From the sequence record OV876907: a stretch of DNA of 64,000 bases; one strand, written 5' to 3'. The position numbers and the translations under genes are program-made. Origin of the DNA: Escherichia phage UGJNEcP3. Of this stretch, positions 1-64,000 are shown one piece after another (within the stretch, counting starts at the first letter, position 1; each line of letters begins with the position of its first letter). The notes beneath the pieces were generated by a model. The model worked only from the letters and a program-made list of their open reading frames with translations. It was not told the origin of the DNA and ran no database searches.

Positions 1-249
1 TCCGGCATTCAGCGAACTTAAAAGCTCTTTAGCGCCTTGGTGTTCAACTTCTGAAAGCGTACTGTTATCTAACGCAATACTCAATGCATTCTTAGAAGGC
101 ACTGCATTATATTCATTGACATGTTTTTTAATTTCTTTGAAAAGGGTCTTTGCAGGACCCTGGTCAAAATATGAATCATTCATATAAGGCCAAACCTTAG
201 TGAAATAATCACTATTGCCTAGCAGTTGAGCCAAAATAGTTTCTACCAC
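1..249 (-). CDS. 41: DNA helicase gp41, N-terminal part only (gene runs off the window start)
   Basis: Reverse translation of 1..249 reads (M)VETILAQLLGNSDYFTKVWPYMNDSYFDQGPAKTLFKEIKKHVNEYNAVPSKNALSIALDN, colinear with the T4 gp41 N-terminus as I recall it. GTG start preceded by AGGTGG, overlapping the gene 40 stop. Confidence 0.75.
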   Translation of the reverse strand, partial: MVETILAQLLGNSDYFTKVWPYMNDSYFDQGPAKTLFKEIKKHVNEYNAVPSKNALSIALDNSTLSEVEHQGAKELLSSLNAG

Positions 250-572
250 TTCCACCACCTCTTAGATTTAATTTTATCCAGTTCTTCTTGTATTTGCATT
301 GTAACACATTTTTCTACATGAAGCGCTAGCTCTTCTTTTCGGTCTTCGGAAGGTGTTCCGAAATCAACCGACACTTTTCCATCTTTCTCAATAACAATAT
401 TCATCACATAAACGATGTGAGCAGTGCCATCGGGTAAAGTAAGCATAATTTCCTGCTTAACAGAACCCATTGACTTACGGATTATATCTAATGATTTCTC
501 ATAATAACGAGGGTCACTAGGACCCTCTTCGGTATCTTTAACAAAATTATCTAAATCAGATAAATCAGTCAT
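243..572 (-). CDS. 40: gp40-like small protein (position between uvsX and 41)
   Basis: 109 aa ORF; ATG at 570-572 overlaps the uvsX stop; synteny with T4 uvsX-40-41. Sequence not independently recognised. Confidence 0.55.
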   Translation of the reverse strand: MTDLSDLDNFVKDTEEGPSDPRYYEKSLDIIRKSMGSVKQEIMLTLPDGTAHIVYVMNIVIEKDGKVSVDFGTPSEDRKEELALHVEKCVTMQIQEELDKIKSKRWWKW

Positions 573-1737
573 CTAAATCCATCTCTTCTAAATCGTTTTC
601 GATATCAGCAGCGCTTTGGGTATTTCCACCTAATTTAACAGCAACGTTCTTAGAGACGCGAGAGTTAATAAGGTCGTTAACCGCATCGTCAACTTCTTTA
701 ATAGAATTAATTGCACCGAGCTTATACTTATTCTCGATTGCTTCACGGAACGGAGCATGTTTAAACAGCGGTCCCCAGAACTCAACGCAATCGGTAGCTT
801 TAGCACGCCATGCTTTTTCTTCTTGAACCATTTCACCTGTGGTTTCGTCAAGGAATGCACGATTATACCAGCCAGCTTTAGGTTTCACGACAAAGCCGAT
901 ATCAGTAGCCATTTCAAGCAATCCACTGAATGGGTCGATACCACCTTCGAAGTTAACGGTGATAGGGAACGTTGATTTCTCTTTAACCGTACGAGATTTC
1001 TCGGCCTTCAGTGTGAAGTCATAACCTGTGAGCTCGGTACCATCTTTAACCTGACGTTTAGAGATAAAGAATACGGTAGAAGCAGAGTACAGAATACCAG
1101 TACCACCACCCATAATCTCTTTAGGATACATTCCACCAATTTCCATAGCCGTGTGGTTAATTGCTACACAAGGAATATCCTTGATGGTCAGATAAGGCGT
1201 TACGATACGGAACAGAGATTTCAGTGACTTAGCACGAGTCATATCACCTACAACTTTCTCGTTCAAAGCATCTTCGGTTTCTTTCTTAGAAGCAGTGTTA
1301 CCAATAGAGTCGATAAAGATAATAACCTTTTCGCCACGAGTAATTTCTTCTAACTGGTTGGTCATATCAACTTTAAGCTGTTCGACTGACTGGATTGGGG
1401 TATGAACCACACGTTCCAAATCAACACCCATCGAACGGAAATAAGATTCTGAAGCACCAAACTCAGAGTCATAGAACAAACAAATTGCGTCTGGATATTT
1501 CTTCATATATGCCGCAACCATGGTAAGTCCAAACAACGTTTTAAAGTGCTTAGATGGAGCAGCAAAGATTGTCAAACCTGATTGTAAGCCTGCATTCAAC
1601 GCACCACCCAATGCAATATTCAGCATAGGGATACGAGTAGGAACTTCGTCACGACCATTAAACAATTTAGATTTGGTCAGGTCGGCAGTCATTTTAGAAG
1701 TAGAAGCTTTAATCAAACGGGATTTTAAATCAGACAT
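565..1737 (-). CDS. uvsX: UvsX RecA-like recombinase
   Basis: 390 aa; MSDLKSRLIKASTSK N-terminus and overall sequence closely match T4 UvsX as recalled; length matches. Confidence 0.95.
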   Translation of the reverse strand: MSDLKSRLIKASTSKMTADLTKSKLFNGRDEVPTRIPMLNIALGGALNAGLQSGLTIFAAPSKHFKTLFGLTMVAAYMKKYPDAICLFYDSEFGASESYFRSMGVDLERVVHTPIQSVEQLKVDMTNQLEEITRGEKVIIFIDSIGNTASKKETEDALNEKVVGDMTRAKSLKSLFRIVTPYLTIKDIPCVAINHTAMEIGGMYPKEIMGGGTGILYSASTVFFISKRQVKDGTELTGYDFTLKAEKSRTVKEKSTFPITVNFEGGIDPFSGLLEMATDIGFVVKPKAGWYNRAFLDETTGEMVQEEKAWRAKATDCVEFWGPLFKHAPFREAIENKYKLGAINSIKEVDDAVNDLINSRVSKNVAVKLGGNTQSAADIENDLEEMDLDD

Positions 1738-1784
1738 TATATTTTTCCATAGGCATCATTATATTTTACTCACGTTTTAAGATA

Positions 1785-1825
1785 GGGTAATTATATCACT
1801 TCACATTTACAGCGTTAAAGGACCA
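1785..1825 (-). promoter_or_regulatory. Sigma70-type promoter with extended -10 (TGATATAAT) upstream of uvsX
   Basis: Reverse complement of about 1790-1798 is TGATATAAT; TTAACG-like -35 at 17-bp spacing. Confidence 0.5.
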
Positions 1826-2708
1826 CGTCCTCATAACTTGGCATTTCGTGCTCAGAATGGATATGGGCACCGAAATAAATGAATTCAGCTAGACCAGGAT
1901 GGAATACTAAACCAGGATTCTCGTGATAAATGATATGAGGTCTTGATTTCAGAATCTGATAATATTCAACCTTACTAGGTTTGAATTTAATAATCTCTAC
2001 ATCAGGACGATAGTCTTCACGTTTAAATGAATCATTCGGGTCGGTGATATAAAGGCGAGAACCTTCAGCTGCAGCTTGGTCTACAACTCTTTCGAATTGA
2101 TAACATTTATCAGAGATACGGAATGGATGGAAAATACCATCAATTTTAATAGGCGCTAGACCTTCAGAGTAACGCTCAATTACTGCGGGATTAATTACCT
2201 TTTGGTCTACAAAAATCTTATCAGAGGACGCACCTCGTGACACCAGGACGTCTTTCTGGCATTGATTCAGGACTGTAGTATAAATCGAACGTTCAACTGA
2301 GGACACGTCGGTATCAATAAACTCGTCGATATAATAACGAGGAACTTCAGGGTCCATTGTAATGTTAAAGTTGAATTGTACAGTCTGAGTGCCATCATAA
2401 CCTGTGATATCGGTTACTAATCCTGAGCAGTCATAGTATTCGATTAACGAATCAACAACGAACTCGTTTTCAGACCAAAAATGTTTACGAGTTTCATAAG
2501 CATTTTCTTTATACCAAAGCGGTACAAAATTCAGTTCAGGAAATAATTCAATGCATTCTTTGATATCGCTCGAATTTCTAGGATAAGCCAGATAATCACC
2601 TGGGCAAGCACGGTTTAAATGGAGTTGAAAATTACCGTCCTTAAGGACGGCATATTCACCTGTTTCGTAACTACGCATACTGAAAATAGGAACGATAAAC
2701 AGACTCAT
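1815..2708 (-). CDS. Hypothetical protein at the beta-glucosyltransferase position; candidate DNA base-modifying transferase
   Basis: 297 aa; no resemblance to T4 beta-gt as recalled; ATG overlaps the stop of the upstream TS-family gene (ATGA); last gene of the five-gene coupled operon. Confidence 0.6.
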   Translation of the reverse strand: MSLFIVPIFSMRSYETGEYAVLKDGNFQLHLNRACPGDYLAYPRNSSDIKECIELFPELNFVPLWYKENAYETRKHFWSENEFVVDSLIEYYDCSGLVTDITGYDGTQTVQFNFNITMDPEVPRYYIDEFIDTDVSSVERSIYTTVLNQCQKDVLVSRGASSDKIFVDQKVINPAVIERYSEGLAPIKIDGIFHPFRISDKCYQFERVVDQAAAEGSRLYITDPNDSFKREDYRPDVEIIKFKPSKVEYYQILKSRPHIIYHENPGLVFHPGLAEFIYFGAHIHSEHEMPSYEDVVL

Positions 2709-3403
2709 TTCAGGAATCCTCGAACATAGTCAAAATCACGTTCAAATACATGTGCACTAACCATAGTATGGGAATACGTACCCAGACCAACACCACACTG
2801 TTCAGCAATAAAGGCCATCAGTTTACCCTGCAGATAGAAATCCAGCTGCATAACGATAGCACAGTTCTGTGAACGCATATGAGTGTGTGCATACAGACGT
2901 CCATCACGAATATAATATGTCACCGAATCGGTACAAGGATATTCTAAGGATTCGTCAGAATCAAGGAGGGCTTGGTCTTGTTCTTGGAGAATCTGGAACA
3001 CAACTCTTCTTGAGTTAGGCTTCTCTTTAAGCTCTTTAAGTAAGGCTGGGAGTTGGGCCACAATTCGAGGTCCATAGAAAGTGTTGAAGTTTGCAGGCAA
3101 TACGTCACTTTTCGGCTTATCAATGAACTTAGCAACATTAGGGTATTCCTTAAATGCTTCGGCGGCGTCAGTACCACCGGAAATCATAAACTTCCAGAAA
3201 GATTCGGCATAATCATAGTTGATACGATTAATACGAGGGTCGGTGAATTTATAGGTGCTTGCATCCAGAACTTCAACTGAAGCCGAACCAATTTCATAAC
3301 AACGACCGATACGAGAATCAACTGCAAACTGTGGAGCTTCCAGGATTTCTTCGTTCATTTGTTTAAATGCATTTTCAAAACTAACAGCGGTAATGTGTTT
3401 CAT
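2705..3403 (-). CDS. 42: Thymidylate-synthase-family pyrimidine hydroxymethylase, dCMP hydroxymethylase-like (divergent)
   Basis: 232 aa; PNSRR, YPCT (candidate catalytic Cys) and MRSQNCAIVMQLD motifs align with the TS/dCMP-hydroxymethylase pattern; Asp at the position that is Asp in T4 dCH and Asn in TS; syntenic with T4 gene 42 but far more divergent than neighbouring core genes. Confidence 0.75.
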   Translation of the reverse strand: MKHITAVSFENAFKQMNEEILEAPQFAVDSRIGRCYEIGSASVEVLDASTYKFTDPRINRINYDYAESFWKFMISGGTDAAEAFKEYPNVAKFIDKPKSDVLPANFNTFYGPRIVAQLPALLKELKEKPNSRRVVFQILQEQDQALLDSDESLEYPCTDSVTYYIRDGRLYAHTHMRSQNCAIVMQLDFYLQGKLMAFIAEQCGVGLGTYSHTMVSAHVFERDFDYVRGFLK

Positions 3404-3936
3404 TTATTCACCTCATAATTAATGTATTCATTAAGACGTTTTAATTCTACCATATCGACGTTAAGCAAGTTATTATGGCCGTCGTGATTTAAGATTTTAA
3501 ACACGTTTTCAAAACATGTTTCATATTGGCGGATAGTTAGGTTGAACTCATCTTTAGTCAGTTTAATGAGGTCATCTTCAAAGTCTTTATCCAACGGATT
3601 ACGGGTTAAAATAACCTCAATGATATTGAATTCTTTTTTGAAATCAATCCAATCTGCTAGTTCTACATAAGGGTCCATTTCACCACGAAGGAATCCCGAG
3701 TAAACAATATTACTAGGATAACCACGGTCTAGGATGTAAACGAAATTAGGGTCTAAAAACTTATACAACGTCTCGACTAAAGCCTTGTCATTATCAGTTC
3801 CTAACGAAATACATTTACCATTAATCTTTTTAGGAAAATCAATAAGACGATATTTCTTATCAGATAAAAGGGTTTCGATTAAAGTAGACTTCCCGGAATT
3901 ATCCGGGCCGTCTATAACAATGATTTTTGGATTCAT
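3400..3936 (-). CDS. P-loop kinase, polynucleotide-kinase-like
   Basis: 178 aa; Walker A IVIDGPDNSGKST at the N-terminus, similar in layout to the T4 Pnk kinase domain; ATGA-coupled to neighbours on both sides. Confidence 0.7.
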   Translation of the reverse strand: MNPKIIVIDGPDNSGKSTLIETLLSDKKYRLIDFPKKINGKCISLGTDNDKALVETLYKFLDPNFVYILDRGYPSNIVYSGFLRGEMDPYVELADWIDFKKEFNIIEVILTRNPLDKDFEDDLIKLTKDEFNLTIRQYETCFENVFKILNHDGHNNLLNVDMVELKRLNEYINYEVNK

Positions 3937-4292
3937 GGATGATAGGCCTTATAACTATCAAGAGTTCCTTCGCGAACCATTTCTTTAAAGTGGTCAGGAC
4001 GAATTGCTCGGTCATCGATGATAAAAGTATAACTCGGCTTGTGTGTAAGCAAATTGTGATATTTCAATCCAATTTTTTCAAGGTTCTTAACCAATGCAGG
4101 AACTACTTCAACCAAGATTCGGCCTGGGCCGCATGAAGTCATACCACGGGCAGTGAACAATGTAATCTCATGACCTTCATCGTACAGCTTATTAATCATG
4201 GACACCATTTCGGTGTCCGGTTTAAAGTTTTCATAATCACGGTCATCTTGCCAGTGAGTAATGGTATTATCGATGTCAAAGCACAAATGCAT
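3933..4292 (-). CDS. HAD-superfamily phosphatase (Pnk-phosphatase/GmhB-like)
   Basis: Motifs FDIDNT (DxDxT), LFTAR and IIDDR; start placed at the second ATG (4290-4292), which has a GGAAGAAA Shine-Dalgarno, rather than the ORF-track start at 4307. Confidence 0.7.
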   Translation of the reverse strand: MHLCFDIDNTITHWQDDRDYENFKPDTEMVSMINKLYDEGHEITLFTARGMTSCGPGRILVEVVPALVKNLEKIGLKYHNLLTHKPSYTFIIDDRAIRPDHFKEMVREGTLDSYKAYHP

Positions 4293-5965
4293 TAAATTTT
4301 CTTCCATTGTTTGTGGAGTTCAGTAGAACCTGTAGGTTTATATTTTACACCAGTTTCCTGGTCAAGCAAAACCCACTTATCAGGGCATCGAGTGATAATT
4401 TGGGCCGTAATAGGGTCACGAACTTCATCGACAAATTCACCTGTAATAAGCTTACGCTTACGAGGATGCCGCTTCAGCAGCACACTCAGTTGATATAGAC
4501 CGTTGTAATAAGCGCCCAGAGCTTTCAGAGGGTTATTTTTAAAGTAACCTGCCAACGCCATCCAGATAACAGCAATCCAGAGCTTGTGCTTAAATGTACA
4601 CATTGGAATATCATCTAAAGGCATAACCTTTTCAATATCAACGAATACTCGAGTTCCATTACGAGTTAAGCCACCCCATAGAGGGTCAGAGTTAAATTTG
4701 TCATAACCATCGATAGAATAAAGCACCTTAGCTTCATCATAAATCGCAGGGCCTTTAGAACTATTACCAAAATAACCGCGTGGGTCGATGATTTTAATAT
4801 CACCTTCGTCCGACAGCATAATATTACTGTAGTGCGGGTCGCCGTGAATAAGTTGGTACGGTTCTTTATGTTCAGACAGAATTTCTAGTGCATGACGAAG
4901 AAGTTTTTCTGGGTCGCCTACCTTAAAGTCATTGACATGGGTAATGCCCTGTGGAGCAAAGCCTTCAATCAATCCAGCAATAGAAGCATTACGAATAAGG
5001 ACCTTGTCCAATACTTCTTTCTTAACATCGGAATACCATTGCTCATCGGATGGATTATCGATAGTTCCACCAAATGAACGTAATGCACTAATGACCTTAT
5101 AAACCATGAGGACTTTAGTTTCTTTAGACATAAACCGATAGGCATCTGCCATGGTGCGACCAAAGATACGTTCCATTTTAATGAATTCACCTGGAGCAAA
5201 GTCTACAATGCTCGGAACAAATTCAGAATCAATAGAATTATACCAATTGATTTCTTTAGATTGGATTTCTTTACCTAATTCGTTGGTAGGTACTTTAATA
5301 GCCAGATTCTCAGTGAACTCTAATTTATTAAATTCACGGTTAATTTCAGAATCTTCATGGGCCTTAGCCAGTTTCAATTTGTCACCGACATCAACTACAA
5401 AGTCCAGCTTACGTTCGGTCAAATGGACCATCGAATCTAGGTTATCAGCAAGGTCTTCGCCATAATTAGAACGGTTGAAGCCTGTCCAATTAGCCACCTG
5501 ATACAAACCAACCACACCACCGCCAGTACCAATTTCACGCAAGTACGGTTCTTCAAATGTAAAACGACAGTCAGTCCCGTAGGTATAGCAATAGTCGTTA
5601 TCCCACTCAACTTTATGACCCTCAGGAATGATGTCACACCAGTTAAACAAGACGTTATGGCCAATGATATCTTCAGCAATGCAATCGATAGCATGAGCTG
5701 AACCATTAGCCACATCTACGTTACGAATAGTGAATTTAGGCTTATCACTATTAATCATGTTAATGGATTTAATATAGCCTTTAACGAGGTCGTTAAATTT
5801 GCTGTGAATAACCAGAATAATTTCATCTGATTGGTTACTATACAAATCATACAAATGTTTTAATACAGTATGTTGTTTGTAGTTAACCAATACCTTCGGG
5901 ATTTCGTTAGTAATTGGATACAACCGTGAGCCAAGACCCGCGCCTAAAATAACAACCTTTTTCAT
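4292..5965 (-). CDS. Bifunctional sugar-phosphate nucleotidyltransferase / APH-type kinase fusion
   Basis: N-terminus KKVVILGAGLGSRLYPIT is the RmlA/GlmU-type G-x-G-x-R-L nucleotidyltransferase signature; C-terminal half has HGDPHYSNIM and IIDPRG (aminoglycoside/choline/sugar-1-kinase fold). Start trimmed to MKKVVIL (ATG 5963-5965, SD GAGGAA) because a TATAAT -10 overlaps the ORF-track start. Confidence 0.85.
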   Translation of the reverse strand: MKKVVILGAGLGSRLYPITNEIPKVLVNYKQHTVLKHLYDLYSNQSDEIILVIHSKFNDLVKGYIKSINMINSDKPKFTIRNVDVANGSAHAIDCIAEDIIGHNVLFNWCDIIPEGHKVEWDNDYCYTYGTDCRFTFEEPYLREIGTGGGVVGLYQVANWTGFNRSNYGEDLADNLDSMVHLTERKLDFVVDVGDKLKLAKAHEDSEINREFNKLEFTENLAIKVPTNELGKEIQSKEINWYNSIDSEFVPSIVDFAPGEFIKMERIFGRTMADAYRFMSKETKVLMVYKVISALRSFGGTIDNPSDEQWYSDVKKEVLDKVLIRNASIAGLIEGFAPQGITHVNDFKVGDPEKLLRHALEILSEHKEPYQLIHGDPHYSNIMLSDEGDIKIIDPRGYFGNSSKGPAIYDEAKVLYSIDGYDKFNSDPLWGGLTRNGTRVFVDIEKVMPLDDIPMCTFKHKLWIAVIWMALAGYFKNNPLKALGAYYNGLYQLSVLLKRHPRKRKLITGEFVDEVRDPITAQIITRCPDKWVLLDQETGVKYKPTGSTELHKQWKKI

Positions 5966-5984
5966 TATCTGTTCCTCAAGTGAA

Positions 5985-6020
5985 TGTAGGTACATTATAC
6001 ACTATTTTTAATAAATTGGT
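5985..6020 (-). promoter_or_regulatory. Promoter (-10 TATAAT) heading the five-gene modification operon
   Basis: Reverse complement of 5994-5999 is TATAAT, about 30 nt upstream of the nucleotidyltransferase-kinase ATG. Confidence 0.45.
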
Positions 6021-6025
6021 ATTGC

Positions 6026-6526
6026 TTAAATCTTATCTTTACCGATTTCAATACACTGTTCTATTGCCGCCGGTACTTTGGTCTTGAGCTTATCGATTTG
6101 TTTCTTATAATCACGAGCTTTACCGAAGCTCTCGGTTTCGAGCATTTCGTAATAACGAGCCTCGTGGATGGAAATCTGTAGATTGATATGGTTTACGCAC
6201 ATCGCATACAGTTTCTGCTTTTTGTACAAATCATCTTGGCGCTTCATTTCTGCCTGGTGTTTGGCTAGTACCGCTTCACGCTTAGACTCTTGTTCACGTT
6301 GGAATTCGATTTCCCTTTGAGCATATTTTGCACAGTTATTACCACATTGATTATTAGCTCGGGTATACACAAGTCCAGAACCGGCACGGAATTTCATTTC
6401 GCCATCGAATTGTTTCTGTTCAGCTGCGATACGAGCTTTACCAACTTCATCGGCTGAAACTGCATCACCATATTGGACCGCACAACCTGATAGGAGCATA
6501 CTCATTGCGATAATTAACTTTTTCAT
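6026..6526 (-). CDS. Putative lipoprotein
   Basis: 166 aa; N-terminus MKKLIIAMSMLLSGC is a signal peptide with lipobox; SD GAGGAT upstream. Confidence 0.65.
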   Translation of the reverse strand: MKKLIIAMSMLLSGCAVQYGDAVSADEVGKARIAAEQKQFDGEMKFRAGSGLVYTRANNQCGNNCAKYAQREIEFQREQESKREAVLAKHQAEMKRQDDLYKKQKLYAMCVNHINLQISIHEARYYEMLETESFGKARDYKKQIDKLKTKVPAAIEQCIEIGKDKI

Positions 6527-6533
6527 AATATCC

Positions 6534-6671
6534 TCAATTAAAACAGTTATACTTAATTTGTGCTATAAGAATAATCCATCCTATGATTAATGTCGGAATC
6601 ATTGGCGGAATTGCCACTGCCCAATAAACGGTAAAGGCAGCCATTATAAGAAATAAAATAATTATCTTCAT
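6534..6671 (-). CDS. Small hydrophobic membrane protein (imm.1-like position)
   Basis: 45 aa ORF found by hand (MKIIILFLIMAAFTVYWAVAIPPMIPTLIIGWIILIAQIKYNCFN); ATG overlaps the imm stop (ATGA); below the ORF-track size cutoff. Confidence 0.35.
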   Translation of the reverse strand: MKIIILFLIMAAFTVYWAVAIPPMIPTLIIGWIILIAQIKYNCFN

Positions 6672-6904
6672 TGTTTAACGATAATGATTTGTGCGGTTGA
6701 TTTACGTTCAGCGACGATAGCCCAGATTAAAGCCACTACCCAACCAATCATCGTCCATCCTAACAGGAGATTAAGGAAGAAGATTCCGACATTGTTACGA
6801 GTGCCTCGCAGAAGAGCTAGAATCCATGGTAAGAAGTAAGCGATGAACATCATAACCAGAGAACCGAATCCTAAAACACCAGCACTAACGATTAAAGCTT
6901 CCAT
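6668..6904 (-). CDS. imm: Superinfection immunity protein Imm-like membrane protein
   Basis: 78 aa, two predicted TM helices with the N-x-x-x-I-F-x-x-N-x-L-L-G-W-T-x-I-G-W-x-x-A-L-I-W-A pattern typical of the Imm family; directly downstream of gene 43 as in T4. Confidence 0.7.
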   Translation of the reverse strand: MEALIVSAGVLGFGSLVMMFIAYFLPWILALLRGTRNNVGIFFLNLLLGWTMIGWVVALIWAIVAERKSTAQIIIVKQ

Positions 6905-6929
6905 TGTAATTTCCTCTTAAGTAGTTGTT

Positions 6930-6968
6930 AGGAAGGATAATACCACGTTCCATGTGGTATGTAAACAC
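6930..6968 (-). promoter_or_regulatory. Early-type promoter (GTTTAC -35, TATTAT -10) upstream of imm
   Basis: gtaaac at 6961-6966 and ataata at 6937-6942 on the plus strand, read as GTTTAC-N18-TATTAT on the minus strand. Confidence 0.5.
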
Positions 6969-9680
6969 TTAAAAGTCAAACATGTCAAATAATGTTGCTT
7001 TTTTCTCGTAGTCGATTTTAGCAGACTCGGTGAAACCGGTAAGAGGTTTGATAAAGGTCTTTTGGAACAATACGTTGTAGTCCATCCAACGGAGGACTTG
7101 GTCACGAATCTGAACTGGAAGTTCAATACCTGATGGCCATGCCATACAAGCTTCACCGAACGGGTTGCCTTCTTTAAGTGGAAGTACATATACCTTTTCA
7201 CCGTCGACGATACGTGGCATAGTCAAATCACCAGCAGAAGCACGCATGTAAGCTAAGCAACCTTTGATGTGATACGGGCATTTAGAACCAGGGAATCCAC
7301 CTTCATTATATTTCTCGATGTTGTTAGCACTGGATACTGCTGCAATGCTTACATAGTTTAGTTCGTTAAATTCCTTATTAAACTGTTTGAAATATTCTTG
7401 CAAAGAGGCCTCGCCTTCCTGAAGCATACGACGGATACATTCTTTCAGAGCTTTCTGAACTGCTTTAGGTGTACTTGATTTCTGAGTTTCGAGACCCATG
7501 ATTTTCAAGTGTGGTTCAGCATAACGAGTACCTTCCATGTCCCAAACGTTCAGTGCATAACGTTTCTTGCCTGTCCAGAATCCACCAAGACCTTTAGAAC
7601 CAAGTGGAGGTCCTGCGATAGCTTCTCGGTCCATGAACATCAAGTGCTGTTTGTTGTTCATGTATTCACACATCTCACGGAAGCCTGCATCAATAGCAGG
7701 TTCCATACGTTCACGTGCAAATTTATCTAAGAAGTCGACCCAGTGGTTAGTATCACGGAATTTTTCTTCGCCAACTTTATTGATGATGGCATCTGCCTTA
7801 ACATAAATGGAGTCAGTATCACCATAGAGCACGAACTTCTGGTTTTCAGTCTTGCACACTCTATTCAGATATTCGTTAACCTTACGTTCAATCCATTGGA
7901 GGGCCATTTGACCAAACAGTGTGATTGCAGTTGCGTTCCTGAGGTCATAATAACGGAACCATACGTTACCAAGTGCACCATAAAGGGAGTTGATAAGCAA
8001 CTTACGGTTAATCTGAGCAGTGTTACCTGCAACTTCAGTGAGCTCGGCTTTCTTCAACATTTCTCTTAAAGAAGGCCCTGACAGTGCTTTAATCTGGGCT
8101 TTGATTTCGTCAGAGAAGTCAAAACGATAATCGATATCTAGTGGACTATCAACTGAGAGATTAGGATTTTCCAATGCTTCTTTAATTAACTCACCATTAC
8201 GTTGAGCTGCAAGCATGTAACCTTTATGTTCTTTACGCTGCAAGAATACCTTGGTGATTTCTGTCGGAATCACACCTTCACGGTCTTTATAATACATCAT
8301 GCCGTTAGGAGAGCAACTGTAGGTGTCGCTAGGACGCTGAGCAGTTCCGGCAATATATTCATGTATCGGTGCGTTGGCGAATGTCCCTGCGATGGTCTCT
8401 GGGCTTATATTCACTTGCCGAATGATACTCGGGTACAGAGATGTAAGGTCAAAACTCATTACATATTTGTAAGCGTTAGGAATAGGTTCCTTAACGAAAG
8501 CACCAGGATAAGGTTGGACCACGTGTGAACGACCCTGTGGAATTACCTTGCCTTGTTCTTTAAGACTATTAAAGATAATAGCGTCCCAAGTCTTAATTGG
8601 ACTGAACACCGACTGAATCTGCATCTTGGCATAATAACCCATGTCCAAACTCAGAAGAATGAACTGACGTTTCATATCAATCTGCACTACACGATATACG
8701 TCGATAATGTTATAGGAAATATATCGTTGGTGGTTCGTCTCACGTAACTTAGAGATTGGACCATCATATTTCAACTTACCTACTTTCAATTCATATTCAG
8801 AAACATAATCCAGAGAATAAGAAGGCTGGTTGGTAAAGCTGAATTTTTTATACAGGTCGATATAATCCAGAACAGAGATACCGAACAGTGTAATAATTTC
8901 ACGAGCACCGTACATGTTCTCAATAACTTTAACACGAGTTTTACGATGCGGGCTTAATCGCTTAGCAGTGTTCTCACCGAACAGATTTTTCAGACGGTTA
9001 TAAACGTACGGCACGTCAAATGACTCAACGTTCCACCCAGTCAAAATCACAGGAGTTTTCTGTTGCCAGAAATTCAGGTACTCAAGCATCATTTCTTCTT
9101 CAGAATTAAACGAAAGATAAACGATTTTGTCAATGATTTCCTGTGGAACTTCGTCACCACCTTCGTCTTGGAGTTTCTCAGCGATTTTAATCGACCACTC
9201 TTCAACAGTACCATAAGGCGAAACTAAAAGGTCGAATACATAGAATTTATCGTCAATCGAGTCGTAGTGGGTAATGGCATCGATAGGATGTTTAGCCTGA
9301 GCTGGTTCAGGGAATCCATCAGGAGATGTTACCTCGATGTCGAAGTTAGCAATACGAATCTTAGAAGAATCATATTTGATTTCTTTACGATAGGTATCAG
9401 ACAAATAGGCTAATTTATAGTCGTCCATACCCAGGGCTTCGAGACCCATATCGTCCATACGTTTCATCCATTGGGATGCATCACGCATAGAGTCGAATTC
9501 TTTCTTAACACAACCCTTACCATAGATATCAATGTATTTTACGGCTTGCTCTGGATTGGCATGCATAAACATTGTAGGCTTGTATGGAACTTCACGACTA
9601 CGTTCGTTACCATTTTTATCGATGTAACGTTCGAGAATATTATCACCGATTTGTTCGACTGTCAAATAGAATTCTTGCAT
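6969..9680 (-). CDS. 43: DNA polymerase gp43 (family B)
   Basis: Start trimmed to MQEFYLTVEQIGD (ATG 9678-9680, SD AAGGAAA); sequence closely matches T4/RB69 gp43 as recalled (FDIEVT exonuclease motif, YGDTDS). Confidence 0.97.
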   Translation of the reverse strand: MQEFYLTVEQIGDNILERYIDKNGNERSREVPYKPTMFMHANPEQAVKYIDIYGKGCVKKEFDSMRDASQWMKRMDDMGLEALGMDDYKLAYLSDTYRKEIKYDSSKIRIANFDIEVTSPDGFPEPAQAKHPIDAITHYDSIDDKFYVFDLLVSPYGTVEEWSIKIAEKLQDEGGDEVPQEIIDKIVYLSFNSEEEMMLEYLNFWQQKTPVILTGWNVESFDVPYVYNRLKNLFGENTAKRLSPHRKTRVKVIENMYGAREIITLFGISVLDYIDLYKKFSFTNQPSYSLDYVSEYELKVGKLKYDGPISKLRETNHQRYISYNIIDVYRVVQIDMKRQFILLSLDMGYYAKMQIQSVFSPIKTWDAIIFNSLKEQGKVIPQGRSHVVQPYPGAFVKEPIPNAYKYVMSFDLTSLYPSIIRQVNISPETIAGTFANAPIHEYIAGTAQRPSDTYSCSPNGMMYYKDREGVIPTEITKVFLQRKEHKGYMLAAQRNGELIKEALENPNLSVDSPLDIDYRFDFSDEIKAQIKALSGPSLREMLKKAELTEVAGNTAQINRKLLINSLYGALGNVWFRYYDLRNATAITLFGQMALQWIERKVNEYLNRVCKTENQKFVLYGDTDSIYVKADAIINKVGEEKFRDTNHWVDFLDKFARERMEPAIDAGFREMCEYMNNKQHLMFMDREAIAGPPLGSKGLGGFWTGKKRYALNVWDMEGTRYAEPHLKIMGLETQKSSTPKAVQKALKECIRRMLQEGEASLQEYFKQFNKEFNELNYVSIAAVSSANNIEKYNEGGFPGSKCPYHIKGCLAYMRASAGDLTMPRIVDGEKVYVLPLKEGNPFGEACMAWPSGIELPVQIRDQVLRWMDYNVLFQKTFIKPLTGFTESAKIDYEKKATLFDMFDF

Positions 9681-9724
9681 TTCATTTCCTTTATAGACGA
9701 GTGATTGTCTTTTGTTTGTTGATG

Positions 9725-9765
9725 AATCATTATACTCCAAAAGGGACCGAAGTCCCTTTGCTTAA
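9725..9765 (-). promoter_or_regulatory. Stem-loop (UUCG tetraloop, U-tract) followed by GGAGTATAAT element upstream of gene 43
   Basis: Minus strand AAGGGAC-TTCG-GTCCCTTTTGGAGTATAATG; terminator-like hairpin immediately followed by a -10 hexamer. Confidence 0.45.
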
Positions 9766-9977
9766 ATTTCTATTGTTTGACGTTTAATGGTTGAATTACC
9801 ATCTTCGTCTTTAGTTTTAATCATAGCCTGGAAGACTTGCTGACCGGGGTGTAGTAACTTTTGGAGGTCCTTTTGAAATTCTATTTGGAGCTCTTCGGAA
9901 AGGTCAAAAATCGTTTGAGTTGGAGAAAGTCCGTATACCTCTTTAAGACGTTCACACGTTTCAATTTCAAGAATCAT
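9762..9977 (-). CDS. Hypothetical small protein between regA and 43
   Basis: 71 aa from an internal ATG just after the regA stop; the longer ORF-track version overlaps regA. Uncertain. Confidence 0.3.
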   Translation of the reverse strand: MILEIETCERLKEVYGLSPTQTIFDLSEELQIEFQKDLQKLLHPGQQVFQAMIKTKDEDGNSTIKRQTIEI

Positions 9978-9978
9978 A

Positions 9979-10341
9979 TTAATTACCAATGGTATACTTA
10001 GACAGTAGTTCCCAGTCATTTTTCTGCTTAAAGGAAATGACACGGAAGTTATTGGTGATTTCGAACAGCTCAGAGTCGTCTACGATATCAATCAGTCCCC
10101 ACTCCTTAAGAAGCTGAGCAATTGAATCTCGACGTTGATAGTCTTCACCATCGATATCAACCTGGCGGCCATCCATACGTAACATCTCTTTAAAGTGGAC
10201 GATATAATATAGCCCTTGCTTTTGCAAAATGTGACAAGATTGATATAGTTTCTTTTCTTTATTATTAGCGATACCCATACGAGTTAGGGTCTCTTTCACT
10301 TTCAAGAAGTCTTCAGGTTGTTTCAGAGTAATTTCAATCAT
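9979..10341 (-). CDS. regA: Translational repressor RegA
   Basis: 120 aa, MIEITLKQPEDFLKVKETLTRMGIANNK; near-identical to T4 RegA as recalled. Confidence 0.95.
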   Translation of the reverse strand: MIEITLKQPEDFLKVKETLTRMGIANNKEKKLYQSCHILQKQGLYYIVHFKEMLRMDGRQVDIDGEDYQRRDSIAQLLKEWGLIDIVDDSELFEITNNFRVISFKQKNDWELLSKYTIGN

Positions 10342-10347
10342 TTTAAT

Positions 10348-10920
10348 TTACCATTCCAATGCTTTCTTTTTCAAGTCTTTTTGTTCTTTAACATTTTTAG
10401 TTACGGATTTCAGGAATTCGTCCGTAACCAACCCTTTCATCTTCTTAAGCACCGCCGGAAGATGGCCTTTAATTTTATAAGTCTCGAGATAACGATAAGC
10501 GTCATCATTATTAATTGAATGGTATTTCATCAATAAACGAGTAATAAAAACTACACTAACTTCATCATCATGGGCCTTAGCCCATTTACCAAATCTCTTA
10601 CCCTTAGGAACCGCGTGTAAAAGATAGTTAAAATGACTTTGGTCATCAAGTTTCAAACAGTTAACCATTGCAGCTTGCATAATGCAATCCACATGTTGGC
10701 TCAAACTATTATCGAGCCAAAATTGATTGTAGTTTTCCGACTGAGCCAAGTTACGTTGGTTCTTACCATATGTGATATCGTTCATAATGGCGAACAATTC
10801 GTTTTCAGCCTTTTCTTTAAATGAATCGGCCAAGGCTTGAATAGCCGCATCGTTACGTTGTTTCCAAGCAACTTCATGTTCGTTCAGTTCAACGTCATCA
10901 TCAAAAAGACTTATAGCCAT
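10348..10920 (-). CDS. 62: Clamp-loader small subunit gp62
   Basis: 190 aa; matches T4 gp62 along its length (LNEHQVAW, AVPKGKRFGKWAK, KNVKEQKDLKKKALEW). Confidence 0.9.
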   Translation of the reverse strand: MAISLFDDDVELNEHEVAWKQRNDAAIQALADSFKEKAENELFAIMNDITYGKNQRNLAQSENYNQFWLDNSLSQHVDCIMQAAMVNCLKLDDQSHFNYLLHAVPKGKRFGKWAKAHDDEVSVVFITRLLMKYHSINNDDAYRYLETYKIKGHLPAVLKKMKGLVTDEFLKSVTKNVKEQKDLKKKALEW

Positions 10921-11870
10921 TGGAGCTCCAGAGCAAGTTGGATGAACAGATAAGTCATGTGAATTTCTGGGTTAGCAGCAATACCATGGTATTGGTTATT
11001 TTCACCGACAATTTCATACATTCTAACAATGCTTGGCCCAGGCAATTTACCATAGAGTTCGTTAGCCAATGTCATAATAAAGTTGGCATAATCATTGACA
11101 TGGCGTGGGGCTAATGCACGGAGTTCTTTAAAGTTTTTATCTTTAAGTGCAGCCACTACTTCATCGATAGGCGAATTGGTATTCATTACAATACTCAAAA
11201 TGCCTGAATCGATTTTACCACCGGACGAGTAACGGTCTAGTTGGTTAACTGTTTTACGGAAGTCAGGAAAGTTTTGTTTAACTAAAGCAGCAATAACTTT
11301 AAGGTCTTCGACTTCGATATTTTCGTTTTTACAGATTGCTACAGCACGATGAATCATTTCTTTCATCATGTTTGTTTGGTCGGCCGGAGTGGCTTCACCA
11401 AATTTAATAACACGACAACGGGACTGAAGTGGACCGATAATACCATCAATATTGTTCGCTGTAATAATTACAGAACAGTTTGAGGAATAGGCTTCTAAGA
11501 ACGAACGAAGGTGACGTTGAGCTTCAGCAACACCGGCCCGGTCGAATTCGTCGATAACAATTACCTTACGCTTACCTTCGATAGATTTAGAAGATGCAAA
11601 ACGAGTAAGTTCATTACGAACGAAATCAATACGGCAGTCAGAACCGTTAACAAAAAGCATATCTGAATTTGTATCAGCACACAATGCTTTAGCTACGGTA
11701 GTTTTGCCAGTGCCTGGTGAAGCAGAGACTAGGATAATGTTAGGGATTAGGCCCTTATTAACAATGGCTTGGAGAGTTTCTTTATCATGAGCAGGCAGAA
11801 TACATTCAGATAAAGTACCCGGACGATATTTCTGCTCGAACATGAATTCATTATTATTTACTGTAAGCAT
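10911..11870 (-). CDS. 44: Clamp-loader large subunit gp44 (AAA+)
   Basis: 319 aa; Walker A SPGTGKTT, VIVIDEFD, SRC motif; close match to T4 gp44. Confidence 0.95.
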   Translation of the reverse strand: MLTVNNNEFMFEQKYRPGTLSECILPAHDKETLQAIVNKGLIPNIILVSASPGTGKTTVAKALCADTNSDMLFVNGSDCRIDFVRNELTRFASSKSIEGKRKVIVIDEFDRAGVAEAQRHLRSFLEAYSSNCSVIITANNIDGIIGPLQSRCRVIKFGEATPADQTNMMKEMIHRAVAICKNENIEVEDLKVIAALVKQNFPDFRKTVNQLDRYSSGGKIDSGILSIVMNTNSPIDEVVAALKDKNFKELRALAPRHVNDYANFIMTLANELYGKLPGPSIVRMYEIVGENNQYHGIAANPEIHMTYLFIQLALELQWL

Positions 11871-11931
11871 ATTAATTTCCTCAGGTTTGTTTTTACATTA
11901 TACTCCAAGGGAGGATATTCCTCCCTATGCT

Positions 11932-12630
11932 TTAGAACGAGTGGCTTGAGCCTGCTTCCATAGCCAATACATAAGAAGCTTGTGAACCTTCAAACTTGGC
12001 TGCGAAACGAGCATCCTGACCTTCACCACGAGCCCATAGCAATACATGGTAATCAGCCGGCATCATTTTCATATTGGTTTTGTTAATGATGAACTTAAAG
12101 TCAGGGCCATCATGGTCTGCAACCACTAAGGAATACAATGGACGTGCCAGGTCCTTATCATCAACTTGTTTGTAGCCATTGATTACAATTTTACCATTGT
12201 CTACAGTAATAGCAAATGTATCAATACCCAGACCGGAGGACACACGCATCAACTGTTGGTAATCTTCGGCTTTAAGGTCAAAAATAACTTCAGCCACTGG
12301 GAACGGAATAGCTTTGCTTGGGAATGCTATTGTGCTTGGGTCGGCAATAGGCCACTTAATAGTTGAACGTTGGTCTTTAATAATTAAGGTGGTTTGGTCT
12401 TCACTTACCGAAACTTCAGCACTTTCAGATACTAAAGACAGAATACTTAAGAAGCCGTTCAAATCATAAATTGCAGCTTCGATATCAAAGGTATCACTTA
12501 CAGTAGCTTCACCATAACTTGCACCTGTTACTGAACGGGTTAGAATAGTGTTACCAGGTTTAAGCATGATACCTGGGTTAATACCGGAGAAGTTTTTCAG
12601 AATGTTCAGAGTTTCTTTAGAGAATTTCAT
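11932..12630 (-). CDS. 45: Sliding clamp gp45
   Basis: 232 aa; close match to T4 gp45 along its length. Confidence 0.95.
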   Translation of the reverse strand: MKFSKETLNILKNFSGINPGIMLKPGNTILTRSVTGASYGEATVSDTFDIEAAIYDLNGFLSILSLVSESAEVSVSEDQTTLIIKDQRSTIKWPIADPSTIAFPSKAIPFPVAEVIFDLKAEDYQQLMRVSSGLGIDTFAITVDNGKIVINGYKQVDDKDLARPLYSLVVADHDGPDFKFIINKTNMKMMPADYHVLLWARGEGQDARFAAKFEGSQASYVLAMEAGSSHSF

Positions 12631-12654
12631 AATGTTTCCTTATCAAGACAAAAA

Positions 12655-13083
12655 TTAAGCAATAACGATCATTTGTTTACGAATGGATTCAGGCAGAGAT
12701 TCAATATACTCTGGAATCTGGGAAGCAACAATAGCACCGGCTTCAAGCAGTTGTTCGTCAAAATCTACGCAATAATCATCTTCGAGACGTTCAGAACCAT
12801 CACGGTCGATAACCAGTTTAGCACCTGCGGCCAGCGAATCGTTATAATGACGACGCATGATTTCTACCCACTTATCGGATACGTCGTTATCAATGATACC
12901 GTAGAGCATGAACTTGGTTTCTTGTGGAAGAGACTGCAGACGACGTGCAGAGTCGGTATCAATATTCAGTACCCATGATTTACGAATACGGTTTTGATTG
13001 TGTGGGTTGGAATCGGTACGAATGGTTTTAACTTGGATATCTTTAACAGTAATAGCGTTAGCAAACATAATATTTTCTCTCAT
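12655..13083 (-). CDS. rpbA: RpbA-like RNA-polymerase-binding protein (by position)
   Basis: 142 aa ORF between 45 and 46 as in T4; sequence itself not recognised; true start may be the internal MFANAITVK. Confidence 0.45.
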   Translation of the reverse strand: MRENIMFANAITVKDIQVKTIRTDSNPHNQNRIRKSWVLNIDTDSARRLQSLPQETKFMLYGIIDNDVSDKWVEIMRRHYNDSLAAGAKLVIDRDGSERLEDDYCVDFDEQLLEAGAIVASQIPEYIESLPESIRKQMIVIA

Positions 13084-13124
13084 TTGGTTGGTAAATGTAT
13101 TATAAATCTATATTTTAAAGCAAT

Positions 13125-13316
13125 TTAATCAAAGTACTCGTAGACAAACCATGCCGGATTTCTATTTGACATGATTTTATCATATTCTGACTTAAAAGCA
13201 TTTCGGAGATATTCTTCAGTAACAAGATGCTCATCTCCAGAGAAGTTGTTAACTAAAACGTATCTCTTTATTTCTGGAAAGGCCAACAAATGCTGGCCTG
13301 TTATAAAATCACTCAT
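13125..13316 (-). CDS. Hypothetical protein (45.2-like position)
   Basis: 63 aa ORF on the transcribed strand. Confidence 0.45.
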   Translation of the reverse strand: MSDFITGQHLLAFPEIKRYVLVNNFSGDEHLVTEEYLRNAFKSEYDKIMSNRNPAWFVYEYFD

Positions 13317-13999
13317 TATGAAGCATCCTTTAATTTACAATTATCAAAGTGCCATCGTTTCATAATGTTGTTAGAGCCAATTTTATCACAATATGGGCAC
13401 TTTACAGTTGGTCTGCTTTTAGCTTTTGCAGATTGTTTGCTTTTCATAGCCTGTTTTGCTTCGTCAGACCTAGAATTAAGGGCTATAGAAATTTTATCCC
13501 TTGTTTCTTGGCTATGAGTTTTTCCGAACATAGGGTTGTTCTCAGGCAAATATGTACCATTTCTTATATTACTCTGACGAATTTTTTCTATATGTTCTTT
13601 AGATTTATTTCTTAGCTCTAGGCATTTAGATTTCTTTCTAGTTTTAAAAAGGTTTTCATAAAATGAATACGGTCTATTTTTAGCAGCTATACTCTGTTTA
13701 AGTCTGGTTTCCTCTTTTATAAAAGGTGCGGCATTACCTCCTAAAGAAATATTATATGTAAGAGGGTTCTTTATAAATTCCTCATTGACTATAATTCTTT
13801 CCATTTGGATAGCCTCTTCTCTGGTATCAAAATTATAAAGTATTTCCTTTCTATGATTTTCCAAACCATATTTTTTAATAGAAGCTTTAATATATAAACC
13901 AGAGCCCATATACGAATCTTTAATATTTTCAGTACTATGTATCCCTACATAGTACTTATTATTAACTAAATTTATTATTTTGTAAACAAGATGTCTCAT
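13316..13999 (-). CDS. GIY-YIG homing endonuclease (Seg-like)
   Basis: 227 aa; N-terminal YKIINLVNNKYYVGIHS...GSG GIY-YIG signature, basic C-terminal DNA-binding region with CPYC; AT-rich gene inserted between 45.2 and 46. Confidence 0.85.
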   Translation of the reverse strand: MRHLVYKIINLVNNKYYVGIHSTENIKDSYMGSGLYIKASIKKYGLENHRKEILYNFDTREEAIQMERIIVNEEFIKNPLTYNISLGGNAAPFIKEETRLKQSIAAKNRPYSFYENLFKTRKKSKCLELRNKSKEHIEKIRQSNIRNGTYLPENNPMFGKTHSQETRDKISIALNSRSDEAKQAMKSKQSAKAKSRPTVKCPYCDKIGSNNIMKRWHFDNCKLKDAS

Positions 14000-15681
14000 T
14001 ATTCTAATACTGTAAAGCGGCCAACCTTCTTCATTTGTAAATGTTGTCCATACGATTGTGGGTCATGGTCTTTGTGTGAAATTATAAAGACATTAGAATC
14101 TTCCAAAGAATTTATAATATTTGATACACCTTTAATACCTTCTGCATCAAAACTTCCATCAAAGACCTCATCAAGAATAAGAGTAGATATATTAATGCCT
14201 GAAACCTTTGAAGCAATATCTCGCCAGGTAAATAACAGAGCCACATCTATTCTAGACTTTTCACCTTCACTAAATGAAGCATAACTAAAGTCTTCGCGTC
14301 CACGCGACTTAATCGTCTCATTGAACTCTTCGTCAAGAGAAAAACTATAATCCGCCTCTAACATCTTCAAATAAGAATTTATTTGCTTATTAAAGATAGG
14401 AATGTATTTCTTAATAATGGAACCTTTAATACCAGTGTCCTTCAACATTTCTGTCAGAATTCCACGGTGATATTTTTCCATTACCAATGACGATTTGGTA
14501 GAGACGATTTTATCAAGCTCTGCTTGAAGCGTGGCAATCTCTTCGGCATTACTTACGAACTCTGCAGCCGCTTGGTCAATTAATACTTTAACCTTTTTAG
14601 CTTTCTCGACAGCAGTAATGGCTTGCTGCTTATGAGTAGCTATCTGAGATTTAATAGCCAGCGCTTTATTACGTTGCTCGGTTACTTGGTCTTTAATAAG
14701 TTTGAGCTCTTGGTACTGCTCATTAATCTTATCCAAAGATTTTTGAAGCTCAAAGTTCTTATCCTTAATTTTAGTAAGGATGTTCCCATGTTCTTCCAAT
14801 CCTTGCATACATGTAGGGCAGTGACCACCTGTTTCGTATAACTTAACCACCTTTGTAAAGGTTGCCATATCATTTTTGATTGCAAACCCTTTATTACTCA
14901 GGTCACTCATGGAGTCGCTAGGGTCATCATCTACGATAACATTGAGTAATTCATCAGTCAGGAATTCTATGCTCGCTTTCGCAGTCCTGGCTTCTTTAAC
15001 GAGCTCATCATACATTAATTGTAGTCGTGCCGCATTCTCGCCGGATAATTTACGCTGACGCTCTTCGTTGTCATTATAAATTTTAATTTGCTGGGTAATA
15101 GAATCCTGTTTAACGTCTATCACCTGGATTTGGCTATTAGTCTCACGAATCAAAGATTTGTTCAACTTATCCATATCCGCTAATACAGAAACCTCTAAAA
15201 GGTCTTCCACCAGCTTTCGACGCGCTGGGGTTGACAAACCCATGAAGGGGGTATACCCTGCCGTGCCAAGAACGACAATCTGTTTGAAGCTTGCATAGGA
15301 CATTCCGATAAGCTGTTCAAATTCTGCTTGGAAGTCTTTACTGCTGGCAGATTCATCAAGACGTTCACCGCCACAAGAGATTTCAAAAACGTTCGGTTTT
15401 TGTCCGCGTTTGATATAGTATTCTTTGCCATCGTATTCCATCCACAGTTCGACCAAAAGGTCTTTCTTGTTACTTGAGTTAATCAACTGCCCTTTCTTAA
15501 CATCACGAAAAGGCTTACCGAACAGAGCAAATGTTACAGCTTCAAGGAATGTTGATTTCCCTGCACCATTTTTACCAGTGACTAAGGTCTTTTGGACCTT
15601 ATCAAGTTGGATTGTAATGGGCTGCTGCCCGACCGACATAATATTTTTATACGTTACTTTCTTTAACTTAAAAGTCTTCAT
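13999..15681 (-). CDS. 46: Recombination endonuclease subunit gp46 (SbcC/Rad50-like)
   Basis: Start trimmed to MKTFKLKKVTYKNIMSVGQ; Walker A GKNGAGKST; close match to T4 gp46. Confidence 0.93.
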   Translation of the reverse strand: MKTFKLKKVTYKNIMSVGQQPITIQLDKVQKTLVTGKNGAGKSTFLEAVTFALFGKPFRDVKKGQLINSSNKKDLLVELWMEYDGKEYYIKRGQKPNVFEISCGGERLDESASSKDFQAEFEQLIGMSYASFKQIVVLGTAGYTPFMGLSTPARRKLVEDLLEVSVLADMDKLNKSLIRETNSQIQVIDVKQDSITQQIKIYNDNEERQRKLSGENAARLQLMYDELVKEARTAKASIEFLTDELLNVIVDDDPSDSMSDLSNKGFAIKNDMATFTKVVKLYETGGHCPTCMQGLEEHGNILTKIKDKNFELQKSLDKINEQYQELKLIKDQVTEQRNKALAIKSQIATHKQQAITAVEKAKKVKVLIDQAAAEFVSNAEEIATLQAELDKIVSTKSSLVMEKYHRGILTEMLKDTGIKGSIIKKYIPIFNKQINSYLKMLEADYSFSLDEEFNETIKSRGREDFSYASFSEGEKSRIDVALLFTWRDIASKVSGINISTLILDEVFDGSFDAEGIKGVSNIINSLEDSNVFIISHKDHDPQSYGQHLQMKKVGRFTVLE

Positions 15682-15931
15682 CGTTATAAGCATCCTTGAT
15701 GCATGATTCAGCCATATGAATTAATGTTTCTGGAGTATCATCTACCATTACATTAAAGCTAAATTCTACAGCCCAATCGGTAGCAACATAAACTTTAATA
15801 AGCTCGCCGGTATCACGAGTGCTCACGGCTTCAAACCAGAACTTAATTGTACTAGGTTGACCATCATCATCAATAACTATACAGTCGTGTTCCAGTTCAA
15901 GTCCCGATTTTTTGAATTCATCTAAAGTCAT
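15668..15931 (-). CDS. Hypothetical protein between 47 and 46
   Basis: 87 aa ORF overlapping both neighbours by a few bases. Confidence 0.45.
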   Translation of the reverse strand: MTLDEFKKSGLELEHDCIVIDDDGQPSTIKFWFEAVSTRDTGELIKVYVATDWAVEFSFNVMVDDTPETLIHMAESCIKDAYNDEDF

Positions 15932-16950
15932 CGTGTAACCTCATTATAAAGTTGTGCAGCCATAGTCTTAAGGGCTTTAACATCGGCTTCAGTGTGGCCA
16001 TCAGGAAGGGCATCGATATAATCATACATCATATCCAAGAGGGATTTAACTTCGTCTTCCTCTTCAGAATCATCAATATCAACACTATTATCTACCTTAG
16101 ACACAATACGTAAAGAGTGAACAACCTTTTCAAGCTCTGATTCGAACTTAGTAAGACCGTCATCGATTTTATCGACTATAACACGAACTGCGATATTTGT
16201 AAAATCTTTGTAATCGATAGTCTCGTTAGGATAATGAATCTTACGATGCCAACAGGTTTCATTAATGATGAAATCCATTTTATGAGTTTCGGTATCGAAA
16301 ATCCAGAAACCACGAGGGTCGTTCTCATCGCCTGCAGTAAGGGTCCATGGCGTACCAATGTACTTGACGTTTGCTGCATCAGAAATGGTGTGGAAGTGGC
16401 CAGACCATACTTGCTTATACTTCTTAAGGAAATCAGGTTCTAAACCATGTGATTTCATTCCTTTATAGAAATAGAAACCATTTAATTCCCAGTGGCCAAT
16501 ACAGAAATCTGCCGTGGTATTTTTGATATGGTCCATGATATCAGTGGTGTTTTCTTCACACATCCATGGAATCAAATCAATTTCGGTGCCATCAAAGTTA
16601 ACCGTAGTAGGTTTCTCAATAACCTTGATATGGTCATATTTACCCAGAACTTCAGAAGCTGCGTTCGGCGTCAGGGTATTTTTGTAGTGGGCATCATGGT
16701 TACCAACGACCGTATACATGGTAATGCCACTTTCTTTAAGCAAATCAGAGATTTCGCGAGCGAATTCCATACACTTATGGGTAATTGCTTTACGAACGTC
16801 AAAGATATCACCGTATTGAATCCACACGGTAATACCATTTGCTTTAGAATAATTGATAGCGTCTTGGATACCTTGACGTTGGATATTTTGTACCCACACA
16901 TCATCGGCCTTCACTCCAAGGTGCCAGTCACCTGTGTTTAATATTTTCAT
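15928..16950 (-). CDS. 47: Recombination endonuclease subunit gp47 (SbcD/Mre11-like)
   Basis: Start trimmed to MKILNTGDWHLG (the ORF-track start is a TTG extension); phosphoesterase motifs GDWH, GNHD. Confidence 0.93.
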   Translation of the reverse strand: MKILNTGDWHLGVKADDVWVQNIQRQGIQDAINYSKANGITVWIQYGDIFDVRKAITHKCMEFAREISDLLKESGITMYTVVGNHDAHYKNTLTPNAASEVLGKYDHIKVIEKPTTVNFDGTEIDLIPWMCEENTTDIMDHIKNTTADFCIGHWELNGFYFYKGMKSHGLEPDFLKKYKQVWSGHFHTISDAANVKYIGTPWTLTAGDENDPRGFWIFDTETHKMDFIINETCWHRKIHYPNETIDYKDFTNIAVRVIVDKIDDGLTKFESELEKVVHSLRIVSKVDNSVDIDDSEEEDEVKSLLDMMYDYIDALPDGHTEADVKALKTMAAQLYNEVTR

Positions 16951-17090
16951 AAGCCGAGCACCGTTATCGCAATGCAAAATAAAATTATTGAGATGAACCC
17001 ATCAGGAGTAGAAAAGAATCCTATCCAACAGGCTCGTGTGAATGTGTAGAATGCCATGAATAACACGACATATCCTAAAAGTAATTCCAT
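16947..17090 (-). CDS. Small hydrophobic protein upstream of 47
   Basis: 47 aa ORF found by hand (MELLLGYVVLFMAFYTFTRACWIGFFSTPDGFISIILFCIAITVLGL); SD GAGGAG; stop overlaps the gene 47 ATG (ATGA). Confidence 0.35.
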   Translation of the reverse strand: MELLLGYVVLFMAFYTFTRACWIGFFSTPDGFISIILFCIAITVLGL

Positions 17091-17133
17091 ATGTTCTCCT
17101 CAGTTGGTTCATTTTATCATCCGAATATAAAGC

Positions 17134-17155
17134 AAAAAAGGAGCCTAAGCTCCTT
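17134..17155 (-). terminator. Intrinsic terminator
   Basis: Minus strand GGAGC-TTAG-GCTCC followed by TTTTTT. Confidence 0.6.
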
Positions 17156-17318
17156 TACCAATTAATACGCCATACAGAGGTTCATGAGAAGACCTGAACT
17201 TGATAGGCTTATAGGTAATAGTACCTTCATTTTCCGCTTTAATACGAGCAGCTTCAAATTTAAGTATCATCTCATTTTTGTCAGATTTAATCTTATCAAA
17301 ATCCATCGAATTCGTCAT
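17142..17318 (-). CDS. Hypothetical small protein
   Basis: 58 aa ORF found by hand with SD AAGAGG; stop lies inside the terminator hairpin at about 17134-17155. Confidence 0.3.
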
Positions 17319-17590
17319 TCATAAAACCTCTTAAACTTTTTCGTATTCGTCATTCATAGCTTAAAAATCTGGATGTTCGTCTTTCATTAGCCACCTGTCC
17401 ATGTTATCATCGTTGCCACCACTTCTTAAGTTGATGTGAATCCACCCAAACCTTGGCTACAGGCTCAATCCGAAAAATTTCATCGGAATACTGCCCAACC
17501 ATTTTATATTCGGTTTCAGTCTGCTTAATACAAATATTACCGTATGAGCGAAGTCTGAAGGCGGCTCCAATAAGAAGCCGTTTAAAGGGT

Positions 17591-17902
17591 TTATTTACTA
17601 GCGCCATTGATAATTTCCCAAATCTGTTTACGCGTAGTTTCCCACATAACTCTAACGATTTCGTCAGTAGTTGGTTGACGGTAAATACCACGTAATTTAA
17701 TTATAGCATATTTGTAAGCTTCGAAATTGTTTTCGAGAACAGCGCCCTGAGCATGTGTATTAAGACGCTTAATTTCACGGGCATTCTTTTTAAGAATTTT
17801 GGCAGCTTGGGAAGCGGCTTCTTTAGCATTATTCTCTTCTAAACGCTTCTGGGCTTCTTCAATTTGCTCTTCGGTCAATTGAGAAATGTCGGTGCTTTGC
17901 AT
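17591..17902 (-). CDS. Hypothetical protein
   Basis: 103 aa ORF on the transcribed strand, charged and helical. Confidence 0.5.
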   Translation of the reverse strand: MQSTDISQLTEEQIEEAQKRLEENNAKEAASQAAKILKKNAREIKRLNTHAQGAVLENNFEAYKYAIIKLRGIYRQPTTDEIVRVMWETTRKQIWEIINGASK

Positions 17903-17903
17903 A

Positions 17904-18131
17904 TTAATCCTTGTAATTCAGTTTTATATAAAAATCTTCGTCGGTAACGTGATAGTTATAAGTTAATGTTCCTTTTTCAGCTTTAATTTCTACCGAATCA
18001 GGGTGTTTTGGGTCTATTACAATAGGAAGCTTGGCAATATCCTTAAGATACATTTTAAGAACATAAGGAATTGCCGAATACTCTCCATCTACTTCTTCTA
18101 AAAGGCCTACCAGGTTAATCTTGAGTTCCAT
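17904..18131 (-). CDS. Hypothetical protein
   Basis: Trimmed to first ATG ([11 protein letters not shown]); overlaps the gene 55 3' end by 17 nt. Confidence 0.4.
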
Positions 18132-18672
18132 ATAAAAAATCCAGCTCACCAACTTTAGATTCGGCGCTCTTATCAGACCCTGGCGCTTTAACTAAAGAGG
18201 TTTCATACTGAGTCATTTTGTCGTAAATATCCTGGATAAAAGTTTCATCTGCGATACCTACCATGTCGTCGTCATTGGCGTCATAAACGTTATGGACGAA
18301 GTAGCTGTATTTCTTTGCCATTTCTTTACGTTCTTTCTTGATACGCTGAACAAAGGCATTAAAACAAGCCATAGTGATATATGCATGTGGGTTGTCGTAT
18401 TTTGTTTCGTCGAAGTTATGAAGACCTTTAATAGAGGCTTCGATTCCATCAGCAATCATTTCTTGCTTCCAAGATTGGGTATATCCGGAGAAGTTGAAAC
18501 GCTTAGAAAGGCCTTCAGCAATGAGCATAATAGCCAAGCCGATAACGTCGTTCTGACGAACTATTTTATTAGGGTCGGTATTTTCTCGGAGTTCTGTTTT
18601 CCACTGGGTAATGGCTTTCAGAAGCTCCTTATTATTTACATAGTTATTTTTAGTCAGTTTAATTTCGGTCAT
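18115..18672 (-). CDS. 55: Late-transcription sigma factor gp55
   Basis: 185 aa; long identical stretches to T4 gp55 ([48 protein letters not shown]). Confidence 0.95.
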
Positions 18673-18738
18673 TGTTACCTCAGATAACTCAAATCATAGG
18701 TCTATTATATCATAGTATTTGGAGACCCGTTTAAAGCA

Positions 18739-19002
18739 TCAACGGAGTAAGCAATAAGCCTGAAATACTGTTTCAAGGATTTGTATGAACTCGGGATAAG
18801 AAATTGTATCAGTACATCCATGTTCGGACATATATCCGCAAAATTCTTTAAAAAGTTCCGGATAATCCCGATGGTTGTATTTGGAAATACGAGACTTCCA
18901 TACTAAAGAAGTCTCACCACAAACAAACTCAACATCCATACAGTTATCTATTAAGAAAAATCCGAGACCTTCATAAGCGAGGGTGGTGGATATGGGTTTC
19001 AT
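18739..19002 (-). CDS. Hypothetical protein
   Basis: 87 aa ORF. Confidence 0.45.
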   Translation of the reverse strand: MKPISTTLAYEGLGFFLIDNCMDVEFVCGETSLVWKSRISKYNHRDYPELFKEFCGYMSEHGCTDTISYPEFIQILETVFQAYCLLR

Positions 19003-19265
19003 TGTAGGAATCGAGCTCCTTCTAATGCATCATCAAGATTATCAAACTCATCGACGTAATCAATACCGCCAACTTCATCTTTAGCGTATAGCCAGTACCG
19101 TTTAAATTCATATTCGATAATAAAGTGGTCACCTTCAATCTGGAGAGCCCCATCACCATTAAATTGGACTGCATAACCTGTAAAGCGGACATCATTCAGG
19201 AGTTCTTCTTTCATAGCAATCATTTCCAAGTTTTTATCGTAATTAGAGAGTTTTATTTTAATCAT
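18999..19265 (-). CDS. Hypothetical protein
   Basis: 88 aa ORF, 4-nt overlap with neighbour. Confidence 0.45.
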   Translation of the reverse strand: MIKIKLSNYDKNLEMIAMKEELLNDVRFTGYAVQFNGDGALQIEGDHFIIEYEFKRYWLYAKDEVGGIDYVDEFDNLDDALEGARFLQ

Positions 19266-19506
19266 TTAAATAATCCTCAAATTCATTTAATGTCATGCCT
19301 TCATCCCAAGCTATTTTAGGATCCGGCATTTTCATATAAGTGGTCTTAGAGCTTATAGGAAATATCCTAAAATCGCGATGACTTCCACTTAGCATATTAG
19401 CCGCTTTTATAATGGTTTCACTATTATTCATCATAGGGGTACGTTGGAAACCGGCTAAAGCTTTAAGGACTATTATAACCGATACATCTTCAGGCAAATT
19501 ACTCAT
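19258..19506 (-). CDS. Hypothetical protein
   Basis: 82 aa ORF. Confidence 0.45.
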   Translation of the reverse strand: MSNLPEDVSVIIVLKALAGFQRTPMMNNSETIIKAANMLSGSHRDFRIFPISSKTTYMKMPDPKIAWDEGMTLNEFEDYLND

Positions 19507-19832
19507 TTAGCTGCCTTAACAATTTTCAGGTCAACGAATTTTTTCTTACGTTGATTCTTCATACGACGGATGGTTTTGTCTGTGATTTCACCTGGCTGCC
19601 AAGCTTTAGATTCGACACCAAAGGCGGCCACATCAAACTCGTCGAGAATATATTGAACCAGGATTTCACGAATACCGTTCTTACCAATTTTTTGGTCTTT
19701 AGAGTGCATGATTGGTAACAGTTCAGCAACCCATTGGTCAAGAACCTGAGGAGTTACAAAGCCAGTTTTCATCAGTTCATTAACTTTATCGAAAGCGAAA
19801 GAGTTCAGTACGTTTTTAATAGCTTGTGACAT
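19503..19832 (-). CDS. Hypothetical protein
   Basis: 109 aa ORF, basic C-terminus. Confidence 0.5.
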   Translation of the reverse strand: MSQAIKNVLNSFAFDKVNELMKTGFVTPQVLDQWVAELLPIMHSKDQKIGKNGIREILVQYILDEFDVAAFGVESKAWQPGEITDKTIRRMKNQRKKKFVDLKIVKAAK

Positions 19833-19901
19833 AATAATTTCCTCAGTTTAAAAATTTATAATCCGTAGGACCATTATACTCTGGTCCCAAGAGTTTGTAA
19901 A

Positions 19902-20102
19902 CTATTTTTGTGCTAATGCACCTTTCCAACCTTCATACATCATTGCGGCTGATATTAATATTGCTCCTGCGCATTTTGAATATTTGTTATTCCAAAACCA
20001 GTTTAGAAAAACTTCGTCATCAATACCTTGAGCTATCATATTTTCAAAGAACTGACGACGGGCTTCAGCAATTCGTTGTGATAATTTAGATTCAGGATTC
20101 AT
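19902..20102 (-). CDS. Hypothetical protein
   Basis: 66 aa ORF. Confidence 0.4.
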   Translation of the reverse strand: MNPESKLSQRIAEARRQFFENMIAQGIDDEVFLNWFWNNKYSKCAGAILISAAMMYEGWKGALAQK

Positions 20103-20234
20103 TTAAATTTTCCAGTTGCCGTTTTCATCAATAAATTTAATCCAGTCATTTACTGACCACTTAGTCGTATCGCCTTTTGGAGTAACATTTAAAGTGTATA
20201 ATCCTTGTTTAAAAAGCATACGTTTGATATTCAT
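20103..20234 (-). CDS. Hypothetical small protein
   Basis: Trimmed to the internal ATG (MNIKRMLF) with SD GAGGAAAA; this removes the overlap with 20242..20535. Confidence 0.35.
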   Translation of the reverse strand: MNIKRMLFKQGLYTLNVTPKGDTTKWSVNDWIKFIDENGNWKI

Positions 20235-20241
20235 ATTTTCC

Positions 20242-20535
20242 TCAGCTGTAACGATAGCATTCGTTTGATTTACGTTTTGCAACTCGATGAGAAGTATTGT
20301 AATCGGGTTCATCGTCGCTGTAAACATCTTTTTTCAGTTTTCTCACTTCTTTACGAAGTTGGCGGTTCATTTCATTCTTAACTTCAGAATCAACGCCGCT
20401 AAAGCGTTTCCATTTATCTGACCGGAAGATATTTTCATTCAAAGTTTCTTCCGATACGCCATCAGGTGCTTTACGTCTAGCAATGCAATTAAAATCTCTA
20501 GATGGCAATTCTTTACGACGGATAGTTTTACCCAT
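20242..20535 (-). CDS. Hypothetical basic protein
   Basis: 97 aa, Lys/Arg-rich. Confidence 0.45.
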   Translation of the reverse strand: MGKTIRRKELPSRDFNCIARRKAPDGVSEETLNENIFRSDKWKRFSGVDSEVKNEMNRQLRKEVRKLKKDVYSDDEPDYNTSHRVAKRKSNECYRYS

Positions 20536-20537
20536 AG

Positions 20538-20792
20538 TTACCTCAACAGTTTGTATCCAATAAGGTTTTTAATGTACTGGATGTCTTTGATATCCAAATC
20601 CAACTTAAGGTCTTTCAGACGGTCGGCCAGGGTCAAAAAGGTTACATGCTTCCAATTCTTAACAGGACAGCAATAAGTCTTAGGACCATTTGCAATTTCA
20701 ATATTCTTATCAGTGACGGTGAGAAAAATTAGGCGCTCATCATCCAGATTAAGGGTGATGACATTTTTCATTGAATGCAATTTCAGGCTCAT
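20538..20792 (-). CDS. Hypothetical protein
   Basis: 84 aa ORF. Confidence 0.45.
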   Translation of the reverse strand: MSLKLHSMKNVITLNLDDERLIFLTVTDKNIEIANGPKTYCCPVKNWKHVTFLTLADRLKDLKLDLDIKDIQYIKNLIGYKLLR

Positions 20793-20965
20793 AATTTAAT
20801 TTCCTTAGCTATCGAACAAAATACACCACGGTCACAAATCATTTTAATATTAAGGTCAATTATGGTATACCACACGTCTAGGCTAGATATTTCAGTTACT
20901 AGAACAGCTTTGCCGTTGATTGAATAATACTGGTTGACTTTAATTTCTTTATCTTGGATAGTCAT
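20789..20965 (-). CDS. Hypothetical small protein
   Basis: About 58 aa ORF found by hand (MTIQDKEIKVNQYYSING); SD GAGGAG; stop overlaps the next ATG. Confidence 0.35.
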   Translation of the reverse strand: MTIQDKEIKVNQYYSINGKAVLVTEISSLDVWYTIIDLNIKMICDRGVFCSIAKEIKL

Positions 20966-21024
20966 AATGTTCTCCTCATGTGTTGATAGGATAGACTATA
21001 ACACGTGAGGAGAGGAAGTAAACA

Positions 21025-21348
21025 CTAATCTTCAATTAAATCTCGGTCATAGCCAAGCTCAATCAAAAGGGATTTGAAGGCAGGAATATTTTCTATTTTC
21101 TTATTATCAACAAAGATTACAGGATAGCGTATAGCTAAGCTCTTGAAGCCGGCACGTTTGGCCAATGATACTATAAGAGGCTTGTCATATACTGCGCCTG
21201 ACGGCGTCTGGTTAATCACAGGATAGAAAGTATGTGGGATAGAAAGGGAATTTAGGAGCGATAGAACTGCAATGCACCCTGGACAGCGCATGACTGCCTC
21301 AGGGATACCGTAAATCTCAATTTTAGTTAACTTTTGGTCCACAGGAAA
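21025..21348 (-). CDS. nrdH: Glutaredoxin-like protein (NrdH-like)
   Basis: CPGC redox motif after KIEIYGIP; start placed at a GTG with AAGGAG 9 nt upstream, because the ORF-track extension overlaps the upstream gene. Confidence 0.6.
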   Translation of the reverse strand, partial: FPVDQKLTKIEIYGIPEAVMRCPGCIAVLSLLNSLSIPHTFYPVINQTPSGAVYDKPLIVSLAKRAGFKSLAIRYPVIFVDNKKIENIPAFKSLLIELGYDRDLIED

Positions 21349-21619
21349 TAACTCCTTGGTAGTCCCAAGTTTTGATAACTTCGTCTTCATTAGTTCCGTA
21401 TGGGACGTAAATCTGGATAAGGAAACCCGTGTCATCAAAAGAGAAATAAACCGTTGGTTTAATACCATGAATCTCTGACAGAGCATAGATGTCCTTAAGG
21501 TCGTCTTCCTTACCTTTAAAGAATTCAGGGTTCAGGTCACAGTCATGGAAGTACCAGTCATTACCGAACTTGTCCCATGCGGTCCAATTCAAAGCTACAT
21601 ACTCTTCAAAACGTTTCAT
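21323..21619 (-). CDS. Hypothetical protein
   Basis: 98 aa ORF. Confidence 0.5.
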   Translation of the reverse strand: MKRFEEYVALNWTAWDKFGNDWYFHDCDLNPEFFKGKEDDLKDIYALSEIHGIKPTVYFSFDDTGFLIQIYVPYGTNEDEVIKTWDYQGVISCGPKVN

Positions 21620-21843
21620 TCTTTCACCTTCATCATTTTAGAAATAACACTATGAACAGCCTGGATTCGTTTGTCGAACTCAGTCCCTTCAAGACCCTTT
21701 TCAGTACTCAATGCACCAATAATAACGAACAGCACTCCAAATGGGATAACCAGGATTAAAAGGCACACAATAAACAGGACAAATGTAATATTGGCCAGGA
21801 TATCAGAAGCAGCATTACGAAATTTATTCATACGATAGTCCAT
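21616..21843 (-). CDS. Hypothetical membrane protein
   Basis: 75 aa with one long hydrophobic segment. Confidence 0.45.
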   Translation of the reverse strand: MDYRMNKFRNAASDILANITFVLFIVCLLILVIPFGVLFVIIGALSTEKGLEGTEFDKRIQAVHSVISKMMKVKE

Positions 21844-21937
21844 GTATTAGTTACAACAAATAACCATTGAGCAGGATACTCAACACCCATGCGCCGGATA
21901 ATATCGTTCATAGATTCGGTTAAGGCATAAAAATTAA

Positions 21938-22411
21938 TCATTTAAGCGATTTCCTCAGTTGTTTTTTAAATGAATCGACCATTTGTTTCTTTGTGTCAGA
22001 TTCATTATAAGTCATTCCGTGTGAAAGCATTTCAGCAATCATTTCTTCCTTACCTAATCTACTGAACTCTTTGGTTTTATCAGGAACGAAATTAGGATGG
22101 ATATTGTTTTCAGTATAATCAGATTTCAGATAGACAAGCAAATTCTCTAACCATTCGAGGTAGTCAACGTTTTGACCTTTAAGACCAGAGCGGTTAAACT
22201 TATGCTTCATTTGTCCTTCTGCGGCATTACACAGGTTGCATAGTAACCCACGAACCTTACCAGCTTTTGGCCCGTTTAATTCGTGGTCATGGTCAAGGTG
22301 GTTGCTTTGAACATCAGGGTTTAATTCACGGGTACAGATTAAACACTTACCATCCTGTGCATCATAAAGTTTTTGTTTTTCTTCTTTGTATAATTTACCA
22401 GTCAACAACAT
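21938..22411 (-). CDS. 49: Endonuclease VII (Holliday-junction resolvase) gp49
   Basis: 157 aa; MLLTGKLYKEEKQKLYDAQDGKCLICTRELNPDVQSNHLDHDHELNGPKAGKVRGLLCNLCN is near-identical to T4 endo VII as recalled. Confidence 0.95.
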   Translation of the reverse strand: MLLTGKLYKEEKQKLYDAQDGKCLICTRELNPDVQSNHLDHDHELNGPKAGKVRGLLCNLCNAAEGQMKHKFNRSGLKGQNVDYLEWLENLLVYLKSDYTENNIHPNFVPDKTKEFSRLGKEEMIAEMLSHGMTYNESDTKKQMVDSFKKQLRKSLK

Positions 22412-22622
22412 AATAAACCCTTACCTGTATTAGATAAGGGTATTTATTAAACATTATAAAATGAGCGATGCAACCGTTTAAATTGACGAATCATCTTTTT
22501 AGTAGGACGAGTATACAATCCAATACAGGTGGCCATAAACTGGTCGGTAGGACTTCCTTTAATAAGAAGTTTCCAGACTTTGTCACCATTTAACTTTTCG
22601 GTATAGACTAATTTAGTTTTCA

Positions 22623-23051
22623 TCAGAATGCCTCATCAGAATAGCGAAGTTGAGCTTCAAGCCAATGGATATAATCAGCTGCGGCAGCAATCAGATTTGA
22701 TTCCTGGTCTGGTAATGAACCGGAATCTGCTAGTTCATAAAGTGAATTCTCAATCAAACGACCTTTATGACGTCCTGGGTGGTGACGTTCTTCAAATTCT
22801 TCAACTTCTTTAAGTTGATTCATTGTGGCATTGCAATAGAAGCACCAGAAGCAAGATTCGCGACTATTTACATGGAGATACACGCCATTCTTAATTTTAA
22901 CAGAAGTAATACCATCCGCATAATCAAGGTCACGAGCGGCAGTGGTAATAACCTTGAATACAACACCCTTCTTCAATTCAGGAAACTGCATCAGCAACTC
23001 TTCATCGTCGGCGATGATTTCAAATACTTTATTCACTAAATTCATACCCAA
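22623..23051 (-). CDS. Hypothetical protein
   Basis: 142 aa ORF. Confidence 0.5.
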   Translation of the reverse strand: MGMNLVNKVFEIIADDEELLMQFPELKKGVVFKVITTAARDLDYADGITSVKIKNGVYLHVNSRESCFWCFYCNATMNQLKEVEEFEERHHPGRHKGRLIENSLYELADSGSLPDQESNLIAAAADYIHWLEAQLRYSDEAF

Positions 23052-23161
23052 ACTCCATATCGATTAAATCATTGTTTGAAGGTTCATTATAATCTATTTC
23101 GGAACCGTTGTAAACCGGTTCCTCTGGCTCGGTAGTTTCCCACCGAGCGACATACCACGGC

Positions 23162-23470
23162 TTAACGGTCACACCACCAACTCGATACTTCAAAATCAGG
23201 CTCGCCGTTTTCCCAATACCAAGGGCCAACTGGATGCCAATCGCCATGCTCATCTTCTTCAAATTCTTCAGATTCTAGCCCAACGTATTGCCATTGGACT
23301 TCATAAGCAGTGCCACCGATTACAACAGTATTCTCGCCATATGGGTTAGCCACAACAAAATCAATACCTTCTGCTTTAGCCAACCAAACCATATATTCGT
23401 ATAGCTTATATTCCAGGTCATCTTCGGTACCATCACCTAGAAAAATAGTCTGTTCATTTAATTCAATCAT
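23162..23470 (-). CDS. Hypothetical acidic protein
   Basis: 102 aa, Trp- and acid-rich. Confidence 0.45.
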   Translation of the reverse strand: MIELNEQTIFLGDGTEDDLEYKLYEYMVWLAKAEGIDFVVANPYGENTVVIGGTAYEVQWQYVGLESEEFEEDEHGDWHPVGPWYWENGEPDFEVSSWWCDR

Positions 23471-23712
23471 AACTCCGCCATAAATTCAAATAGTTGGTCA
23501 CGTACACAGGTATCAGTCCAGCCCCATTCGGTGGCTTCTTCTTTTAACCAAACCGGGAGATTTGCCAATACGGTTTCTTTACTAGGGGCAGGAGTATCAA
23601 ACTCTCCTGCGCAGGTTTCATAAGCTGTATCAAATTCAGTCATTTGAAGTTCCAGAATGAAGCACCAACCAGAAATAAAGGCCAACAAATCATTGACGTC
23701 AACCACCAACAA
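23467..23712 (-). CDS. Hypothetical protein
   Basis: 81 aa ORF. Confidence 0.45.
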   Translation of the reverse strand: MLVVDVNDLLAFISGWCFILELQMTEFDTAYETCAGEFDTPAPSKETVLANLPVWLKEEATEWGWTDTCVRDQLFEFMAEL

Positions 23713-23797
23713 AAATCACCGGAATCATCCAATTTAGCTAGGGTCTTAGCATAACCAATGCCAATGATAAGATACAAAATAACTAATGATAATTCAA

Positions 23798-24061
23798 TCA
23801 TTTGAAATATGCTCGCAGTTGGTCAAAGCCGCCAATAGAAGTTCCGTCCGGAGCAAATACCTGAGGCATAGTCAAACCCACCTGAGATTCACGTCCAAGA
23901 GCGGCCAGGAGTTCAGCAATCTTCTCATCATCAAACACACCTTTTTCTGGCATAATGTTGATGAATTCGTAAGGTTGTTTCTTAACATCCAAAAAACGTT
24001 TAGCATTATCACAGAAAACACAACGATGAATATTTGAATCATAACCATAAATTTTAAACAT
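23798..24061 (-). CDS. nrdC: Thioredoxin/glutaredoxin NrdC
   Basis: 87 aa; KIYGYDSNIHRCVFCDNAKR...MPQVFAPDG closely matches T4 NrdC as recalled. Confidence 0.93.
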   Translation of the reverse strand: MFKIYGYDSNIHRCVFCDNAKRFLDVKKQPYEFINIMPEKGVFDDEKIAELLAALGRESQVGLTMPQVFAPDGTSIGGFDQLRAYFK

Positions 24062-24062
24062 T

Positions 24063-24299
24063 TTAAATTCCTAATACTTGTTTGAAGGTCTCAGTATAAT
24101 CCGGGTATTGACCGGTTTGTTCTTTATGTTTGTCCATAATATCATAAACTTCTGAACGCATATTATTATATGAGCGAGTTAAAGCAGATTTCAATACTGA
24201 ATAACTGTCTGGGAATTTACCATGCTCTTTATAATAAGCCAGAGTAAGTTCACGAACCGCCTTATCGGCGGCCTCTACATATTCTTTACGCTTTGCCAT
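24063..24299 (-). CDS. Hypothetical protein
   Basis: Trimmed to the internal ATG ([13 protein letters not shown]) to limit overlap with 24286..24507. Confidence 0.4.
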
Positions 24300-24507
24300 T
24301 ATCTTCTCGCTCAAATTTATGTTTGCAATGTCGGCATTTGTAACGAAGATTACTAGACTGCCAATGGACCAGTTGGACTTGTTCGGTTCCGCATTCCGGA
24401 CAGTTAGGAACATTCTTGGAAGCTTGTTCACGGCGATGAACCATAGCCATCACAGCATCCCAATCAGGAATAGTTTGGTCAATATCGTCAGCTAATTGAT
24501 ATTTCAT
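24286..24507 (-). CDS. Zinc-ribbon protein
   Basis: 73 aa with CPECG...CRHCKHKF (two CxxC pairs). Confidence 0.5.
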
Positions 24508-25514
24508 TTCAACAGCTCCAGAGCTTGTTCAAGGCGGTCTAAACGATTAGTAGACTCTTCCCAAAGTTTCTTGGCAGCAGTATATTGTCCAGTCAGTTTT
24601 TTGTTAATAGCAAGGGCGTCTTTATACGCTTTTTCCAGAGCAACGACTTCTGGTAACTTGGATTTAGTAATTGGTGTAGGGACCATGATAGGGCTGTTCA
24701 AGTCGTTAATCAAGTCTTCTAATGTAGCAGGCTCTTTATCAGTATTCACAATTTCCTCACATTTTTCTTGGTAAATTTCAGCATCGGTTTTTGGAACATG
24801 ACATTTGATTTCACGGACTGTTACTAAAACTTCATATCCTTTCCAGCCTAAGTGGTGTTTAACTTCTTGGGTCTCATATTTCTCTACGGTATCCATCAGA
24901 GCTAAAGCCTGTTCGATAGTATTCAAGGTATCGTAAGCAATATCTTGATACTTTACAACTTCTGGCTCATCTTTAGGTTTCCGGTTTGGTGACCAGATAA
25001 CGGAAATAAGCACCTTTCCTTTATAGGCGTTTGTTTTAATCATGCAATTTGCCATAGGATGAATGGTGCGGCTATCACCAGCAACTACTGTTTTAGTGGC
25101 GGCTTTGAGGATTAATGCAGAGTTAGCCTTGAATTCAGCGGCCCAACGTTGTGGAAATAAACTACTAGGGTCCATACCTTTAATTTTGACATAACCTTTT
25201 ATGGTATCGCCAAACCATTTGTAGCTAACAACATGGCTAGAACCAGGATATTTCTCTCTACCAAACTCAGAAAGGATGTCCTTATTGACCAGCCGCGAAA
25301 GCAGTCGAGAACCTTTAAATGTATCTACGATATCATTAATAAACAAGCGACCCGCGATCTTTTCGATTTCAGCTTTGAAACAGCGCGATAATGCATCATC
25401 AATTTGGTCGACCCATTTATTGATATTAGAAACTATTACCACATATGGGGTTAATGGAGGGGTATTGGCAGTGATATACGTAGTAAAGGCATTGATGTAT
25501 TCGGTACGAGTCAT
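24504..25514 (-). CDS. Hypothetical protein with C-terminal coiled coil
   Basis: 336 aa ORF; SD GAGGAG; promoter cassette upstream. Confidence 0.6.
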   Translation of the reverse strand: MTRTEYINAFTTYITANTPPLTPYVVIVSNINKWVDQIDDALSRCFKAEIEKIAGRLFINDIVDTFKGSRLLSRLVNKDILSEFGREKYPGSSHVVSYKWFGDTIKGYVKIKGMDPSSLFPQRWAAEFKANSALILKAATKTVVAGDSRTIHPMANCMIKTNAYKGKVLISVIWSPNRKPKDEPEVVKYQDIAYDTLNTIEQALALMDTVEKYETQEVKHHLGWKGYEVLVTVREIKCHVPKTDAEIYQEKCEEIVNTDKEPATLEDLINDLNSPIMVPTPITKSKLPEVVALEKAYKDALAINKKLTGQYTAAKKLWEESTNRLDRLEQALELLK

Positions 25515-25571
25515 GATATTCTCCTCAAGTTGATAGAAAGATTATACTCCATCCGTCCTTGGATGTAAACA

Positions 25572-26477
25572 TTATTTTAGAGCTAATACTGCAGCGCGAA
25601 GCTTATCACGTTGGAGTTCCATGTTCTTGATGCGAATCAATACGTCTTGAATGCTCTTTTTCTCATCTTCAATCTGACCATTTAAACGGTGGATTGATTC
25701 CTGAATGCTATCTGCATAATAGGTCTCAATAGGTTTCATCGTAGGGTTAGTAACAACCAAAGAATTATCAGGTTTAATTTTCCAATGATATGGTTCGGAA
25801 TTGAATGGACTAGGCACAGCAGTGGTTTTGAATTTGTCATAGGCTGCATACTGGGCTACACTGTCACATGATACTGTAGAGGTAGCGATAGATATACGAC
25901 GTTCCATTTGTGGGTCCTTTTGTTGGGATTGATAAGGGGCATAAGACAAAAGATATTCACGAGTTAGTTTAACATTAAAATACACCGCATCAGCCCGTCC
26001 AGAACAATCAGCATATTCATCGGTTGTAACTTTATATGATTCTACGGCCTTAATACGAGTCATTGCTTCTCTGAATAAGGTTTCGAATGCTTCACGAAGG
26101 GCCTTATTACCTTTTGAGGTAGGACGGAAACGAACTTGAATACCGTCAGCCAGAATATTAATGACTAGGTTACGAGCCGTAAAATTAATACTTTTGATAT
26201 TAACAGGAACCGTAGAAATACGTCCTGCGGTAGCCAAGAGGTCTTTGATATTAGCCCGCAATGTTGCACCAAACAGGTGGGCTGGGCAACGGCAATAATC
26301 GTTCAAAGAACCGATATAAGTTCCTTTACGTCCTACACCATAAGTATAATTACCATTACGAATATAGCCAAAGTCGGCTAGCCGATCGATAGCGATACGA
26401 CGAGTCGTGTCATGGTCGTATATAGAGTATTCTTTACGTGTTTTAATGTTCATATTAAAGTCCAAATAATTTTTCAT
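25572..26477 (-). CDS. Hypothetical protein
   Basis: 301 aa ORF. Confidence 0.6.
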   Translation of the reverse strand: MKNYLDFNMNIKTRKEYSIYDHDTTRRIAIDRLADFGYIRNGNYTYGVGRKGTYIGSLNDYCRCPAHLFGATLRANIKDLLATAGRISTVPVNIKSINFTARNLVINILADGIQVRFRPTSKGNKALREAFETLFREAMTRIKAVESYKVTTDEYADCSGRADAVYFNVKLTREYLLSYAPYQSQQKDPQMERRISIATSTVSCDSVAQYAAYDKFKTTAVPSPFNSEPYHWKIKPDNSLVVTNPTMKPIETYYADSIQESIHRLNGQIEDEKKSIQDVLIRIKNMELQRDKLRAAVLALK

Positions 26478-26655
26478 AGAATTTAGCGATTGGCCAGGTT
26501 ATAATAAAAACTATCCCAAACATAACAAGAACTGGCCAGATAAAGGTGGCAAACACTGCTTCACCACCTGAGTTAATTTCCATATGATTACGACCAATAA
26601 GGACAGTAATGAATCCTAATGCAAGGTACAGAAGAATAAAACCTGCGATTTCCAT
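26455..26655 (-). CDS. Hypothetical membrane protein
   Basis: 66 aa, two hydrophobic segments. Confidence 0.45.
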   Translation of the reverse strand: MEIAGFILLYLALGFITVLIGRNHMEINSGGEAVFATFIWPVLVMFGIVFIITWPIAKFYEKLFGL

Positions 26656-26657
26656 AA

Positions 26658-27503
26658 TTAATCCTTAAGAAGATTTAAAATATCTGTATATTTCCTACGT
26701 TCAGCCTTAGCTTTAGCGTTCAGACCAGAGAGTCGGAAAATCTCATCATCTTGTTGTTGGATTGTAACATTCAAGCAAGTAAGCAAATTGCTAAAATACT
26801 CGATTTGAGCTTGATGCTTCTCATTGCTGCGCACTGGTACAGGTTCTGGTTTAGGAGCTTGTTCTGAAGGCTCTTCAGCCAGGTCTTTAATTTTATAAAG
26901 TTTAATACGCTGACCCACTCCAGTTTCGGCATCACCGAAACTAAGAACACCATGCTGTTCTAATTCAGACAGGGCCAAGCGCAGATGGAACTTCCAGTTG
27001 TCGTATTGACACCCACTGTAATGGGAAATAGTATACTCATTTTCATTTCCTGGGTGGTTAACAATATTAAAGATAATCCAATCACCTGAGCCATTGGTCT
27101 TAAAGGTCATTTGTTTATCAAGACCTTTTGCAAGGCGAGCGCCAAGAGCCAGTAGACGTCGTTGGTTGGCATTAAGGTCTTGAACAACTTCGTCAAATGA
27201 CATCGCCGGGATTAAACGACCATAAAGGTCGTAGCCTTTGTTATAATTTTTAAGAATAATTTTGGCATTAGCACGAGACAACATACCTGTTTTACGAAGA
27301 GTTTTCATGACCCGGTCTTCTAAGGTAAAAGACCCTTTGGTCTTTTCAAAGATTTTAGTGAAGTCATCTTTAACAGTACAAACATTGAACTTGTCCCACA
27401 TCATATATAGAACCTTTTCAACTACTTCTTTAGAACTCGGAATACGACCAAATTTAATAACTTTTTTAACTTCAGAACGAATTTGATTAATTGCCTGTGA
27501 CAT
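26658..27503 (-). CDS. Hypothetical protein
   Basis: 281 aa ORF. Confidence 0.6.
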   Translation of the reverse strand: MSQAINQIRSEVKKVIKFGRIPSSKEVVEKVLYMMWDKFNVCTVKDDFTKIFEKTKGSFTLEDRVMKTLRKTGMLSRANAKIILKNYNKGYDLYGRLIPAMSFDEVVQDLNANQRRLLALGARLAKGLDKQMTFKTNGSGDWIIFNIVNHPGNENEYTISHYSGCQYDNWKFHLRLALSELEQHGVLSFGDAETGVGQRIKLYKIKDLAEEPSEQAPKPEPVPVRSNEKHQAQIEYFSNLLTCLNVTIQQQDDEIFRLSGLNAKAKAERRKYTDILNLLKD

Positions 27504-27566
27504 AATAATTTCCTCAGTAAGTAATTAAGAACCTAGAACCATTATACCATCCTTGGTATAAAGCGT

Positions 27567-28091
27567 TTATGCGAGAACCGTCTTTAAACGCTCTTCAAAT
27601 TTCTGAAGCAGAACTTGGCGTTCAGCTCGTTGTGATTTGTACTGCTCGATACGACCTGAAGTGAGGGCGTACTGTTCGTTTACTGATTCCCGCATGAATT
27701 CAGGAATCTCTTTACAAGCTTTGATTTCGTCAAACTTATCAATAACAGCTTGTTGTTCAGCAATCAGATTATCGAAATAAGCGATATCAGATTTAACGTT
27801 TGCCAGGTCAGATTCGGTAGGCATTAAACGTTTGTTACGTTCAGCTTGATAAGCTTGATTGGTTTCACGGCTCCAGTGAAGAGTACGTTTTTTGTTAGTG
27901 TTTTTATAGAGCTCTACAATACCAACTGAATCGATGACTGCAATCCAGTTCCAACGGCTTTTGTAAATCTCTCCTCCAGATACGGTAATCTCATTACCAC
28001 AAGCAACGTCGTTAAAGAACTTGCTTTGTTTTTCAGATTTGAAATTACCGTTGTTGAAATTAATCAGTGAAAAAATATCTTTAGCGTTCAT
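27567..28091 (-). CDS. Hypothetical protein
   Basis: 174 aa ORF. Confidence 0.55.
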   Translation of the reverse strand: MNAKDIFSLINFNNGNFKSEKQSKFFNDVACGNEITVSGGEIYKSRWNWIAVIDSVGIVELYKNTNKKRTLHWSRETNQAYQAERNKRLMPTESDLANVKSDIAYFDNLIAEQQAVIDKFDEIKACKEIPEFMRESVNEQYALTSGRIEQYKSQRAERQVLLQKFEERLKTVLA

Positions 28092-28097
28092 GATAAC

Positions 28098-28147
28098 CTC
28101 CAGTAGTTGATAGGTCTATAGTATCATTTCTACTGGAGATGTAAACA
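28098..28147 (-). promoter_or_regulatory. Early promoter cassette, family i (GTTTAC-N17-TACTAT then AGACCTATCAA)
   Basis: Plus strand ttgataggtctatagtatca ... gtaaac (gtaaac at 28141-28146); flanked by a 9-bp inverted repeat ctccagtag / ctactggag. Confidence 0.55.
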
Positions 28148-28148
28148 A

Positions 28149-28490
28149 CTAATAGAAACTTTTTTCACCGGATTGTCCACTAAACCATGCTGATTGGGTG
28201 TTCTCTTTCCGTTGATGTTCAATACGAATGCGATATTCATTCCTGATGGCGCAGAGTTCACCTCGGAAGTCGCCTGCCAACTTTACCTGCTTGCGGTCTA
28301 GATTTATTAAGGCCTGGGTCTTCGCTGCCAAGAGCAGTCTCTTGTAGTCTCCTTCTTCACAATCAGTTTTATAAACTCTATTAGTATATCCATCGATAAG
28401 TTCTTTATCATAGTCCTCGACAGACTGTTTCATGGCTTTGGAAAAAGTCTGACCTGCGTTATAAAGATTGTAAATAAATTGTTCGAACAT
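28149..28490 (-). CDS. Hypothetical protein
   Basis: 113 aa ORF. Confidence 0.5.
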   Translation of the reverse strand: MFEQFIYNLYNAGQTFSKAMKQSVEDYDKELIDGYTNRVYKTDCEEGDYKRLLLAAKTQALINLDRKQVKLAGDFRGELCAIRNEYRIRIEHQRKENTQSAWFSGQSGEKSFY

Positions 28491-28500
28491 AATTTCACCT

Positions 28501-29481
28501 TTATTTCAGAAGTGTAACTTCAGCGATTTCGCTCCAGTCATTTTTATCGGTGGCAATGAAATCCGCCAGATAAAGAGCTGTACGTAATGATACGTTACGA
28601 AGACGAGATACATTAGCCTTCATCCAGGACAGTGCTTGATAAGTCTCGGCATCAGTCAGACCACGGTTTTGCATCATATCAGTGGACAGGATAACGTCTT
28701 CAACACGAACCATAATCTCTTCGTTAGAGTGAACTCCGAGGTCTAAGTAAACTGAACGAGATACTAAAGCCTGGAGGTGTGGAGCAAGTTTAGTTCCACG
28801 CTCTAATTCACGGTCAATATCAACGTTGGTGATGAACACGATGGTGCCTTCGTATTCGAATTCTTTATCGATATTTTTATCATCAAGGTAAGAACTTGAA
28901 GTGCTCCAGCACACCTTACGTTTTTCACCGGTATCCAATGCTGCTTTTAACAGGTTCAGGATATCCATATCAGAGAATACATCAACATCATCAATAAGAA
29001 GAACACTATTAGGGCCGCGGTTATTCCAAAGCTGCTCGTAAAGACCGATTCCACTAATCTTTCCGTTGATTGATTTATATTCGATAGTTTCATTTTCGTG
29101 GGCATTTTGTAATGCTTTATCCAAAGAGTACGTTTTACCAATACCTGCTGCACCAGAGATGATAAGGGAACGAATTTTACCATCGATGATTCCATTAGTC
29201 ATCATATTCATTACTTTAAAACGTTTGTTGATGCGGTGTTTCATTTCATCCTGGGATTCAGTTACGACTACAGGAGATTCAGTACCTTCCATTTCGATGT
29301 CACATTTGAACACCCATACACCACGTTCAACACCATCAATCTGTACAAATACCTTGCCATCACCGAGATGAGCTTCGGATTCATGAATTTTATTAGGGAA
29401 CCAGGTTTTACCTGAACTCATGAACGTACCAGAGATTTCATTACCGCGATAGATGCCTTTGTTGATTTTGATAGTTAACAT
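28501..29481 (-). CDS. AAA+/P-loop ATPase
   Basis: Walker A GAAGIGKT and Walker B VLLIDDVD; start trimmed to MLTIKINKG (SD GGAGAA) because a promoter cassette lies inside the ORF-track N-terminal extension. Confidence 0.7.
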   Translation of the reverse strand: MLTIKINKGIYRGNEISGTFMSSGKTWFPNKIHESEAHLGDGKVFVQIDGVERGVWVFKCDIEMEGTESPVVVTESQDEMKHRINKRFKVMNMMTNGIIDGKIRSLIISGAAGIGKTYSLDKALQNAHENETIEYKSINGKISGIGLYEQLWNNRGPNSVLLIDDVDVFSDMDILNLLKAALDTGEKRKVCWSTSSSYLDDKNIDKEFEYEGTIVFITNVDIDRELERGTKLAPHLQALVSRSVYLDLGVHSNEEIMVRVEDVILSTDMMQNRGLTDAETYQALSWMKANVSRLRNVSLRTALYLADFIATDKNDWSEIAEVTLLK

Positions 29482-29561
29482 TTTATTCTCCATTTCACTC
29501 AGTAGATTTGATAGGTCCATAATAACATGCTCTACGAGGTTGTAAACACTTTTTTGCACTA

Positions 29562-29590
29562 GACCCAAAAAAGGACCCTTCTGGGTCCTA
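29562..29590 (-). terminator. Intrinsic terminator after the nucleotidyltransferase-like gene
   Basis: Minus strand AGGACCC-AGAA-GGGTCCT followed by TTTTTT. Confidence 0.65.
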
Positions 29591-29597
29591 AATTTAG

Positions 29598-30638
29598 TTA
29601 TCGATAATAGGCGTTGTGGTTGTCAAGATAAACCTCTTCAACAAATTTGTCCCAGAAGCTCATGTCTACCTTATCAGGCATACCGTTCTTGGCGGCCCAG
29701 ATAGCATTTGTTTCGACTTCATCAACGATTGATTCAAGCTCAGCTTGGACATCTTTAAAAGCGTGTAGACCCTGCTTGATTTCCAGGATAAACGGAGCAG
29801 TTCTTAAAGGGTACTTTAAGTCACCAGTCATATAAATTTCTTTCAACTGATAACCAGCACGATAAGCATGACTCAGAGCTTTCCAGTCAATACCTTCATT
29901 AGCTTCGGCCTTACGAGCACGTTCACCATATTCAGCGTCCAGTTTGTTCAGAGACTGCTTAAGCTCGATAAGAGAAAGCGTTGTCTGATATTTTCGACCC
30001 AACACAGTGTAGAATGTTTGTGGACCTGTTTTCTCGTGATTGTGGAATACCCATTCGCAGAATTCGTTCTCTGGGAGTCGATGTTTAATATCTTCTACCT
30101 TAGTACGACGTTGTTTAGTTGAACCATCTTCTTGATAATCGACCCATTGTTCAGGAATCTGGTTGACGATTGCCAGTACACCACGCAGAGCAGCCAGACG
30201 AGAACCTTTAACACCATATTTAGAAGCTTGCTTACGGACGTACCCTAAATAGGCTTTCATGTTAGTCGTATAGAACCGAGAACGGTTATCTTGGATAAAT
30301 TTCCATACATCAGGTAAATCGGATTTAACCACCATTTCAGGCGGAGTATGGAGCATATCCAGAGCAACGGTTTCGCCTTCAGCCGCTAGTTTAAAGAAAT
30401 ATTTCAGACTGTAAAGCTCATGGTCAACATCATCTTTAGTGTTTTTGGACGCAGTGTTATTCGTGTTCAGGTTGGTATGGTTCATTGCCGTACCCAACAG
30501 AATATCACGCGGATGTGGAACAAAGATTTCTTTAAAATCGACATCAGATTCCGGAGTACTTGTTCCATAAAGATGGCTACCGAAGTAGCCTTTCATAATT
30601 GTTCTCATTCTTTGTTCTCGAAGTGGATTACAGGACAC
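29598..30638 (-). CDS. Pol-beta-superfamily nucleotidyltransferase-like protein
   Basis: N-terminal GSHLYGTSTPESDVDF fits the G-S-x(n)-D-x-D minimal nucleotidyltransferase signature; followed by an intrinsic terminator. Confidence 0.6.
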   Translation of the reverse strand: MSCNPLREQRMRTIMKGYFGSHLYGTSTPESDVDFKEIFVPHPRDILLGTAMNHTNLNTNNTASKNTKDDVDHELYSLKYFFKLAAEGETVALDMLHTPPEMVVKSDLPDVWKFIQDNRSRFYTTNMKAYLGYVRKQASKYGVKGSRLAALRGVLAIVNQIPEQWVDYQEDGSTKQRRTKVEDIKHRLPENEFCEWVFHNHEKTGPQTFYTVLGRKYQTTLSLIELKQSLNKLDAEYGERARKAEANEGIDWKALSHAYRAGYQLKEIYMTGDLKYPLRTAPFILEIKQGLHAFKDVQAELESIVDEVETNAIWAAKNGMPDKVDMSFWDKFVEEVYLDNHNAYYR

Positions 30639-31057
30639 ATCTTAGATTTACGAGCTTTAATATATTGGATAACGATGTTTTCTTTAATTTCCTTTCCTGC
30701 TCGTCGGGCTTTAATACGTTCCCATTCCTTTTCTTCTCTACGCATATCATACCATGCGTGTAAATTCATCGCGCCGAATGCCAAACCAATGGATAACGCA
30801 ATAATAAGAGCTATTGCAACCAACCCTAAAACAAACCCTAGACTCAACAGAATAGGGGTACTTAATACAAAGAAATGCTCTAATACACCAGCGCCTGCAA
30901 CAGTCAATCCAAAAAGCGTACTACCCGCAACAACAGCACAAGCAAAACAGGCCCAAACCATTTTCCAGAAATAAGCACACAAAGAGTGTGGTCGAGAATG
31001 ACGGTCATAAAAACGGTCGTGTAATTTAACGTGCCAAGAGTTTGTATTGATAATCAT
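30605..31057 (-). CDS. Hypothetical polytopic membrane protein
   Basis: 150 aa with several Ala/Gly/Leu-rich TM helices. Confidence 0.5.
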   Translation of the reverse strand: MIINTNSWHVKLHDRFYDRHSRPHSLCAYFWKMVWACFACAVVAGSTLFGLTVAGAGVLEHFFVLSTPILLSLGFVLGLVAIALIIALSIGLAFGAMNLHAWYDMRREEKEWERIKARRAGKEIKENIVIQYIKARKSKMCPVIHFENKE

Positions 31058-31067
31058 AATATTTTCC

Positions 31068-31628
31068 TTAAGAGTTCATAGTTGGGATAACAGAGTTCAG
31101 ATAAGAGACTAAAGCCTTGAGCTCGTCTTTAGTAAATACCACTTCATTTTCACCATCATGTCTTTGGACCAAGGATAGCAAATCACGGCCCTGGTGTTGA
31201 TACACAGATAATTCGGTATCATAATCCAGTTCTTCTTCGTCGCCTTCAAAGGTTTCACTAGAACGAATCACAGCATCTTGGCCTGGGACTTTCCATTCAA
31301 CTTCAGGCTTACATTCTTCTTGGAAGAGTTTAAAAATGCATTTAAAGAAATTAGCAGAATCACTAATGCTTAGGCATTCTGCATCCGTTTCCAAATTAAA
31401 CCCGTTGTCATGGTTATAAATCTGGGCCCACGTATTATCGTTAATAACAAATACACCTCTAAAACTACCATTAAGATATTCGTGTTTGTCCAAAACCTTT
31501 AAATCGTAAAGTGGTTTGATATCTTGGATAGTTAGTACGATTTTATCGTCTTCTTGTGAAAGCTCAATTGCGTTATTAACTACTTCAGCAGTCAGGTCAC
31601 CAAACAAGCCAGATGTTTCGATAATCAT
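31068..31628 (-). CDS. Hypothetical protein
   Basis: 186 aa ORF. Confidence 0.55.
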   Translation of the reverse strand: MIIETSGLFGDLTAEVVNNAIELSQEDDKIVLTIQDIKPLYDLKVLDKHEYLNGSFRGVFVINDNTWAQIYNHDNGFNLETDAECLSISDSANFFKCIFKLFQEECKPEVEWKVPGQDAVIRSSETFEGDEEELDYDTELSVYQHQGRDLLSLVQRHDGENEVVFTKDELKALVSYLNSVIPTMNS

Positions 31629-31639
31629 TTTCTATTTCC

Positions 31640-31822
31640 TCATTTCACATTTTGTTTAATAAAATTTAGCAATTCTTTAAGAGCTTTATCTTCTTCTTTA
31701 GAAAGCCTAGTACAATCATCAACCGAGTAATGGTGGCAAAATGCTGTTTCGAATCTAGCAACTGTACCGGCATAGGCCTCGATAAGCTCTTCAAGCTTTA
31801 AGTGCTTTTCTTTAGTTTTCAT
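31640..31822 (-). CDS. Hypothetical protein
   Basis: 60 aa ORF. Confidence 0.4.
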   Translation of the reverse strand: MKTKEKHLKLEELIEAYAGTVARFETAFCHHYSVDDCTRLSKEEDKALKELLNFIKQNVK

Positions 31823-31825
31823 AAA

Positions 31826-32098
31826 TCACCGGTTGTGTTTTAAAATACTATAAAGCTCTTCAACTTGACTCGCGTCCAAACAAATCATATCATTTTCTTG
31901 TTGAAGCGTAATTCCACCATGGCAGTCCCACTCTGTAACGAAAACATCGTCGTCAGAGTCTTTGTTATCCGCAAAAAGGACAATAATACCATCTTCAGAA
32001 TTACCACTCGGATCATATAACATTACAGTTTCCTCGCTAACCATGAAAAGAATAAACCAATTAAAACAGGCCCTACAAGCATTGTTAACCAAGCCCAA
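31826..32098 (-). CDS. Hypothetical protein
   Basis: 90 aa ORF. Confidence 0.45.
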   Translation of the reverse strand: MGLVNNACRACFNWFILFMVSEETVMLYDPSGNSEDGIIVLFADNKDSDDDVFVTEWDCHGGITLQQENDMICLDASQVEELYSILKHNR

Positions 32099-32143
32099 GG
32101 TTCAAGATAGTAAATCATCTTCAGGCTCCTGTGCCAATAGCCG

Positions 32144-32326
32144 TTATGCTTTCAACTCATTCAGATACTCAACCAAGGCTGCTTTAGAGTTAGCCAAATC
32201 TCGTTTACACTGCTCTATTCCGGAATACGAATAGCCTTCACAATGTTCTACTGCACTATCATAAGAATCACGTTCAATATCAGTAGCAAGTTTAATAATT
32301 TTCTCAATCTGTTCGGTAGTTAACAT
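32144..32326 (-). CDS. Hypothetical protein
   Basis: 60 aa ORF. Confidence 0.4.
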   Translation of the reverse strand: MLTTEQIEKIIKLATDIERDSYDSAVEHCEGYSYSGIEQCKRDLANSKAALVEYLNELKA

Positions 32327-32391
32327 AACTTTCTCCTCATTAGTTGATAGGTGTATAGTATCACGTTCCTAGAGGATGTAAACACTAAAAC

Positions 32392-32420
32392 GAAAAAAGG
32401 TCCCACCGAAGTGAGACCTT
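32392..32420 (-). terminator. Intrinsic terminator
   Basis: Minus strand hairpin GGTCTCAC-TTCG-GTGGGACC followed by TTTTTT. Confidence 0.55.
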
Positions 32421-32423
32421 TGG

Positions 32424-32810
32424 TTATTCTAACGTTAACAAATACTTAGTCTGGTAAAAGACACCAGTGATGTCGTCCAAAGTCGATTGGATGGCCTTAG
32501 GAAGATTTTTGTAGATTTTATCAGACGCTTTAATAAGTTCATCAAGAAAATCTATAGGGTCTTTAGGCAGTTCTGAAGCAGATGGTAGTGATGCTTTATA
32601 TTCTTTGCCACTAAATCCTAAATACTGTTCACTGAACTGGTCTAGTGGTCCTTGAACTTCTGTATAATAGAAGTCATATGCTTTGTGTCTTGCATAGCTT
32701 TTGGTTTCCAAATGGGCTGACTTAAAATAGGCTAAAGAAACCAACAGCCAACCAATATAAGAATCTACTTCAGTCCCTCGACTAAGTACGAAATCATTGA
32801 ATTTCATCAT
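32424..32810 (-). CDS. Hypothetical protein
   Basis: 128 aa ORF followed by a terminator hairpin. Confidence 0.5.
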   Translation of the reverse strand: MMKFNDFVLSRGTEVDSYIGWLLVSLAYFKSAHLETKSYARHKAYDFYYTEVQGPLDQFSEQYLGFSGKEYKASLPSASELPKDPIDFLDELIKASDKIYKNLPKAIQSTLDDITGVFYQTKYLLTLE

Positions 32811-33087
32811 CTACCTTCATTAGTTTAGCGTATCGTTCTCCGATAGCCCGACCTTCAATCGAGCAAGACTCTATTGTATTGCAATTTGAAATTTTCCAAG
32901 AAGCAGTTACATAAGCCCAGTAGTCTTCGGAGGCCTTTACACTAGGTTTACTCATTTGCGCATAAACTGGCATCGCACTACTAGCAAAGGCGTCCATCAA
33001 TTTAGGGTCGGATTTGTTTGCTAGTGAAGATGTTGGGCTTAAACATCCAATCATAAGGATACAAGCCACTGTACGGAAAATACCCAT
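32794..33087 (-). CDS. Hypothetical secreted protein
   Basis: 97 aa with N-terminal signal peptide MGIFRTVACILMIGCLSPTSSLA. Confidence 0.5.
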   Translation of the reverse strand: MGIFRTVACILMIGCLSPTSSLANKSDPKLMDAFASSAMPVYAQMSKPSVKASEDYWAYVTASWKISNCNTIESCSIEGRAIGERYAKLMKVDDEIQ

Positions 33088-33180
33088 ACAAAAGTCCTTT
33101 GTTATTTTATACGAATTTGCCTTTCGGCCTTAACCGATAGCGATTACCAAAAGCTAAAGCTCTACGGTTAGTATTACTAT

Positions 33181-33459
33181 TTATAGCTTTTTAAGCTTAC
33201 GACAATAAGAATAGAACACGTCGTTAAAATTATATTCAACCCAATTCCTCTGTATAGGCGAGGTAATGGAAAGCATATAATGTGCTTTAATTAAATCCAT
33301 TCCATTTTTATTAGGGCATTCTTTATTATTAGCATTATACGTCGCTGCTACAACTTCTATCTCTCTTTTGTAAGCCGCATCATCCATGATGGGCGAAAGA
33401 ACAATATAAGAGATGGCCACAGCGAACGCTAGAATTAAAATCTTTGAATTTAGGTCCAT
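33181..33459 (-). CDS. rI: RI-like lysis-inhibition regulator (by position and topology)
   Basis: 92 aa with N-terminal signal-anchor, immediately upstream of tk as rI is in T4; sequence not recognised. Confidence 0.4.
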   Translation of the reverse strand: MDLNSKILILAFAVAISYIVLSPIMDDAAYKREIEVVAATYNANNKECPNKNGMDLIKAHYMLSITSPIQRNWVEYNFNDVFYSYCRKLKKL

Positions 33460-33466
33460 AGTACCC

Positions 33467-34039
33467 TCAACTCGTTATTTCTATCCAGTGCTTCCTGCAC
33501 AATGACACGTAAGAATCGTTGCCACCTATAGAAACTTGGGCTCCGTCCTTAATTGCGACACCATCTTGGACCCTAGCAGTCATAGTAGCTTTACGGCCGC
33601 AATGGCACACACCTTTGTACTCAACGAGTTTATCTGCCGTAGCGAGTAATTCAGCAGAACCAGGAAACAGTTTACCCTGAAAATCAGTTCTTAGCCCATA
33701 ACACATAACTGGAACATTATAATTGTCTACTATCTTTGCCAGTTGTTTTATCTGTGCAGGTTCTAAGAATTGTGCTTCATCCACAAACACACAGTGGATA
33801 TCTTTTTGAGATTCAGCCCAACGATAGAACTCGTATAGGTCCATATCTGGAGTCACCCCATTAGCCTCTTGACTAATCCCTATACGAGACGAAATGGTAT
33901 GGCTTGATTCTCTATTATCTATCGCAGGCTTTAAAAGGAGTACGCCCATACCGCGTTCTTTGTAGTTATGAGCTGCCGTTAGCAATGAAGCGGTCTTACC
34001 GGAATTCATTGCTGCATAATGAAAATAAAGTTGGGCCAT
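33467..34039 (-). CDS. tk: Thymidine kinase
   Basis: 190 aa; YAAMNSGKTASLL P-loop, DIHCVFVDEAQFL, C-terminal CHCG...LCRKHW zinc motif; close match to T4 Tk. Confidence 0.95.
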   Translation of the reverse strand: MAQLYFHYAAMNSGKTASLLTAAHNYKERGMGVLLLKPAIDNRESSHTISSRIGISQEANGVTPDMDLYEFYRWAESQKDIHCVFVDEAQFLEPAQIKQLAKIVDNYNVPVMCYGLRTDFQGKLFPGSAELLATADKLVEYKGVCHCGRKATMTARVQDGVAIKDGAQVSIGGNDSYVSLCRKHWIEITS

Positions 34040-34208
34040 ATTACCTTCTTAAAGACTATTTACATAAGCAATTAATTCATTTTCCTTTTTAGAAAACTCA
34101 TCCTCTTCGTCACCTCTCCAGTCCCAATCCAGAGAGTTATCAAATTCACATTCTGTGTTGAGTTCCATAAGCTCATGGATAAGCTCAAACAATTTATCTT
34201 TCTGCTCT

Positions 34209-34664
34209 TTACTTAGGCTCATAATCTACCACCACCAAATTAATATCAGGAGTAAACAAATTAATCAATTGATAAACCTTATCCCAATCACCACCGGCAA
34301 TACCACAACCAATACGAGGGATATAAATTCTCGGTTTAAACAAAAGACCTTTTGCTTGTTGATTTAATTCTATCATACAGTTTACTAAAGCACTGTAATC
34401 AAGATTAGGACCTGGTTCATATTGCGTATAAAGATTATAGCAAATTTGGCCGTTATTGCCTGTGGCTTTAGTAAATGTTCCAAGTTTTGCTGCATCACCT
34501 AAATAGGTGGCTTCTCTATCAATAGCAAGAATAGGTGAATACGCCTTAGCCAATTGACCTGCTACACCTGAACCCATAGTATGGAAACAGTTACACCCAT
34601 GAGCAACGTTATTACCTTGAAGAAACAGGGCGACGATATCGCCCTTAATATAATCAATAATCAT
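34209..34664 (-). CDS. Macro-domain protein (ADP-ribose binding/hydrolase-like)
   Basis: 151 aa; VAHGCNCFHTMGSGVAG and IGCGIAGG glycine-rich motifs typical of macro domains. Confidence 0.65.
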   Translation of the reverse strand: MIIDYIKGDIVALFLQGNNVAHGCNCFHTMGSGVAGQLAKAYSPILAIDREATYLGDAAKLGTFTKATGNNGQICYNLYTQYEPGPNLDYSALVNCMIELNQQAKGLLFKPRIYIPRIGCGIAGGDWDKVYQLINLFTPDINLVVVDYEPK

Positions 34665-35017
34665 TTAGAGTTTAGCCCTCGGTTGTAAGAGTCAACGAGT
34701 CTGTCTACCATAGACGCGCACATTTCTTTGTACTTTTTATCAGATGGAACACATTCAGTGACGTTTAGACGTTGCTCGTATCTTTTAGAAAGAGTTTTCT
34801 CTTTCATTCGACGATGCTCGACGTCGTTCTGCCCATCTTTAAAAGCAGCTGTTATTTTTGAACTGAATTCAATAACACATTCAGTATTACTCGGATGACA
34901 ATAATCTTTTGCTGTACGGGTGGCATACTCGACAATTGAATTATTTGTATCATCAACCTGTGATGCTAATACTCCCGGAGCAATCAACATAAGCGCTATA
35001 GTCATCTGTTTAATCAT
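34661..35017 (-). CDS. Hypothetical periplasmic protein
   Basis: 118 aa with signal peptide MIKQMTIALMLIAPGVLASQ. Confidence 0.5.
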   Translation of the reverse strand: MIKQMTIALMLIAPGVLASQVDDTNNSIVEYATRTAKDYCHPSNTECVIEFSSKITAAFKDGQNDVEHRRMKEKTLSKRYEQRLNVTECVPSDKKYKEMCASMVDRLVDSYNRGLNSK

Positions 35018-35557
35018 TTAATATACCGCCTCAAACATCTTTTTAGATTTTAGGTAATTGGCCTTTTCTAGAACTTCGGAAGCATATTTACTGCCTGCTT
35101 TGACATTCCAGCCCGCATTATAAGAAGCAATCGCTTTTCTCAGGTCACCTTTGTGAACATTAATCCAATAAGACAGTTCAATGTAGGCCCAAGAGGCACT
35201 GTTCTGTCGTTTTTGGACCATACGAATTATTTCTTTGTCAGACATCTTCCAACCTACCTGTTGAACACGACTTCTTAACGTAGGCAAGTAATTTTGGAAC
35301 ATGCCATAAGCATGGTGCTTATCTTTATTTAAACCCTGATTAATTCCGGCGGATGATTCCTGCCATAGTAATCCGGCCATAATATATCCTAATCCTTTTT
35401 GATTAGGGTTTTCTTTGAACTTTCCCGACTTTTGGTATTGTTCACCGAAAGCATACGCATAATGTAAATTATCGAGTTGTTCATTACTGAAAGTAGGCTC
35501 TACGCTATGGGCAGACATACTAACTGTCAATAGTAAAGTGGCTAATACTTTTTTCAT
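35018..35557 (-). CDS. Secreted lytic-transglycosylase-like protein
   Basis: Signal peptide MKKVLATLLLTVSMSAHS; GLLWQESS and ASYNAGWNV resemble the SLT-domain E-S and A-Y-N-A-G motifs. Confidence 0.5.
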   Translation of the reverse strand: MKKVLATLLLTVSMSAHSVEPTFSNEQLDNLHYAYAFGEQYQKSGKFKENPNQKGLGYIMAGLLWQESSAGINQGLNKDKHHAYGMFQNYLPTLRSRVQQVGWKMSDKEIIRMVQKRQNSASWAYIELSYWINVHKGDLRKAIASYNAGWNVKAGSKYASEVLEKANYLKSKKMFEAVY

Positions 35558-35569
35558 GAGACCTCATTA

Positions 35570-36028
35570 TTAAAGATAGATTACTTTCGTGCTGGTTTTA
35601 CCTTCTAAACGTTTAGAGTTAACAAATGCCATACGACATTTAAGGGAATATCCTTTATCAGGATGTTTACGATCTACGGTCATACCTAGCCATAAGGTTT
35701 TATCGGTAATTTCGAGACGCAGTGGGCGATACACCTTACCTGGGACAATTTCAGATTCTACGTCAGGAAGAGGCTCCTGGATTAAAAATTCATGGATTTC
35801 TTTAACATGGTTATGGAGCTTCTTGAACAAAGAGAAAACATATTTTTCGTCAATTTCACGTTGGATAGCACGGTCCAACAAGTGATTAGAGTACTTAATA
35901 AAGAAAGCTGGGACACCGCTCTTAATGGCGGCTTTTTTGATGGACGCGTTAAGTTCACGAAATTCGGTTTCGAACTGACGACGTAATTTGTTGCGGCGGA
36001 TGAATACTTCTGAATTAATTTCTGACAT
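35570..36028 (-). CDS. regB: Endoribonuclease RegB
   Basis: 152 aa; EVFIRRNKLRR...HLLDRAIQREIDE...RLEITD closely matches T4 RegB as recalled. Confidence 0.9.
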   Translation of the reverse strand: MSEINSEVFIRRNKLRRQFETEFRELNASIKKAAIKSGVPAFFIKYSNHLLDRAIQREIDEKYVFSLFKKLHNHVKEIHEFLIQEPLPDVESEIVPGKVYRPLRLEITDKTLWLGMTVDRKHPDKGYSLKCRMAFVNSKRLEGKTSTKVIYL

Positions 36029-36090
36029 TTTATAATCTCCTGTAGTTTATAGGTCTATAGTATCATGTCTACAGGAGATGTAAACTGCTT

Positions 36091-36369
36091 TTAGTATTTT
36101 TCTTCAGGTTGGAAAACGGAACGACAGGCCCACATGGATGCTTCTTTCAAGCGTTCGATTGCCGTACGAATCTGGGCGAGACGTTCATGAGTGAGGTCGA
36201 ATTCTTCATCACTCATTTTATCGACACCTGAGCATGTAAAGGCTTCAACGTATTCTTCTTCTAATGCTTTAAAGATTAAGCCTAATCGAACTTCAGCATC
36301 TTTAATGGCATTCACTTTACCGATTTTATCGTCGGTATGCGGCTTGTAACCTTTGATATCTTCAATCAT
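36091..36369 (-). CDS. Hypothetical protein
   Basis: 92 aa ORF. Confidence 0.45.
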   Translation of the reverse strand: MIEDIKGYKPHTDDKIGKVNAIKDAEVRLGLIFKALEEEYVEAFTCSGVDKMSDEEFDLTHERLAQIRTAIERLKEASMWACRSVFQPEEKY

Positions 36370-36584
36370 TTTACTTCCTCATCAGATGCAATATCATATT
36401 CTACAAAACGAAGGCCATCGTATCCACCACTAACAGAGATATACGTAGTCGGGTAAACAATTTCTTTACCGTTCCATTGGCCACCGTCCCAACACTCCAT
36501 AAAGCCTTGTTCACCCTGTTCGTGGAACCAGTCAACAAACATCTTCAGAGCTTCATCAGAGCCTTCAATTGTCAATTTAGACAT
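36366..36584 (-). CDS. Hypothetical protein
   Basis: 72 aa ORF. Confidence 0.45.
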   Translation of the reverse strand: MSKLTIEGSDEALKMFVDWFHEQGEQGFMECWDGGQWNGKEIVYPTTYISVSGGYDGLRFVEYDIASDEEVK

Positions 36585-36873
36585 ATTTTTTCCAGTCAGA
36601 AATCATATGAATCTCTTGGTCATACGTCAAGAGACTGCGAGTAATAATACCCTTACACGGCCCAGAGATGAACTCGAGAGTGAAGTAAGGAACCTGTTTC
36701 ATTAATCGGATGCTTGGGGCATGACATCTAAAACGAGAGCCCTTAAAGGGCCCTGACATGAATACATATTCTAATGGATAGAAATAAGCATATTCGAAAT
36801 TTGCAGTAAGGTCCTCTCTTCGAACCTTACGTGAGAAATAACAGAACTCAAAAAGCTCTTCATCAGTCATCAT
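36577..36873 (-). CDS. Hypothetical protein
   Basis: 98 aa ORF. Confidence 0.45.
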   Translation of the reverse strand: MMTDEELFEFCYFSRKVRREDLTANFEYAYFYPLEYVFMSGPFKGSRFRCHAPSIRLMKQVPYFTLEFISGPCKGIITRSLLTYDQEIHMISDWKKYV

Positions 36874-37397
36874 TGCATTCCTATCACAAAGAACAGTGGC
36901 AGAGGTTTAGAACCCTGGCACATAAATTTGTTAATCATTACCTGGTAAGCTTCATAGAACTTATCCATCGATGGAAGGCGCATTGGCTCTTCGATAATAA
37001 TCAATAATCGAGTAACTGATAGACCACGATACTTATGGAAGTTATCTTCGTCTAAAAATGAACGCACGGTATCATATACAACAAATCCAGGACCTTCTAC
37101 TTGAAGGTGTGGTTGGGCCTTAGAAACCCTTTTTATTATATTACAGATTTCTCGTGAGCGATGCGAAGAACTTGACATAACAATCACATCATTACCCTTG
37201 GAAACCCAATCAGCTGCGAACTGAGCAAGGGCACTTGTTTTACCTGTTTGACGCCCGCCGTCAAGTCGAAGAGTACCAAACTCTTGCATTCTTGAAGTGG
37301 GTTCGTACCAGGTATATTGGTCTGAGTCTAAACGTTCAATGGCGCGTTCAGCGAAGGCGTGCATTAAGGTTAGATAAATGGGAGTTAAAAATTTCAT
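36870..37397 (-). CDS. Hypothetical P-loop protein
   Basis: 175 aa with GGRQTGKTS Walker-A-like motif. Confidence 0.5.
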   Translation of the reverse strand: MKFLTPIYLTLMHAFAERAIERLDSDQYTWYEPTSRMQEFGTLRLDGGRQTGKTSALAQFAADWVSKGNDVIVMSSSSHRSREICNIIKRVSKAQPHLQVEGPGFVVYDTVRSFLDEDNFHKYRGLSVTRLLIIIEEPMRLPSMDKFYEAYQVMINKFMCQGSKPLPLFFVIGMQ

Positions 37398-37557
37398 AAT
37401 GGTCTCTTAGTTGTGGGGCCGTTCCTTGGCACATAATTCAACCATGTATCCGAATGTAAACCCCTTACCGCACTCGGGCTCGACCTTATTACAGGTAGGG
37501 AAAGGTCCATCACTCAGAGGACGCGACGTTCATGAGGAGAGGGTCGGTTTGCCTTTA

Positions 37558-37857
37558 TTAGAAAGAACCAGAACCTCTAATTGTGTTCTGGCGACCTTTA
37601 TTTTCTAATTCGGAGTGGTCGATTTCATATGCTTGTGCTACGCCAAAGGCCTTTTTAACTTTAGCTAAAGAACCTTTAGATGTAACAATATTAAAAGTAT
37701 TACCTTTGGTAAAATCAACAAAATCGACTTGTACGCCCTGTTTACCGAGGCTTGCTACAATAGCATCAACATATTCTTGGTCTAAATTGCCTTGAACTCC
37801 AATTTGAAATGCTTTAGGAGCTTTGGCTTCTGTGATAAATTCTTGATAAGTTTTCAT
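37558..37857 (-). CDS. Internal-protein-like head protein with capsid targeting sequence
   Basis: N-terminus MKTYQEFITEA matches the T4 IP capsid-targeting sequence (cleaved after Glu by the prohead protease). Confidence 0.7.
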   Translation of the reverse strand: MKTYQEFITEAKAPKAFQIGVQGNLDQEYVDAIVASLGKQGVQVDFVDFTKGNTFNIVTSKGSLAKVKKAFGVAQAYEIDHSELENKGRQNTIRGSGSF

Positions 37858-37900
37858 TGTTATTCCTTAAGTTGATAGAAGTATTCTATCACGGATTTAA

Positions 37901-38317
37901 TTAAGCGTAAATAGCCTTGCCATAATGTTTGTACCAGGTAGGACGCTGTGCAATTTTTTCATCCAAACGGGTCTGAGATATAGCAATAGAAGCTTCGTGT
38001 GGAGTATAGTCACCACGGAATTCCTGAGGAATGTCACTAATGTCCTGGACAGTAGTGTCCTTGATATTAAAACCACGTTTTAAACATTCGGCTATAAGCT
38101 CAATTTGTCGCTTACGTAAAAATTCAAGCTTATCGTAAAAGAATGTAACATGGCCTGTGCCAAGGATAAAAGTAGGACTGATTTTGAAATCACGGACACG
38201 TTTACCATTAGCAACATGCTTACGAACTGCACCGAAAACACGTGGTAATTCACGGTACTCGGCCATTAAGTGTTGGTCAGCCAATTCAGATACTAAGGTA
38301 AGGTTGATACGAGTCAT
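37901..38317 (-). CDS. denV: Endonuclease V, pyrimidine-dimer DNA glycosylase
   Basis: Start trimmed to [34 protein letters not shown]; essentially identical to T4 DenV as recalled. Confidence 0.97.
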
Positions 38318-38377
38318 TTTAGTGTTCTCCATGTTTGTATGAGAACACTATATCACAACTATCGTAAAAATAAACCG

Positions 38378-38680
38378 TTATTTACCTTTAATTGCTTTAG
38401 CTGCTTCGGTAGCCGCTTGCTGAAGGTCATCCATAGACATACCGAATTTAGAAGCAAAGTTATCAATTTTCTTTTCGACAGAATTCAAAGGCTTGGCCTG
38501 TTTACCTTCATTAGCGCCAGGGAGAGCGAGAATACGCTCTTTCTCAATATAAAGGCTTACAAGTTTCTTACGGTCTTTATCTGGCAAATCATGAAATGAA
38601 TGGGCCTTTTTATTTACGGCGGCTTCTAATTTACCTGCAGTTACGCGGGCTTCAGTGATAAATTCTTGATAGGTTTTCAT
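38378..38680 (-). CDS. Internal-protein-like head protein with capsid targeting sequence
   Basis: N-terminus MKTYQEFITEA. Confidence 0.7.
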   Translation of the reverse strand: MKTYQEFITEARVTAGKLEAAVNKKAHSFHDLPDKDRKKLVSLYIEKERILALPGANEGKQAKPLNSVEKKIDNFASKFGMSMDDLQQAATEAAKAIKGK

Positions 38681-38721
38681 ATGTTTCCTTTAAAGGTAAA
38701 TAGGTCTAAGTAATCTCTTTA

Positions 38722-39318
38722 TTAATTACCACGGGCTGCATTAGCAACGGCGTAAGCGTACTGAATATTAGCGTCTTTAAACGTACCTTTAGAGGTATCT
38801 ATTTCTGCCTTAAAGCCGCCTTTAGCCATAACATCAGCAAATTCTTTACGGAAAGTCATTGCATCAAGACCTTTCCATGTTGATTTGTGCTTGGCAAATT
38901 CAAGACCAGCGAAGTTAACTGCTTTAGCCAATTTATTATCAATAGTCCATTTACCTGCTTTAGGTACAAATACCGGACCTTTCTGTTTAGAGAACAGTTT
39001 TAAATTCCAGCGACGAAGGTCACCGTCAGCTTTAACAAAAGCTGCGTCCAAGTTACTAGCAACAACATCTTGGATATGGGCAAATTTAAGTCCATCAGCT
39101 TCAATATTTAGGTCGTTACGCCAGCGAAGTCCTTCCCAGGCGAAAGCTTTAAAGTCGGAAGCTTTTGTAGCCAAGTACCGTTCAATAGGAGCTGTTTTAG
39201 CGTCAAAACCGTTTCCTGGGTTGTCAACGCCGTTTCCTTTGTAAGTCCACTCATCTTTATTAATGCCTTGGACCTTTCCTACAGAAGCTTCGGCGATAAA
39301 TTCTTTATACGTTTTCAT
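38722..39318 (-). CDS. Internal-protein-like head protein with capsid targeting sequence
   Basis: N-terminus MKTYKEFIAEA. Confidence 0.7.
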   Translation of the reverse strand: MKTYKEFIAEASVGKVQGINKDEWTYKGNGVDNPGNGFDAKTAPIERYLATKASDFKAFAWEGLRWRNDLNIEADGLKFAHIQDVVASNLDAAFVKADGDLRRWNLKLFSKQKGPVFVPKAGKWTIDNKLAKAVNFAGLEFAKHKSTWKGLDAMTFRKEFADVMAKGGFKAEIDTSKGTFKDANIQYAYAVANAARGN

Positions 39319-39400
39319 ACGGGTTCCTTAAAGGTAAATATTTTAATTGGTCTGTTCAAGTAACTGTAGATATACTATCACAATTCTAGGAGATGTAAAC

Positions 39401-39799
39401 TTATTTGTAGGTTTTCATCCAATTCTTGAACAAAGCCGCGACGTCTTTCTCTTTAACGTTCAGTTTAACATCCAACATTTTACCACCCGCTGCTCTTGTT
39501 TGGCGAATCTTAGCAGTACCGGTTTCGCCATTCCACTCAACATAATACTGTCCAGTGTTCATTGCAATACCATCGCCGTAGTCTTCGTTTTTAGAAGTGG
39601 TGAAGGCCAGCTTCATAGTCTTAGAGACACGAGCCTGCATGCCTGTCTGAAGAGCATTACGAACGCGAATAACCTGAGGAGTGGCCTGGGTCAGGTTCTC
39701 ATTCAGTTCTTCAGTGAACTCTTCAGATTCAAACATAGCCAAAAGTTCTTTAGATGCAGGAATTACATTCTCTGCGATAAATTCATTATAAGTTTTCAT
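39401..39799 (-). CDS. Internal-protein-like head protein with capsid targeting sequence
   Basis: N-terminus [11 protein letters not shown]. Confidence 0.7.
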
Positions 39800-40280
39800 A
39801 TGCTTTCCAAGTACCTGTTTTAAATGTAGAAATCACGCGCTTAGCACGATTAGGAGTTTGTCTATACCAACGAGATTGGGCCAGGTTAACTGCCGCATCG
39901 TCCCAACGTTTCTGTTGGAGCATACGTAAAGAGTTAGTGAACCCGGCTACACCTGCTTCACCCATCTGGAAGACCATGTTAATTAAAGCACAACGACGAA
40001 CTTCGTCTAATACATCATAAACAGGTTTCAATTTAGGATTACGCAGAATAGCTCTACGAGCATTTTCAACCGATCGATTAAAGAGTTGCTCGGCTTCAGC
40101 CATAGTAATACGACCATTACAAACTCGGCCCATAAGCTTATCAAGTTCAGCACGAGCAACATCTTTAGATGGGTTCTTGGTAACTAACTGGCCAATACCA
40201 ATAGTCCAATAACCTTCGGTGTCTTTATAAAGATTTAAATCAAGACCTTCGTCTTGACGCAACATATCAAAAATATCCAT
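39786..40280 (-). CDS. e: Endolysin (T4 lysozyme)
   Basis: 164 aa; DEGL...[13 protein letters not shown]...[30 protein letters not shown] closely matches T4 lysozyme. Confidence 0.95.
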
Positions 40281-40284
40281 AATA

Positions 40285-40310
40285 CCTCCTGAGTATAGGA
40301 GGTATTTATA
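40285..40310 (-). promoter_or_regulatory. Late promoter TATAAATA plus SD-sequestering hairpin upstream of gene e
   Basis: Minus strand TATAAATA (about 40303-40310) then CCTCC-TATACTCA-GGAGG hairpin whose 3' arm is the Shine-Dalgarno of e. Confidence 0.65.
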
Positions 40311-40760
40311 TCAAAAGAGCGAATCTAAAACCTTAAACATCGACGGGCCCATGACATATTCCCATTGCGGACGTTTAATCAAGGCAAAAGCATCAAATTC
40401 AGGAATAGTACGACCATCAGGGAACGTATGGTAAGCTGTACATTTGCAATCCTTGAACTGCTCGTGTTCCACAGGCACTGTATATAAGAACAGATGTAGA
40501 TTCTTATTGCTTGAATATTTGAACTCACCTAGGTCTTTCAGGAATGCAGGATCGTATGCTGTGAATCCAATCTCTTCTTCGGTTTCGCGCATTGCCGCTT
40601 GAATAGGCTCTTCGCCTGGTTCGACATGACCCTTAGGAATGTCCCATTTATGACGCATGTTCTCTGGATTACGAGAGCCTGTTACACGGCCCATGACCAG
40701 TTCTTTATCAACGGTCATGAATAAAATACCTGCCGATAATTCCTTAGCTTTCTTACTCAT
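40311..40760 (-). CDS. nudE: Nudix hydrolase NudE
   Basis: Start trimmed to MSKKAKELS; Nudix box GHVEPGEEPIQAAMRETEEEIGF. Confidence 0.85.
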   Translation of the reverse strand: MSKKAKELSAGILFMTVDKELVMGRVTGSRNPENMRHKWDIPKGHVEPGEEPIQAAMRETEEEIGFTAYDPAFLKDLGEFKYSSNKNLHLFLYTVPVEHEQFKDCKCTAYHTFPDGRTIPEFDAFALIKRPQWEYVMGPSMFKVLDSLF

Positions 40761-40989
40761 CGTCTCGTTCCCATGATTGTTTAAAGATATCTCGTATAAT
40801 AATTTCAACACATGTTTCTGTTGACGGGCTTTCACTATCAGATATTTGGACCATATAATCAGAAATAGGTCGGAACATATCCAAGTCACTTTCTAAATCT
40901 TCTTTGATTTTCTCTTCTGATGTTCCGGTGTCATAGGAATACAGATAAGAATCACATGACTCAGATTTAATATAAATTGCAATACTCAT
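40753..40989 (-). CDS. Hypothetical acidic protein
   Basis: 78 aa ORF. Confidence 0.45.
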   Translation of the reverse strand: MSIAIYIKSESCDSYLYSYDTGTSEEKIKEDLESDLDMFRPISDYMVQISDSESPSTETCVEIIIRDIFKQSWERDDE

Positions 40990-41573
40990 TTACGGCATTC
41001 CTTAATAAAAGAGTTTAATGTATTTTTCTTAGTGATATCGTCATATACCTTTTTAACTTTAGAAATACGAAAAGGTACTTCGATAACAGAGGTCCATAAA
41101 AATGATGCGATAAGACCTAAGATAGCAGCAGACATCGCTGAAGCGAATACACAAATAGGCAGGTCATTATCTGTTGTCAGGAAAAACCCTAGGAGTGGGA
41201 AAAATAATATACCCATCCAAACATAGAATCTAGAACTCACCAATTTGTCGTATTCATCACTCCATGCACGGAAGCCGTATTTTTTGCTATAACAAATCAA
41301 TGGGTCTGGAGTCTGTTCTTTATGTGGTTCCGCTTGCCAGCCGTTTACGATATAGCCCATTTTATATTCCTCAATTAAAAGCTGTTTCATTTCGGCAGTA
41401 CAACCTGACCAATCTATTGTACTGGCTGAAATTCCTTCATCGCCGTCATCGATATTTCGCCAGGACTTTTTAATAATCATAGTCTCACCACTTGGGATAA
41501 TAATTCCAGCATTTTCCGACCGACGGATGAAGTTTGTGTCAATACCCATACAACCGGGTTCATAAAGGGCCAT
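40986..41573 (-). CDS. Hypothetical membrane protein (FIKEC C-terminal family)
   Basis: 195 aa, TM helices, C-terminus LNSFIKECRK. Confidence 0.5.
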   Translation of the reverse strand: MALYEPGCMGIDTNFIRRSENAGIIIPSGETMIIKKSWRNIDDGDEGISASTIDWSGCTAEMKQLLIEEYKMGYIVNGWQAEPHKEQTPDPLICYSKKYGFRAWSDEYDKLVSSRFYVWMGILFFPLLGFFLTTDNDLPICVFASAMSAAILGLIASFLWTSVIEVPFRISKVKKVYDDITKKNTLNSFIKECRK

Positions 41574-42262
41574 TACCAGCCCTCCATAGGGAATTCCAGA
41601 TATACTTGAGCATTAACGCGGATTTCATTTGTAATCTTTTTAACACGGTCTGTATTACGAGACACACGACCAAACCAGCGCCACCCGTTACTTACTGCAC
41701 GAGAACCTGTATGCCATGTCTGCCAATCAAACTGGAGCAACGTGCGGTCAGGAGCATCCCACTTGGTTAATTCATTGGACTCAATTTTTTCCAGAACTTC
41801 TTTATGCCACTGGCGATAGATAAGTTCGCCTTCAGGAATCTGACTAAATTGAGCAGTTCCGGTTGCAAAATGAGTAGGACACACATCAGCGTTAACAAGA
41901 CCAAGAATATGTTCAGAATGGTATCGAGGATTATCATAATCAGGTTGCCCTGCGGTAATAAAGTGTTGACCCACCGGAATATCCGGGCGTGGTACATCAT
42001 CATGGTGGAAGCCTGGAATTGCAGGGTACCAGCCAGGCATTAACATATGTACACGGGAATCAAATACAATATCAGGGCCACATTGCCAATCTTCAGGCAG
42101 GTTTTCAATAAAGCTACGAGTAATAGGACCGCCGTGTTTATGAGCAAAATAAGCATCGCAATTAAAGAACATAGGCTCATTTTTAATCATATCATTATTG
42201 ATATCTTGAGCAAAACCACCGACTGCACGAGCTTGAGAATTAAAAGTTTTCGGGCCGTTCAT
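41573..42262 (-). CDS. Hypothetical protein
   Basis: 229 aa ORF, His/Asp-rich; function not recognised. Confidence 0.55.
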   Translation of the reverse strand: MNGPKTFNSQARAVGGFAQDINNDMIKNEPMFFNCDAYFAHKHGGPITRSFIENLPEDWQCGPDIVFDSRVHMLMPGWYPAIPGFHHDDVPRPDIPVGQHFITAGQPDYDNPRYHSEHILGLVNADVCPTHFATGTAQFSQIPEGELIYRQWHKEVLEKIESNELTKWDAPDRTLLQFDWQTWHTGSRAVSNGWRWFGRVSRNTDRVKKITNEIRVNAQVYLEFPMEGW

Positions 42263-42276
42263 AATATTTTCCTCAA

Positions 42277-42567
42277 TTACTTTTTGTTGAAAAAGTACAT
42301 TTTACCTTTAGGAGATAAGGATACACGAAGTGCGTTACCAATACCAACTGAACATTTAACCAGGTCAGCAGATTTCAATTCACCAAATGCTTGACGAAGG
42401 TCACCGTCACGAGTGTTAACCATCAGACATTTAGCACCAGCTGCACGAACTTCGTTTAACATGTTGATTGCTTGGTTAGAAAGTTTCATTTTATTCTCCA
42501 TTTCACTCTGTTGTTTTGATAGGTCTATAGTATCACACCTATAGACCTTGTATACTGTTTTATGCAA
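42277..42567 (-). CDS. Hypothetical protein
   Basis: 96 aa ORF. Confidence 0.45.
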   Translation of the reverse strand: MHKTVYKVYRCDTIDLSKQQSEMENKMKLSNQAINMLNEVRAAGAKCLMVNTRDGDLRQAFGELKSADLVKCSVGIGNALRVSLSPKGKMYFFNKK

Positions 42568-43605
42568 TTATTTTTCGAAAGGACGAATTAAATGATGGTT
42601 ATCTTGGAACCGCTTGATGTAGTCATTTTCACCTAGGGTCTTATACATGTTCACTACCGAGTTATAATTCTCGTATGCGTATTCGCGGAACCAACCTGAA
42701 GTGATTGAGGTGCACACTTTCTCAAGAGCCATATAGAAACTTAATGACGGCGAAATATTAAAGTCATTAGGAACCTGTGAACGTTCTAGTGCCAGGACAC
42801 AAGTTTCTTCATACACACCGGCCAATTTAATAGCTTCAGGCAAAGCTTCAAACTTCTCACGAGAGGTCATGACTTCAGAACCATCCTTCATATAAAAGGT
42901 ATATGCAGGGCGCCCTGCCAATGCTACTGCTTCGTGGATGGAGTCATGGTCCAGCGTATAAATGGTATCATTAAAGAATGATGATTTGTTAACGTCTAAT
43001 TTAGGGTGAGAATAGCTCAACGTTTCTTTTTGACGTTGCAACATAATTTCCTGGAGTTCTTCGTTCAGGGTCACGCCTTTATTACGAAGGTATTTGATGT
43101 GGGACATAGTTTTCAAGAAGAACGGATTATTCTTAAGGAAACGATGAGAGGTTTTGATAGCCAGACAGATATCAGGGGTTGCCCAATAGAAACCTGTAAG
43201 ACGGTCCTTTTTAATATGATTTTCAGCATATTTCAGGAGACGATAGCTTGAGGTGTAGTCTTCATCTTGGAGCTCACCGGTAATTTCTCGTACATTAGTC
43301 AGGGCACGGACGATATAAGCTTCGAAATAGGTTTCTTTACCATTATGCATACATTTGAAAGCCTGAACATCAGGATTGTCAACGTGTACATGGGCGCCGA
43401 ACATCCGAGCTTTAAAGTGGTTCCATGAGCCTTGGTCGGCAATGAAATCCCAATCAGAATTTTCGATATACTTATTTTCAATCAGACCTGCGTGGTGCAG
43501 TGCACGAGAACCAATAACTAGCATCATAATATTTTCCTCAGTAAACTTAAATTTCGGCAACGTAAGTATTATGTAATTCCCACATATCATTGGAATTACT
43601 CTCAA
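42568..43605 (-). CDS. Hypothetical protein, possible nucleotidyltransferase fold
   Basis: 345 aa; GSRALHHAG...SDWDF weakly fits G-S-x(n)-D-x-D; start uncertain. Confidence 0.5.
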   Translation of the reverse strand: MRVIPMICGNYIILTLPKFKFTEENIMMLVIGSRALHHAGLIENKYIENSDWDFIADQGSWNHFKARMFGAHVHVDNPDVQAFKCMHNGKETYFEAYIVRALTNVREITGELQDEDYTSSYRLLKYAENHIKKDRLTGFYWATPDICLAIKTSHRFLKNNPFFLKTMSHIKYLRNKGVTLNEELQEIMLQRQKETLSYSHPKLDVNKSSFFNDTIYTLDHDSIHEAVALAGRPAYTFYMKDGSEVMTSREKFEALPEAIKLAGVYEETCVLALERSQVPNDFNISPSLSFYMALEKVCTSITSGWFREYAYENYNSVVNMYKTLGENDYIKRFQDNHHLIRPFEK

Positions 43606-43786
43606 CGATAGGAATTATCTCATTAGAGATTTCTTCTGCATAAGGGTCATTGATACAGTGAGCATCTTCAAAACGAACACCGTAATCAGACTTCTTATAA
43701 GAGAAGCCATAAATCTTTTTAAACTTGGCACGAGTAATGCGTACCGGTTCATTAGACTTATCGGACATCGGGGCGTAATACCACAT
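43547..43786 (-). CDS. Hypothetical protein
   Basis: 79 aa ORF. Confidence 0.4.
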   Translation of the reverse strand: MWYYAPMSDKSNEPVRITRAKFKKIYGFSYKKSDYGVRFEDAHCINDPYAEEISNEIIPIVESNSNDMWELHNTYVAEI

Positions 43787-43829
43787 ATGTACTCCTCATG
43801 TTTGTGTAAGGTAATAGTAACACGTATTT

Positions 43830-44180
43830 TTAGAGTTGTACATCACTTCTGCAATATTCTAAAAATAATTTATCGTTGTCTACTGTATCCCAACGACGCC
43901 AAGATGGATTCCAGACCAGAGCGTTGTCACCACAATCATTGAGCTTAAAATGGTCGTAGTACATAGCTATATGTCTAGTTTCGTCACCAGAGAACCCCAG
44001 TATAGGCTCACCATGGGTGTGATACATATGATGGTGCATTGAGAGGTCGCATTTGTAAAACATCTCACGTTTACCACGAACGAACAAGAAGGCCTGTCCA
44101 TTCATATAGAATTCTTTATTTGTTTTCAAAAGATATTTGAATACTGAATCTTTATGCATAAGTCCTCCTACCACATCCAT
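43830..44180 (-). CDS. Hypothetical protein
   Basis: 116 aa ORF. Confidence 0.45.
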   Translation of the reverse strand: MDVVGGLMHKDSVFKYLLKTNKEFYMNGQAFLFVRGKREMFYKCDLSMHHHMYHTHGEPILGFSGDETRHIAMYYDHFKLNDCGDNALVWNPSWRRWDTVDNDKLFLEYCRSDVQL

Positions 44181-44189
44181 GTGGTTAAA

Positions 44190-44417
44190 TTATTTTCCTA
44201 ACGAAACACGAGTAGGTTTTTTACCAAAATAGTCTTCGTAAGAACCATCTAAACGGCCTGCTTTAGACCGACAATACGAATCATACTTTTTGTAATAAGT
44301 CATCTCGGTATTATAACGTGGGTGTCTATCAGCCATAATAATACTTAGTGGCCAACCTTTGGCATAATCGCGAAGACCATTTATTTTACGAATGTATCGT
44401 TTTTTCAATTTTAGCAT
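44190..44417 (-). CDS. Hypothetical protein
   Basis: 75 aa ORF. Confidence 0.4.
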   Translation of the reverse strand: MLKLKKRYIRKINGLRDYAKGWPLSIIMADRHPRYNTEMTYYKKYDSYCRSKAGRLDGSYEDYFGKKPTRVSLGK

Positions 44418-44635
44418 GAGCTTGGGTACCAGATTTTACCATCGGCCTGAGCAACGAAGGTGCGACCAGCTTCTTCACCATAACAAGAGCTATTCAGCCA
44501 ATCTTCGAGACGAACTTCACCGTCATAATCATCGAGCTCAACACCGAAATCCTGGGCAGAAGCCATATCTTTTACTTTCTTATACAGTGCAGCCAGTTCA
44601 AGAGCAGCTTTTTCTAATTCATTAATATCAGACAT
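44411..44635 (-). CDS. Small protein, W-x-SS-x-x-C family member 1
   Basis: Trimmed to MSDINELEKAAL (SD AAGGAAA); ends KIWYPSSC. Confidence 0.5.
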   Translation of the reverse strand: MSDINELEKAALELAALYKKVKDMASAQDFGVELDDYDGEVRLEDWLNSSCYGEEAGRTFVAQADGKIWYPSSC

Positions 44636-44645
44636 TTTTATTTCC

Positions 44646-44858
44646 TTAGCAAGACATAGAAGAAGTAAACCAGAAACCATCACCATCAGGAATGCCGTAA
44701 TCATCACGGACCCATTCGTAATCATCATATTCCGGGTTCTTTGGAGAAATGTATTGTCCACGACCAGAAACATGGAACTCTTCACCTGTTTCGTCAGCCA
44801 CGGACTGGCCTTTACGTACTAATTCACGGATTTGTTTTTCAATTTCATCAATAGTCAT
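44646..44858 (-). CDS. Small protein, W-x-SS-x-x-C family member 2
   Basis: 70 aa; ends GFWFTSSMSC; SD TAAGGTAA. Confidence 0.5.
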   Translation of the reverse strand: MTIDEIEKQIRELVRKGQSVADETGEEFHVSGRGQYISPKNPEYDDYEWVRDDYGIPDGDGFWFTSSMSC

Positions 44859-44867
44859 TTTATTACC

Positions 44868-45065
44868 TTAGCATTCGTAAGAGGAGGACACCCAAGAGGT
44901 ACCACTAATAGTAATACAACCGTTATAAAGCGTGATATGTCGTTCTAGGTCACGAACACCATCGATATAGATATCAGCTTCTTCGCGTTCTTCTTTACAA
45001 ATCTGGATAACGTTTTCAATAGCTGCGGCTGCAGTACGGATTGCACAATCTAGTTCACGAGACAT
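44868..45065 (-). CDS. Small protein, W-x-SS-x-x-C family member 3
   Basis: 65 aa; ends TSWVSSSYEC; SD TAAGGAA. Confidence 0.5.
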   Translation of the reverse strand: MSRELDCAIRTAAAAIENVIQICKEEREEADIYIDGVRDLERHITLYNGCITISGTSWVSSSYEC

Positions 45066-45074
45066 AATAATTCC

Positions 45075-45356
45075 TTAACATTCAGAAGAAGAGGATACCC
45101 ATCCACCATTTTCTAGGCTGGTAGTGTAATCATGTTGGTTTACAATAGCGTACTGAGCTTCACCGTATTCTTCCCAGTGGGCAAGGTCGGCTTTCAGGGC
45201 GCCAGGAGAATAATAGTCACCGCCCATACCGCGAGCAGGGTATATATTAAAATGAGTCTCATATTTGTTAGCAATTTCCTCAGCACGACGAATAGCTTTA
45301 TGAATATCATTTACTGCTTCAGCCAGCTCTTTATTTTTACGGTAATCATTCATCAT
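45075..45356 (-). CDS. Small protein, W-x-SS-x-x-C family member 4
   Basis: 93 aa; ends GGWVSSSSEC; SD TAAGGAAA. Confidence 0.5.
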   Translation of the reverse strand: MMNDYRKNKELAEAVNDIHKAIRRAEEIANKYETHFNIYPARGMGGDYYSPGALKADLAHWEEYGEAQYAIVNQHDYTTSLENGGWVSSSSEC

Positions 45357-45365
45357 AGAATTTCC

Positions 45366-45656
45366 TTAGCACATTGCTGAAGAGGAGACCCAAGCACCAA
45401 CTGTAACGACACCGTTTTCAACTTCACCGCCATTGTTTTCAATTTCATCTTTAAACCACTGGGAGCATTCATAACCGACAGGATAATATGTACGGCCTGA
45501 ACCATAATCACCGGTACCGAATTGAATACCGTACTTATCGGCAATAGCTTCGCATTCATGTTCGATGGTATCTACTTTATTCAGAAGAGCATAGATAGCC
45601 TTTTCTGCAGACAGCGCGCTGTTGTATTCAGGGATTTCAATTTCAATTTTATTCAT
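45366..45656 (-). CDS. Small protein, W-x-SS-x-x-C family member 5
   Basis: 96 aa; ends GAWVSSSAMC; SD TAAGGAA. Confidence 0.5.
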   Translation of the reverse strand: MNKIEIEIPEYNSALSAEKAIYALLNKVDTIEHECEAIADKYGIQFGTGDYGSGRTYYPVGYECSQWFKDEIENNGGEVENGVVTVGAWVSSSAMC

Positions 45657-46042
45657 GATTTACATTCCTTAATAAAGGTTTCAAGGTCATTACGTTTAGT
45701 TTGTTTTACATACTCATTATAATTAGCCATAGCTAAAGCATATCTCTTTTTACGTGGCTTGTTTATTTTATTAGTTTGGGCAATATCAAAGACCCATGGG
45801 ATAAAAAATCCTATTAAAGCCGGAACCCAAATCCACGCGAGGCTCATATCTTCAAACGGATGGCGAGGCATACCATTAATAATCCCACCGACAAGAAATC
45901 CAATTATCCCTGCAGTCATACTAGTAGCAATGCCGAGGAATAATGAAATAGAGATATCGTAATCTGCTAATGCGTAACCAGGGTCGGTTTTACTAGGCTT
46001 ATGCATTTTGAACCTCTTTAGCGTATTCGCGACATTCAGCAA
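45653..46042 (-). CDS. Hypothetical membrane protein (FIKEC C-terminal family)
   Basis: 129 aa, two TM helices, C-terminus LETFIKECKS. Confidence 0.5.
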   Translation of the reverse strand: MLNVANTLKRFKMHKPSKTDPGYALADYDISISLFLGIATSMTAGIIGFLVGGIINGMPRHPFEDMSLAWIWVPALIGFFIPWVFDIAQTNKINKPRKKRYALAMANYNEYVKQTKRNDLETFIKECKS

Positions 46043-46535
46043 TAAAACGATTAAGCTTACGTTGTTGTTTACGACTTTCTAATGTGTACTCATTAGACAA
46101 AATAATAAGCTCATCTTTATCGTAATTTTTAATATCAGAGTAAGATGGGCGACGGTCAACCATTCCAAATACATCACCATTTTCTAAAGCTACATAGCAT
46201 ACTAAATGGTAATCATCGTCTGCCATATTAAGAAGCACACAATCAGCGCTCTCGTTTAAAGAATATACTGAATAACGTAGTCCAGCGAATTCCACTCGTT
46301 GAATAGCCAGATTTACGTCAATAATTTCCAAAGCATCTTCAAAAGAAAGGTCTTCAGCTAAAGCAAAAATAAAAGGTAATTTGGTAGTATCGCCACGGCT
46401 AGATGTTCTGCTTAAGAAATCGTTTGAATAGCCTAGGTCTTGGCGAATTCTATAAAGAACTGAATTGGTTTCATGGGAAAGACCACTATTTTTAAACCAA
46501 TCAATATTTGATATCAGGTCGTCATATAAACTCAT
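45999..46535 (-). CDS. Hypothetical protein
   Basis: 178 aa; SD GGAGGAG; C-terminal region contains KLNRFIAEC. Confidence 0.5.
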   Translation of the reverse strand: MSLYDDLISNIDWFKNSGLSHETNSVLYRIRQDLGYSNDFLSRTSSRGDTTKLPFIFALAEDLSFEDALEIIDVNLAIQRVEFAGLRYSVYSLNESADCVLLNMADDDYHLVCYVALENGDVFGMVDRRPSYSDIKNYDKDELIILSNEYTLESRKQQRKLNRFIAECREYAKEVQNA

Positions 46536-46583
46536 AATATTCTCCTCTCCTCCAAATAGGGAGACCGAAGTCTCCCGGTAACA

Positions 46584-47177
46584 TTACTTAAGTGAATTAA
46601 TGTAGTCTTCGATATCAGCAGAAGTCGTATCCATTCCAACTTGCGGGCCTTTAAACGTTTCTACGCGCATCAGGGTGTCTTCGATATCAATCTTGGTCAG
46701 TGCAGCAATTTCAACAACATCGTCGGCAGTAGCAATACCAAGGGCAGCCATATTACGAGTTTCACGAATGTACTCAAGCTTAACCGCTAGTTCCTGGCGA
46801 GAGTCATCAAGTTCCTTGACCTTAAGCTTAATTTCATTACGCATTTCAACATAATCATCGGCTTTCTTACGAAGTTGAGTAGCCGTACGACGATAAAGGA
46901 GGCCGAGTTTAGCATGTACCTGGACATCGGCACCTTCTTTAATCAGTTTACGAATTTCGCGTTCTTTGGAACTAGCCAGTTGGTCCTTTTCGTTAGCGAG
47001 TTCACGAATACGTTTTTCTTCATTCACAGACTTAACATGGGCAGTCTGGAGCTCAGTGATTTTATCAATCAAGGTAGAAGCAGCTTTAGTATACTGGTCT
47101 TCAATTGACAGGTTCTGAGCCATTGCGGTACCCAGTTTAGAACGAATGAATTCAACGAGTTTCTTTAAAGTGTTCAT
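46584..47177 (-). CDS. Hypothetical coiled-coil protein
   Basis: 197 aa, heptad-rich, followed by a UUCG-loop hairpin. Confidence 0.55.
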
Positions 47178-47255
47178 AGTATTTCCTTCAGTTGGTTAAC
47201 GTTTTGTAATCCATGAGGACATTATACCCTGTCCTCTGAGGGTTGTAAACATTTT

Positions 47256-47654
47256 TTATTTCATTTTTGCGAGGCAAATTTCATTGGCTTCCCATTGAGC
47301 TTGCTTAATAATAGCTTTGGATACAGGAGCCCTTTGGCCATAAGTTTTTGACGTTGAGAGAACAATACATTTGTTTGCTTCATTATGCCAGCCCCATGAT
47401 TTTTCGCCATGGGTGCCTTTAACTACAGCTGACACCTCAACAGAGCAACCACCATCAGAAATCTTGGTTTCGACAATCCATTCATTTCTCTCAACAGCTT
47501 CAATTTCTAATCTAGTTTTTTCTTCATACATCGCGGCCCAATCAGTTTTTGCCAAGTTGAAAGTAAGAGCTTTCTCTAATTCTTTGGCATATTTTTGTTG
47601 TTCAGGTGTTAATGAATTATACAACTCTTGCATTTCTTTATCTTCGATATTCAT
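47256..47654 (-). CDS. Hypothetical protein
   Basis: 132 aa ORF; promoter cassette upstream. Confidence 0.5.
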   Translation of the reverse strand: MNIEDKEMQELYNSLTPEQQKYAKELEKALTFNLAKTDWAAMYEEKTRLEIEAVERNEWIVETKISDGGCSVEVSAVVKGTHGEKSWGWHNEANKCIVLSTSKTYGQRAPVSKAIIKQAQWEANEICLAKMK

Positions 47655-47712
47655 TATGTTCTCCTCAAATTATGGGCTCATAATATCTTAATCATGAGCC
47701 CATGTAAACGTT

Positions 47713-47991
47713 TTATTTCATATTATTGAAATAATTTTCTGCATCAAAATCATTACCATGGTAAACTTTGGTAGACGATTTGGCGTAACCTTCAGCTGAG
47801 AACATATTAATCACAACTTTAATTGTATACCACTGTCCATCTTCATTACCCATTACTGCATAGGTTTCATACACCGGGTGTTCAGGACCGATAACTTTAA
47901 TATCGTTAACTGTAGCACCAAATTCTTCCGGAACACATTTCATAAAGAAATTAAACACTTCACCATAATTATCCATTTTACTCTCCTTCAC
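47713..47991 (-). CDS. Hypothetical protein
   Basis: 92 aa ORF. Confidence 0.45.
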   Translation of the reverse strand: MKESKMDNYGEVFNFFMKCVPEEFGATVNDIKVIGPEHPVYETYAVMGNEDGQWYTIKVVINMFSAEGYAKSSTKVYHGNDFDAENYFNNMK

Positions 47992-48065
47992 ACTGTTGTT
48001 TTGATAGGTCTATAGTATCATGTTCTACGAAAGAGTAAACATCTTTTTTAAACTTTTTAGAAACA

Positions 48066-48098
48066 AAAAAGGCCCAACCTTTCGGAAGGGCCTAGAAT
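48066..48098 (-). terminator. Intrinsic terminator (GAAA loop)
   Basis: Minus strand AGGCCC-TTCCGAAAGGTT-GGGCCT followed by TTTTTT, directly after the stop at 48098. Confidence 0.6.
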
Positions 48099-48673
48099 CA
48101 GTTCTTGTAGAACCGGAACGGGTTTACATGGAAGGCTAACATGGCCTTAGGGATTTTACGAGACAAAAGGCTCTTAAGCTTCCAACCACAGTACACGCGA
48201 AGGTAAAAGGTAATCCCACCAACCTTAAGATATGGAACTGAAGCAAATACACCCCAGGCGTCGTCATTCCACATCCATAACCACCCGTGATGAGCTTTAT
48301 CAGGAGAACCGGATTCAACGTCGGGATTACCACGATAATGGAATTCTGAGCTACAATCACGACCGAGTTTATGGTAAGCAAAGTTATAAGCTTTATTTCG
48401 CCATAGCCAAGCTACTCTCTGGAGATAAACACCACCTGGCATTTTCCTGATTTTAGCCCAACGTTTAATGTGACCTTTGTCACCGTCAATTGGATTATCG
48501 TATGTCATCATCCAATCAAAGCCATAAGGCAATTTACCGGTCTTTTTATTGTGGAAAGGAACTACAAAAGGCGCAAGGATAACAGCCAGAACCATAGAGA
48601 TAAAATCCAGTGGAACCAACAGAACCCAACTCAAATATTTTAAAAGTTTCATATATTTCTCTAATTTAACCAA
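48098..48673 (-). CDS. Hypothetical membrane protein
   Basis: 191 aa, N-terminal TM helix, Trp-rich; intrinsic terminator immediately downstream. Confidence 0.55.
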   Translation of the reverse strand: MVKLEKYMKLLKYLSWVLLVPLDFISMVLAVILAPFVVPFHNKKTGKLPYGFDWMMTYDNPIDGDKGHIKRWAKIRKMPGGVYLQRVAWLWRNKAYNFAYHKLGRDCSSEFHYRGNPDVESGSPDKAHHGWLWMWNDDAWGVFASVPYLKVGGITFYLRVYCGWKLKSLLSRKIPKAMLAFHVNPFRFYKN

Positions 48674-48696
48674 AAAAGCACCAGATGGGGCTTTCG

Positions 48697-49161
48697 TTAT
48701 TTGATTTGTTTAGCGGACCAGATACGGTCTTTGATGATTTTCTGAATATCTTCAACATACTCTAAGTCGTGAGCATGCGGATTATCTTTGAAGCTATGTG
48801 CTCGTGCCAGTTTCTGGCCTTCTGTTTTGATTACTAAAAGCTCTTTAAGAATTGCTTCATACTTAGAAATAATTCCTTTGGCGATATTTTTTTCTTGAGC
48901 GGCTTTAGGGTCCGCTTTTGTAGCAGGTGCTTTACCTGTAGCTTTCTGGAACAATTCACCTGATGCAGCTAGGCTTTTAAAAACTCGGCTAACAGTATTA
49001 GCATTAGTAAAACCTTCGGCTTTAAAATCTCTAATAAAACGGAAACGTTCTTCATCAGAGGCGTCTTTGTAAGAATATTTACCTGCTTGAATTGCTGCAA
49101 TCGCAGCGGCTTTTACATCTGAACTAGATTGTTCAGTCAAAAATTCATTGTAAGTTTTCAT
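48697..49161 (-). CDS. Internal-protein-like head protein with capsid targeting sequence
   Basis: N-terminus MKTYNEFLTEQ. Confidence 0.65.
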   Translation of the reverse strand: MKTYNEFLTEQSSSDVKAAAIAAIQAGKYSYKDASDEERFRFIRDFKAEGFTNANTVSRVFKSLAASGELFQKATGKAPATKADPKAAQEKNIAKGIISKYEAILKELLVIKTEGQKLARAHSFKDNPHAHDLEYVEDIQKIIKDRIWSAKQIK

Positions 49162-49202
49162 TATTATTTCCTAAGTTAATTAACTTATCTATTTATTATG
49201 CC

Positions 49203-49235
49203 AAAAAGCCCCAACCTTTCGGAAGGGGCTATGCC
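49203..49235 (-). terminator. Intrinsic terminator after the tRNA cluster (GAAA loop)
   Basis: Minus strand AGCCCC-TTCCGAAAGGTT-GGGGCT followed by TTTTT; core nearly identical to the terminator at 48066. Confidence 0.6.
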
Positions 49236-49282
49236 TTGCGGCAACCTTGTCGGGGTTCCACCTGCTAGGCAAGTGTTTGTAC

Positions 49283-49437
49283 GAAACGCCGGGATTCGAA
49301 CCCGGTTATTAAGTAGTTGACGCTACTCAATATTTTTAAAAGGCCATATCTCGACCATATCCGAACGTTCCGTCAAAAACGCTACTCGGCTTACGGCAAA
49401 GATATTTCCTCGAATCGATAATTCGGTGCGCCGTTTC
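49283..49437 (-). ncRNA. tRNA-like or small stable RNA element (not a canonical tRNA)
   Basis: Contains a perfect T-arm CCGGG-TTCGAAT-CCCGG at about 49291-49307 but I could not fold a standard cloverleaf of normal length around it. Confidence 0.3.
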
Positions 49438-49611
49438 TGCTGTGATGTAAGGGGGCGTTAACAGATCGTAAAGATTTGTTAATGCCAGTCCTTACTCAGG
49501 GAACATCAGTCCGACGACTTACCGGTAGCGACCCGGTTTCTTGTTTGTTGCGCCGGTGAATGCTGGTAATCAGTCTTCATACGACGGCTTGACTATATAA
49601 TAGTCTTCATT

Positions 49612-49686
49612 TGGTATCCCGCCCTGGGATCGAACCAGGACCGCAAACTTAGAAGGATCGTATGCTATCCATTACACCAGCGGGAC
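49612..49686 (-). tRNA. tRNA-Arg (anticodon UCU)
   Basis: 75 nt; manual cloverleaf with 7-bp acceptor stem, T-loop TTCGATC, anticodon loop CUUCUAA, CCA encoded. Confidence 0.8.
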
Positions 49687-49691
49687 ATAGT

Positions 49692-49769
49692 TGGTGACCC
49701 GGACCAGATTTGAACTGGTAACCTTTCCCTTATGAGGGGACTGCTGCTAACCAATTGAGCTACAGGGCC
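49692..49769 (-). tRNA. tRNA with anticodon CAU (Met, or Ile if lysidinylated)
   Basis: 78 nt; acceptor GGCCCUG pairs with CCGGGUC, T-arm CCAG-UUCAAAU-CUGG, anticodon loop CUCAUAA, CCA encoded. Confidence 0.75.
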
Positions 49770-49774
49770 TTAAT

Positions 49775-50047
49775 TTAAATTACAAATCCAGCAGGAGCAT
49801 TATCATCTTTAGCCATGTGCTGAATTGTATGATAAGTCATTTCTTCAGGAGCAACCAGATAAGCCGCAACGTTAACTAGTGGAATTATTTTTGGTTTAGC
49901 GAACGTGCTATCAGAAATTGCCATAAAGGGCTCGCCATCGGTCTCAACTTCACCAAATTGGCATTCATATGAAATAGAACAACGTTTGGTAGTTGTTGTC
50001 TTGGTTTTAGGGTCATAAAAAGCTAATTTCAATACTAACATAAACAC
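49775..50047 (-). CDS. Hypothetical protein
   Basis: 90 aa ORF. Confidence 0.4.
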   Translation of the reverse strand: MFMLVLKLAFYDPKTKTTTTKRCSISYECQFGEVETDGEPFMAISDSTFAKPKIIPLVNVAAYLVAPEEMTYHTIQHMAKDDNAPAGFVI

Positions 50048-50170
50048 CTCAAATAAAATTAAGTAAAGTAAGTTTTATTAATAGACCTTGTCTATTATGA
50101 AAGGTTCTTTGAGGGAAGAACCTTTGGTAATAGAGGGTATTAATGATAGAGTAATAATATCACATAATTC

Positions 50171-50656
50171 TTAAAGCATATTAAGTGCTTTAACACTAGG
50201 TATTTGGATTTCTTCTTCAACGATGTACAGCTTAACATAAGAAATTACACGGATGAAATCGCCATCATATTCACAAGCCATACCAAGGAGCTCAGTAAGA
50301 GCTTCATTCAAGTAGTATGCTTCTTCATCGTCATTCAACAAGGCTTCTAAGTCTTGAATACCTAGGACCTTATCTAAAAATTCCGGAGTCAACTGGCCCG
50401 ATTTTACACCAGATTCAATGTGAGCAATAACCAAATGCTTAACTACGCCCCAGTCTTCGTTACCACATTTATCCGGGCTGTTACAATGCGAACCATGGAA
50501 AAGTTCTAAGATATATTTGTACTGTTGGATTTCCTGTTCTTCTACACCAAATACAGTCTGGGTTTTATAGTTATCACCATCATTTTCCCAGGTTTCGATT
50601 TCAAGAACATAACCTTTAGGAATAACTTGTCCAAATTTAATATTCATTGCGGCCAC
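50171..50656 (-). CDS. Hypothetical protein
   Basis: 161 aa ORF. Confidence 0.5.
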   Translation of the reverse strand: MAAMNIKFGQVIPKGYVLEIETWENDGDNYKTQTVFGVEEQEIQQYKYILELFHGSHCNSPDKCGNEDWGVVKHLVIAHIESGVKSGQLTPEFLDKVLGIQDLEALLNDDEEAYYLNEALTELLGMACEYDGDFIRVISYVKLYIVEEEIQIPSVKALNML

Positions 50657-50934
50657 ATATTAATGTAATCAAGTTTAATAGAAGCAATCTTCAAAGGATT
50701 TTTAAAGATGTCGTATTCGATCAATCCATTTTCAGTTGCGGTATAAAAAGTAAAGTTAACAGAATTATAACGATGGCTGTTAACTTTGAGTTTAACATCG
50801 CTTGAACTACGGCCAATATTAACCTGTTGAACATCAAGCACAGCATCTTTGCCGTAATTTCGAATCAACAACTCGGCTGCAACCTGGTCTGAATTATAGC
50901 CGTTCTCCGGATTAGTAACCTTAACGTATAGCAT
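50644..50934 (-). CDS. Hypothetical protein
   Basis: 96 aa ORF. Confidence 0.45.
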   Translation of the reverse strand: MLYVKVTNPENGYNSDQVAAELLIRNYGKDAVLDVQQVNIGRSSSDVKLKVNSHRYNSVNFTFYTATENGLIEYDIFKNPLKIASIKLDYINMWPQ

Positions 50935-51363
50935 TTAACCCTCGTCTACAATAGTGTGGGTATTGGCATTAACAATTTGCCACCAGTCAAAACGATTGGA
51001 CCCATATTGAGGTGTATTCTCGTTTTCTTTAATGATATCACGTAGTTCATCTTCAGTAGCAGCTTTTGCGATTAAGTCGGCATAGCCGCCGCGAGGATAA
51101 TAGTTATCACCTGCGAAAAGTAAAAAGTTTGGTTTGATATTATTGAACTCTTCAAGAGTAATAACCGTTCCGTTTGGTTGAACAATATCTACATAACTAT
51201 ATCCTAATTTCTGAGCTTCGGAAACCGCTTCAAGCAGGGTATCATGGGCCCATCCAATTTGACAATCGGGTTTTTCGGATGGATTAGCTTGGTAGTCCGC
51301 ATACACTTTATACATTTTACTCACCTTTAGAGATTTTATCCATAACAAAAGAGATTGAACCAA
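50935..51363 (-). CDS. Hypothetical protein
   Basis: 142 aa ORF. Confidence 0.5.
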   Translation of the reverse strand: MVQSLLLWIKSLKVSKMYKVYADYQANPSEKPDCQIGWAHDTLLEAVSEAQKLGYSYVDIVQPNGTVITLEEFNNIKPNFLLFAGDNYYPRGGYADLIAKAATEDELRDIIKENENTPQYGSNRFDWWQIVNANTHTIVDEG

Positions 51364-51514
51364 TTAAAAATGCCACTACTAAAGAGATTATATTCTCGGA
51401 AGTTGAAAGCATATCGAGCATGAATCCTGCAAACATACTAAAGCCAAAAGCAGTAACGGCGGCCAGTGCAGTAACATTTCTAATTAATTCACAACGTTTC
51501 ATTTTATTCTCCAA
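51317..51514 (-). CDS. Hypothetical membrane protein
   Basis: 65 aa, two hydrophobic segments. Confidence 0.4.
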   Translation of the reverse strand: MENKMKRCELIRNVTALAAVTAFGFSMFAGFMLDMLSTSENIISLVVAFLIGSISFVMDKISKGE

Positions 51515-51570
51515 TCACTCATTTGTTTTGATAGGGCTATAGTATCATCACTAGAGCCCGTTGTAAACAA

Positions 51571-51843
51571 TTATTTTAGATAAATTGCATACTTTTTATA
51601 ACCAGCCGTTTCGTGACGCAGTCCTTTTTCATTAGCAAAACGTTCAATATTGTTAATTTGATTCTGGTCGAGTTCTGAAGTATCAAAAACAAAAAAGTTT
51701 CGCTTATTGCCTAAAGTTACGTGATTAGTCAAATCAATGTTATAGAGATGATTTATATTATCAATCATAGTCTTAACAGATTTGTTAATTTTTACTTCTT
51801 CATTAAGAATAGATTCAGCGATAAATTCTTGGTATGATTTCAT
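51571..51843 (-). CDS. Internal-protein-like head protein with capsid targeting sequence
   Basis: N-terminus MKSYQEFIAES. Confidence 0.65.
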   Translation of the reverse strand: MKSYQEFIAESILNEEVKINKSVKTMIDNINHLYNIDLTNHVTLGNKRNFFVFDTSELDQNQINNIERFANEKGLRHETAGYKKYAIYLK

Positions 51844-51844
51844 T

Positions 51845-52066
51845 TTATTCTACGCCCGCGGCTTTCAAAAGTTTTTTAAGATTGGCAGTGCCTTGAGCAG
51901 AAAATGTGACCTTGCCGCCTTTTTCGCTGATGCTCCCAGTCAATTTAGCAAGTTTATCACTAGAGACTTTTTTAAAATCAGCCAATGTACCGTCAAAGGT
52001 TTTTGTAACAACCGGCAGTTGGTCATGTTTTTTAGCTTCTGTAATAAATTCTTGATAAGCTTTCAT
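51845..52066 (-). CDS. Internal-protein-like head protein with capsid targeting sequence
   Basis: N-terminus MKAYQEFITEA. Confidence 0.65.
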   Translation of the reverse strand: MKAYQEFITEAKKHDQLPVVTKTFDGTLADFKKVSSDKLAKLTGSISEKGGKVTFSAQGTANLKKLLKAAGVE

Positions 52067-52144
52067 TTTGATTTCCGTTTGGTTAGTTTGTTTTGATAGG
52101 TCTATAGTATCACGCCTATAGACCTTGTAAACACCTTTTTTAAA

Positions 52145-52837
<693 letters not shown>

Positions 52838-52845
<8 letters not shown>

Positions 52846-53599
52846 TTTTATTTCCTAATAATTTATCAATAGTAGTGTATAGTTCAGAAAGAGTGCCGTT
52901 ATTTTCAACAACAACGTCACCAGGTAAAATTGGTAGACCCGCTTCAGTGATGTGCGAGTCTTGTACTTGACCGGTTTCAGCGCGAACTACATGAATAATC
53001 GTAGCACCCATCGCTCTGAGTGAATCAATTTCGTGTGTTTGACGAACATCAGGTACGACATAGTATTTCGCATCAGAGTATATTTTATCAAAATAGTCTA
53101 AAGCGAACAACTTAACCCAATACATCTTATCAAATTGGTTAACAATAATATCAGTCCCAAGGGTCTGCATGAGACGACGTACTGACCAATTGTTATTTTT
53201 ATTTATTACTTCAAATAGCTGGTCTTTTGTTTCTTCAGACAGATATTGGACCGGGGTAAGACCGTAATGATATGCGGTAAGAACATCAATTCCTGGAATA
53301 GGAAGGATATTATTCAGTTTAACAATAGCATGTTCAAAAATATCAACCACATCATACGGTTTTAAAGGAAGGGTTTCTTCACGGTCGTAACCGATACCTT
53401 CAAAACAATTAAAATCAAGTTTAGGCATATAGCTACGGTCGAATACAGGGTCATCAGATATGTATTCATAAGCTTCAGCCAGATACTTTTTAATAGGACC
53501 AGCGAGTTGGAATTTTACGGAATCCATATTCTCAATTACATAGTTAGCAACGGTATCCTTACCGCTACGTTTGATTCCTACAATTGATATTAGTTTCAT
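52838..53599 (-). CDS. 1: Deoxynucleoside monophosphate kinase gp1
   Basis: 253 aa; P-loop GIKRSGKDT and WSVRRLMQTLGTD...MYWVKLFALDY...MGATIIHVVR match T4 gp1. Confidence 0.93.
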
Positions 53600-54189
53600 T
53601 ATTTTCTCATAGATGGATGCATAGACATACGAGCCACACGTTGTTCGGCATACGAATCAATTTGTGGACGACCTGTAACTATTGTACCATCTATTTCTAC
53701 AGCAAACGATTTGAAGTTGAATGTTGCTGTAGCGATTATCGCAGGGTCAGAATCTTCTTTATAAGAGTACTGAATCTCGGAAAGGTCGGATGGCCAACCG
53801 CCGTAGTAATGAATGCTCATTACGATTTTCTGTTTGTTGTTGTCAAGAATGTGGAGGGTGATAGCCTCCGGCTGACCTTTAGGATGCCAGGCTTCAGATT
53901 CATGTGTTACATAGTTGTTTAATGATAGCATCCATTTATAAACATCCATCCATGATTTCAGCTCGCGGTCTACAAGAAAGTTTACAATCAAGGGGTCGAA
54001 TTCTACAGTAGAACCTGGCAGTTTAGCACGATGTATGCCCTGGGTCGATCCTGGGACGTCTGAGATAGGAATATGGATACCCGGTAGTGTTACATCTTGC
54101 ACGTTCAATTTGAATGACTGCGTCATTCCTGAGTCACTAACCTCTAAGATAAAGTTGGTAGTGTTAGTTTGGTTAAATAAACCGTTCAT
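53599..54189 (-). CDS. 3: Tail completion / sheath stabiliser protein gp3-like
   Basis: 196 aa ORF in the gene 3 position between 2 and 1; sequence not independently recognised. Confidence 0.7.
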   Translation of the reverse strand: MNGLFNQTNTTNFILEVSDSGMTQSFKLNVQDVTLPGIHIPISDVPGSTQGIHRAKLPGSTVEFDPLIVNFLVDRELKSWMDVYKWMLSLNNYVTHESEAWHPKGQPEAITLHILDNNKQKIVMSIHYYGGWPSDLSEIQYSYKEDSDPAIIATATFNFKSFAVEIDGTIVTGRPQIDSYAEQRVARMSMHPSMRK

Positions 54190-54271
54190 AGGATTCCTAT
54201 ATTGCTTAAGTCCTAGCCAGTGTATAATGGTCCTAGGTCTGTTCCATTCAATAACTGGCTGGGATAATAGA

Positions 54272-55108
54272 TTATGAATTCTTCCATACTTTCTGAGATG
54301 AATAACGCTTACCTTTAGACATGAACTGCTGGAGAGGCATCATTACAACATTAGCCCAATCAGAAGGTTTTATCTCTACTAAAGGTCCCTTGATATTTCC
54401 AGGGATATAAGCCTTAATCATCACGTCAGCACCAGCAAATCCTTTTACCTTACTCCAATCGATTTTTAATTTGGTTGAGTTCGTAATGGTAGGAGTACTC
54501 GCGTATTGCTTCAGCAATTCTTCTAGAAATTGTTGGCGTGCTTTAGGCGGAATATAGTGTAAGTTCAACCCGTACATCAGATTATGCTTACCAAGTCCAA
54601 GATAAATGATTAAAGGATACTTGTCCCAGTAGGGTAATGTGTCCTTGTGTTTAGCATCATAGATATAAGCATAAAGCTTACCAGGAGATGGTTTAGATAC
54701 CTGGTGTCCTCTAATTCCTTTCTTTAATGTTTCTGTAAACCATTTAGCTGATTTATTGTTTACAGCAGCACCTTCATTAGCAATCTTATCACGAATACTC
54801 TTTCTAAAACTATTCACCAAAATCAATTGACGCTCAGCTTTGGTCAATTTATTGCCAGGTTTCTTCTGGAGTTTTTCGACCTGTACAGCAGTTTTAATTC
54901 GACTCGAGTATCGAGACATCGCAGATGTAAAGCTAGAATACTTAATGCCTTTATCTTCAGCGAATTTCTTAGCCGAGACACCTTTGGCCTTAGCTTTGGC
55001 ATATTCAACACCTAAAGCTATCCATTGTTGCTCTGAACGAGTAGGCTTAGAACCTTTTGTGGTTTCAGTAGCCTCATTGATGTAGGAAAATATACTCATC
55101 CTTTCCAT
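54272..55108 (-). CDS. 2: DNA end-protector protein gp2
   Basis: 278 aa in the gene 2 position; an alternative ATG at 55097-55099 overlaps the gene 4 stop (ATGA), so the start is ambiguous by 9 nt. Confidence 0.8.
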
Positions 55109-55545
55109 CCTAATTTTTTCAGTGAGTTTTCAGTTATCAATCTAAAATTGATTCCCATTTTATCTGCTGTAGCTTTAGCAGCTTTCCATTTATCTTTATT
55201 TACACTCCATGTATAATGTTCGTTGATATATCTCTTTTTAGCGGCTGTAGTCATTTTAGCAGGAGCCGCTGGAGGATGGGTTTCTTTAAAAGGTTTGACT
55301 TCAAAAAAGAATTGTTGGCCGTTATCAAACTTAACCCAGAAGTCCATAAAATATCGACGTTTCTTTCCATCAGCATTACTAAAATACGGAATAACTACCT
55401 CTTCAGAGTTCCATTGGACTACGTTAGGATGATTGTCAAGCCAACGCATGAGCCATGCTTCCCATGAGGAACGATATTGGATTTTCTTCCAGTCACCTTT
55501 ATATTTTTGTAAGTTGGTAGGTTTAAATTTCCCTGAGTAAGCCAT
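55096..55545 (-). CDS. 4: Head completion protein gp4
   Basis: 149 aa; [18 protein letters not shown]...[11 protein letters not shown]...YTWSVN matches T4 gp4; late promoter TATAAATA about 27 nt upstream. Confidence 0.9.
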
Positions 55546-55556
55546 AGTTGCCTCCT

Positions 55557-55579
55557 TATAAATATTAATATTATTTATA
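55557..55579. promoter_or_regulatory. Divergent late promoters (TATAAATA on both strands) between genes 4 and 53
   Basis: Plus strand tataaata at 55557-55564 (for 53) and tatttata at 55572-55579 (TATAAATA on the minus strand, for 4). Confidence 0.65.
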
Positions 55580-55591
55580 CTCGGAGGCCCT

Positions 55592-56194
55592 ATGCTCTTC
55601 TCATTTTTCGATCCTATCGATTACGAATCAAAAACAGTCAAGCCAGATTCCGGCTCATTAACAAATGCCGATGTATTGAGCGTGCCAATGACTGATATAT
55701 TTAGAAATTATAAAGAATATTTTGATAGAGTGGCTAAAAATTATACACTAAAAACTTATTACATCAATGGAGCCCCGCGTCCGGAAGAATTGGCCCATAT
55801 TCTTTATGGCAATGTCCAATTATATTGGGTTTTACTGATGTGTAATAATATATACGACCCGTATTATGGATGGATTACCGGTCAAGAAGCCGCCTACCAA
55901 GCAGCCATCCAAAGATATTCTACCGCTGGTGGAAACCAGGTCCTTTACCATGTAAACGAAAAAGGTGAGAAATTCTGGAATCTTGTCAACACGCCAGAAA
56001 ATCCGTATACTTGGTATGATAAAGGCGATACAGAAAAACGTTATCCTCAATACGAAGGCCCATTGGCCGCAGTAGATATTTACGAGGATGCTATTCGCAA
56101 AAATGAATATAAGCGCGAAATAAAAATTATAGACCCTAATGATATTGAGTCTTTTATTTCTGCTCTTATTCGTGAAATGGAGAAAGCCCTCTAA
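55592..56194 (+). CDS. 53: Baseplate wedge protein gp53
   Basis: 200 aa; SD GGAGG; late promoter TATAAATA at about 55557-55564; position and size as T4 gp53. Confidence 0.9.
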   Translation: MLFSFFDPIDYESKTVKPDSGSLTNADVLSVPMTDIFRNYKEYFDRVAKNYTLKTYYINGAPRPEELAHILYGNVQLYWVLLMCNNIYDPYYGWITGQEAAYQAAIQRYSTAGGNQVLYHVNEKGEKFWNLVNTPENPYTWYDKGDTEKRYPQYEGPLAAVDIYEDAIRKNEYKREIKIIDPNDIESFISALIREMEKAL

Positions 56195-57936
56195 TGATTA
56201 ACATGTCTGATAATTTAAGTTGGTTCGTCGGTGTAGTTGAAGACCGAATGGACCCACTCAAACAGGGCCGAGTACGCGTACGCGTCTGGGGTATGCATCC
56301 ATATGAAAAAGTACAAGGTCCTGTAAAAGGCCTTCGTACAGAAGATTTACCATGGATGTCGGTATTAATGCCTACATCTTCTGCCTCGGTTTCAGGTATC
56401 CAAACCGCTATGACCGGTATGGTCCCGGGTACACAAGTTTACGGACACTTTCTTGATAAGTGGAAATTAAACGGGCTTGTCCTCGGTACATACGGTTCGG
56501 CTTCAAAACAAAAGGCAAATCCAAACGAAGGTTTTAGTGACCCAACAGGACAGTATCCGCTTTATTTAGGTAATGATGCCGCTGCACTAAACCGAGGTGG
56601 CGAAGTTGGATATGATGCCGCTTCTAACGTAATACAAGATGCAAACACTGATGTAGGTATTAATCCGGATGGATTAGATTTAAGCCAAGTTAAGCCTGAT
56701 GATAATCCTAATTTCACAATAGAAAACATGCTTCATCGTGATGAGGGTCTTCGTCTGAAGGTATATTGGGACACCGAAGGATATCCTACTATTGGTATAG
56801 GTCACCTTATTACACCACAACCTATTAGAGATATGACCCAGATAAACAAAATATTATCTAATCAAATAGGTCGTGAAGTTAAAGGTAACCCTGGTGCAAT
56901 ATCAATGGACGAGGTTTCTAAATTATTCCAAGACGACCTTAAAAAAGTCCAAAACGATATAGGAAGGCATAGTGTTGTAGGTCCTGTTTACAATAAAGAA
57001 AACCGTTCAAGACAAATGGCTCTTGAAAACATGGCTTTCCAAATGGGATTAGGTGGATTGGCTAAATTCCGTGGAATGCTTAGTGCAATGCTAATAGGCG
57101 ATTATAAAAAGGCATTTGAGGAAGCTCGTAATTCAGTATGGTTTAACCAAACTAAAGGTCGCGCATCAAGGGTATCAATGATTATCCTTACAGGTAACAT
57201 GGAATCATATGGTATTATGGCCCCTAAAGAAAGGTCATTTAATGGTCGTTCGTATAGAATGATTCAAACCTTTGCGGCCCCTACAAATTCGGACCCTGCA
57301 GACCCGTGGACTCCAGAAGACACAAGGATTCTTTTTAAAGAACCTGATTCTAGTTATAAAGGCGAATATCCATATGTCCAAACCATGCAAACTGAAGGTG
57401 GGCATATCCAAGAATTCGATAATACCCCAGGGCAAGAACGTTATCGATTAATCCATCCTACCGGTAGTTATGAAGAAGTTGCTCCTGATGGTCGTAAAAC
57501 TTCTAAGACGGTAGCCGATGGTTATTATATGACCCAAGGCGATTCAAATACTTATGTTGGTGGTAATAACAAAGTCAACATAGGCGGTGATGAAACATAT
57601 TATAATATGGCAAACGTGCGCCGTCAAACTGACGGGTCTGAAAGCATTCATATTCGTGGTAATGAAACCAAAACAGTAGAAGGTGATGGAACCCTTATTG
57701 TTAAAGGAAATGTCACAGTTCTTGTTGAGGGTAATGCCGATATAACTGTTAAAGGCGATGCTAAAACATTAGTTGAAGGCAACCACGACTATACAGTAAA
57801 CGGAAACGTTAAATGGTCTGTAAATGGAAACGTTGATATGACTGTTGCAGGTAATTGGTCCGAAACTATGTCGACTATGAGTTCTATTGCATCAGGTCAA
57901 TACACTATTGATGGTTCGAGGATTGACATTGGCTAA
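56194..57936 (+). CDS. 5: Baseplate hub and tail lysozyme gp5
   Basis: 580 aa; N-terminal LSWFVGVVEDRMDPLKQGRVRVRV OB region, central lysozyme domain (DEGLRLKVYWDTEGYPTIGIGHLI), C-terminal VEGN repeat beta-helix. Confidence 0.95.
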   Translation: MINMSDNLSWFVGVVEDRMDPLKQGRVRVRVWGMHPYEKVQGPVKGLRTEDLPWMSVLMPTSSASVSGIQTAMTGMVPGTQVYGHFLDKWKLNGLVLGTYGSASKQKANPNEGFSDPTGQYPLYLGNDAAALNRGGEVGYDAASNVIQDANTDVGINPDGLDLSQVKPDDNPNFTIENMLHRDEGLRLKVYWDTEGYPTIGIGHLITPQPIRDMTQINKILSNQIGREVKGNPGAISMDEVSKLFQDDLKKVQNDIGRHSVVGPVYNKENRSRQMALENMAFQMGLGGLAKFRGMLSAMLIGDYKKAFEEARNSVWFNQTKGRASRVSMIILTGNMESYGIMAPKERSFNGRSYRMIQTFAAPTNSDPADPWTPEDTRILFKEPDSSYKGEYPYVQTMQTEGGHIQEFDNTPGQERYRLIHPTGSYEEVAPDGRKTSKTVADGYYMTQGDSNTYVGGNNKVNIGGDETYYNMANVRRQTDGSESIHIRGNETKTVEGDGTLIVKGNVTVLVEGNADITVKGDAKTLVEGNHDYTVNGNVKWSVNGNVDMTVAGNWSETMSTMSSIASGQYTIDGSRIDIG

Positions 57937-57970
57937 TATCCTACCAATGAGCACTGATTTAGGAGACTCC

Positions 57971-58468
57971 ATGGAAGGGGCCTCAATCGATGTTACGTTT
58001 ACCGCTCAATTAGAAACAAACGAAACATTAGTTGAAATAAATATAACAGAATATGAGCCTACAGAAGGCATTATTGTCGATGGAGCTCATTTATATGGAA
58101 CCTACGAATCGGTATTTGGGTTCTCTGAAGATGCCTTGAAATATCGATTAAACGATGAATTTAAAACGGCCGGTTCATGGAAAGACCTACCGGCCGACAG
58201 TAACACTCAATTATACCTCTGGAAAGCCCCTAGTAATCTCCAGAAGACGTTTTCTTACACAGTCACATTAATCTATGACTTTCAAGAAGAGTCGTCAGGA
58301 GGTGATACAGGGAACTCAGGCGGTAGTAATTCTAGGGCCGGTAGCGAAACAGACCCTCCTCCGGCTCCTGTAAGAAAAACCCTTACTAAGGTTTATACCA
58401 AGGTTATTGTCGGTAATTGGTCCAAATGGGCAAATCAATTAAGAGAATACGTATATGCGAGGCCATAA
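57971..58468 (+). CDS. gp5.1-like hypothetical protein
   Basis: Trimmed to ATG 57971 preceded by AGGAGA; the ORF-track version overlaps the gene 5 3' end. Confidence 0.55.
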   Translation: MEGASIDVTFTAQLETNETLVEINITEYEPTEGIIVDGAHLYGTYESVFGFSEDALKYRLNDEFKTAGSWKDLPADSNTQLYLWKAPSNLQKTFSYTVTLIYDFQEESSGGDTGNSGGSNSRAGSETDPPPAPVRKTLTKVYTKVIVGNWSKWANQLREYVYARP

Positions 58469-58762
58469 ATGTCAGGCTTAAGTTATAACCAATGCGTAAC
58501 GGCAGGTCATGAAGCGTGGCCTCCTACAGTAATAAATGCCACTCAAGGTAAAGTATTTACAGGTGGTATTCCTGTGTTAGTTGACGGGGACCCTATTACA
58601 GAACACACAGAAATTAAAAAACCATATGAAACCCATGGTGGGGTAACCCAACCTAGAACATCAAAGGTATATGTTACAGGCAAAAAGGCTGTCCAAATGG
58701 CAGACCCTATTTCGTGCGGAGATACAGTCGCACAAGCCTCATCTAAAGTATTCATAAAATAG
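58469..58762 (+). CDS. 5.4: PAAR-repeat baseplate spike tip protein gp5.4
   Basis: 97 aa, same size as T4 gp5.4, glycine-rich PAAR-like beta repeats, located between 5 and 6. Confidence 0.8.
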
Positions 58763-58770
58763 GAATTAAA

Positions 58771-60729
58771 ATGGCTACTCCTACGAATTACCAATTAACA
58801 AGAACCGTTAACGCTATCCCAAAAGTATTTGTGGGAGCTACGTTTGAAGAGATTAAAAAGAATATTATCGATTGGCTTTCTAGCCAGGACGAATTTAAGG
58901 ATTACGATTTCGTTGGTTCGCGAATGAATATCCTGATTGACATGTTAGCTTACAACACCCTGTATATGCAGCAGTTTGCTAGTACCGCGGTATATGAATC
59001 TTTCATCGGTACTGCTAACTTGCGTTCCTCCGTCGTCCAGGCTGCACAGGATAACGGCTATTTGCCAAGTTCTAAATCAGCAGCCAAAACAAGTATCATG
59101 TTGACCTGTACCCAAGCCCTGAATGAAAAGAATATTCGTATCCCACGTGGTACTAAATTCTTGGCCTATGCCCGTGATACTTCAGCGGACCCATATGCTT
59201 TTGTTACCACGGAAAACGTTATTGCCGTACGTGATGTTAATAACCAATATCTTCCTATCGTATCTTTAGCACAAGGCCGTATTATTCGTACCGAACTTAA
59301 GTACGACCCTAAAACCCCTATTCTTATTCGTGACCCAGATATCGATAGACAAGAAGTTAAACTTTATGTCGATGGCGCAGAATGGACTAACTGGACTAAT
59401 AAATCCATGGTTCATGCTGGTAGTACATCAACAATTTACTATATGCGTGAAACCGTAGATGGTAATACTGAATTCTTCTTTGGTGAAGGTGTTGCTGAAA
59501 AATCAGTTGCAGGTGGGGTATTAGAAGCTAATTATATTGGCGGTTTAAAACCTGTTAAAGATGCCACCATTGTTATAGAATACCTTCGTACAGACGGCGA
59601 AGTTGCTAATGGGGCAGTGGACTTTAGTTATGCGGATTCTTTGGCGTATATTACAGTTGAAAAAATTACAGAAAACTACGATGAAAACCCGGATTATGTA
59701 GGTGCTGACGGTGGTGGTGACCCTGAAGATATTGAACGTATTCGTGAACTTGCTGTAGTTAAACGTGAAGCCCAGATGCGTGCTGTAACTGGTACAGATT
59801 ATGATACATTCGTTTCAGAGCGATTTGGTTCTATTGTACAAGCAGTACAAACCTTTACAGACCCAAATAAACCAGGTTACGCCTTTGTTACCATTAAACC
59901 TAAATCAGGATTGTATTTGACGGCAGTACAACGTGAAGATATCCAAAATTATCTTTCAGAATTTAACTTGGCACCTATTACCCCTTCGGTTATTTCTCCT
60001 GACTACTTGTTCTTGAAGCATAAAATTAAGGTTTCATATGCACTGAACAAATTACAGGAATCCGAACAATGGTTAACGGCTCAAATCCTTTCCCAAATAG
60101 ACCGTTATTATATTAACGAAGTTGAAATATTCAACCATGGATTTGCCAAGTCTAAAATGTTGACTTATATTGATAATGCAGACCACAGTATCCTTGGCTC
60201 TTCGGCTACGGTAACAATGGTTCGCGAGGTATTAAACTTCTTCAAAACACCTGAAGCAGGTATTAAATACTATAATCAATACACCAACCGTTCTGTAACT
60301 TCTAGTGAATTTGAGTTCGTCCCAACAAACGTATCGGATGTTGTTAAATCTTACAACGTACGTATTGTTGCCACAGATAAAGACGAACGAGGCGATGGTA
60401 AAATGGTTATAGGTCCTTTCCGACCTGGCGATGTAATTGAAAACCAATACATTCAACCTTATACCGGAGATGACTTTGATAAAATGGCAGCGCCTGCAGA
60501 CCAATCAGTCTACTATGTTATTGGCGAAATTGATTATTACTCAGACTTTATTTTCTGGGATATCGCCGCAATAGGCCTTACTTCCGACCGTTTTGAAGTC
60601 CAGTCTATTGAACTTTATGCAGGGCCAGACCAAGACAACATCTTTACCAAAGACGGTTCTTTAATCGTATTTGAAGATGACCTTCGTCCTCAGTACACAA
60701 CTATAGAGTTGGAACCAATTACAATATAA
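58771..60729 (+). CDS. 6: Baseplate wedge protein gp6
   Basis: 652 aa in the gene 6 position; size as T4 gp6. Confidence 0.93.
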   Translation: MATPTNYQLTRTVNAIPKVFVGATFEEIKKNIIDWLSSQDEFKDYDFVGSRMNILIDMLAYNTLYMQQFASTAVYESFIGTANLRSSVVQAAQDNGYLPSSKSAAKTSIMLTCTQALNEKNIRIPRGTKFLAYARDTSADPYAFVTTENVIAVRDVNNQYLPIVSLAQGRIIRTELKYDPKTPILIRDPDIDRQEVKLYVDGAEWTNWTNKSMVHAGSTSTIYYMRETVDGNTEFFFGEGVAEKSVAGGVLEANYIGGLKPVKDATIVIEYLRTDGEVANGAVDFSYADSLAYITVEKITENYDENPDYVGADGGGDPEDIERIRELAVVKREAQMRAVTGTDYDTFVSERFGSIVQAVQTFTDPNKPGYAFVTIKPKSGLYLTAVQREDIQNYLSEFNLAPITPSVISPDYLFLKHKIKVSYALNKLQESEQWLTAQILSQIDRYYINEVEIFNHGFAKSKMLTYIDNADHSILGSSATVTMVREVLNFFKTPEAGIKYYNQYTNRSVTSSEFEFVPTNVSDVVKSYNVRIVATDKDERGDGKMVIGPFRPGDVIENQYIQPYTGDDFDKMAAPADQSVYYVIGEIDYYSDFIFWDIAAIGLTSDRFEVQSIELYAGPDQDNIFTKDGSLIVFEDDLRPQYTTIELEPITI

Positions 60730-60756
60730 GCCTCTTCGGAGGTTTAAGGAGATTTA

Positions 60757-63700
60757 ATGTCTGTACAAGCGCCTTATGTTACTAGTCTGAGAATTGATAA
60801 ACTCTCGGCTAACCATGTGAGCATTCTTTGGGATGACGTAGGCGCCAACTTCTATTATTTCGTAGAACTGGCCCAAACGAAGGATGCGGGTGTAGAAATT
60901 CCCGACGATAGATTATTTTGGAGAAATTTAGGTTACACCCCTAATAACGAATGGTTTGAAGAGGCATTCATTTCTCCTAATTCATTTTATAAAATGCGAG
61001 TTGCGGTGGCCGCCCAGGGGTTTGAGCAGTCTGAATGGGTTTACACTGAAGAATTTGAAACTTTCTCTACCAACGCATATACATTTGAGCATATGCGCGA
61101 ATTCACTTTGTCTAATAAATTTATTGAAGAAAAATTCACAAAAAATAATCAGAATTATGTGAATTTTAATACTGATGCCATTATGGCTTCCTTAATGACG
61201 GAAGATTTTAACTTTACGCCGGCGTATTCGCATTTGTCATCTATATCAAATTATGTTTTAAAAGCTGACCGTTTCCATGAAATCCAAGGAAGCATTCAAG
61301 CAGTTTGTAAAGACCCTAAACGTTCTATTTTAATGGAACTTGGTGGCGTACTTTACCTTTTAGAAAGATTCCAAAGCACAGCTAAGGTTTCTAATGATAA
61401 AGGGCAGAACTGGCATTATATCCGTTTGTTTAATGACCGGGTAGGTAACCCTGTTTCACGTACGGTACATTACCAAACCGACACAACTACTTATGTTCTA
61501 GGTTATGACCAAATATTTTACGGACGTAAATCAAGTGATATTCGTTGGTCTGCTGACGATGTCCGTTTTAGCTCCCAAGATATAACATTTGCTAAAATAG
61601 GTAGTGATATCGACCTTCCATTTGAAATCGAGATATTCGGGTCATATGCAAAACTTCCTTTGCCTATTTCCACTATTGCTGAAGCTATATGCGCTTCTGA
61701 CGATTTCATTTATGTTGCAGGTAGAGATAGAGTTTATAAAGCAAAAACATCTGAGGCTCCTATAGACACCGACCCCAGTTCTCCGACTTATGGAGAGAAG
61801 ATATTTGAAAGCGGATATTCAACTATCACAGGGAACCCTAAAGCAGTTTGTTATAAATTAGATTCTATCCAAGGCCATACATTTGCTTTAATTACAGGTG
61901 AAGTTAAAGAAGAAAAAATGGACCCTACGGTCGAATCTAATGTGGTTGATTCTGAATCCAAAGGTGTTTATTGGTTAGACACTTCAACTGATACATGGAC
62001 TCGTGTATTTGGAAACACCGAAGAAGAACGTCGTCGTATAGAGCATGGGTATACCAGCATGTCTACTGATGGAGAGGAATTATTTTTCAGTTCAAGCAAC
62101 TTTAGATATGAAGTAGAGGTTGATTCTGAGCTTCCTTTGGAATACCCTGGAATTGTCACCTCCGCCGTTAAATATGTTAAAGATGAACAATGGATTCACG
62201 ATAAACATTATTTGATGATGAGTTTTAGGTCTAACTCTAAATCCGATTTCAAAGAATTTAAACCCGGGCGTATGGCTTATTATGCCGAACCATTCTTTAG
62301 TTGGTCTCGTCGTGATGGAACCCGTTCATGGATTACTACTGGTGACCATGCGATGGTTGTTTATAACGATGCTTTATACCAGAAAATTATCGACCTGAAC
62401 AGTGGTTCTTCACCTGAACGTATTGTTCATGAGATTTGGAATAAAGGTTTTTGTAAAGTCACATCTCCTAATATAGAGTTCAACGGCTTTAAGAAATATT
62501 CTTCCGGAATGATGATTCACAAATCTACAGGTGAATTGGTTGGATATTTTGAATTCGACTATCGTGTACGCGATGAAGTCCGTGTTATTTGGAAGCCTAA
62601 AGAAATTATGTTTACGGCTGAATTGCAAAACCAAGAACATGAAATCCCGTGGAAACCTAAAGAGGAAGTTGGTGAGCAAGACCCAGACCTCCAGCCTTTA
62701 CTGGTTAAAATGATTCCAGATAGTTATTTGCTTCAAGATAGCAACTTTGAAAAATTCTGTGAATACTATCTCCAATTTATTAGTGATGGCTCGGGTACAC
62801 ACTATAATAATTTGTTGAATCTTATTCGTAACCAATACCCACGTGAAGAAGATTCATGGGAATATTTGTGGTCGGAAATCTATAAGCGTAATATCTATTT
62901 GTCGAAAGAAAAACGCGACGAAGTAGTTCGTTTTTTCCAGGCGCGCCAAACTGATTTTTGGTCTACAAAAGGTACCGAAGCTTCATATAAATTCCTGTTT
63001 AAATTGCTTTACAACGAAGATGTCGAAATTGATATCGAATCCAAGAACTCTATCGAATATGATATCATCGTAGAATCCGACAATATCAGTGAAGATATCG
63101 TAGGCCAAACGATTTATACTCCTACAGGAAGAAGTAATGTTACTTATATAGAACGAAATTACAAAGATGGCAAACTGCAATGGCGTTTAACCATTCATAA
63201 TCTTTTAGGTCGTTTTATAGTCGGACAGGAAATTAAATCTGAACGTACTTCGTTCAAGGGTATGATTGTTCAGGGCGTACGTGGTAAAGAGCTTTTGAGT
63301 AACAATATCGACTATATCAACCGTAACCGTTCTTATTATGTGATGACTATTAAGTCTAATCTCCCTACCTCTCGTTATCGCAACGATGTTTTGAGATTTG
63401 TTCATCCAGTAGGTTTCGGCTTTGTAGGTATAACTTTGCTTTCTATGTTCGTTAACGTAGGTTTAACGCTAAAACATACAGAAACTATTATTAATATCCT
63501 TAAGAACTATAAATGGGACTCAGGTTTGCCATCTGAATGGTATGATAGAGTTGCTGTAATAGGTTTTGATGGTAATATAGAACGAGACCCTAGAACAGGA
63601 CTTCCGGTTTATAACGTTGGACCTAAAGCAGGAGAACCGTTTGATATTCCTGCTGATTATGATGCAGAAAATGATTCCTCTGTATTCCAAGGTCAATTAC

Positions 63701-63852
63701 CACACGAACGTATTAAAAAGCATAGTCCATTGTTTGACCAAAGTGCTGTGACCTTTGCCAATTGGCGTGCACTGGTTGATAAGCGTCTTAAAGACGATAT
63801 TGGAAATCCTAGAGACCCTAAAGTTCCAACTCAGGTAAAAATTAATGATTAA
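60757..63852 (+). CDS. 7: Baseplate wedge protein gp7
   Basis: 1031 aa in the gene 7 position; size as T4 gp7. Confidence 0.93.
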   Translation: MSVQAPYVTSLRIDKLSANHVSILWDDVGANFYYFVELAQTKDAGVEIPDDRLFWRNLGYTPNNEWFEEAFISPNSFYKMRVAVAAQGFEQSEWVYTEEFETFSTNAYTFEHMREFTLSNKFIEEKFTKNNQNYVNFNTDAIMASLMTEDFNFTPAYSHLSSISNYVLKADRFHEIQGSIQAVCKDPKRSILMELGGVLYLLERFQSTAKVSNDKGQNWHYIRLFNDRVGNPVSRTVHYQTDTTTYVLGYDQIFYGRKSSDIRWSADDVRFSSQDITFAKIGSDIDLPFEIEIFGSYAKLPLPISTIAEAICASDDFIYVAGRDRVYKAKTSEAPIDTDPSSPTYGEKIFESGYSTITGNPKAVCYKLDSIQGHTFALITGEVKEEKMDPTVESNVVDSESKGVYWLDTSTDTWTRVFGNTEEERRRIEHGYTSMSTDGEELFFSSSNFRYEVEVDSELPLEYPGIVTSAVKYVKDEQWIHDKHYLMMSFRSNSKSDFKEFKPGRMAYYAEPFFSWSRRDGTRSWITTGDHAMVVYNDALYQKIIDLNSGSSPERIVHEIWNKGFCKVTSPNIEFNGFKKYSSGMMIHKSTGELVGYFEFDYRVRDEVRVIWKPKEIMFTAELQNQEHEIPWKPKEEVGEQDPDLQPLLVKMIPDSYLLQDSNFEKFCEYYLQFISDGSGTHYNNLLNLIRNQYPREEDSWEYLWSEIYKRNIYLSKEKRDEVVRFFQARQTDFWSTKGTEASYKFLFKLLYNEDVEIDIESKNSIEYDIIVESDNISEDIVGQTIYTPTGRSNVTYIERNYKDGKLQWRLTIHNLLGRFIVGQEIKSERTSFKGMIVQGVRGKELLSNNIDYINRNRSYYVMTIKSNLPTSRYRNDVLRFVHPVGFGFVGITLLSMFVNVGLTLKHTETIINILKNYKWDSGLPSEWYDRVAVIGFDGNIERDPRTGLPVYNVGPKAGEPFDIPADYDAENDSSVFQGQLPHERIKKHSPLFDQSAVTFANWRALVDKRLKDDIGNPRDPKVPTQVKIND

Positions 63853-64000
63853 TTCTACAGTAGTTTATCGTTCTATTGTTACTTCAAAATTTAGAACGGA
63901 AAAAATGTACAACTTTTACAGAACAATAGGTGATGGCGAAGACCAGAACACTATGTATGTATCTTTCGGAAGGGCCCGACCATGGGCCGATAACGAAAAC
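63845..64000 (+). CDS. 8: Baseplate wedge protein gp8, 5' part only (runs off the window end)
   Basis: Translation MINSTVVYRSIVTSKFRTEKMYNFYRTIGDGEDQNTMYVSFGRARPW matches the T4 gp8 N-terminus as recalled; ATG overlaps the gene 7 stop. Confidence 0.85.
   Translation, partial: MINSTVVYRSIVTSKFRTEKMYNFYRTIGDGEDQNTMYVSFGRARPWADNEN

Follow-up and report, generated by a model that had tools for sequence, protein, structure and literature searches.

A T4-type 47-55 gene block with an unoccupied alpha-glucosyltransferase slot in a Dhakavirus predicted to arabinosylate its DNA

Main finding

Between genes 47 and 55 this phage carries a T4-type gene block in which the slot for the alpha-glucosyltransferase gene is unoccupied, and very probably no glucosyltransferase is found there because the DNA carries arabinose on 5-hydroxycytosine. 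Gene content and comparison with related phages point to another cytosine hypermodification, predicted to be mono-arabinosyl-5-hydroxycytosine, that would be encoded elsewhere in the window, by which we mean the whole 64,000-nt stretch of DNA analysed. The window is 100% identical to positions 23229-87228 of OV877765.1 (Escherichia phage UGJNEcP4, a JS98-like Dhakavirus).

Both the lack of gt genes in such a phage and the prediction of 5-hydroxycytosine for Dhakaviruses are already in the literature. The former was published for JS98 in 2010 (Petrov et al., PMC2993671) and Dhakaviruses are among the 5hodC producers predicted in 2026 (PMC13326640); the present finding adds no new principle. What restriction, CRISPR and type IV defences a therapeutic phage can evade depends on how its DNA is hypermodified, as does the set of enzymes able to cut or sequence that DNA, and therefore placing the Dhakaviruses in the arabinosyl-5-hydroxycytosine group is useful. 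Aspects that may go beyond the published work we found are a reduced module with one transferase and no phage isomerase, predicting a mono-arabinosyl product that needs host KdsD/GutQ; an alpha-gt slot bounded by a repeated terminator/promoter cassette; and a variable micro-ORF chain upstream of a-gt.2.

The interval between genes 47 and 55

The T4 gene order is 47, 47.1, a-gt, mobB, a-gt.2 to a-gt.5, 55 (NC_000866), which bears out the first-pass annotation in placing alpha-gt of T4 between 47 and 55. The corresponding gap here, from gene 47 (start 16950) to gene 55 (end 18115), measures 1,164 bp, in keeping with the earlier figure of about 1.1 kb without alpha-gt, and a glycosyltransferase family was matched by 0/5 of its ORFs in Pfam and PHROGs. 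All features of the interval lie on the minus strand:

15928..16950, minus strand: gene 47, SbcD/Mre11-like recombination nuclease subunit, left border (annotated in OV877765.1 and JS98)
16947..17090, minus strand: gene 47.1, 47-aa predicted membrane protein (phrog_6693; annotated in JS98)
17091..17144, minus strand: vacant slot of 54 nt, interrupting the homology to T4, in which a-gt and mobB fill this place (about 2.1 kb)
17111..17134, minus strand: MotA-box middle-promoter-like site (TGCTTTA, 11 nt, TAAAAT) upstream of 47.1/47; a pattern match with putative function
17137..17156, minus strand: intrinsic-terminator hairpin with a U tract behind it, overlapping the stop codon of a-gt.2 (terminator scan)
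17145..17318, minus strand: gene a-gt.2, 57 aa (Pfam DUF5486, E = 1.9e-20; 47% identity to T4 a-gt.2)
17407..17607, minus strand: gene a-gt.3, 66 aa (phrog_1648; 45% identity to T4 a-gt.3, E = 4e-14)
17591..17902, minus strand: gene a-gt.4, 103 aa (Pfam DUF2654, E = 1e-24; 43% identity to T4 a-gt.4)
17904..18131, minus strand: gene a-gt.5, 75 aa (Pfam DUF5491, E = 1e-18; 51% identity to T4 a-gt.5)
18115..18672, minus strand: gene 55, late sigma factor, right border (annotation)

The interval had been described as holding only small ORFs of 47-103 aa. The sizes stand, in order 47, 57, 66, 103 and 75 aa (with alternative starts, the third and fifth are 94 and 82 aa long in the mechanical ORF list), but the ORFs are neither anonymous nor filler. 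On their homology (tblastn E about 1e-14 to 1e-21) they are recognisable as the conserved T4 genes 47.1, a-gt.2, a-gt.3, a-gt.4 and a-gt.5; the product of 47.1 is 80% identical to T4 gp47.1 (tblastn E = 1e-20), and gene 47 shares 72.5% nucleotide identity with its T4 counterpart. A literature search found no function for a-gt.2-a-gt.5 or 47.1. In the UGJNEcP4 record 47.1 is without annotation.

The only T4 genes missing from the interval are a-gt and mobB, which the alignment with T4 skips exactly: positions 16800-17083 align to 47/47.1 and 17126-17258 to a-gt.2. The slot contains a single terminator hairpin and a single MotA-box promoter. A terminator had been noted previously, and the terminator scan recovered it as a hairpin with a U run, with an RNA fold of -12.1 kcal/mol (z = -2.7). 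Searching the region against Rfam (E <= 1) gave nothing but a meaningless partial match at this hairpin. The RB69 stem has another sequence (GGAACTC/GAGTTCC) with the pairing kept, and the MotA motif comes after the hairpin in RB69 too, as it does in each of the two T4 cassettes. Across the window the MotA-box pattern has 14 matches vs 3.4 expected.

Origin of the slot

T4 possesses two copies of the hairpin/MotA-box cassette, one on either side of a-gt and mobB, whereas this phage and RB69 possess one. It is conceivable, though we consider it doubtful, that alpha-gt was ancestral here and that the Dhakavirus lineage lost it via recombination between two such cassettes. The T4 cassette is a direct repeat flanking a-gt and mobB, and in the one cassette present here the hairpin and the MotA box look like those of the left T4 copy and the -10 region like that of the right, a mixture that a cross-over between two T4-type copies would leave. 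However, duplication of the cassette upon insertion of a module predicts the same pattern, and the alternative to loss is that the site was empty ancestrally and a-gt and mobB were gained in the T-even lineage. Moreover, RB69 (Mosigvirus) has the same single-cassette arrangement and alpha-gt has been reported in T-even type phages only (PMC2993671).

Slot occupancy also varies among close relatives, which speaks against a simple loss. In IME08 an ORF of 205 aa fills the slot, with what by eye is a GIY-YIG-like motif at its N-terminus, and in dhabil and dhaeg the slot is empty and 47.1 is absent too. Such variability favours repeated insertion at a hot spot. The IME08 insertion resembles none of T4 mobB, a-gt and 47.1.

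Absence of T4-type glucosyltransferases from the genome

Homologues of alpha-gt, beta-gt and RB69 gp3 were searched for in the complete 170,590-bp genome (tblastn, phmmer/hmmsearch) and none was found. The best matches to T4 a-gt (about 400 aa) had E = 0.055 over 36 aa in tblastn and E = 0.099 in phmmer --max, and those to T4 b-gt (about 351 aa) had E = 4.3 in tblastn and E = 0.55 in phmmer, all at the level of noise. An alpha-gt or beta-gt elsewhere in the genome had been named as evidence that would speak against the first-pass annotation; the search covered the whole genome and returned neither. The missing beta-gt is likewise missing genome-wide, its syntenic position being occupied by a sequence-unrelated GT-B protein. 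The proposed genome-wide check for a GT-B glucosyltransferase thus has a divided outcome: alpha-gt and beta-gt are absent, but a GT-B protein of 297 aa is encoded. The unfilled slot had been put forward as independent support for a non-glucose DNA modification. We arrive at the same conclusion, although the slot by itself is weak evidence; support comes mostly from the gene 42 homologue, the GT-B protein and the UDP-arabinose genes in the window.

A predicted arabinosyl-5-hydroxycytosine module

The module lies between uvsX and the DNA polymerase gene, and is listed here together with gene 1:

1815..2708, minus strand: 297-aa GT-B glycosyltransferase, predicted DNA arabinosyltransferase, RB69 gp46:47 homologue
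2705..3403, minus strand: gene 42 homologue, predicted 5-hydroxy-dCMP synthase
3400..3936, minus strand: thymidylate-kinase-like nucleotide kinase, RB69 gp45 homologue (phrog_761; 37% identity, E = 4e-30)
3933..4292, minus strand: HAD-type phosphatase, 119 aa, RB69 gp51 homologue, published analogue HY126 AfhF (61% identity, E = 8e-55; weak Pfam Hydrolase_3)
4292..5965, minus strand: 557-aa bifunctional nucleotidyltransferase and kinase, predicted UDP-arabinose synthesis, RB69 gp52:53 homologue, published analogue HY126 AfhE
52838..53599, minus strand: gene 1, dNMP kinase, predicted to convert modified dCMP to the diphosphate (annotated at 76066-76827 of OV877765.1; role from PMC13326640)

The gene 42 homologue (Pfam Thymidylat_synt; E = 1.5e-125 to PDB 9iqu/9iqc) is 79% identical to RB69 gp48 and only 25% identical to T4 gp42. 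Residues were compared in an alignment of E. coli ThyA, phage Td, T4 gp42 and RB69 gp48, and a 5-hydroxy-dCMP synthase was recognised by Cys146, by N177D together with L143D/E (dCMP substrate, non-methyl product) and by D169N. Relative to E. coli ThyA the protein has L143E, D169N and N177D and keeps the catalytic C146; T4 gp42 has D at 169. D169N has been proposed as diagnostic for 5hodCMP synthases, and 9/9 D169N homologues then tested made 5hodC; RB69 gp48 and the HY126 enzyme have been shown to hydroxylate dCMP with O2 in a flavin-dependent manner (PMC13326640). From the D169N signature of the gene 42 homologue we predict that the acceptor base is 5-hydroxycytosine and not hydroxymethylcytosine.

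The gene for the 297-aa protein abuts the synthase gene, where T4 has beta-gt. It is a single uninterrupted ORF that covers both halves of RB69 gp46:47, at 64% and 69% identity. Fold comparison, the sole method that identified the protein, gave a GT-B fold with two Rossmann-like domains; there was no Pfam match, the PDB sequence search returned noise and no PHROGs glycosyltransferase family was hit. We predict from these data a DNA arabinosyltransferase 1 of the RB69 gp46:47 type, and for RB69 gp46:47 as well the transfer of arabinofuranose from UDP-Araf to 5-hydroxycytosine in DNA is a hypothesis (PMC13326640). The 557-aa protein is 41-44% identical to RB69 gp52 and gp53 and contains the Pfam domains NTP_transferase (residues 3-100) and APH (residues 346-417).

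The cytosine might instead be hydroxylated or hydroxymethylated with no sugar attached and restriction handled otherwise, the option that Petrov et al. 2010 (PMC2993671) named first for JS98 and RB69 and left open. That Pfam and PHROGs give no recognisable glycosyltransferase family would be in line with it. However, the gene 42 homologue is adjoined by a confident GT-B protein, this protein shares 64-69% identity with its counterpart in RB69, a phage with arabinosylated DNA, and a sugar-nucleotide synthesis pair sits beside its gene, all of which makes a sugar-free base extremely improbable. Sugar specificity of a GT-B enzyme is not readable from sequence or fold, and the DNA might be glucosylated by the divergent 297-aa enzyme using host UDP-glucose, with alpha-gt and beta-gt replaced rather than unnecessary. 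This too we regard as highly improbable. The neighbouring kinase/nucleotidyltransferase and phosphatase are homologous to those of RB69, and their HY126 analogues make UDP-arabinose (PMC13326640); such genes would be pointless for UDP-glucose, since the host supplies it. Moreover, RB69, the closest characterised relative, carries arabinose, and the predicted acceptor base is 5-hydroxycytosine.

Under arabinosylation, the gene 42 paralogue would make 5-hydroxy-dCMP in place of 5-hydroxymethyl-dCMP, the phage dNMP kinase and host kinases would phosphorylate it up to the triphosphate, which the polymerase would incorporate. The bifunctional kinase/nucleotidyltransferase and the HAD phosphatase would convert arabinose 5-phosphate, assumed to be supplied by host KdsD/GutQ, to UDP-arabinofuranose, from which the single GT-B transferase would place one arabinose onto the 5-hydroxyl in DNA. 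We infer this chemistry by homology to RB69 and HY126, while gene content, signature residues and fold are direct observations.

The pathway is drawn with a single sugar and a host isomerase on the following grounds. No match to the second arabinosyltransferase (RB69 gp3 / HY126 9iqz type) was obtained (best E = 1.6 in tblastn and 0.22 in phmmer, searches that a very divergent one could escape), and the GT family profile matched one ORF in the whole genome. As there is no second transferase of the RB69 gp3 type, mono-arabinosyl-5-hydroxycytosine is the predicted product. Similarly, tblastn and phmmer gave no match in the genome to the arabinose-5-phosphate isomerase (RB69 gp55), and no Dhakavirus name was recognised in a sample of 60 of the 276 isomerase-carrying phage records; arabinose 5-phosphate should therefore come from host KdsD/GutQ. 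Sequence searches of the genome also found no homologues of RB69 gp50 and gp49. This reduction relative to RB69, like the modest 41-44% identity of the kinase/nucleotidyltransferase, weighs against the arabinosylation reading. As a substitute isomerase we considered the one additional ORF of the module, of 166 aa (6026-6526), which has a lipoprotein signal peptide with the lipobox LLSGC and adjoins imm, and rejected it. Large ORFs without a firm functional assignment were candidates for a hidden second transferase. Five of them, all from the nrdC region, have counterparts in T4 (20-83% identity), which means that they are not peculiar to arabinosylating phages; for two more, of 229 and 319 aa, the T4 and RB69 stretches searched contained no homologue.

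A micro-ORF chain upstream of a-gt.2

A triple 34-bp repeat had been reported in the interval. Three copies are indeed present, but without a regular 34-bp period, the spacing being 35 and 30 nt. The copies form a chain of micro-ORFs, each of 8 codons, that go back to the a-gt.2 5' end and whose number is variable among relatives:

17296..17402, minus strand: the 'triple repeat', three micro-ORFs in a chain
17296-17322, minus strand: micro-ORF MNDEFDGF*, overlapping the a-gt.2 start in the +1 frame
17331-17357, minus strand: micro-ORF MNDEYEKV*
17361-17387, minus strand: micro-ORF MKDEHPDF*, with a 13-codon version ([MDRWL]MKDEHPDF) reaching 17402

With a period of 35, copies 1 (17289-17323) and 2 (17324-17358) share 74% identity; the third is offset by 30 nt, and its identity is only 14-17% if the 35-nt register is kept but 53-61% if the copies are aligned on their ATG. 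Within the 64-kb window the core 12-mer ATGAANGACGAA is found 3 times, all within 77 nt, vs 0.07 expected. Tandem Repeats Finder scored no array in the region.

We lean slightly towards the repeat being a non-functional scar, in which the first 30-35 nt of a-gt.2, start codon included, were duplicated in tandem and unequal recombination has changed the copy number. The first unit resembles the N-terminus of T4 a-gt.2 (VKDEHP), and unit number and composition vary across 26 related sequences, relatives having 2 or 3 units and some an A/B hybrid unit such as a cross-over inside the shared GACGAA core would yield. A scar sits less well with the persistence of the reading frames. Every unit in 26/26 sequences is an open 8-codon frame with start and stop, 8 of the 10-11 variable sites fall on the third base of a codon (p about 0.003-0.009), free variation is seen in the 4 nt that separate the Shine-Dalgarno sequence from the ATG but not in the frames, and longer ORFs in TH55, dhaeg and L026 still end in DEHPDF-stop. 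These features raise the idea, which we nevertheless rate as unlikely, that the 88-nt a-gt.3/a-gt.2 spacer is a translated micro-ORF chain under selection, acting as a ribosome relay or uORF control of a-gt.2 or encoding functional acidic peptides with a terminal aromatic residue; unit number would then shift by unequal recombination among Dhaka- and Gapriverviruses. A metagenome scan anchored on a-gt.2 gave two relevant contigs only.

In T4 the KDEHP peptide is fused in frame into a-gt.2, and a-gt.3 and a-gt.2 overlap, whereas here they are separated by the spacer with its three micro-ORFs; RB69 has one overlapping upstream ORF of this kind (MHDERPDL). A programmed +1 frameshift at UUU-UGA, leading from MNDEFDGF into the body of a-gt.2, was rejected: homology to T4 a-gt.2 begins at the second codon of the annotated frame, and RB69 shares the overlap without the slippery site.

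Comparison with known systems

JS98 (EF469154) is 98% identical at the nucleotide level over 15900-18700 and has the same order 47, 47.1, a-gt.2-a-gt.5, 55, with nothing substantive that differs. T4 conserves all the flanking small genes in the same order and has the same hairpin and MotA-box cassette after a-gt.2, but its a-gt and mobB sit between two copies of that cassette. In RB69/HY126 (Mosigvirus; PDB 9iqu, 9iqc, 9iqz) the module genes likewise lie between uvsX and the polymerase gene, and the alpha-gt slot of RB69 is equally empty. However, RB69 has the gp55 isomerase, gp50, gp49 and gp3, all missing here, and its module gene order is also unlike. The DNA of RB69 contains mono- and di-arabinosyl-5-hydroxycytosine (PMC13326640), and its di-arabinosyl product contrasts with the mono-arabinosyl product predicted here. 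Lastly, Shewanella phage Thanatos is a distant member of the Straboviridae, compared here through its published description rather than by sequence. Its DNA is mono-arabinosylated and it has one ara-GT, adjoining the 5hodCMP synthase (PMC12838424, PMC13326640), and thus it offers a precedent for the single sugar.

Gene content between genes 47 and 55

The segment at 15900-18700 is 100% identical by megablast to UGJNEcP4 (OV877765.1, genus Dhakavirus) and 98-99% identical to JS98, JS10, IME281 and other Dhakaviruses. Moreover, the entire 64,000-base window is identical to positions 23229-87228 of OV877765.1, and the complete 170,590-bp UGJNEcP4 genome could therefore be covered by the genome-wide searches. 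Every gene of the 47-55 region is carried on the minus strand. The two genes are separated by 1,164 bp, in line with the roughly 1.1 kb of the first-pass annotation. The small ORFs said to be the only genes there were recovered (47, 57, 66, 103 and 75 aa), as was the terminator, a hairpin located by scan at 17137-17156 on the minus strand (-12.1 kcal/mol, z = -2.7 against shuffles).

Features of the 47-55 region (where a percentage is given, it is the identity in tblastn with the T4 protein as query, and the coordinates are those of the match)
15928-16950, minus strand, gene 47
16950-17084, minus strand, 47.1 (80%)
17111-17156, minus strand, hairpin and MotA-box cassette
17157-17387, minus strand, a-gt.2 (47%)
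17296-17402, minus strand, chain of three 8-codon micro-ORFs (coding-strand reading)
17413-17601, minus strand, a-gt.3 (45%)
17594-17893, minus strand, a-gt.4 (43%)
17919-18131, minus strand, a-gt.5 (51%)
18115-18672, minus strand, gene 55

By these matches the small ORFs are recognisable as the standard T4 genes of the region, and three of them fall in the Pfam families DUF5486, DUF2654 and DUF5491. The T4 order is 47, 47.1, a-gt, mobB, a-gt.2, a-gt.3, a-gt.4, a-gt.5, 55; only a-gt and mobB, which encodes an HNH homing endonuclease, are missing here. JS98 is annotated with exactly the same gene set, whilst RB69 has the same block with 47.1 not annotated.

Two further features lie nearby. T4 carries nrdD/nrdG between genes 55 and 49, whereas the corresponding stretch here (18700-22400) is taken up by small ORFs and one thioredoxin-like gene alone; homologues of nrdD and nrdG (anaerobic ribonucleotide reductase) were not found in the whole genome. 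A homing endonuclease gene is annotated at 13316-13999 (minus strand), directly downstream of gene 46 and before a 45.2-like ORF, whereas JS98 was described in a 2010 report as having no such genes.

The site occupied by a-gt and mobB in T4

Nucleotide homology to T4 extends through 47/47.1 to 17083. It picks up again inside the 3′ end of a-gt.2, at 17126, and some 2.1 kb of T4, including a-gt, is passed over. The claim that alpha-gt is absent between genes 47 and 55 holds, and 54 nt separate 47.1 from a-gt.2. This slot contains the terminator hairpin, followed directly by TTTGCTTTA, 11 nt and TAAAAT, which fits the MotA-box middle-promoter pattern. Across the whole window, the pattern TGCTTNA, 11-13 nt, TANNNT has 14 matches where 3.4 would be expected; most lie on the minus strand, ahead of early and middle genes.

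UGJNEcP4 and RB69 each have a single cassette of hairpin and MotA box, the RB69 stem differing in sequence with its pairing kept. T4 has it twice (14586-14624 and 16681-16731 of the T4 locus, L007), after a-gt.2 before mobB and after a-gt before 47.1, as a direct repeat flanking a-gt and mobB. This arrangement suggests that the a-gt and mobB module is gained or lost by way of the cassette. Of the two, we lean towards a gain of a-gt in the T-even lineage rather than a loss here, since alpha-gt is restricted to T-even type phages (PMC2993671) and the single cassette is common to two other genera.

Occupancy of the slot differs among close relatives. IME08 has a 205-aa ORF in place of 47.1 (L037, 1036-1653), with an N-terminal motif that by eye looks like GIY-YIG; in QL01 an ORF with an HNH endonuclease annotation falls under the aligned region; and dhabil and dhaeg lack 47.1 and carry no insert (L032 and L033, 1052-1108). 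The region is a hot spot for recombination and homing.

Glycosyltransferases and a putative arabinosylation module

We searched the full genome with T4 a-gt, T4 b-gt and RB69 gp3. Only noise was returned by tblastn (best E = 0.055, over 36 residues), and an unfiltered phmmer search of 449 stop-to-stop ORFs (80 aa or longer) gave best E-values of 0.099, 0.55 and 0.22, respectively. No glycosyltransferase is listed among the annotated products of the UGJNEcP4 record. Thus no alpha-gt or beta-gt homologue, which would have spoken against a non-glucose modification, was found elsewhere in the genome by either method. A candidate GT-B enzyme does lie at 1815-2708. It belongs to a module at 1815-5965, between uvsX and the DNA polymerase gene, which on protein similarity is homologous to the RB69 cytosine-arabinosylation cluster.

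Features of the module and the adjoining ORF
1815-2708, minus strand, 297-aa protein (64% identity to RB69 gp46, 69% to gp47)
2705-3403, minus strand, gene 42 homologue (79% identity to RB69 gp48, only 25% to T4 gp42)
3400-3936, minus strand, thymidylate-kinase-like protein (match to RB69 gp45)
3933-4292, minus strand, 119-aa protein (61% identity to the HAD phosphatase RB69 gp51)
4292-5965, minus strand, 557-aa protein (41-44% identity to RB69 gp52:53)
6026-6526, minus strand, 166-aa ORF, the sole extra ORF, between the module and imm

The 297-aa protein had no match in a Pfam search and is assigned to a PHROG of unknown function. By its AlphaFold2 model (pLDDT 94.5, pTM 0.89, from a 36-homologue alignment), it is a GT-B enzyme sitting at the T4 beta-gt position, and in sequence it is homologous to neither T4 glucosyltransferase. 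The transferase-family profile matches this one ORF only in the genome (E = 2e-135; runner-up 0.35). RB69 gp46 and gp47 are a single gene split by a sequencing error, proposed to be the first arabinosyltransferase (PMC13326640).

In an alignment with E. coli ThyA, the Td of this phage, T4 gp42 and RB69 gp48, the gene 42 homologue has Glu 143, Asn 169 and Asp 177 (ThyA-aligned), whereas T4 gp42 has Asp at position 169. It also matches PDB 9iqu/9iqc (E = 1.5e-125), which we take to be the phage HY126 synthase because the HY126 glycosyltransferase is 9iqz and the isomerase gene of HY126 hardly differs from that of RB69. The product of RB69 gp48 is 5-hydroxy-dCMP, not 5-hydroxymethyl-dCMP; D169N was proposed as the diagnostic substitution, and 9/9 D169N homologues then tested made 5hodC (PMC13326640).

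The 557-aa protein combines an N-terminal nucleotidyltransferase with a C-terminal aminoglycoside-kinase-like domain. The HY126 counterparts of this and the 119-aa protein, AfhE and AfhF, turn arabinose 5-phosphate into UDP-arabinose (PMC13326640). The RB69 module is larger, having additionally the arabinose-5-phosphate isomerase gp55, the U32-peptidase-like gp50, gp49 and the second transferase gp3; homologues of these four were not found in the full genome by tblastn or phmmer. Gene 56 (dCTPase), gene 1 (dNMP kinase), denB and alc, the usual cytosine-exclusion apparatus, are also present. As the phage lacks the isomerase, it would rely on KdsD/GutQ, isomerases that E. coli possesses. With gp3 absent and one transferase-family ORF in the genome, we infer that the product would be mono-arabinosyl, like that of phage Thanatos with its one ara-GT (PMC13326640).

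In the nrdC region, five of the large ORFs whose function is unknown or uncertain have homologues in T4 and are therefore unlikely to be group-specific modification enzymes. The 166-aa ORF was considered as a sugar enzyme and rejected, being a lipoprotein adjoining the superinfection immunity gene imm. It has a lipoprotein signal peptide, the lipobox LLSGC, conserved cysteines and 11 homologues, and may be another exclusion protein.

A micro-ORF array between a-gt.3 and a-gt.2

The triple 34-bp repeat described for the interval is present, but it is irregular and its length is not 34 bp. Two copies of 35 nt, together spanning 17289-17358, share 74% identity, whilst the third is offset by 30 rather than 35 nt and is detectable only in the start-codon register. 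Three copies of the 12-mer ATGAANGACGAA are present in 64 kb, where 0.07 would be expected, and all of them fall in a single 77-nt stretch of this region; the repeat is therefore not due to chance.

The 88-nt spacer from a-gt.3 to a-gt.2 reads, along the coding strand, as successive short frames. One nt past the a-gt.3 stop codons, the codons ATG GAC AGG TGG CTA ATG AAA GAC GAA CAT CCA GAT TTT TAA give MKDEHPDF, or 13 codons if counted from the first ATG. MNDEYEKV-stop begins 3 nt later, followed by a GAGG Shine-Dalgarno sequence and MNDEFDGF-stop, at whose fifth base a-gt.2 starts in the +1 frame. In T4, a-gt.3 and a-gt.2 overlap, and the peptide matching the first unit belongs to the gene itself, as the a-gt.2 N-terminus (MVATVKDEHPTSEID...); RB69 has one overlapping frame only, MHDERPDL-stop. 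These matches argue that the array originated by tandem duplication of the a-gt.2 5′ end.

We compared 26 Dhaka- and Gaprivervirus sequences, with units labelled A, B and C. Three units are found in UGJNEcP4, JS98, IME281, CLB_P2, MN04, C6, Mizar and VR25; a hybrid A/B unit plus C in ABTNLsp5, ABTNLS3, WG01, IME08, QL01 and IME341; A plus C in VR5, dhabil and two other sequences; and longer ORFs keeping the DEHPDF-stop ending in TH55, dhaeg and one metagenome contig. All units are open in all 26 sequences. Third codon positions make up 8 of the 10-11 variable sites (binomial p ~0.003-0.009), although sites are non-independent and the extraction patterns constrain visible variation, and the 4 bases between the Shine-Dalgarno sequence and ATG vary freely. 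Together these features hint faintly at translation, which might relay ribosomes across the spacer or control a-gt.2. We consider it somewhat more likely that the array is a neutral scar of duplication.

Comparison with known phages

The non-glucose modification proposed in the first-pass annotation is supported by the arabinosylation-cluster homologues, together with the lack of recognisable a-gt and b-gt genes. The new details that remain are minor: a module smaller than in RB69, a slot bounded by the cassette, and the chain of micro-ORFs. The absence of the genes and its interpretation both stand, but for the genus Dhakavirus they repeat what is already published. JS98 and RB69 were listed with genes 42 and 56 and without glucosyltransferase genes, and another modification was asked about (Petrov et al. 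2010, PMC2993671). Arabinose was found in RB69 DNA, and an IME08 homologue of the RB69 nucleotidyltransferase was noted (Thomas et al. 2018, PMC6024577). Lastly, the base has been revised to 5-hydroxycytosine, with Dhakaviruses among the predicted producers (PMC13326640, 2026).

Follow-up and report, generated by a model that had tools for sequence, protein, structure and literature searches.

T4-like early promoters of Escherichia phage UGJNEcP3 are exchange-prone cassettes whose inverted repeats probably fold only on read-through RNA

The early region of Escherichia phage UGJNEcP3 contains many copies of one short intergenic block, which raises the question of what this block is and what the inverted repeats embedded in it do. 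The window analysed here is the whole stretch of 64,000 nucleotides from sequence record OV876907. Its sequence shows 100% identity to that of Escherichia phage UGJNEcP4, which belongs to Dhakavirus (JS98/JS10 group), and its relatives are Dhakavirus. The early region holding the blocks shows the gene order 55.x-49-nrdC-tk-vs-regB-denV-ipIII-e-tRNA-57B.

The window was searched with the core 20-mer TTGATAGGTCTATAGTATCA, allowing at most three mismatches. Eight matches were obtained, all on the plus strand (28107, 29508, 32344, 36046, 42516, 48001, 51528 and 52093), while none was expected and none occurred in 100 dinucleotide-preserving shuffles. A ninth site at 20983 was considered a diverged copy, because it has only TTGATAGG and the promoter hexamers in common with the core. 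The sequence-only reading had claimed at least nine sites, a count that stands with this copy included; of its positions, 29508 was exact and the others were up to 16 bp off (36030 instead of 36046, the rest 0-10 bp). The cassette was also recovered by an independent repeat finder as families D2, D4, D5 and D6 of 75-91 nt, and Dhakavirus genomes have 10-13 exact core copies each, judged by the per-contig match list.

Read on the minus (coding) strand, the block is ordered as an A-rich UP element, GTTTAC, a spacer of 17-18 nt ending in TGn, TACTAT, AGACCTATCAA, a Shine-Dalgarno sequence (SD) and ATG. The typical spacing is GTTTAC-N17-TACTAT, with exceptions at 51568 (N18) and at 42555, where the -35 element reads GTATAC. 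The full plan, which admits TAnnnT as -10 element, continues with a conserved start block (A)GACCTATCAA, a short A-rich leader and a GGAG SD. In total, 17 cassettes of this architecture were identified in the window, all on the coding strand and 55-82 nt 5' of an SD-ATG. Eight of them do not contain the 20-mer (47709, 47250, 39400, 38375, 37912, 25570, 19902 and 6966). These eight, as well as the pairing of spacer and SD described below, had been missed by the sequence-only reading. Orientation, SD-ATG placement, UP element, -35, TGn and -10 all fit the T4 early consensus, which supports the earlier proposal of early promoters, and the identical 20-mer is found in the denV promoter of T4. By sequence, the cassettes are T4-type sigma-70-dependent early promoters, their activity being predicted.

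Six cassettes display a hairpin that encloses the -10 element and leaves the ribosome-binding site (RBS) open (class A). Cassette 52132 (52064..52157; -35 GTTTAC at 52127-52132, core at 52093-52112, ATG at 52066) is predicted to drive an internal-protein-like gene (MKAYQEF...), and its arms lie at 52116-52125 and 52098-52107. Its 10-bp repeat is found again in cassette 42555 (42487..42580; core at 42516-42535, ATG at 42489, SD GGAGAATAAAATG; arms 42539-42548 and 42521-42530), with AGGTCTATAG at 42521 and 52098 and CTATAGACCT at 42539 and 52116. In cassette 51568 (51500..51593; -35 at 51563-51568, ATG at 51502, SD GGAGAATAAAATG), the arms GGGCTCTAG (51551-51559) and CTATAGCCC (51534-51542) carry GGGC/GCCC in place of the GGTC/GACC of cassette 52132. 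The remaining members are cassette 47709 (47652..47734; TATTAT, ATG at 47654), where a 13-bp hairpin pairs 47691-47703 with 47672-47684, cassette 47250 (47175..47275; TATAAT, ATG at 47177 of an e.6-like gene; GAGGACA/TGTCCTC) and cassette 19902 (19830..19927; TATAAT, ATG at 19832; GGGACCA/TGGTCCT with one G.U pair).

The sequence-only reading had described a spacer repeat spanning the -10 element. This is exact at 42521 and 52098, but other copies pair the spacer with the SD region instead. In these class B cassettes, one arm is the SD or the AUG. The regB cassette 36085 (36026..36110; core at 36046-36065, ATG at 36028) has an 11-bp stem formed by ATCTCCTGTAG in the spacer (36069-36079) and CTACAGGAGAT over the SD (36035-36045). 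At nrdC.8 (cassette 28146, 28089..28171; core at 28107-28126, ATG at 28091), ATCTCCAGTAG (28130-28140) pairs with CTACTGGAGGT over the SD (28096-28106) with one U.G pair. The diverged cassette 21023 at site 20983 (20963..21048; TATAGT, CTATCCTATCAA, ATG at 20965 of gene 55.6) pairs CTCCTCACGTGT (21001-21012) with ACACATGAGGAG (20972-20983) with one mismatch. In the denV promoter 38375 (38315..38400; GTTTAT/TATAGT, ATG at 38317), the 5' arm TGTTCTC (38341-38347) lies between -10 and +1, and the 3' arm GAGAACA (38323-38329) overlaps the SD. Weaker class B pairing was predicted for nrdC.4 (promoter 25570, 25512..25595; TATAAT, CTATCAAC block, ATG at 25514), for imm (6668-6904; promoter 6966, 6902..6991, directly downstream of gene 43, the DNA polymerase gene at 6969-9680) and for the gene at 42489.

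The specificity of these repeats was assessed by permuting spacers and downstream segments. The cognate duplex energies summed to -183.5 kcal/mol against -124.9 +/- 11.1 for permuted pairs, and the same test in T4 gave -119.6 against -69.4 +/- 8.8; none of 20,000 permutations was as low in either case. The inverted repeats are thus genuine and specific to each promoter. An operator role had been proposed. Such palindromes could serve a dimeric phage protein shutting off early promoters, or the start block could be the binding site of such a factor. The shut-off of T4 early promoters is incompletely explained, the centre of a perfect 10-bp palindrome lies near -14 in two cassettes, and the core itself contains TGATA-N9-TATCA. 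However, the TGATA half is already explained by TGn and the -10 element, only two of the 17 promoters contain the class A palindrome AGGTCTATAG, and the sequence, length, centre and loop size of the arms vary between cassettes and covary within each of them, so an operator is very improbable.

The transcription start was assumed to lie 7 nt after the -10 element, and read-through RNA was likewise assumed. One arm is then always 5' of the predicted start, either in the spacer or between -10 and +1. Therefore, only read-through RNA would be able to form the hairpin; the transcript started at the cassette itself would lack one arm. Our interpretation is that folding of the inverted repeats is probably restricted to RNA that arrives from upstream promoters by read-through, and that in some copies it hides the RBS of the next gene. 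No Rfam family matched the cassette hairpins.

A processing site on read-through transcripts had also been suggested. The best reading retains the action on read-through RNA, with RBS masking or insulation in place of RNase III cleavage. Hairpins that are present only on read-through RNA, intergenic and next to AU-rich sequence could attract RNase III or another endonuclease, and T4 mRNAs are indeed processed by RNase E/G and RegB. Cleavage by RNase III is nevertheless disfavoured by stem length (6-13 bp), which falls well below the roughly two helical turns of typical RNase III substrates; moreover, secondary structure shields from RegB rather than aiding its cleavage. Processing is hence a most doubtful role.

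The hairpins could instead be terminators or attenuators that insulate the cassettes from upstream transcription, as in the original interpretation of promoter-early stem-loop (PeSL) elements. In favour of this, when one PeSL stem-loop of RB49 was inserted behind a promoter and ahead of lacZ, expression fell as much as with rrnB T1 (Arbiol et al. 2010, PMC2839356), although this assay cannot tell termination from translational or stability effects. The distribution of terminators in the window also fits. Three cassettes have a terminator just upstream, and it is in these three that embedded stems are weak or missing. Cassette 48040 (47974..48065; core at 48001-48020, ATG at 47976) has no strong embedded stem and directly follows a terminator-like hairpin with T6 (AGGCCC...GGGCCTTTTTTG, 48064..48093, minus strand), which was read from the sequence and missed by the consensus terminator scan because of its long loop. 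Cassette 32383 (32324..32408; core at 32344-32363, ATG at 32326) and cassette 29547 (29479..29572; core at 29508-29527 with three mismatches, ATG at 29481 of nrdC.10, SD GGAGAATAAAATG) have weak, bulged stems and are directly preceded by canonical intrinsic terminators on the minus strand, at 32396..32421 (11-bp stem, UUCG loop, T-run) and 29572..29589 (AGGACCCAGAAGGGTCCT and T5), respectively. Embedded stems and upstream terminators thus appear to be alternative ways to handle read-through. The scan that detects the latter two terminators did not pick up any embedded stem, however, and class B loops measure 23 nt. No U-tract was found after the embedded stems, the tails reading AUCAAAACAA or similar; by these sequence criteria the stems do not resemble terminators, and termination is an unlikely function for them. 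Stems were not significant in cassette 39400 (39316..39425; TGn, TAGTAT, ATG at 39318 of an ipIII-like internal protein gene) and in cassette 37912 (37855..37937; ATTTAC, TGn, TAGAAT, CTATCAAC start block, ATG at 37857 of an internal-protein-like gene, MKTYQEF).

Since the second arm of class B is the SD or AUG, both the RBS and the RegB-sensitive GGAG would be masked on read-through RNA. The predicted RBS-opening energies on read-through versus own transcript were 18.3 vs 2.9 kcal/mol for nrdC.8, 14.9 vs 2.7 for 55.6, 14.0 vs 1.6 for denV and 11.0 vs 1.7 for regB, the denV value resting on an exact, assumed transcription start. Comparable energies were obtained in the same window for the classical masked genes e (12.9 kcal/mol) and 49 (15.7 kcal/mol). 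Overall, masking was predicted in four strong and three moderate cases among the 17 cassettes; cassette genes as a group have no more occluded RBS than other genes (Mann-Whitney p = 0.90). Firing of the early promoter would yield a short transcript with a free RBS, and upstream read-through RNA would carry the class B hairpin over RBS and GGAG, such that translation would occur only from promoter-proximal transcripts. If so, class B proteins would be made only during the brief period in which the early promoter is active. For class A, the role of the stem is uncertain and may be leader insulation or 3'/5' stabilisation after processing.

Conservation of the pairing was investigated among cassettes and lineages. 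The 11-bp class B helix is 98.2% paired across 15 distinct cassettes, with compensatory changes at two positions (spacer AG/TG/AT with downstream CT/CA/AT) and one sense-strand U.G; its covariation score was reached by none of 500 shuffles. Pairing is not strictly maintained, as follows from imperfect and chimeric arms (the JS10 nrdC.8 chimera, C.A at 21023, C.U at 51568). Whole-cassette copying or quasi-palindrome templated DNA repair could also produce compensatory changes between paralogous cassettes, and such covariation fits pairing of DNA or RNA alike. Templated correction of quasi-palindromes is reportedly established in T4 by Ripley's rII work. The repeats might then be DNA-level by-products of templated mutation and cassette recombination, or cruciform or endonuclease VII targets that promote recombination, and have no function in RNA. 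That the cassettes clearly recombine and homogenise is in line with this. On the other hand, regB is masked on read-through RNA in 8 of the 10 lineages sampled (base rate about 10% of genes), by arms unrelated in sequence and varied in position yet always on the SD/AUG, a pattern that speaks for selection acting on the paired element. Wobble pairs are mostly on the sense strand (about five G.U against one C.A), as expected for RNA and not for a two-stranded cruciform, and the 5' arm consistently precedes the start site. A purely DNA-level origin is accordingly unlikely. In addition to regB, denV and nrdC.8 are predicted to be masked in T4 as well as in UGJNEcP3, the nrdC.8 arms being different.

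The recombination hotspot also put forward by the sequence-only reading is directly supported by comparison with relatives, which show gene gain, gene loss and promoter swaps with junctions inside cassettes. In JS10, exactly the gene that separates cassettes 48040 and 47709 is missing and a hybrid cassette is present; the JS10 nrdC.8 spacer carries a patch from another cassette. The cassettes of denV and of the e.6-like gene vary between phages; at the latter (47250 locus), a core-type cassette takes the place of the present one in one IMG/VR genome. Cassettes make up 5% of the region and contain 29 of 118 indel endpoints, an enrichment that is modest against a null of indels at gene junctions (about 11 of 31 unique events versus 21% of junctions with a cassette). 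With roughly 75-90 bp of shared sequence, the cassettes are substrates for homologous exchange, which would keep the copies alike and move genes and promoters in and out.

These strong T4-like early promoters with their ribosome-binding sites are shuffle-prone cassettes of an already described kind. PeSL cassettes of T4-type phages (Arbiol et al. 2010, PMC2839356; Comeau et al. 2014, PMC4122927) are likewise repeated composites in which an AT-rich upstream region and a strong early promoter are combined with a stem-loop, an SD and a start codon. They too cluster in hyperplastic regions, 5' of small genes whose function is unknown, and one copy lies beside gene 43. Indels and replacements between close relatives are associated with them, including loss of a gene flanked by two cassettes, with a chimeric cassette left behind. 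PeSL were detailed for RB49/phi1, T4/PST and KVP40/nt-1, and for JS98 only at the g43 locus (PMC2839356, PMC4122927). Unlike published PeSL, the UGJNEcP3 promoter is T4-type (GTTTAC...TGn TACTAT), and its invariant -10/+1 block is unusually long. Most stems are A/U-rich and without a U-tract, and in them the spacer pairs either with the -10/discriminator or with the SD. A long-range stem of spacer and SD falls outside the five published subclasses, for which the published function is termination. We consider it likely that the whole account holds, namely sigma-70 early-promoter cassettes of the PeSL class that are prone to exchange, with hairpins on read-through RNA and RBS masking by class B.

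The consensus of T4 early promoters has GTTTAC at -36 to -31, an A-rich stretch at -40 to -44, UP, TGn and -10 elements and extra consensus regions (Wilkens and Ruger, summarised by Hinton 2010, PMC2988021, and Nolan et al. 2006, PMC1524935). The cassettes have in common with it the UP element, GTTTAC, TGn, -10 and extra conserved positions up to the start site, and the T4 denV promoter has the same stem arms in addition to the 20-mer. The -10/+1 block, nearly invariant in eight copies, is more uniform than in the T4 promoters examined. The 3' end of the cassette is accounted for by RegB/S1 sites (Durand et al. 2006, PMC1702504): the SD block GGAGAATAAAA matches the strong-site consensus GGAGRAYARAA in full in cassettes 42555, 51568 and 29547 and comes close to it in several more, but this match explains neither the stems nor the promoter core. 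Where a GGAG is masked, resistance to RegB would be expected. Finally, RBS masking is documented for T4 genes e and 49, and RBS hairpins at e, soc, 49 and I-TevI (Uzan and Miller 2010, PMC3014915) likewise pair the SD/AUG on long transcripts, with a 5' arm before the start of an internal promoter that leaves the short transcript free. The opening energies of 11-18 kcal/mol predicted for UGJNEcP3 match those of e and 49 in the same window. The internal promoter is early and sigma-70-dependent in UGJNEcP3 and late (gp55) in the T4 cases, so that the logic, if confirmed, would be to translate only while the early promoter fires, as opposed to translating only late in T4.

A 10-kb piece of the window was 100% identical to UGJNEcP4 by sequence comparison, and JS10, WG01, QL01, IME341 and other Dhakavirus (Tevenvirinae) phages showed 90–97% identity to it. 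From the annotation of JS10 and Pfam matches on the ORFs of the window, the interval of interest was identified as the early, minus-strand region with the gene order 55.x, 49, nrdC, mobD, tk, vs, regB, denV, ipIII, e, tRNA, 57B, which is the classical hyperplastic region (HPR) of T4-type genomes. Plus-strand baseplate genes occupy the window from ~54 kb to its end.

The conserved -10/+1 block of the repeated cassette, the 20-mer TTGATAGGTCTATAGTATCA, was searched across the whole window allowing up to three mismatches. Eight matches were obtained, all on the plus strand, while none occurred in 100 shuffles of the window, confirming that the repeated motif reported in the sequence-only reading is real. 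A ninth site proposed at 20983 shares the motif in part only, and is counted as a promoter of the same architecture (cassette 21023, gene 55.6). On the coding strand, each copy displays an A-rich tract, GTTTAC (GTATAC in cassette 42555, which precedes the gene at 42489) and a 17–18-nt spacer ending in TGn, followed by TACTAT, AGACCTATCAA, a short A-rich leader, a GGAG-type Shine–Dalgarno (SD) sequence and ATG. The cassette was recovered independently by a repeat finder in the form of 75–91-nt families. With a looser search, eight more promoters that share this architecture but lack the 20-mer were added, which brings the total in the window to 17.

All 17 are located on the coding (minus) strand of the nrdC-tk-regB-denV-e-tRNA early region, with an SD-ATG 55–82 nt downstream. 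Sixteen lie inside the HPR (19.8–52.2 kb) and one between gene 43 and imm; none was found in the baseplate gene block at 54–64 kb. The -35 element is an exact GTTTAC in 14 sites and carries one mismatch in three, the spacer measures 17–18 nt throughout, and the -10 element appears as TACTAT, TATAAT, TATTAT, TATAGT, TAGTAT or TAGAAT. Upstream of the -35, A-rich tracts such as AAAAAAGGT or AAAATAATT form the UP element, and 12 of the 17 promoters, among them all nine sites listed initially, have TGn in front of the -10. In T4, the early consensus comprises GTTTAC at -36 to -31 and an A-rich stretch at -40 to -44 (Nolan et al., PMC1524935), and early promoters combine UP, -35, TGn and -10 elements with additional conserved positions (Hinton, PMC2988021). 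The match in -35, spacer, -10, UP, TGn and orientation to T4-type sigma-70 early promoters indicates that the early-promoter reading is right. A generic sigma-70 scan of the window was uninformative alone, its promoter-like matches being no commoner than in shuffles.

The homologous region of T4 contains ten promoters of this architecture, and in the T4 denV promoter the 20-mer is present unchanged, together with the same stem arms. Since T4 has it, the core represents the -10/+1 part of a family-wide early promoter and no novelty of Dhakavirus, in which it is more uniform than in T4. Judging from the identity with the T4 denV promoter region, transcription probably starts at these sites right after infection, without the need for phage protein synthesis. 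The exact 20-mer was detected in 57 IMG/VR stretches, nearly all of them from ~8 complete ~170-kb genomes with 10–13 copies each. None of the 25 Dhakavirus records matching the regB cassette (36032–36106) lists a promoter or regulatory feature under the match, which falls under or beside CDS features only; recognising the cassette therefore aids promoter annotation in Dhakavirus genomes. An Rfam scan of the whole window returned two tRNAs only, with no known RNA family matching any cassette. Several cassettes carry GGAGAATAAAATG at their 3' end, which conforms exactly to GGAGRAYARAA, the consensus published for strong RegB/S1 cleavage sites (Durand et al. 2006, PMC1702504); this feature would fit rapidly inactivated early mRNAs. 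At 19816–19847, 27487–27518 and 43511–43542, three genes share a nearly identical ribosome-binding site (RBS) and first codons (ACTGAGGAAATTATTATGTCACAAGC...), two of them without the promoter core; this is another short repeated gene-start module.

The 10-bp inverted repeat described around the -10 element at 42521 and 52097 is exact at both places. The specificity of such pairing was assessed by computing the best RNA duplex between each spacer and its own -10-to-ATG region, in comparison with all non-cognate combinations. The summed energy of the cognate duplexes in the window is -183.5 kcal/mol, compared with -124.9 +/- 11.1 after permutation, and 0 of 20,000 permutations were as low. The same test in T4 gave -119.6 against -69.4 +/- 8.8, again with 0 of 20,000 as low. 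The inverted repeats are thus real and promoter-specific. Promoter-specific stems are present in 10–13 of the 17 cassettes, three more are closely preceded by a terminator hairpin, and the SD-ATG is common to all 17.

Two geometries were distinguished. In class A (cassettes 52132, 42555, 51568, 47709, 47250 and 19902), the hairpin encloses the -10 element: the spacer is paired with the discriminator and the last part of the -10, and the RBS stays open. In class B, an upstream arm pairs with the SD region: the arm lies in the spacer, with a ~23-nt loop, in cassettes 36085 (regB), 28146 (nrdC.8) and 21023 (55.6), and between -10 and +1, with a ~11-nt loop, in cassette 38375 (denV). A comparison of 15 distinct class B cassettes, drawn from several genomes, showed 98.2% pairing in the 11-bp helix. 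Two of its positions change on both sides, AG, TG or AT in the spacer occurring with CT, CA or AT downstream, one U.G pair is present on the sense strand, and the covariation score was reached by 0 of 500 shuffles. Class A arms likewise differ between cassettes, with GGGC/GCCC in 51568 and GGTC/GACC in 52132. An ungapped comparison of orthologous cassettes was uninformative at indels and was replaced by extraction anchored on the downstream gene. Dhakavirus orthologues proved 90–100% alike, too similar for much covariation, and the informative covariation came from paralogous cassettes and other lineages. Upstream of regB in Klebsiella phage Boboto (~140–245 of that locus), a class A stem around the -10 (GGGCCAT/ATGGCCC) is nested in a class B stem (TTTCCTT/AAGGAGA); therefore, both stem types can coexist in one promoter.

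Several functions were considered for these stems. Intrinsic terminator hairpins, with a G+C-rich stem and a T-run, were located at 32396–32421, 29572–29589 and 48064–48093, separate from the embedded stems and just upstream of cassettes 32383, 29547 and 48040, respectively. The embedded stems are not followed by a U-tract, and none of them was called by the scan that located the terminators at 32396–32421 and 29572–29589; on these sequence criteria, a terminator function is unlikely. An embedded stem is weak or missing in all three cassettes with an upstream terminator (0/3), against 10 of the remaining 14 with one (hypergeometric p ~0.05); this alternation suggests that the stems deal with read-through. 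It had been proposed that the inverted repeat could be an operator or a processing site on read-through transcripts. Between cassettes, the arms vary in position, length and sequence, and within a cassette they covary; the absence of a common palindrome at a fixed position speaks against a protein operator. RNase III substrates are typically double-stranded over most of ~20 bp or more, a length that the stems, at 6–13 bp, do not reach, and cleavage by this enzyme is therefore unlikely. The best reading of the stems is an action on read-through RNA, as in part of the proposal, but in the form of RBS masking or insulation.

In every stem, one arm is located upstream of the predicted start site (in the spacer, or between -10 and +1 for denV), hence the hairpin can form only on RNA initiated at an upstream promoter. 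The energy needed to open the RBS (region -14 to +3) was calculated for read-through RNA as well as for the transcript that begins at the cassette itself, with an assumed start site. The predicted values, in kcal/mol, are 18.3 on read-through RNA vs 2.9 on the own transcript for nrdC.8 (28146), 14.9 vs 2.7 for 55.6 (21023), 14.0 vs 1.6 for denV (38375) and 11.0 vs 1.7 for regB (36085). Moderate masking, with differences of 4.7–5.6 kcal/mol, was obtained for cassettes 25570 (nrdC.4), 6966 (imm) and 42555 (gene at 42489). The difference is approximately zero in class A cassettes, and no masking of the SD or AUG on read-through RNA was obtained for the other 10 of the 17 cassettes. Shuffling of the spacer abolished the predicted mask of regB, nrdC.8 and 55.6.

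The same calculation was applied to all 102 minus-strand genes, with genes e and 49 of the window serving as positive controls; both stand out (12.9 and 15.7, respectively). Upstream of gene e (40278–40310) and gene 49 (22409–22449), a late-promoter-like box, TATAAATA or TAATAAATA, is followed by a hairpin pairing with the SD. As a group, cassette genes are no more occluded on polycistronic RNA than other genes (Mann–Whitney p = 0.90), and masking is a property of a subset of cassettes only. A strong local hairpin (GGAGGGCTGGTAATGGCCCTTT; 15.6 kcal/mol) also encloses the RBS and AUG of an e.2-like gene at ~41573 coding for a 195-aa membrane protein. No cassette is nearby, and the gene start and the stop of the preceding gene overlap, an arrangement that may reflect translational coupling.

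The predicted mask extends to other lineages. In T4, the opening energies on read-through RNA and on the own transcript are 18.2 and 0.6 for regB, 15.8 and 0.6 for nrdC.8, and 11.9 and 0.4 for denV, so that all three are masked on read-through only; the T4 arms of regB and nrdC.8 differ in sequence from those of the window. The regB upstream region was then taken from eight lineages in addition to T4 and the window phage. A mask is predicted in Kanagawavirus (17.6 on read-through RNA vs 1.4 kcal/mol on the own transcript), Gelderlandvirus (22.0 vs 1.4), Biquartavirus (7.5 vs 1.8), Jiaodavirus (9.1 vs 1.6, with a class A hairpin nested within), Serratia phage 4S (16.4 vs 2.5, with arms over the AUG and first codons) and Gaprivervirus (13.6 vs 0.9, the -10 region itself being the 5' arm). 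No mask was obtained in Marfavirus, which has a class A hairpin only, or in Krischvirus, where regB is without a promoter of its own. The regB mask is thus predicted in eight of the ten lineages, T4 and the window phage included; with a base rate of ~10% for strongly occluded RBSs, the binomial tail is 6e-7. The arms are not homologous in sequence between lineages. Selection on the pairing itself finds its strongest support in the recurrence of the mask in eight of ten lineages with non-homologous arms.

This agrees with the known control of regB, which has a typical early promoter turned off after 2–3 minutes and is under tight post-transcriptional control; its GGAG SD is cleaved by RegB unless structured. 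According to the proposed mechanism, RNA started at the gene's own promoter would be the only form from which some early genes can be translated and in which RegB can cut their GGAG; on RNA that reads through (delayed-early or middle), the cistron would be silent and protected. This would be the early-gene counterpart of the classical late-promoter hairpins of e, soc and 49. It is proposed tentatively, as a generalisation to which we give slightly less than an even chance, that T4-like phages share a conserved and selected device in which early promoters carry an anti-SD arm within their spacer or discriminator. If masking is true, it offers a testable reason why RegB and a few early proteins are made only in the first minutes of infection. 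No account of RBS masking by arms embedded in early promoters was found in the literature covered; older T4 work may hold an earlier description.

The cassettes had also been suggested to be recombination hotspots, and this was supported by a comparison of indels between the window and JS10, WG01, IME341 and phage 04086. Cassettes make up 5% of the region and contain 29 of the 118 indel endpoints (~5-fold enrichment by sequence length). By our own count, ~11 of 31 distinct indel events touch a cassette; since a cassette is present at 21% of gene junctions, there is only modest enrichment relative to a null of gene junctions. Single events are unambiguous. In JS10, precisely the gene flanked by cassettes 48040 and 47709 is missing and a hybrid of the two cassettes remains, and the segment 51568–52132 is replaced in that phage. 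Gene insertions of ~200 bp occur in relatives at cassettes 52132, 36085, 32383 and 29547. In the nrdC.8 promoter of JS10, a patch of the spacer matches the spacer of another cassette exactly, which breaks one pair of the stem. Promoters are also swapped, the cassettes ahead of denV and of an e.6-like gene being non-homologous from phage to phage. The cassettes account for sites of gene gain and loss.

Other repeated gene starts were observed in the same region. A 41-nt stretch covering the SD and first 10 codons is 88% identical between gene 55.6 (58 aa; 20938–20978) and the 132-aa gene at 47654 (47627–47667), and the JS10 crossover that deleted the gene between 48040 and 47709 sits in this SD region. 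Seven genes on the minus strand share an MKTYQEF-type N-terminus and a similar RBS (37826–37879, 38649–38702, 39287–39340, 39768–39821, 49132–49180, 51812–51865 and 52035–52088). This leader resembles the capsid-targeting leader of T4 internal proteins; at the corresponding places, WG01 is annotated with Ip7, Ip9 and internal head protein. It provides a second segment of homology through which exchange could occur. At 49615–49769 (minus strand), Rfam identified two tRNA genes, where JS10 annotates three (Arg, Asn, Met) and T4 eight; this region shows large indels relative to all four relatives.

The cassettes of the window are PeSL-type T4 early promoter cassettes in Dhakavirus. PeSLs combine an early promoter, a stable stem-loop in the promoter or next to it and an SD-ATG, are concentrated in hyperplastic regions, ahead of genes that are small or of unknown function, and beside gene 43, and mediate insertions, deletions and replacements after which chimeric cassettes remain (Arbiol 2010, PMC2839356; Comeau 2014, PMC4122927). 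A further trait of the class is that mini-circles form when neighbouring cassettes recombine. Promoter, stem-loop and SD-ATG, the hyperplastic location, the copy at gene 43, the indel junctions and the chimeras are all common to both. The cassette is the unit through which T4-like phages express and exchange accessory early genes. The PeSL papers mention JS98 in passing only. Their authors read the stem-loops, in five positions, as terminators, and the helix from spacer to SD is not among these positions. If masking is true, the PeSL stem-loops would acquire a translational instead of a terminator role, which would change their functional interpretation. Neither the cassette class nor the masking principle is new, and the discovery is incremental; its most interesting part is the predicted RBS mask at regB, denV and nrdC.8, conserved independently of sequence.

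The principle is that of T4 genes e and 49, whose RBS is concealed by a hairpin on long transcripts; a late promoter within this hairpin yields a short transcript that can be translated (PMC3014915). With opening energies alike, class B cassettes are regarded as the early-promoter analogue of the e and 49 hairpins, with comparable predicted strength. They share with the e/soc/49/I-TevI family a 5' arm upstream of the predicted internal start and a short transcript without that arm. The internal promoter of that family is late (gp55, TATAAATA), whereas that of class B cassettes is of the early sigma-70 type; the latter are therefore not strict members of the family and would only work alike.

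What the first reader, a model, noticed from the sequence alone, without database searches (positions are those of the whole stretch)
34209..34664. Macro-domain protein between tk and regB
Motifs GCNCFHTMGSGVAG and GCGIAGG indicate an ADP-ribose-binding macro fold. A phage macro domain could reverse ADP-ribosylation of DNA or protein, for example countering DarT-type toxins, or regulate the phage's own ADP-ribosyltransferases.
Basis: partly seen in the sequence, partly recalled or inferred. Interest (0 to 1): 0.55.

Follow-up and report, generated by a model that had tools for sequence, protein, structure and literature searches.

The report
Phage tk.4/AdfM macrodomain, anti-DarT2
This gene is the ortholog, in a T4-like coliphage, of T4 tk.4 (adfM), a small ADP-ribose-removing enzyme already reported to protect T4 from the bacterial DarTG2 defence, so the finding is correct but already known.

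Summary

The window is 100% identical to Escherichia phage UGJNEcP4 (Dhakavirus). The gene is the syntenic ortholog of T4 tk.4, with 54% identity over the full length and the same vs/tk.4 ATGA overlap. A 2025 preprint showed that T4 tk.4 (renamed adfM) is the single T4 gene needed to resist DarTG2.

One refinement came out of this work. This family is not a DarG copy. It scores 21 bits against the DarG equivalog model (cut-off 250) and lacks DarG's C-terminal domain. It also carries an invariant Gln (Q81, 260 of 260 aligned homologs) where DarG and TARG1 have their catalytic Lys. The same Gln is found in SCO6735, a biochemically proven thymidine-ADP-ribose DNA hydrolase. PhiKZ "AdfM" is a separate, Lys-type, DarG-like lineage.

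No biochemistry exists for this ortholog. Interest is low.

The parts
34209..34664 (-). tk.4 / adfM coding sequence, a 151-aa stand-alone macrodomain
34587..34601 (-). H22-G23-C24-N25-C26 motif. It matches SCO6735 H24, V25 and N27; the Asn positions the catalytic Gln.
   Evidence: Profile alignment to 5e3b. SCO6735 mutagenesis. N25 is present in 260 of 260 aligned homologs and H22 in 253 of 261.
34422..34436 (-). N77-L-Y-T-Q81 motif. Q81 sits at the position of SCO6735 Q85, TARG1 K84 and DarG K80.
   Evidence: Q is present in 260 of 260 aligned homologs. SCO6735 Q85A is inactive.
34290..34319 (-). P116-R-I-G-C-G-I-A-G-G125, the phosphate-binding loop. G119 and G121 match SCO6735 G126 and G128.
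34437..34517 (-). Hypervariable segment, aa 50-76. It contains the conserved K60-L-G62.
   Evidence: About 30% identity between the window, T4 and P0009 alleles here, against 74-86% in the N-terminal 50 aa. Some Dhakavirus records match the gene only in two pieces.
34661..34664 (-). ATGA overlap of the vs stop codon and the tk.4 start codon, which suggests translational coupling
   Evidence: Sequence. T4 has the same 4-nt overlap.

Best explanation
This is the Dhakavirus ortholog of T4 Tk.4/AdfM. It is a stand-alone macrodomain of the ALC1/TARG1-like class, made from the regB-vs.1-vs-tk.4-tk gene cluster. It most likely acts as a DNA ADP-ribosyl glycohydrolase. When a host DarT2 toxin ADP-ribosylates thymidines in single-stranded phage DNA and blocks replication, the enzyme would bind the ADP-ribose in its cleft and cleave the thymine-ribose bond. 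That would restore replicable DNA and let the phage grow on DarTG2 hosts. The chemistry is inferred to follow SCO6735 rather than DarG. Gln (Q81), held in place by Asn (N25), would orient the distal ribose, and no catalytic Lys or Asp is involved. What is shown: fold, orthology, synteny and conserved residues here, plus the genetics in T4. What is inferred: the substrate and mechanism for this protein.
For: Macro fold. Orthology and synteny with T4 tk.4. T4 tk.4 is the sole DarTG2-conditional gene, and its knockout is DarTG2-sensitive. The nearest solved relatives are BT1257 and SCO6735, then TARG1, Poa1p and DarG. SCO6735 removes DarT-made thymidine-ADP-ribose from DNA in vitro and in cells, is inactive on guanosine-ADP-ribose, and loses activity with Q85A or N27S. 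The equivalent residues H22, N25, Q81, G119 and G121 are invariant or nearly so in 261 homologs. T4 resists DarTG2 independently of its NADAR enzyme AdfN.
Against: No enzymatic data exist for T4 Tk.4 or for this protein; the preprint infers hydrolysis from structure alone. The window protein is only 54% identical to T4 Tk.4, and the phosphate loop differs (GIAGG here, GIGKG in T4). The two SCO6735 lysines that position DNA are not conserved: K34 aligns with S32, and K89 lies in a loop insertion absent from the phage family. Relatives in this class also act on Glu/Asp-linked protein ADP-ribose and on uracil-ADP-ribose in RNA. The physiological substrate could therefore be broader or different.
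Confidence: 0.8

Rival explanations
1. It mainly reverses ADP-ribosylation of RNA (for example uracil-linked) or of nucleic acids modified by ADP-ribosyltransferase defences other than DarT2. On this reading DarT2 protection is only one facet.
For: TARG1, DarG and SCO6735 all hydrolyse uracil-ADP-ribose on ssRNA, and SCO6735 does so efficiently. Several ADP-ribosylating defences exist, such as CmdTAC.
Against: No bacterial defence that ADP-ribosylates uracil is documented in the papers read. SCO6735 is inactive on guanosine-, 2'-OH- and 5'-phosphate-linked ADP-ribose. The only T4 phenotype reported for tk.4 among the defence screens quoted was with DarTG2.
Confidence: 0.12
2. It neutralises DarT2 chiefly by binding and inhibiting the toxin stoichiometrically, not by hydrolysis.
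For: Catalytically dead SCO6735 Q85A still inhibits DarT in vitro, more strongly than DarG or TARG1 mutants do. The hypervariable surface segment at aa 50-76 could reflect co-evolution with a protein partner.
Against: The full catalytic and ADP-ribose-binding residue set is invariant in 260 of 260 homologs, which argues for selection on catalysis. The protein lacks the dedicated DarT-binding C-terminal domain of DarG. The unrelated PhiKZ AdfM needs its catalytic Asn for full activity.
Confidence: 0.08
3. It is a metabolite enzyme, either an ADP-ribose-1''-phosphate phosphatase (Poa1p-like) or an O-acetyl-ADP-ribose deacetylase, as the database labels 'phosphatase' and 'O-acetyl-ADP-ribose deacetylase' suggest.
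Confidence: 0.07
4. It reverses or tunes protein ADP-ribosylation by the phage's own Alt, ModA and ModB enzymes.
For: T4-like phages encode ARTs (established knowledge). SCO6735 and TARG1 remove Glu/Asp-linked protein ADP-ribose.
Against: By established knowledge, not tested here, T4 Alt and Mod enzymes modify arginine, a linkage that ALC1-like macrodomains are not known to cleave. The gene is not adjacent to any ART in the window. tk.4 is dispensable on plain K-12, where those ARTs act.
Confidence: 0.04

Closest known systems
T4 Tk.4 = AdfM (anti-DarT factor Macrodomain), bioRxiv 10.1101/2025.11.20.689424
   Same: 54% identity over the full length. The two share the same locus between vs and tk, the same ATGA overlap with vs, the same size, and the same HGCNC, KLG, NLYTQ and PRIGxG motifs.
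   Different: They come from different genera (Dhakavirus and Tequatrovirus). The segment at aa 50-76 is only about 30% identical. The phosphate loop is GIAGG here and GIGKG in T4. This ortholog has not been tested against DarTG2.
Streptomyces coelicolor SCO6735 (PDB 5E3B) and Bacteroides BT1257 (2FG1/2AFC), Gln-type ALC1-like macrodomains
   Same: They are the best sequence and structure matches among solved structures. They share the Gln at the catalytic position, the Asn that locks it, the His, and the GxG loop. SCO6735 is a proven T-ADPr DNA hydrolase and rescues cells from DarT.
   Different: Identity is only about 23-29%. The phage family lacks the longer 'mobile loop' that characterises the SCO6735/BT1257 subclass, and it lacks K34 and K89. 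SCO6735 and BT1257 are cellular proteins; this one is viral.
DarG antitoxin macrodomain (PDB 5M3I, 5M3E; NCBIfam NF048014)
   Different: DarG has a catalytic Lys (FPTK), replaced here by Gln. DarG has a C-terminal DarT-binding domain and this protein has none. The equivalog model scores 21 bits against a cut-off of 250, and the PADLOC DarG model scores 27 bits. No darT gene lies nearby.
PhiKZ gp104 'AdfM' (Cell Rep 2026, PMC13309987)
   Same: It is also a phage stand-alone macrodomain that counters DarTG2. For gp104, removal of DarT2-made ADP-ribose from DNA has been shown biochemically.
   Different: It is a different lineage. gp104 is DarG-type with Lys (MFPTK). It scores 133 bits on the PADLOC DarG model and E=9e-25 to the Mtb DarG macrodomain. 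It aligns to the window protein only over 40 residues at E=8e-4. The shared name hides what looks like two independent recruitments.
Human TARG1 / yeast Poa1p
   Different: TARG1's catalytic K84 and D125 correspond to Q81 and A123 here. Poa1p is a metabolite phosphatase.

Membership tests
Macro domain superfamily (Pfam PF01661) | Score above the curated gathering threshold | tested here: met
   31.1 bits against a cut-off of 22, covering aa 22-133 and profile positions 2-117 of 118
Macro domain superfamily (Pfam PF01661) | Three-layer alpha/beta macro fold | tested here: met
Macro domain superfamily (Pfam PF01661) | Binds ADP-ribose | not testable with these tools
   Only the conserved binding-loop residues were seen.
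T4 Tk.4 / AdfM orthologous group | Full-length similarity to T4 Tk.4 | tested here: met
   54% identity, 150 of 151 aa aligned, E=2e-65
T4 Tk.4 / AdfM orthologous group | Same genomic position (vs upstream, tk downstream, same strand) | tested here: met
   The gene is named tk.4 in Bp7, JS10 and IME08.
T4 Tk.4 / AdfM orthologous group | Required for growth on DarTG2-carrying hosts | not testable with these tools
   Shown only for T4.
Gln-type ALC1-like macrodomains (SCO6735/BT1257 subclass) | Gln in place of the TARG1/DarG catalytic Lys, plus the Asn that positions it | tested here: met
   Q81 and N25, each present in 260 of 260 aligned homologs
Gln-type ALC1-like macrodomains (SCO6735/BT1257 subclass) | Extended 'mobile loop', about 5 residues longer than in DarG and TARG1 | tested here: not met
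   BT1257 and SCO6735 carry a 6-residue and a 5-residue (2+3) insertion relative to the phage profile after the Gln motif. The feature is described.
Gln-type ALC1-like macrodomains (SCO6735/BT1257 subclass) | DNA-positioning lysines K34 and K89 | tested here: not met
   K34 aligns with S32, which is Ala, Ser or Gly in 254 of 261 homologs. K89 lies in the absent insertion.
DarG antitoxin (NCBIfam NF048014 equivalog; PADLOC DarG) | Score above the equivalog cut-off | tested here: not met
   21.3 bits against 250. PADLOC DarG gives 26.9 bits here and 132.9 bits for PhiKZ gp104.
DarG antitoxin (NCBIfam NF048014 equivalog; PADLOC DarG) | Catalytic lysine (K80) in the FPTK motif | tested here: not met
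   Gln at that column
DarG antitoxin (NCBIfam NF048014 equivalog; PADLOC DarG) | C-terminal DarT-binding domain and an adjacent darT gene | tested here: not met
   The protein has 151 aa and matches only positions 3-149 of the 338-position model. The neighbours are vs and a DUF7438 ORF.
Poa1p-like ADP-ribose-1''-phosphate phosphatase | Appr1p phosphatase activity | not testable with these tools

The most novel reading that the evidence does not exclude
The T4-type AdfM is not a captured DarG antitoxin. It would be an independent, Gln-type branch of the TARG1-like macrodomains, with about 1200 clusters (50% identity) at E<=1e-30. Phages would then have recruited this branch in parallel with the Lys-type, DarG-like AdfM of PhiKZ. 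Its invariant Q/N/K60 set and short mobile loop would define a third active-site layout. Its hypervariable aa 50-76 segment and mosaic alleles would mark an ongoing arms race, for example with DarT2 variants or with other thymine- or uracil-directed ADP-ribosyltransferases.
Probability: 0.3. Interest if true: 0.4.

Novelty: already known. Interest (0 to 1): 0.2.

Why it matters
ADP-ribosylation of phage DNA by DarT toxins is a recognised bacterial defence, and T-even phages carry separate erasers for the guanosine form (AdfN, gene 30.3) and the thymidine form (AdfM, gene tk.4). Recognising this gene as adfM replaces the misleading 'phosphatase' label in the GenBank record. It also predicts that this Dhakavirus resists DarTG2. 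The one point beyond the literature read here is mechanistic. The T4-type AdfM has the Gln active site of SCO6735, not the Lys site of DarG, so the two phage proteins called AdfM are not orthologs. Inhibitor design or mutagenesis should not assume DarG chemistry.

Tried and rejected
(1) A plain MAFFT alignment with the PDB sequences shifted BT1257 and SCO6735 by three columns around the catalytic motif. I relied instead on the HMMER profile alignment and on the structure-based equivalence published for SCO6735.

(2) The promoter scan of 32300-37500 found 17 sigma-70-like sites against 14.7 +/- 4.3 expected, so I do not claim a dedicated promoter. A terminator-like hairpin inside the gene (34645-34627) is treated as chance.

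(3) Base composition shows no sign of recent foreign origin; GC is 0.34-0.42, like the flanks.

(4) I asked whether PhiKZ AdfM is the same family. It is not; it matches only a 40-aa stretch at E=8e-4.

(5) I first assumed the T4 ORF next to regB was the counterpart of the window's Acb2-like ORF. It is not (E=0.45). The counterpart is the next T4 ORF (67% identity).

(6) AdfN/30.3, Alt and Mod genes were not searched for in the window. No neighbour within about 5 kb is annotated as an ADP-ribosyltransferase, and none of the nine adjacent ORFs scanned against Pfam matched an ART or NADAR family.

(7) The BFVD fold search returned only other viral macrodomains.

Full report
OBSERVATION. The ORF listing finds an ATG-initiated ORF of 151 aa at exactly 34209..34664, on the minus strand. 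Its translation contains GCNCFHTMGSGVAG at aa 23-36 and GCGIAGG at aa 119-125. The N-terminus (MIIDYIKGD) aligns from residue 1 with homologs, so the start codon is right. The ATG overlaps the stop of the upstream gene vs in an ATGA.

IDENTITY OF THE WINDOW. A 2.7-kb stretch around the gene is 100% identical to Escherichia phage UGJNEcP4 (OV877765.1; Straboviridae, Tevenvirinae, Dhakavirus). It is about 95% identical to QL01, E33, JS10 and Bp7. In that record the gene is annotated 'phosphatase'. In Bp7, JS10 and IME08 it carries the gene name tk.4.

Along the minus strand the order is:
- an Acb2/Tad1-family ORF (36091-36369)
- regB
- vs.1
- vs
- this gene
- a 57-aa DUF7438 ORF
- tk
- a 92-aa ORF
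- rI (antiholin family)
- a DUF5856 ORF

T4 has the same order, regB-vs.1-vs-tk.4-tk.3-tk.2-tk.1-tk, and the same 4-nt vs/tk.4 overlap. The window protein is 54% identical to T4 Tk.4 over 150 of 151 residues, with E=2e-65. It is the positional ortholog of T4 tk.4.

WHAT THE PROTEIN IS.
- Pfam Macro (PF01661) matches above its gathering score.
- An AlphaFold2 model built on a 38-sequence alignment is very confident, with mean pLDDT 95.6 and pTM 0.90.
- A profile of the family against PDB sequences ranks BT1257 (2e-20), then SCO6735 (4e-17) and TARG1 (5e-17), then Poa1p (6e-14), then DarG (1e-10).

The protein therefore belongs to the ALC1/TARG1-like class of macrodomains. The literature describes this class as unified by thymidine-ADP-ribose reversal (PMC9411070).

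ACTIVE SITE. The profile alignment puts the family's NLYTQ on NMIGQ of BT1257 and SCO6735, and on YLITK of TARG1. A multiple alignment puts it on FPTK of DarG and PhiKZ gp104. Q81 therefore occupies the position of SCO6735 Q85, TARG1 K84 and DarG K80, and TARG1 D125 corresponds to A123.

In SCO6735, Q85A abolishes activity and N27S nearly does. G128E reduces activity, and H24 is structurally needed. The equivalents here are Q81, N25, G121 and H22. Across 261 homologs (120 from the word-indexed search and 150 from the exhaustive profile search, with nine proteins listed in both), the counts are:
- Q81 in 260 of 260 aligned sequences
- N25 in 260 of 260
- G119 and G121 each in 257 of 257
- H22 in 253 of 261
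- K60 as Lys or Arg in 258 of 261

Two SCO6735 features are not shared. The DNA-positioning K34 is Ser, Ala or Gly here, and K89 lies in the longer 'mobile loop', which the phage family lacks. The family thus has SCO6735's catalytic layout on a DarG/TARG1-length scaffold.

WHAT IT DOES. The HIDEN-SEQ preprint (bioRxiv 10.1101/2025.11.20.689424, November 2025) reports that tk.4 was the single significant hit in a T4 transposon library grown on a DarTG2 host. A clean tk.4 knockout sensitised T4 to DarTG2. The authors renamed the gene adfM and proposed that it removes ADP-ribose from DNA, but they did not test this. Earlier work had shown that T2 and T4 resist DarTG2 independently of the NADAR enzyme AdfN (gene 30.3), which is specific for guanosine adducts made by DarT1 (PMC11825919).

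SCO6735, the closest biochemically characterised relative with the same Gln site, removes DarT-made thymidine-ADP-ribose from ssDNA faster than DarG or TARG1. It does not touch guanosine-ADP-ribose, and it rescues E. coli and Streptomyces from DarT. Combining orthology, conserved residues and these data, the best explanation is a thymidine-ADP-ribose DNA glycohydrolase that counters DarT2. I put this at about 0.8. The steps from 'T4 phenotype' to 'this ortholog' and from 'SCO6735 chemistry' to 'this enzyme' are inferences.

IT IS NOT A DarG. The NCBIfam DarG equivalog model scores 21 bits against a cut-off of 250. It matches only the macro part (positions 3-149 of 338), so the DarT-binding C-terminal domain is absent. 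The PADLOC DarG model gives 27 bits. The catalytic Lys is replaced by Gln, and no darT gene is nearby.

PhiKZ gp104 is different. It was also named AdfM and was shown biochemically to erase DarT2 marks (PMC13309987). It scores 133 bits on the PADLOC DarG model and E=9e-25 to the M. tuberculosis DarG macrodomain. It keeps MFPTK and aligns with the window protein only over 40 residues. Two non-orthologous phage macrodomains therefore share one name and, apparently, one job.

RIVALS. There are four:
- a broader or different nucleic-acid substrate, since U-ADPr RNA is cleaved by TARG1, DarG and SCO6735
- stoichiometric inhibition of DarT, since dead SCO6735 still inhibits DarT
- metabolite processing, as the 'phosphatase' and 'deacetylase' labels imply
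- reversal of the phage's own Alt or Mod modifications

The first two are compatible with the main reading. The last two are disfavoured by the DarTG2-specific phenotype of the T4 knockout and by the class of macrodomain. None of the four is excluded experimentally for this protein.

DISTRIBUTION AND VARIATION. tblastn finds relatives in 2720 of 50,697 phage records. Most are T4-like phages of Escherichia, Klebsiella, Salmonella, Acinetobacter, Aeromonas and Vibrio, but rV5-like, Felix-O1-like, Pakpunavirus and other myoviruses also appear. The exhaustive profile search finds 1225 clusters (50% identity) at E<=1e-30 and 9397 at E<=1e-10. The median length of the proteins retrieved is 156 aa. 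Macro domains are known to occur in about 41% of myoviruses (PMC9503650).

Within Tevenvirinae the gene is mosaic. Residues 50-76 are about 30% identical between the window, T4 and a common Tequatrovirus allele (P0009), while the N-terminal 50 residues are 74-86% identical. P0009 resembles T4 in the N-terminal part (86%) and the window in the C-terminal part (82% against 49%). The gene is also less conserved than its flanks. It is about 90-91% identical at the nucleotide level to QL01, E33 and KIT01, against about 95% for the 2.7-kb region.

VERDICT. However, the gene is a well-known T4-type ORF whose anti-DarTG2 role was already published for the T4 ortholog. Novelty is 'already known', and interest is low at 0.2. 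The only added value is the distinction between the Gln-type (SCO6735-like) and Lys-type (DarG-like) lineages, and the correction of the 'phosphatase' label.

Noticed in passing
window 36091-36369 (-): A 92-aa ORF directly upstream of regB hits Pfam Acb2_Tad1_hairpin (E=3.5e-16, 59.6 bits against a cut-off of 27). It is 67% identical to the T4 88-aa ORF that carries the same domain. It is probably an anti-CBASS/Thoeris nucleotide sponge, lying 1.4 kb from adfM on the same strand. The T4 ORF that sits between it and regB is absent here.
   Followed up: partly
window 34437-34517 (-), aa 50-76 of the macrodomain: This segment is hypervariable, at about 30% identity between alleles whose N-terminal 50 residues are 74-86% identical. 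Alleles are mosaic across Tequatrovirus and Dhakavirus. The gene diverges more (about 90-91% nt) than its flanks (about 95%) against the same phages. This may be recombination or diversifying selection; neither was tested.
   Followed up: partly
window 34049-34222 (-): Only one small DUF7438 ORF (57 aa) lies between tk.4 and tk, and it overlaps the tk.4 stop by 14 nt. T4 has three ORFs there: tk.3 (DUF7202) plus two DUF7438 paralogs (tk.2 and tk.1). Their function is unknown.
   Followed up: partly
literature; PhiKZ gp104 compared with window 34209-34664: The name AdfM has been given independently to two non-orthologous phage macrodomains. T4 Tk.4 is Gln-type and SCO6735-like. PhiKZ gp104 is Lys-type and DarG-like.
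   Followed up: yes
window 35018-35557 (-): The vs.1 ortholog (179 aa) has an N-terminal hydrophobic stretch that looks like a signal peptide (MKKVLATLLLTVSMSAHS). It has no Pfam hit at E<=0.01, although the T4 counterpart is annotated as containing a transglycosylase SLT domain.
   Followed up: no
window 32396-32421 (-): A strong terminator-like hairpin (11 pairs plus a T-run) lies just after the DUF5856 ORF. It may end the regB-to-rI.1 gene string. No promoter signal above chance was found inside the string.
   Followed up: no
window 36870-37397 (-): A 175-aa ORF has only sub-threshold hits to NTPase families (nSTAND_NTPase5 and AAA_14, about 17 bits). Its function is unknown.
   Followed up: no
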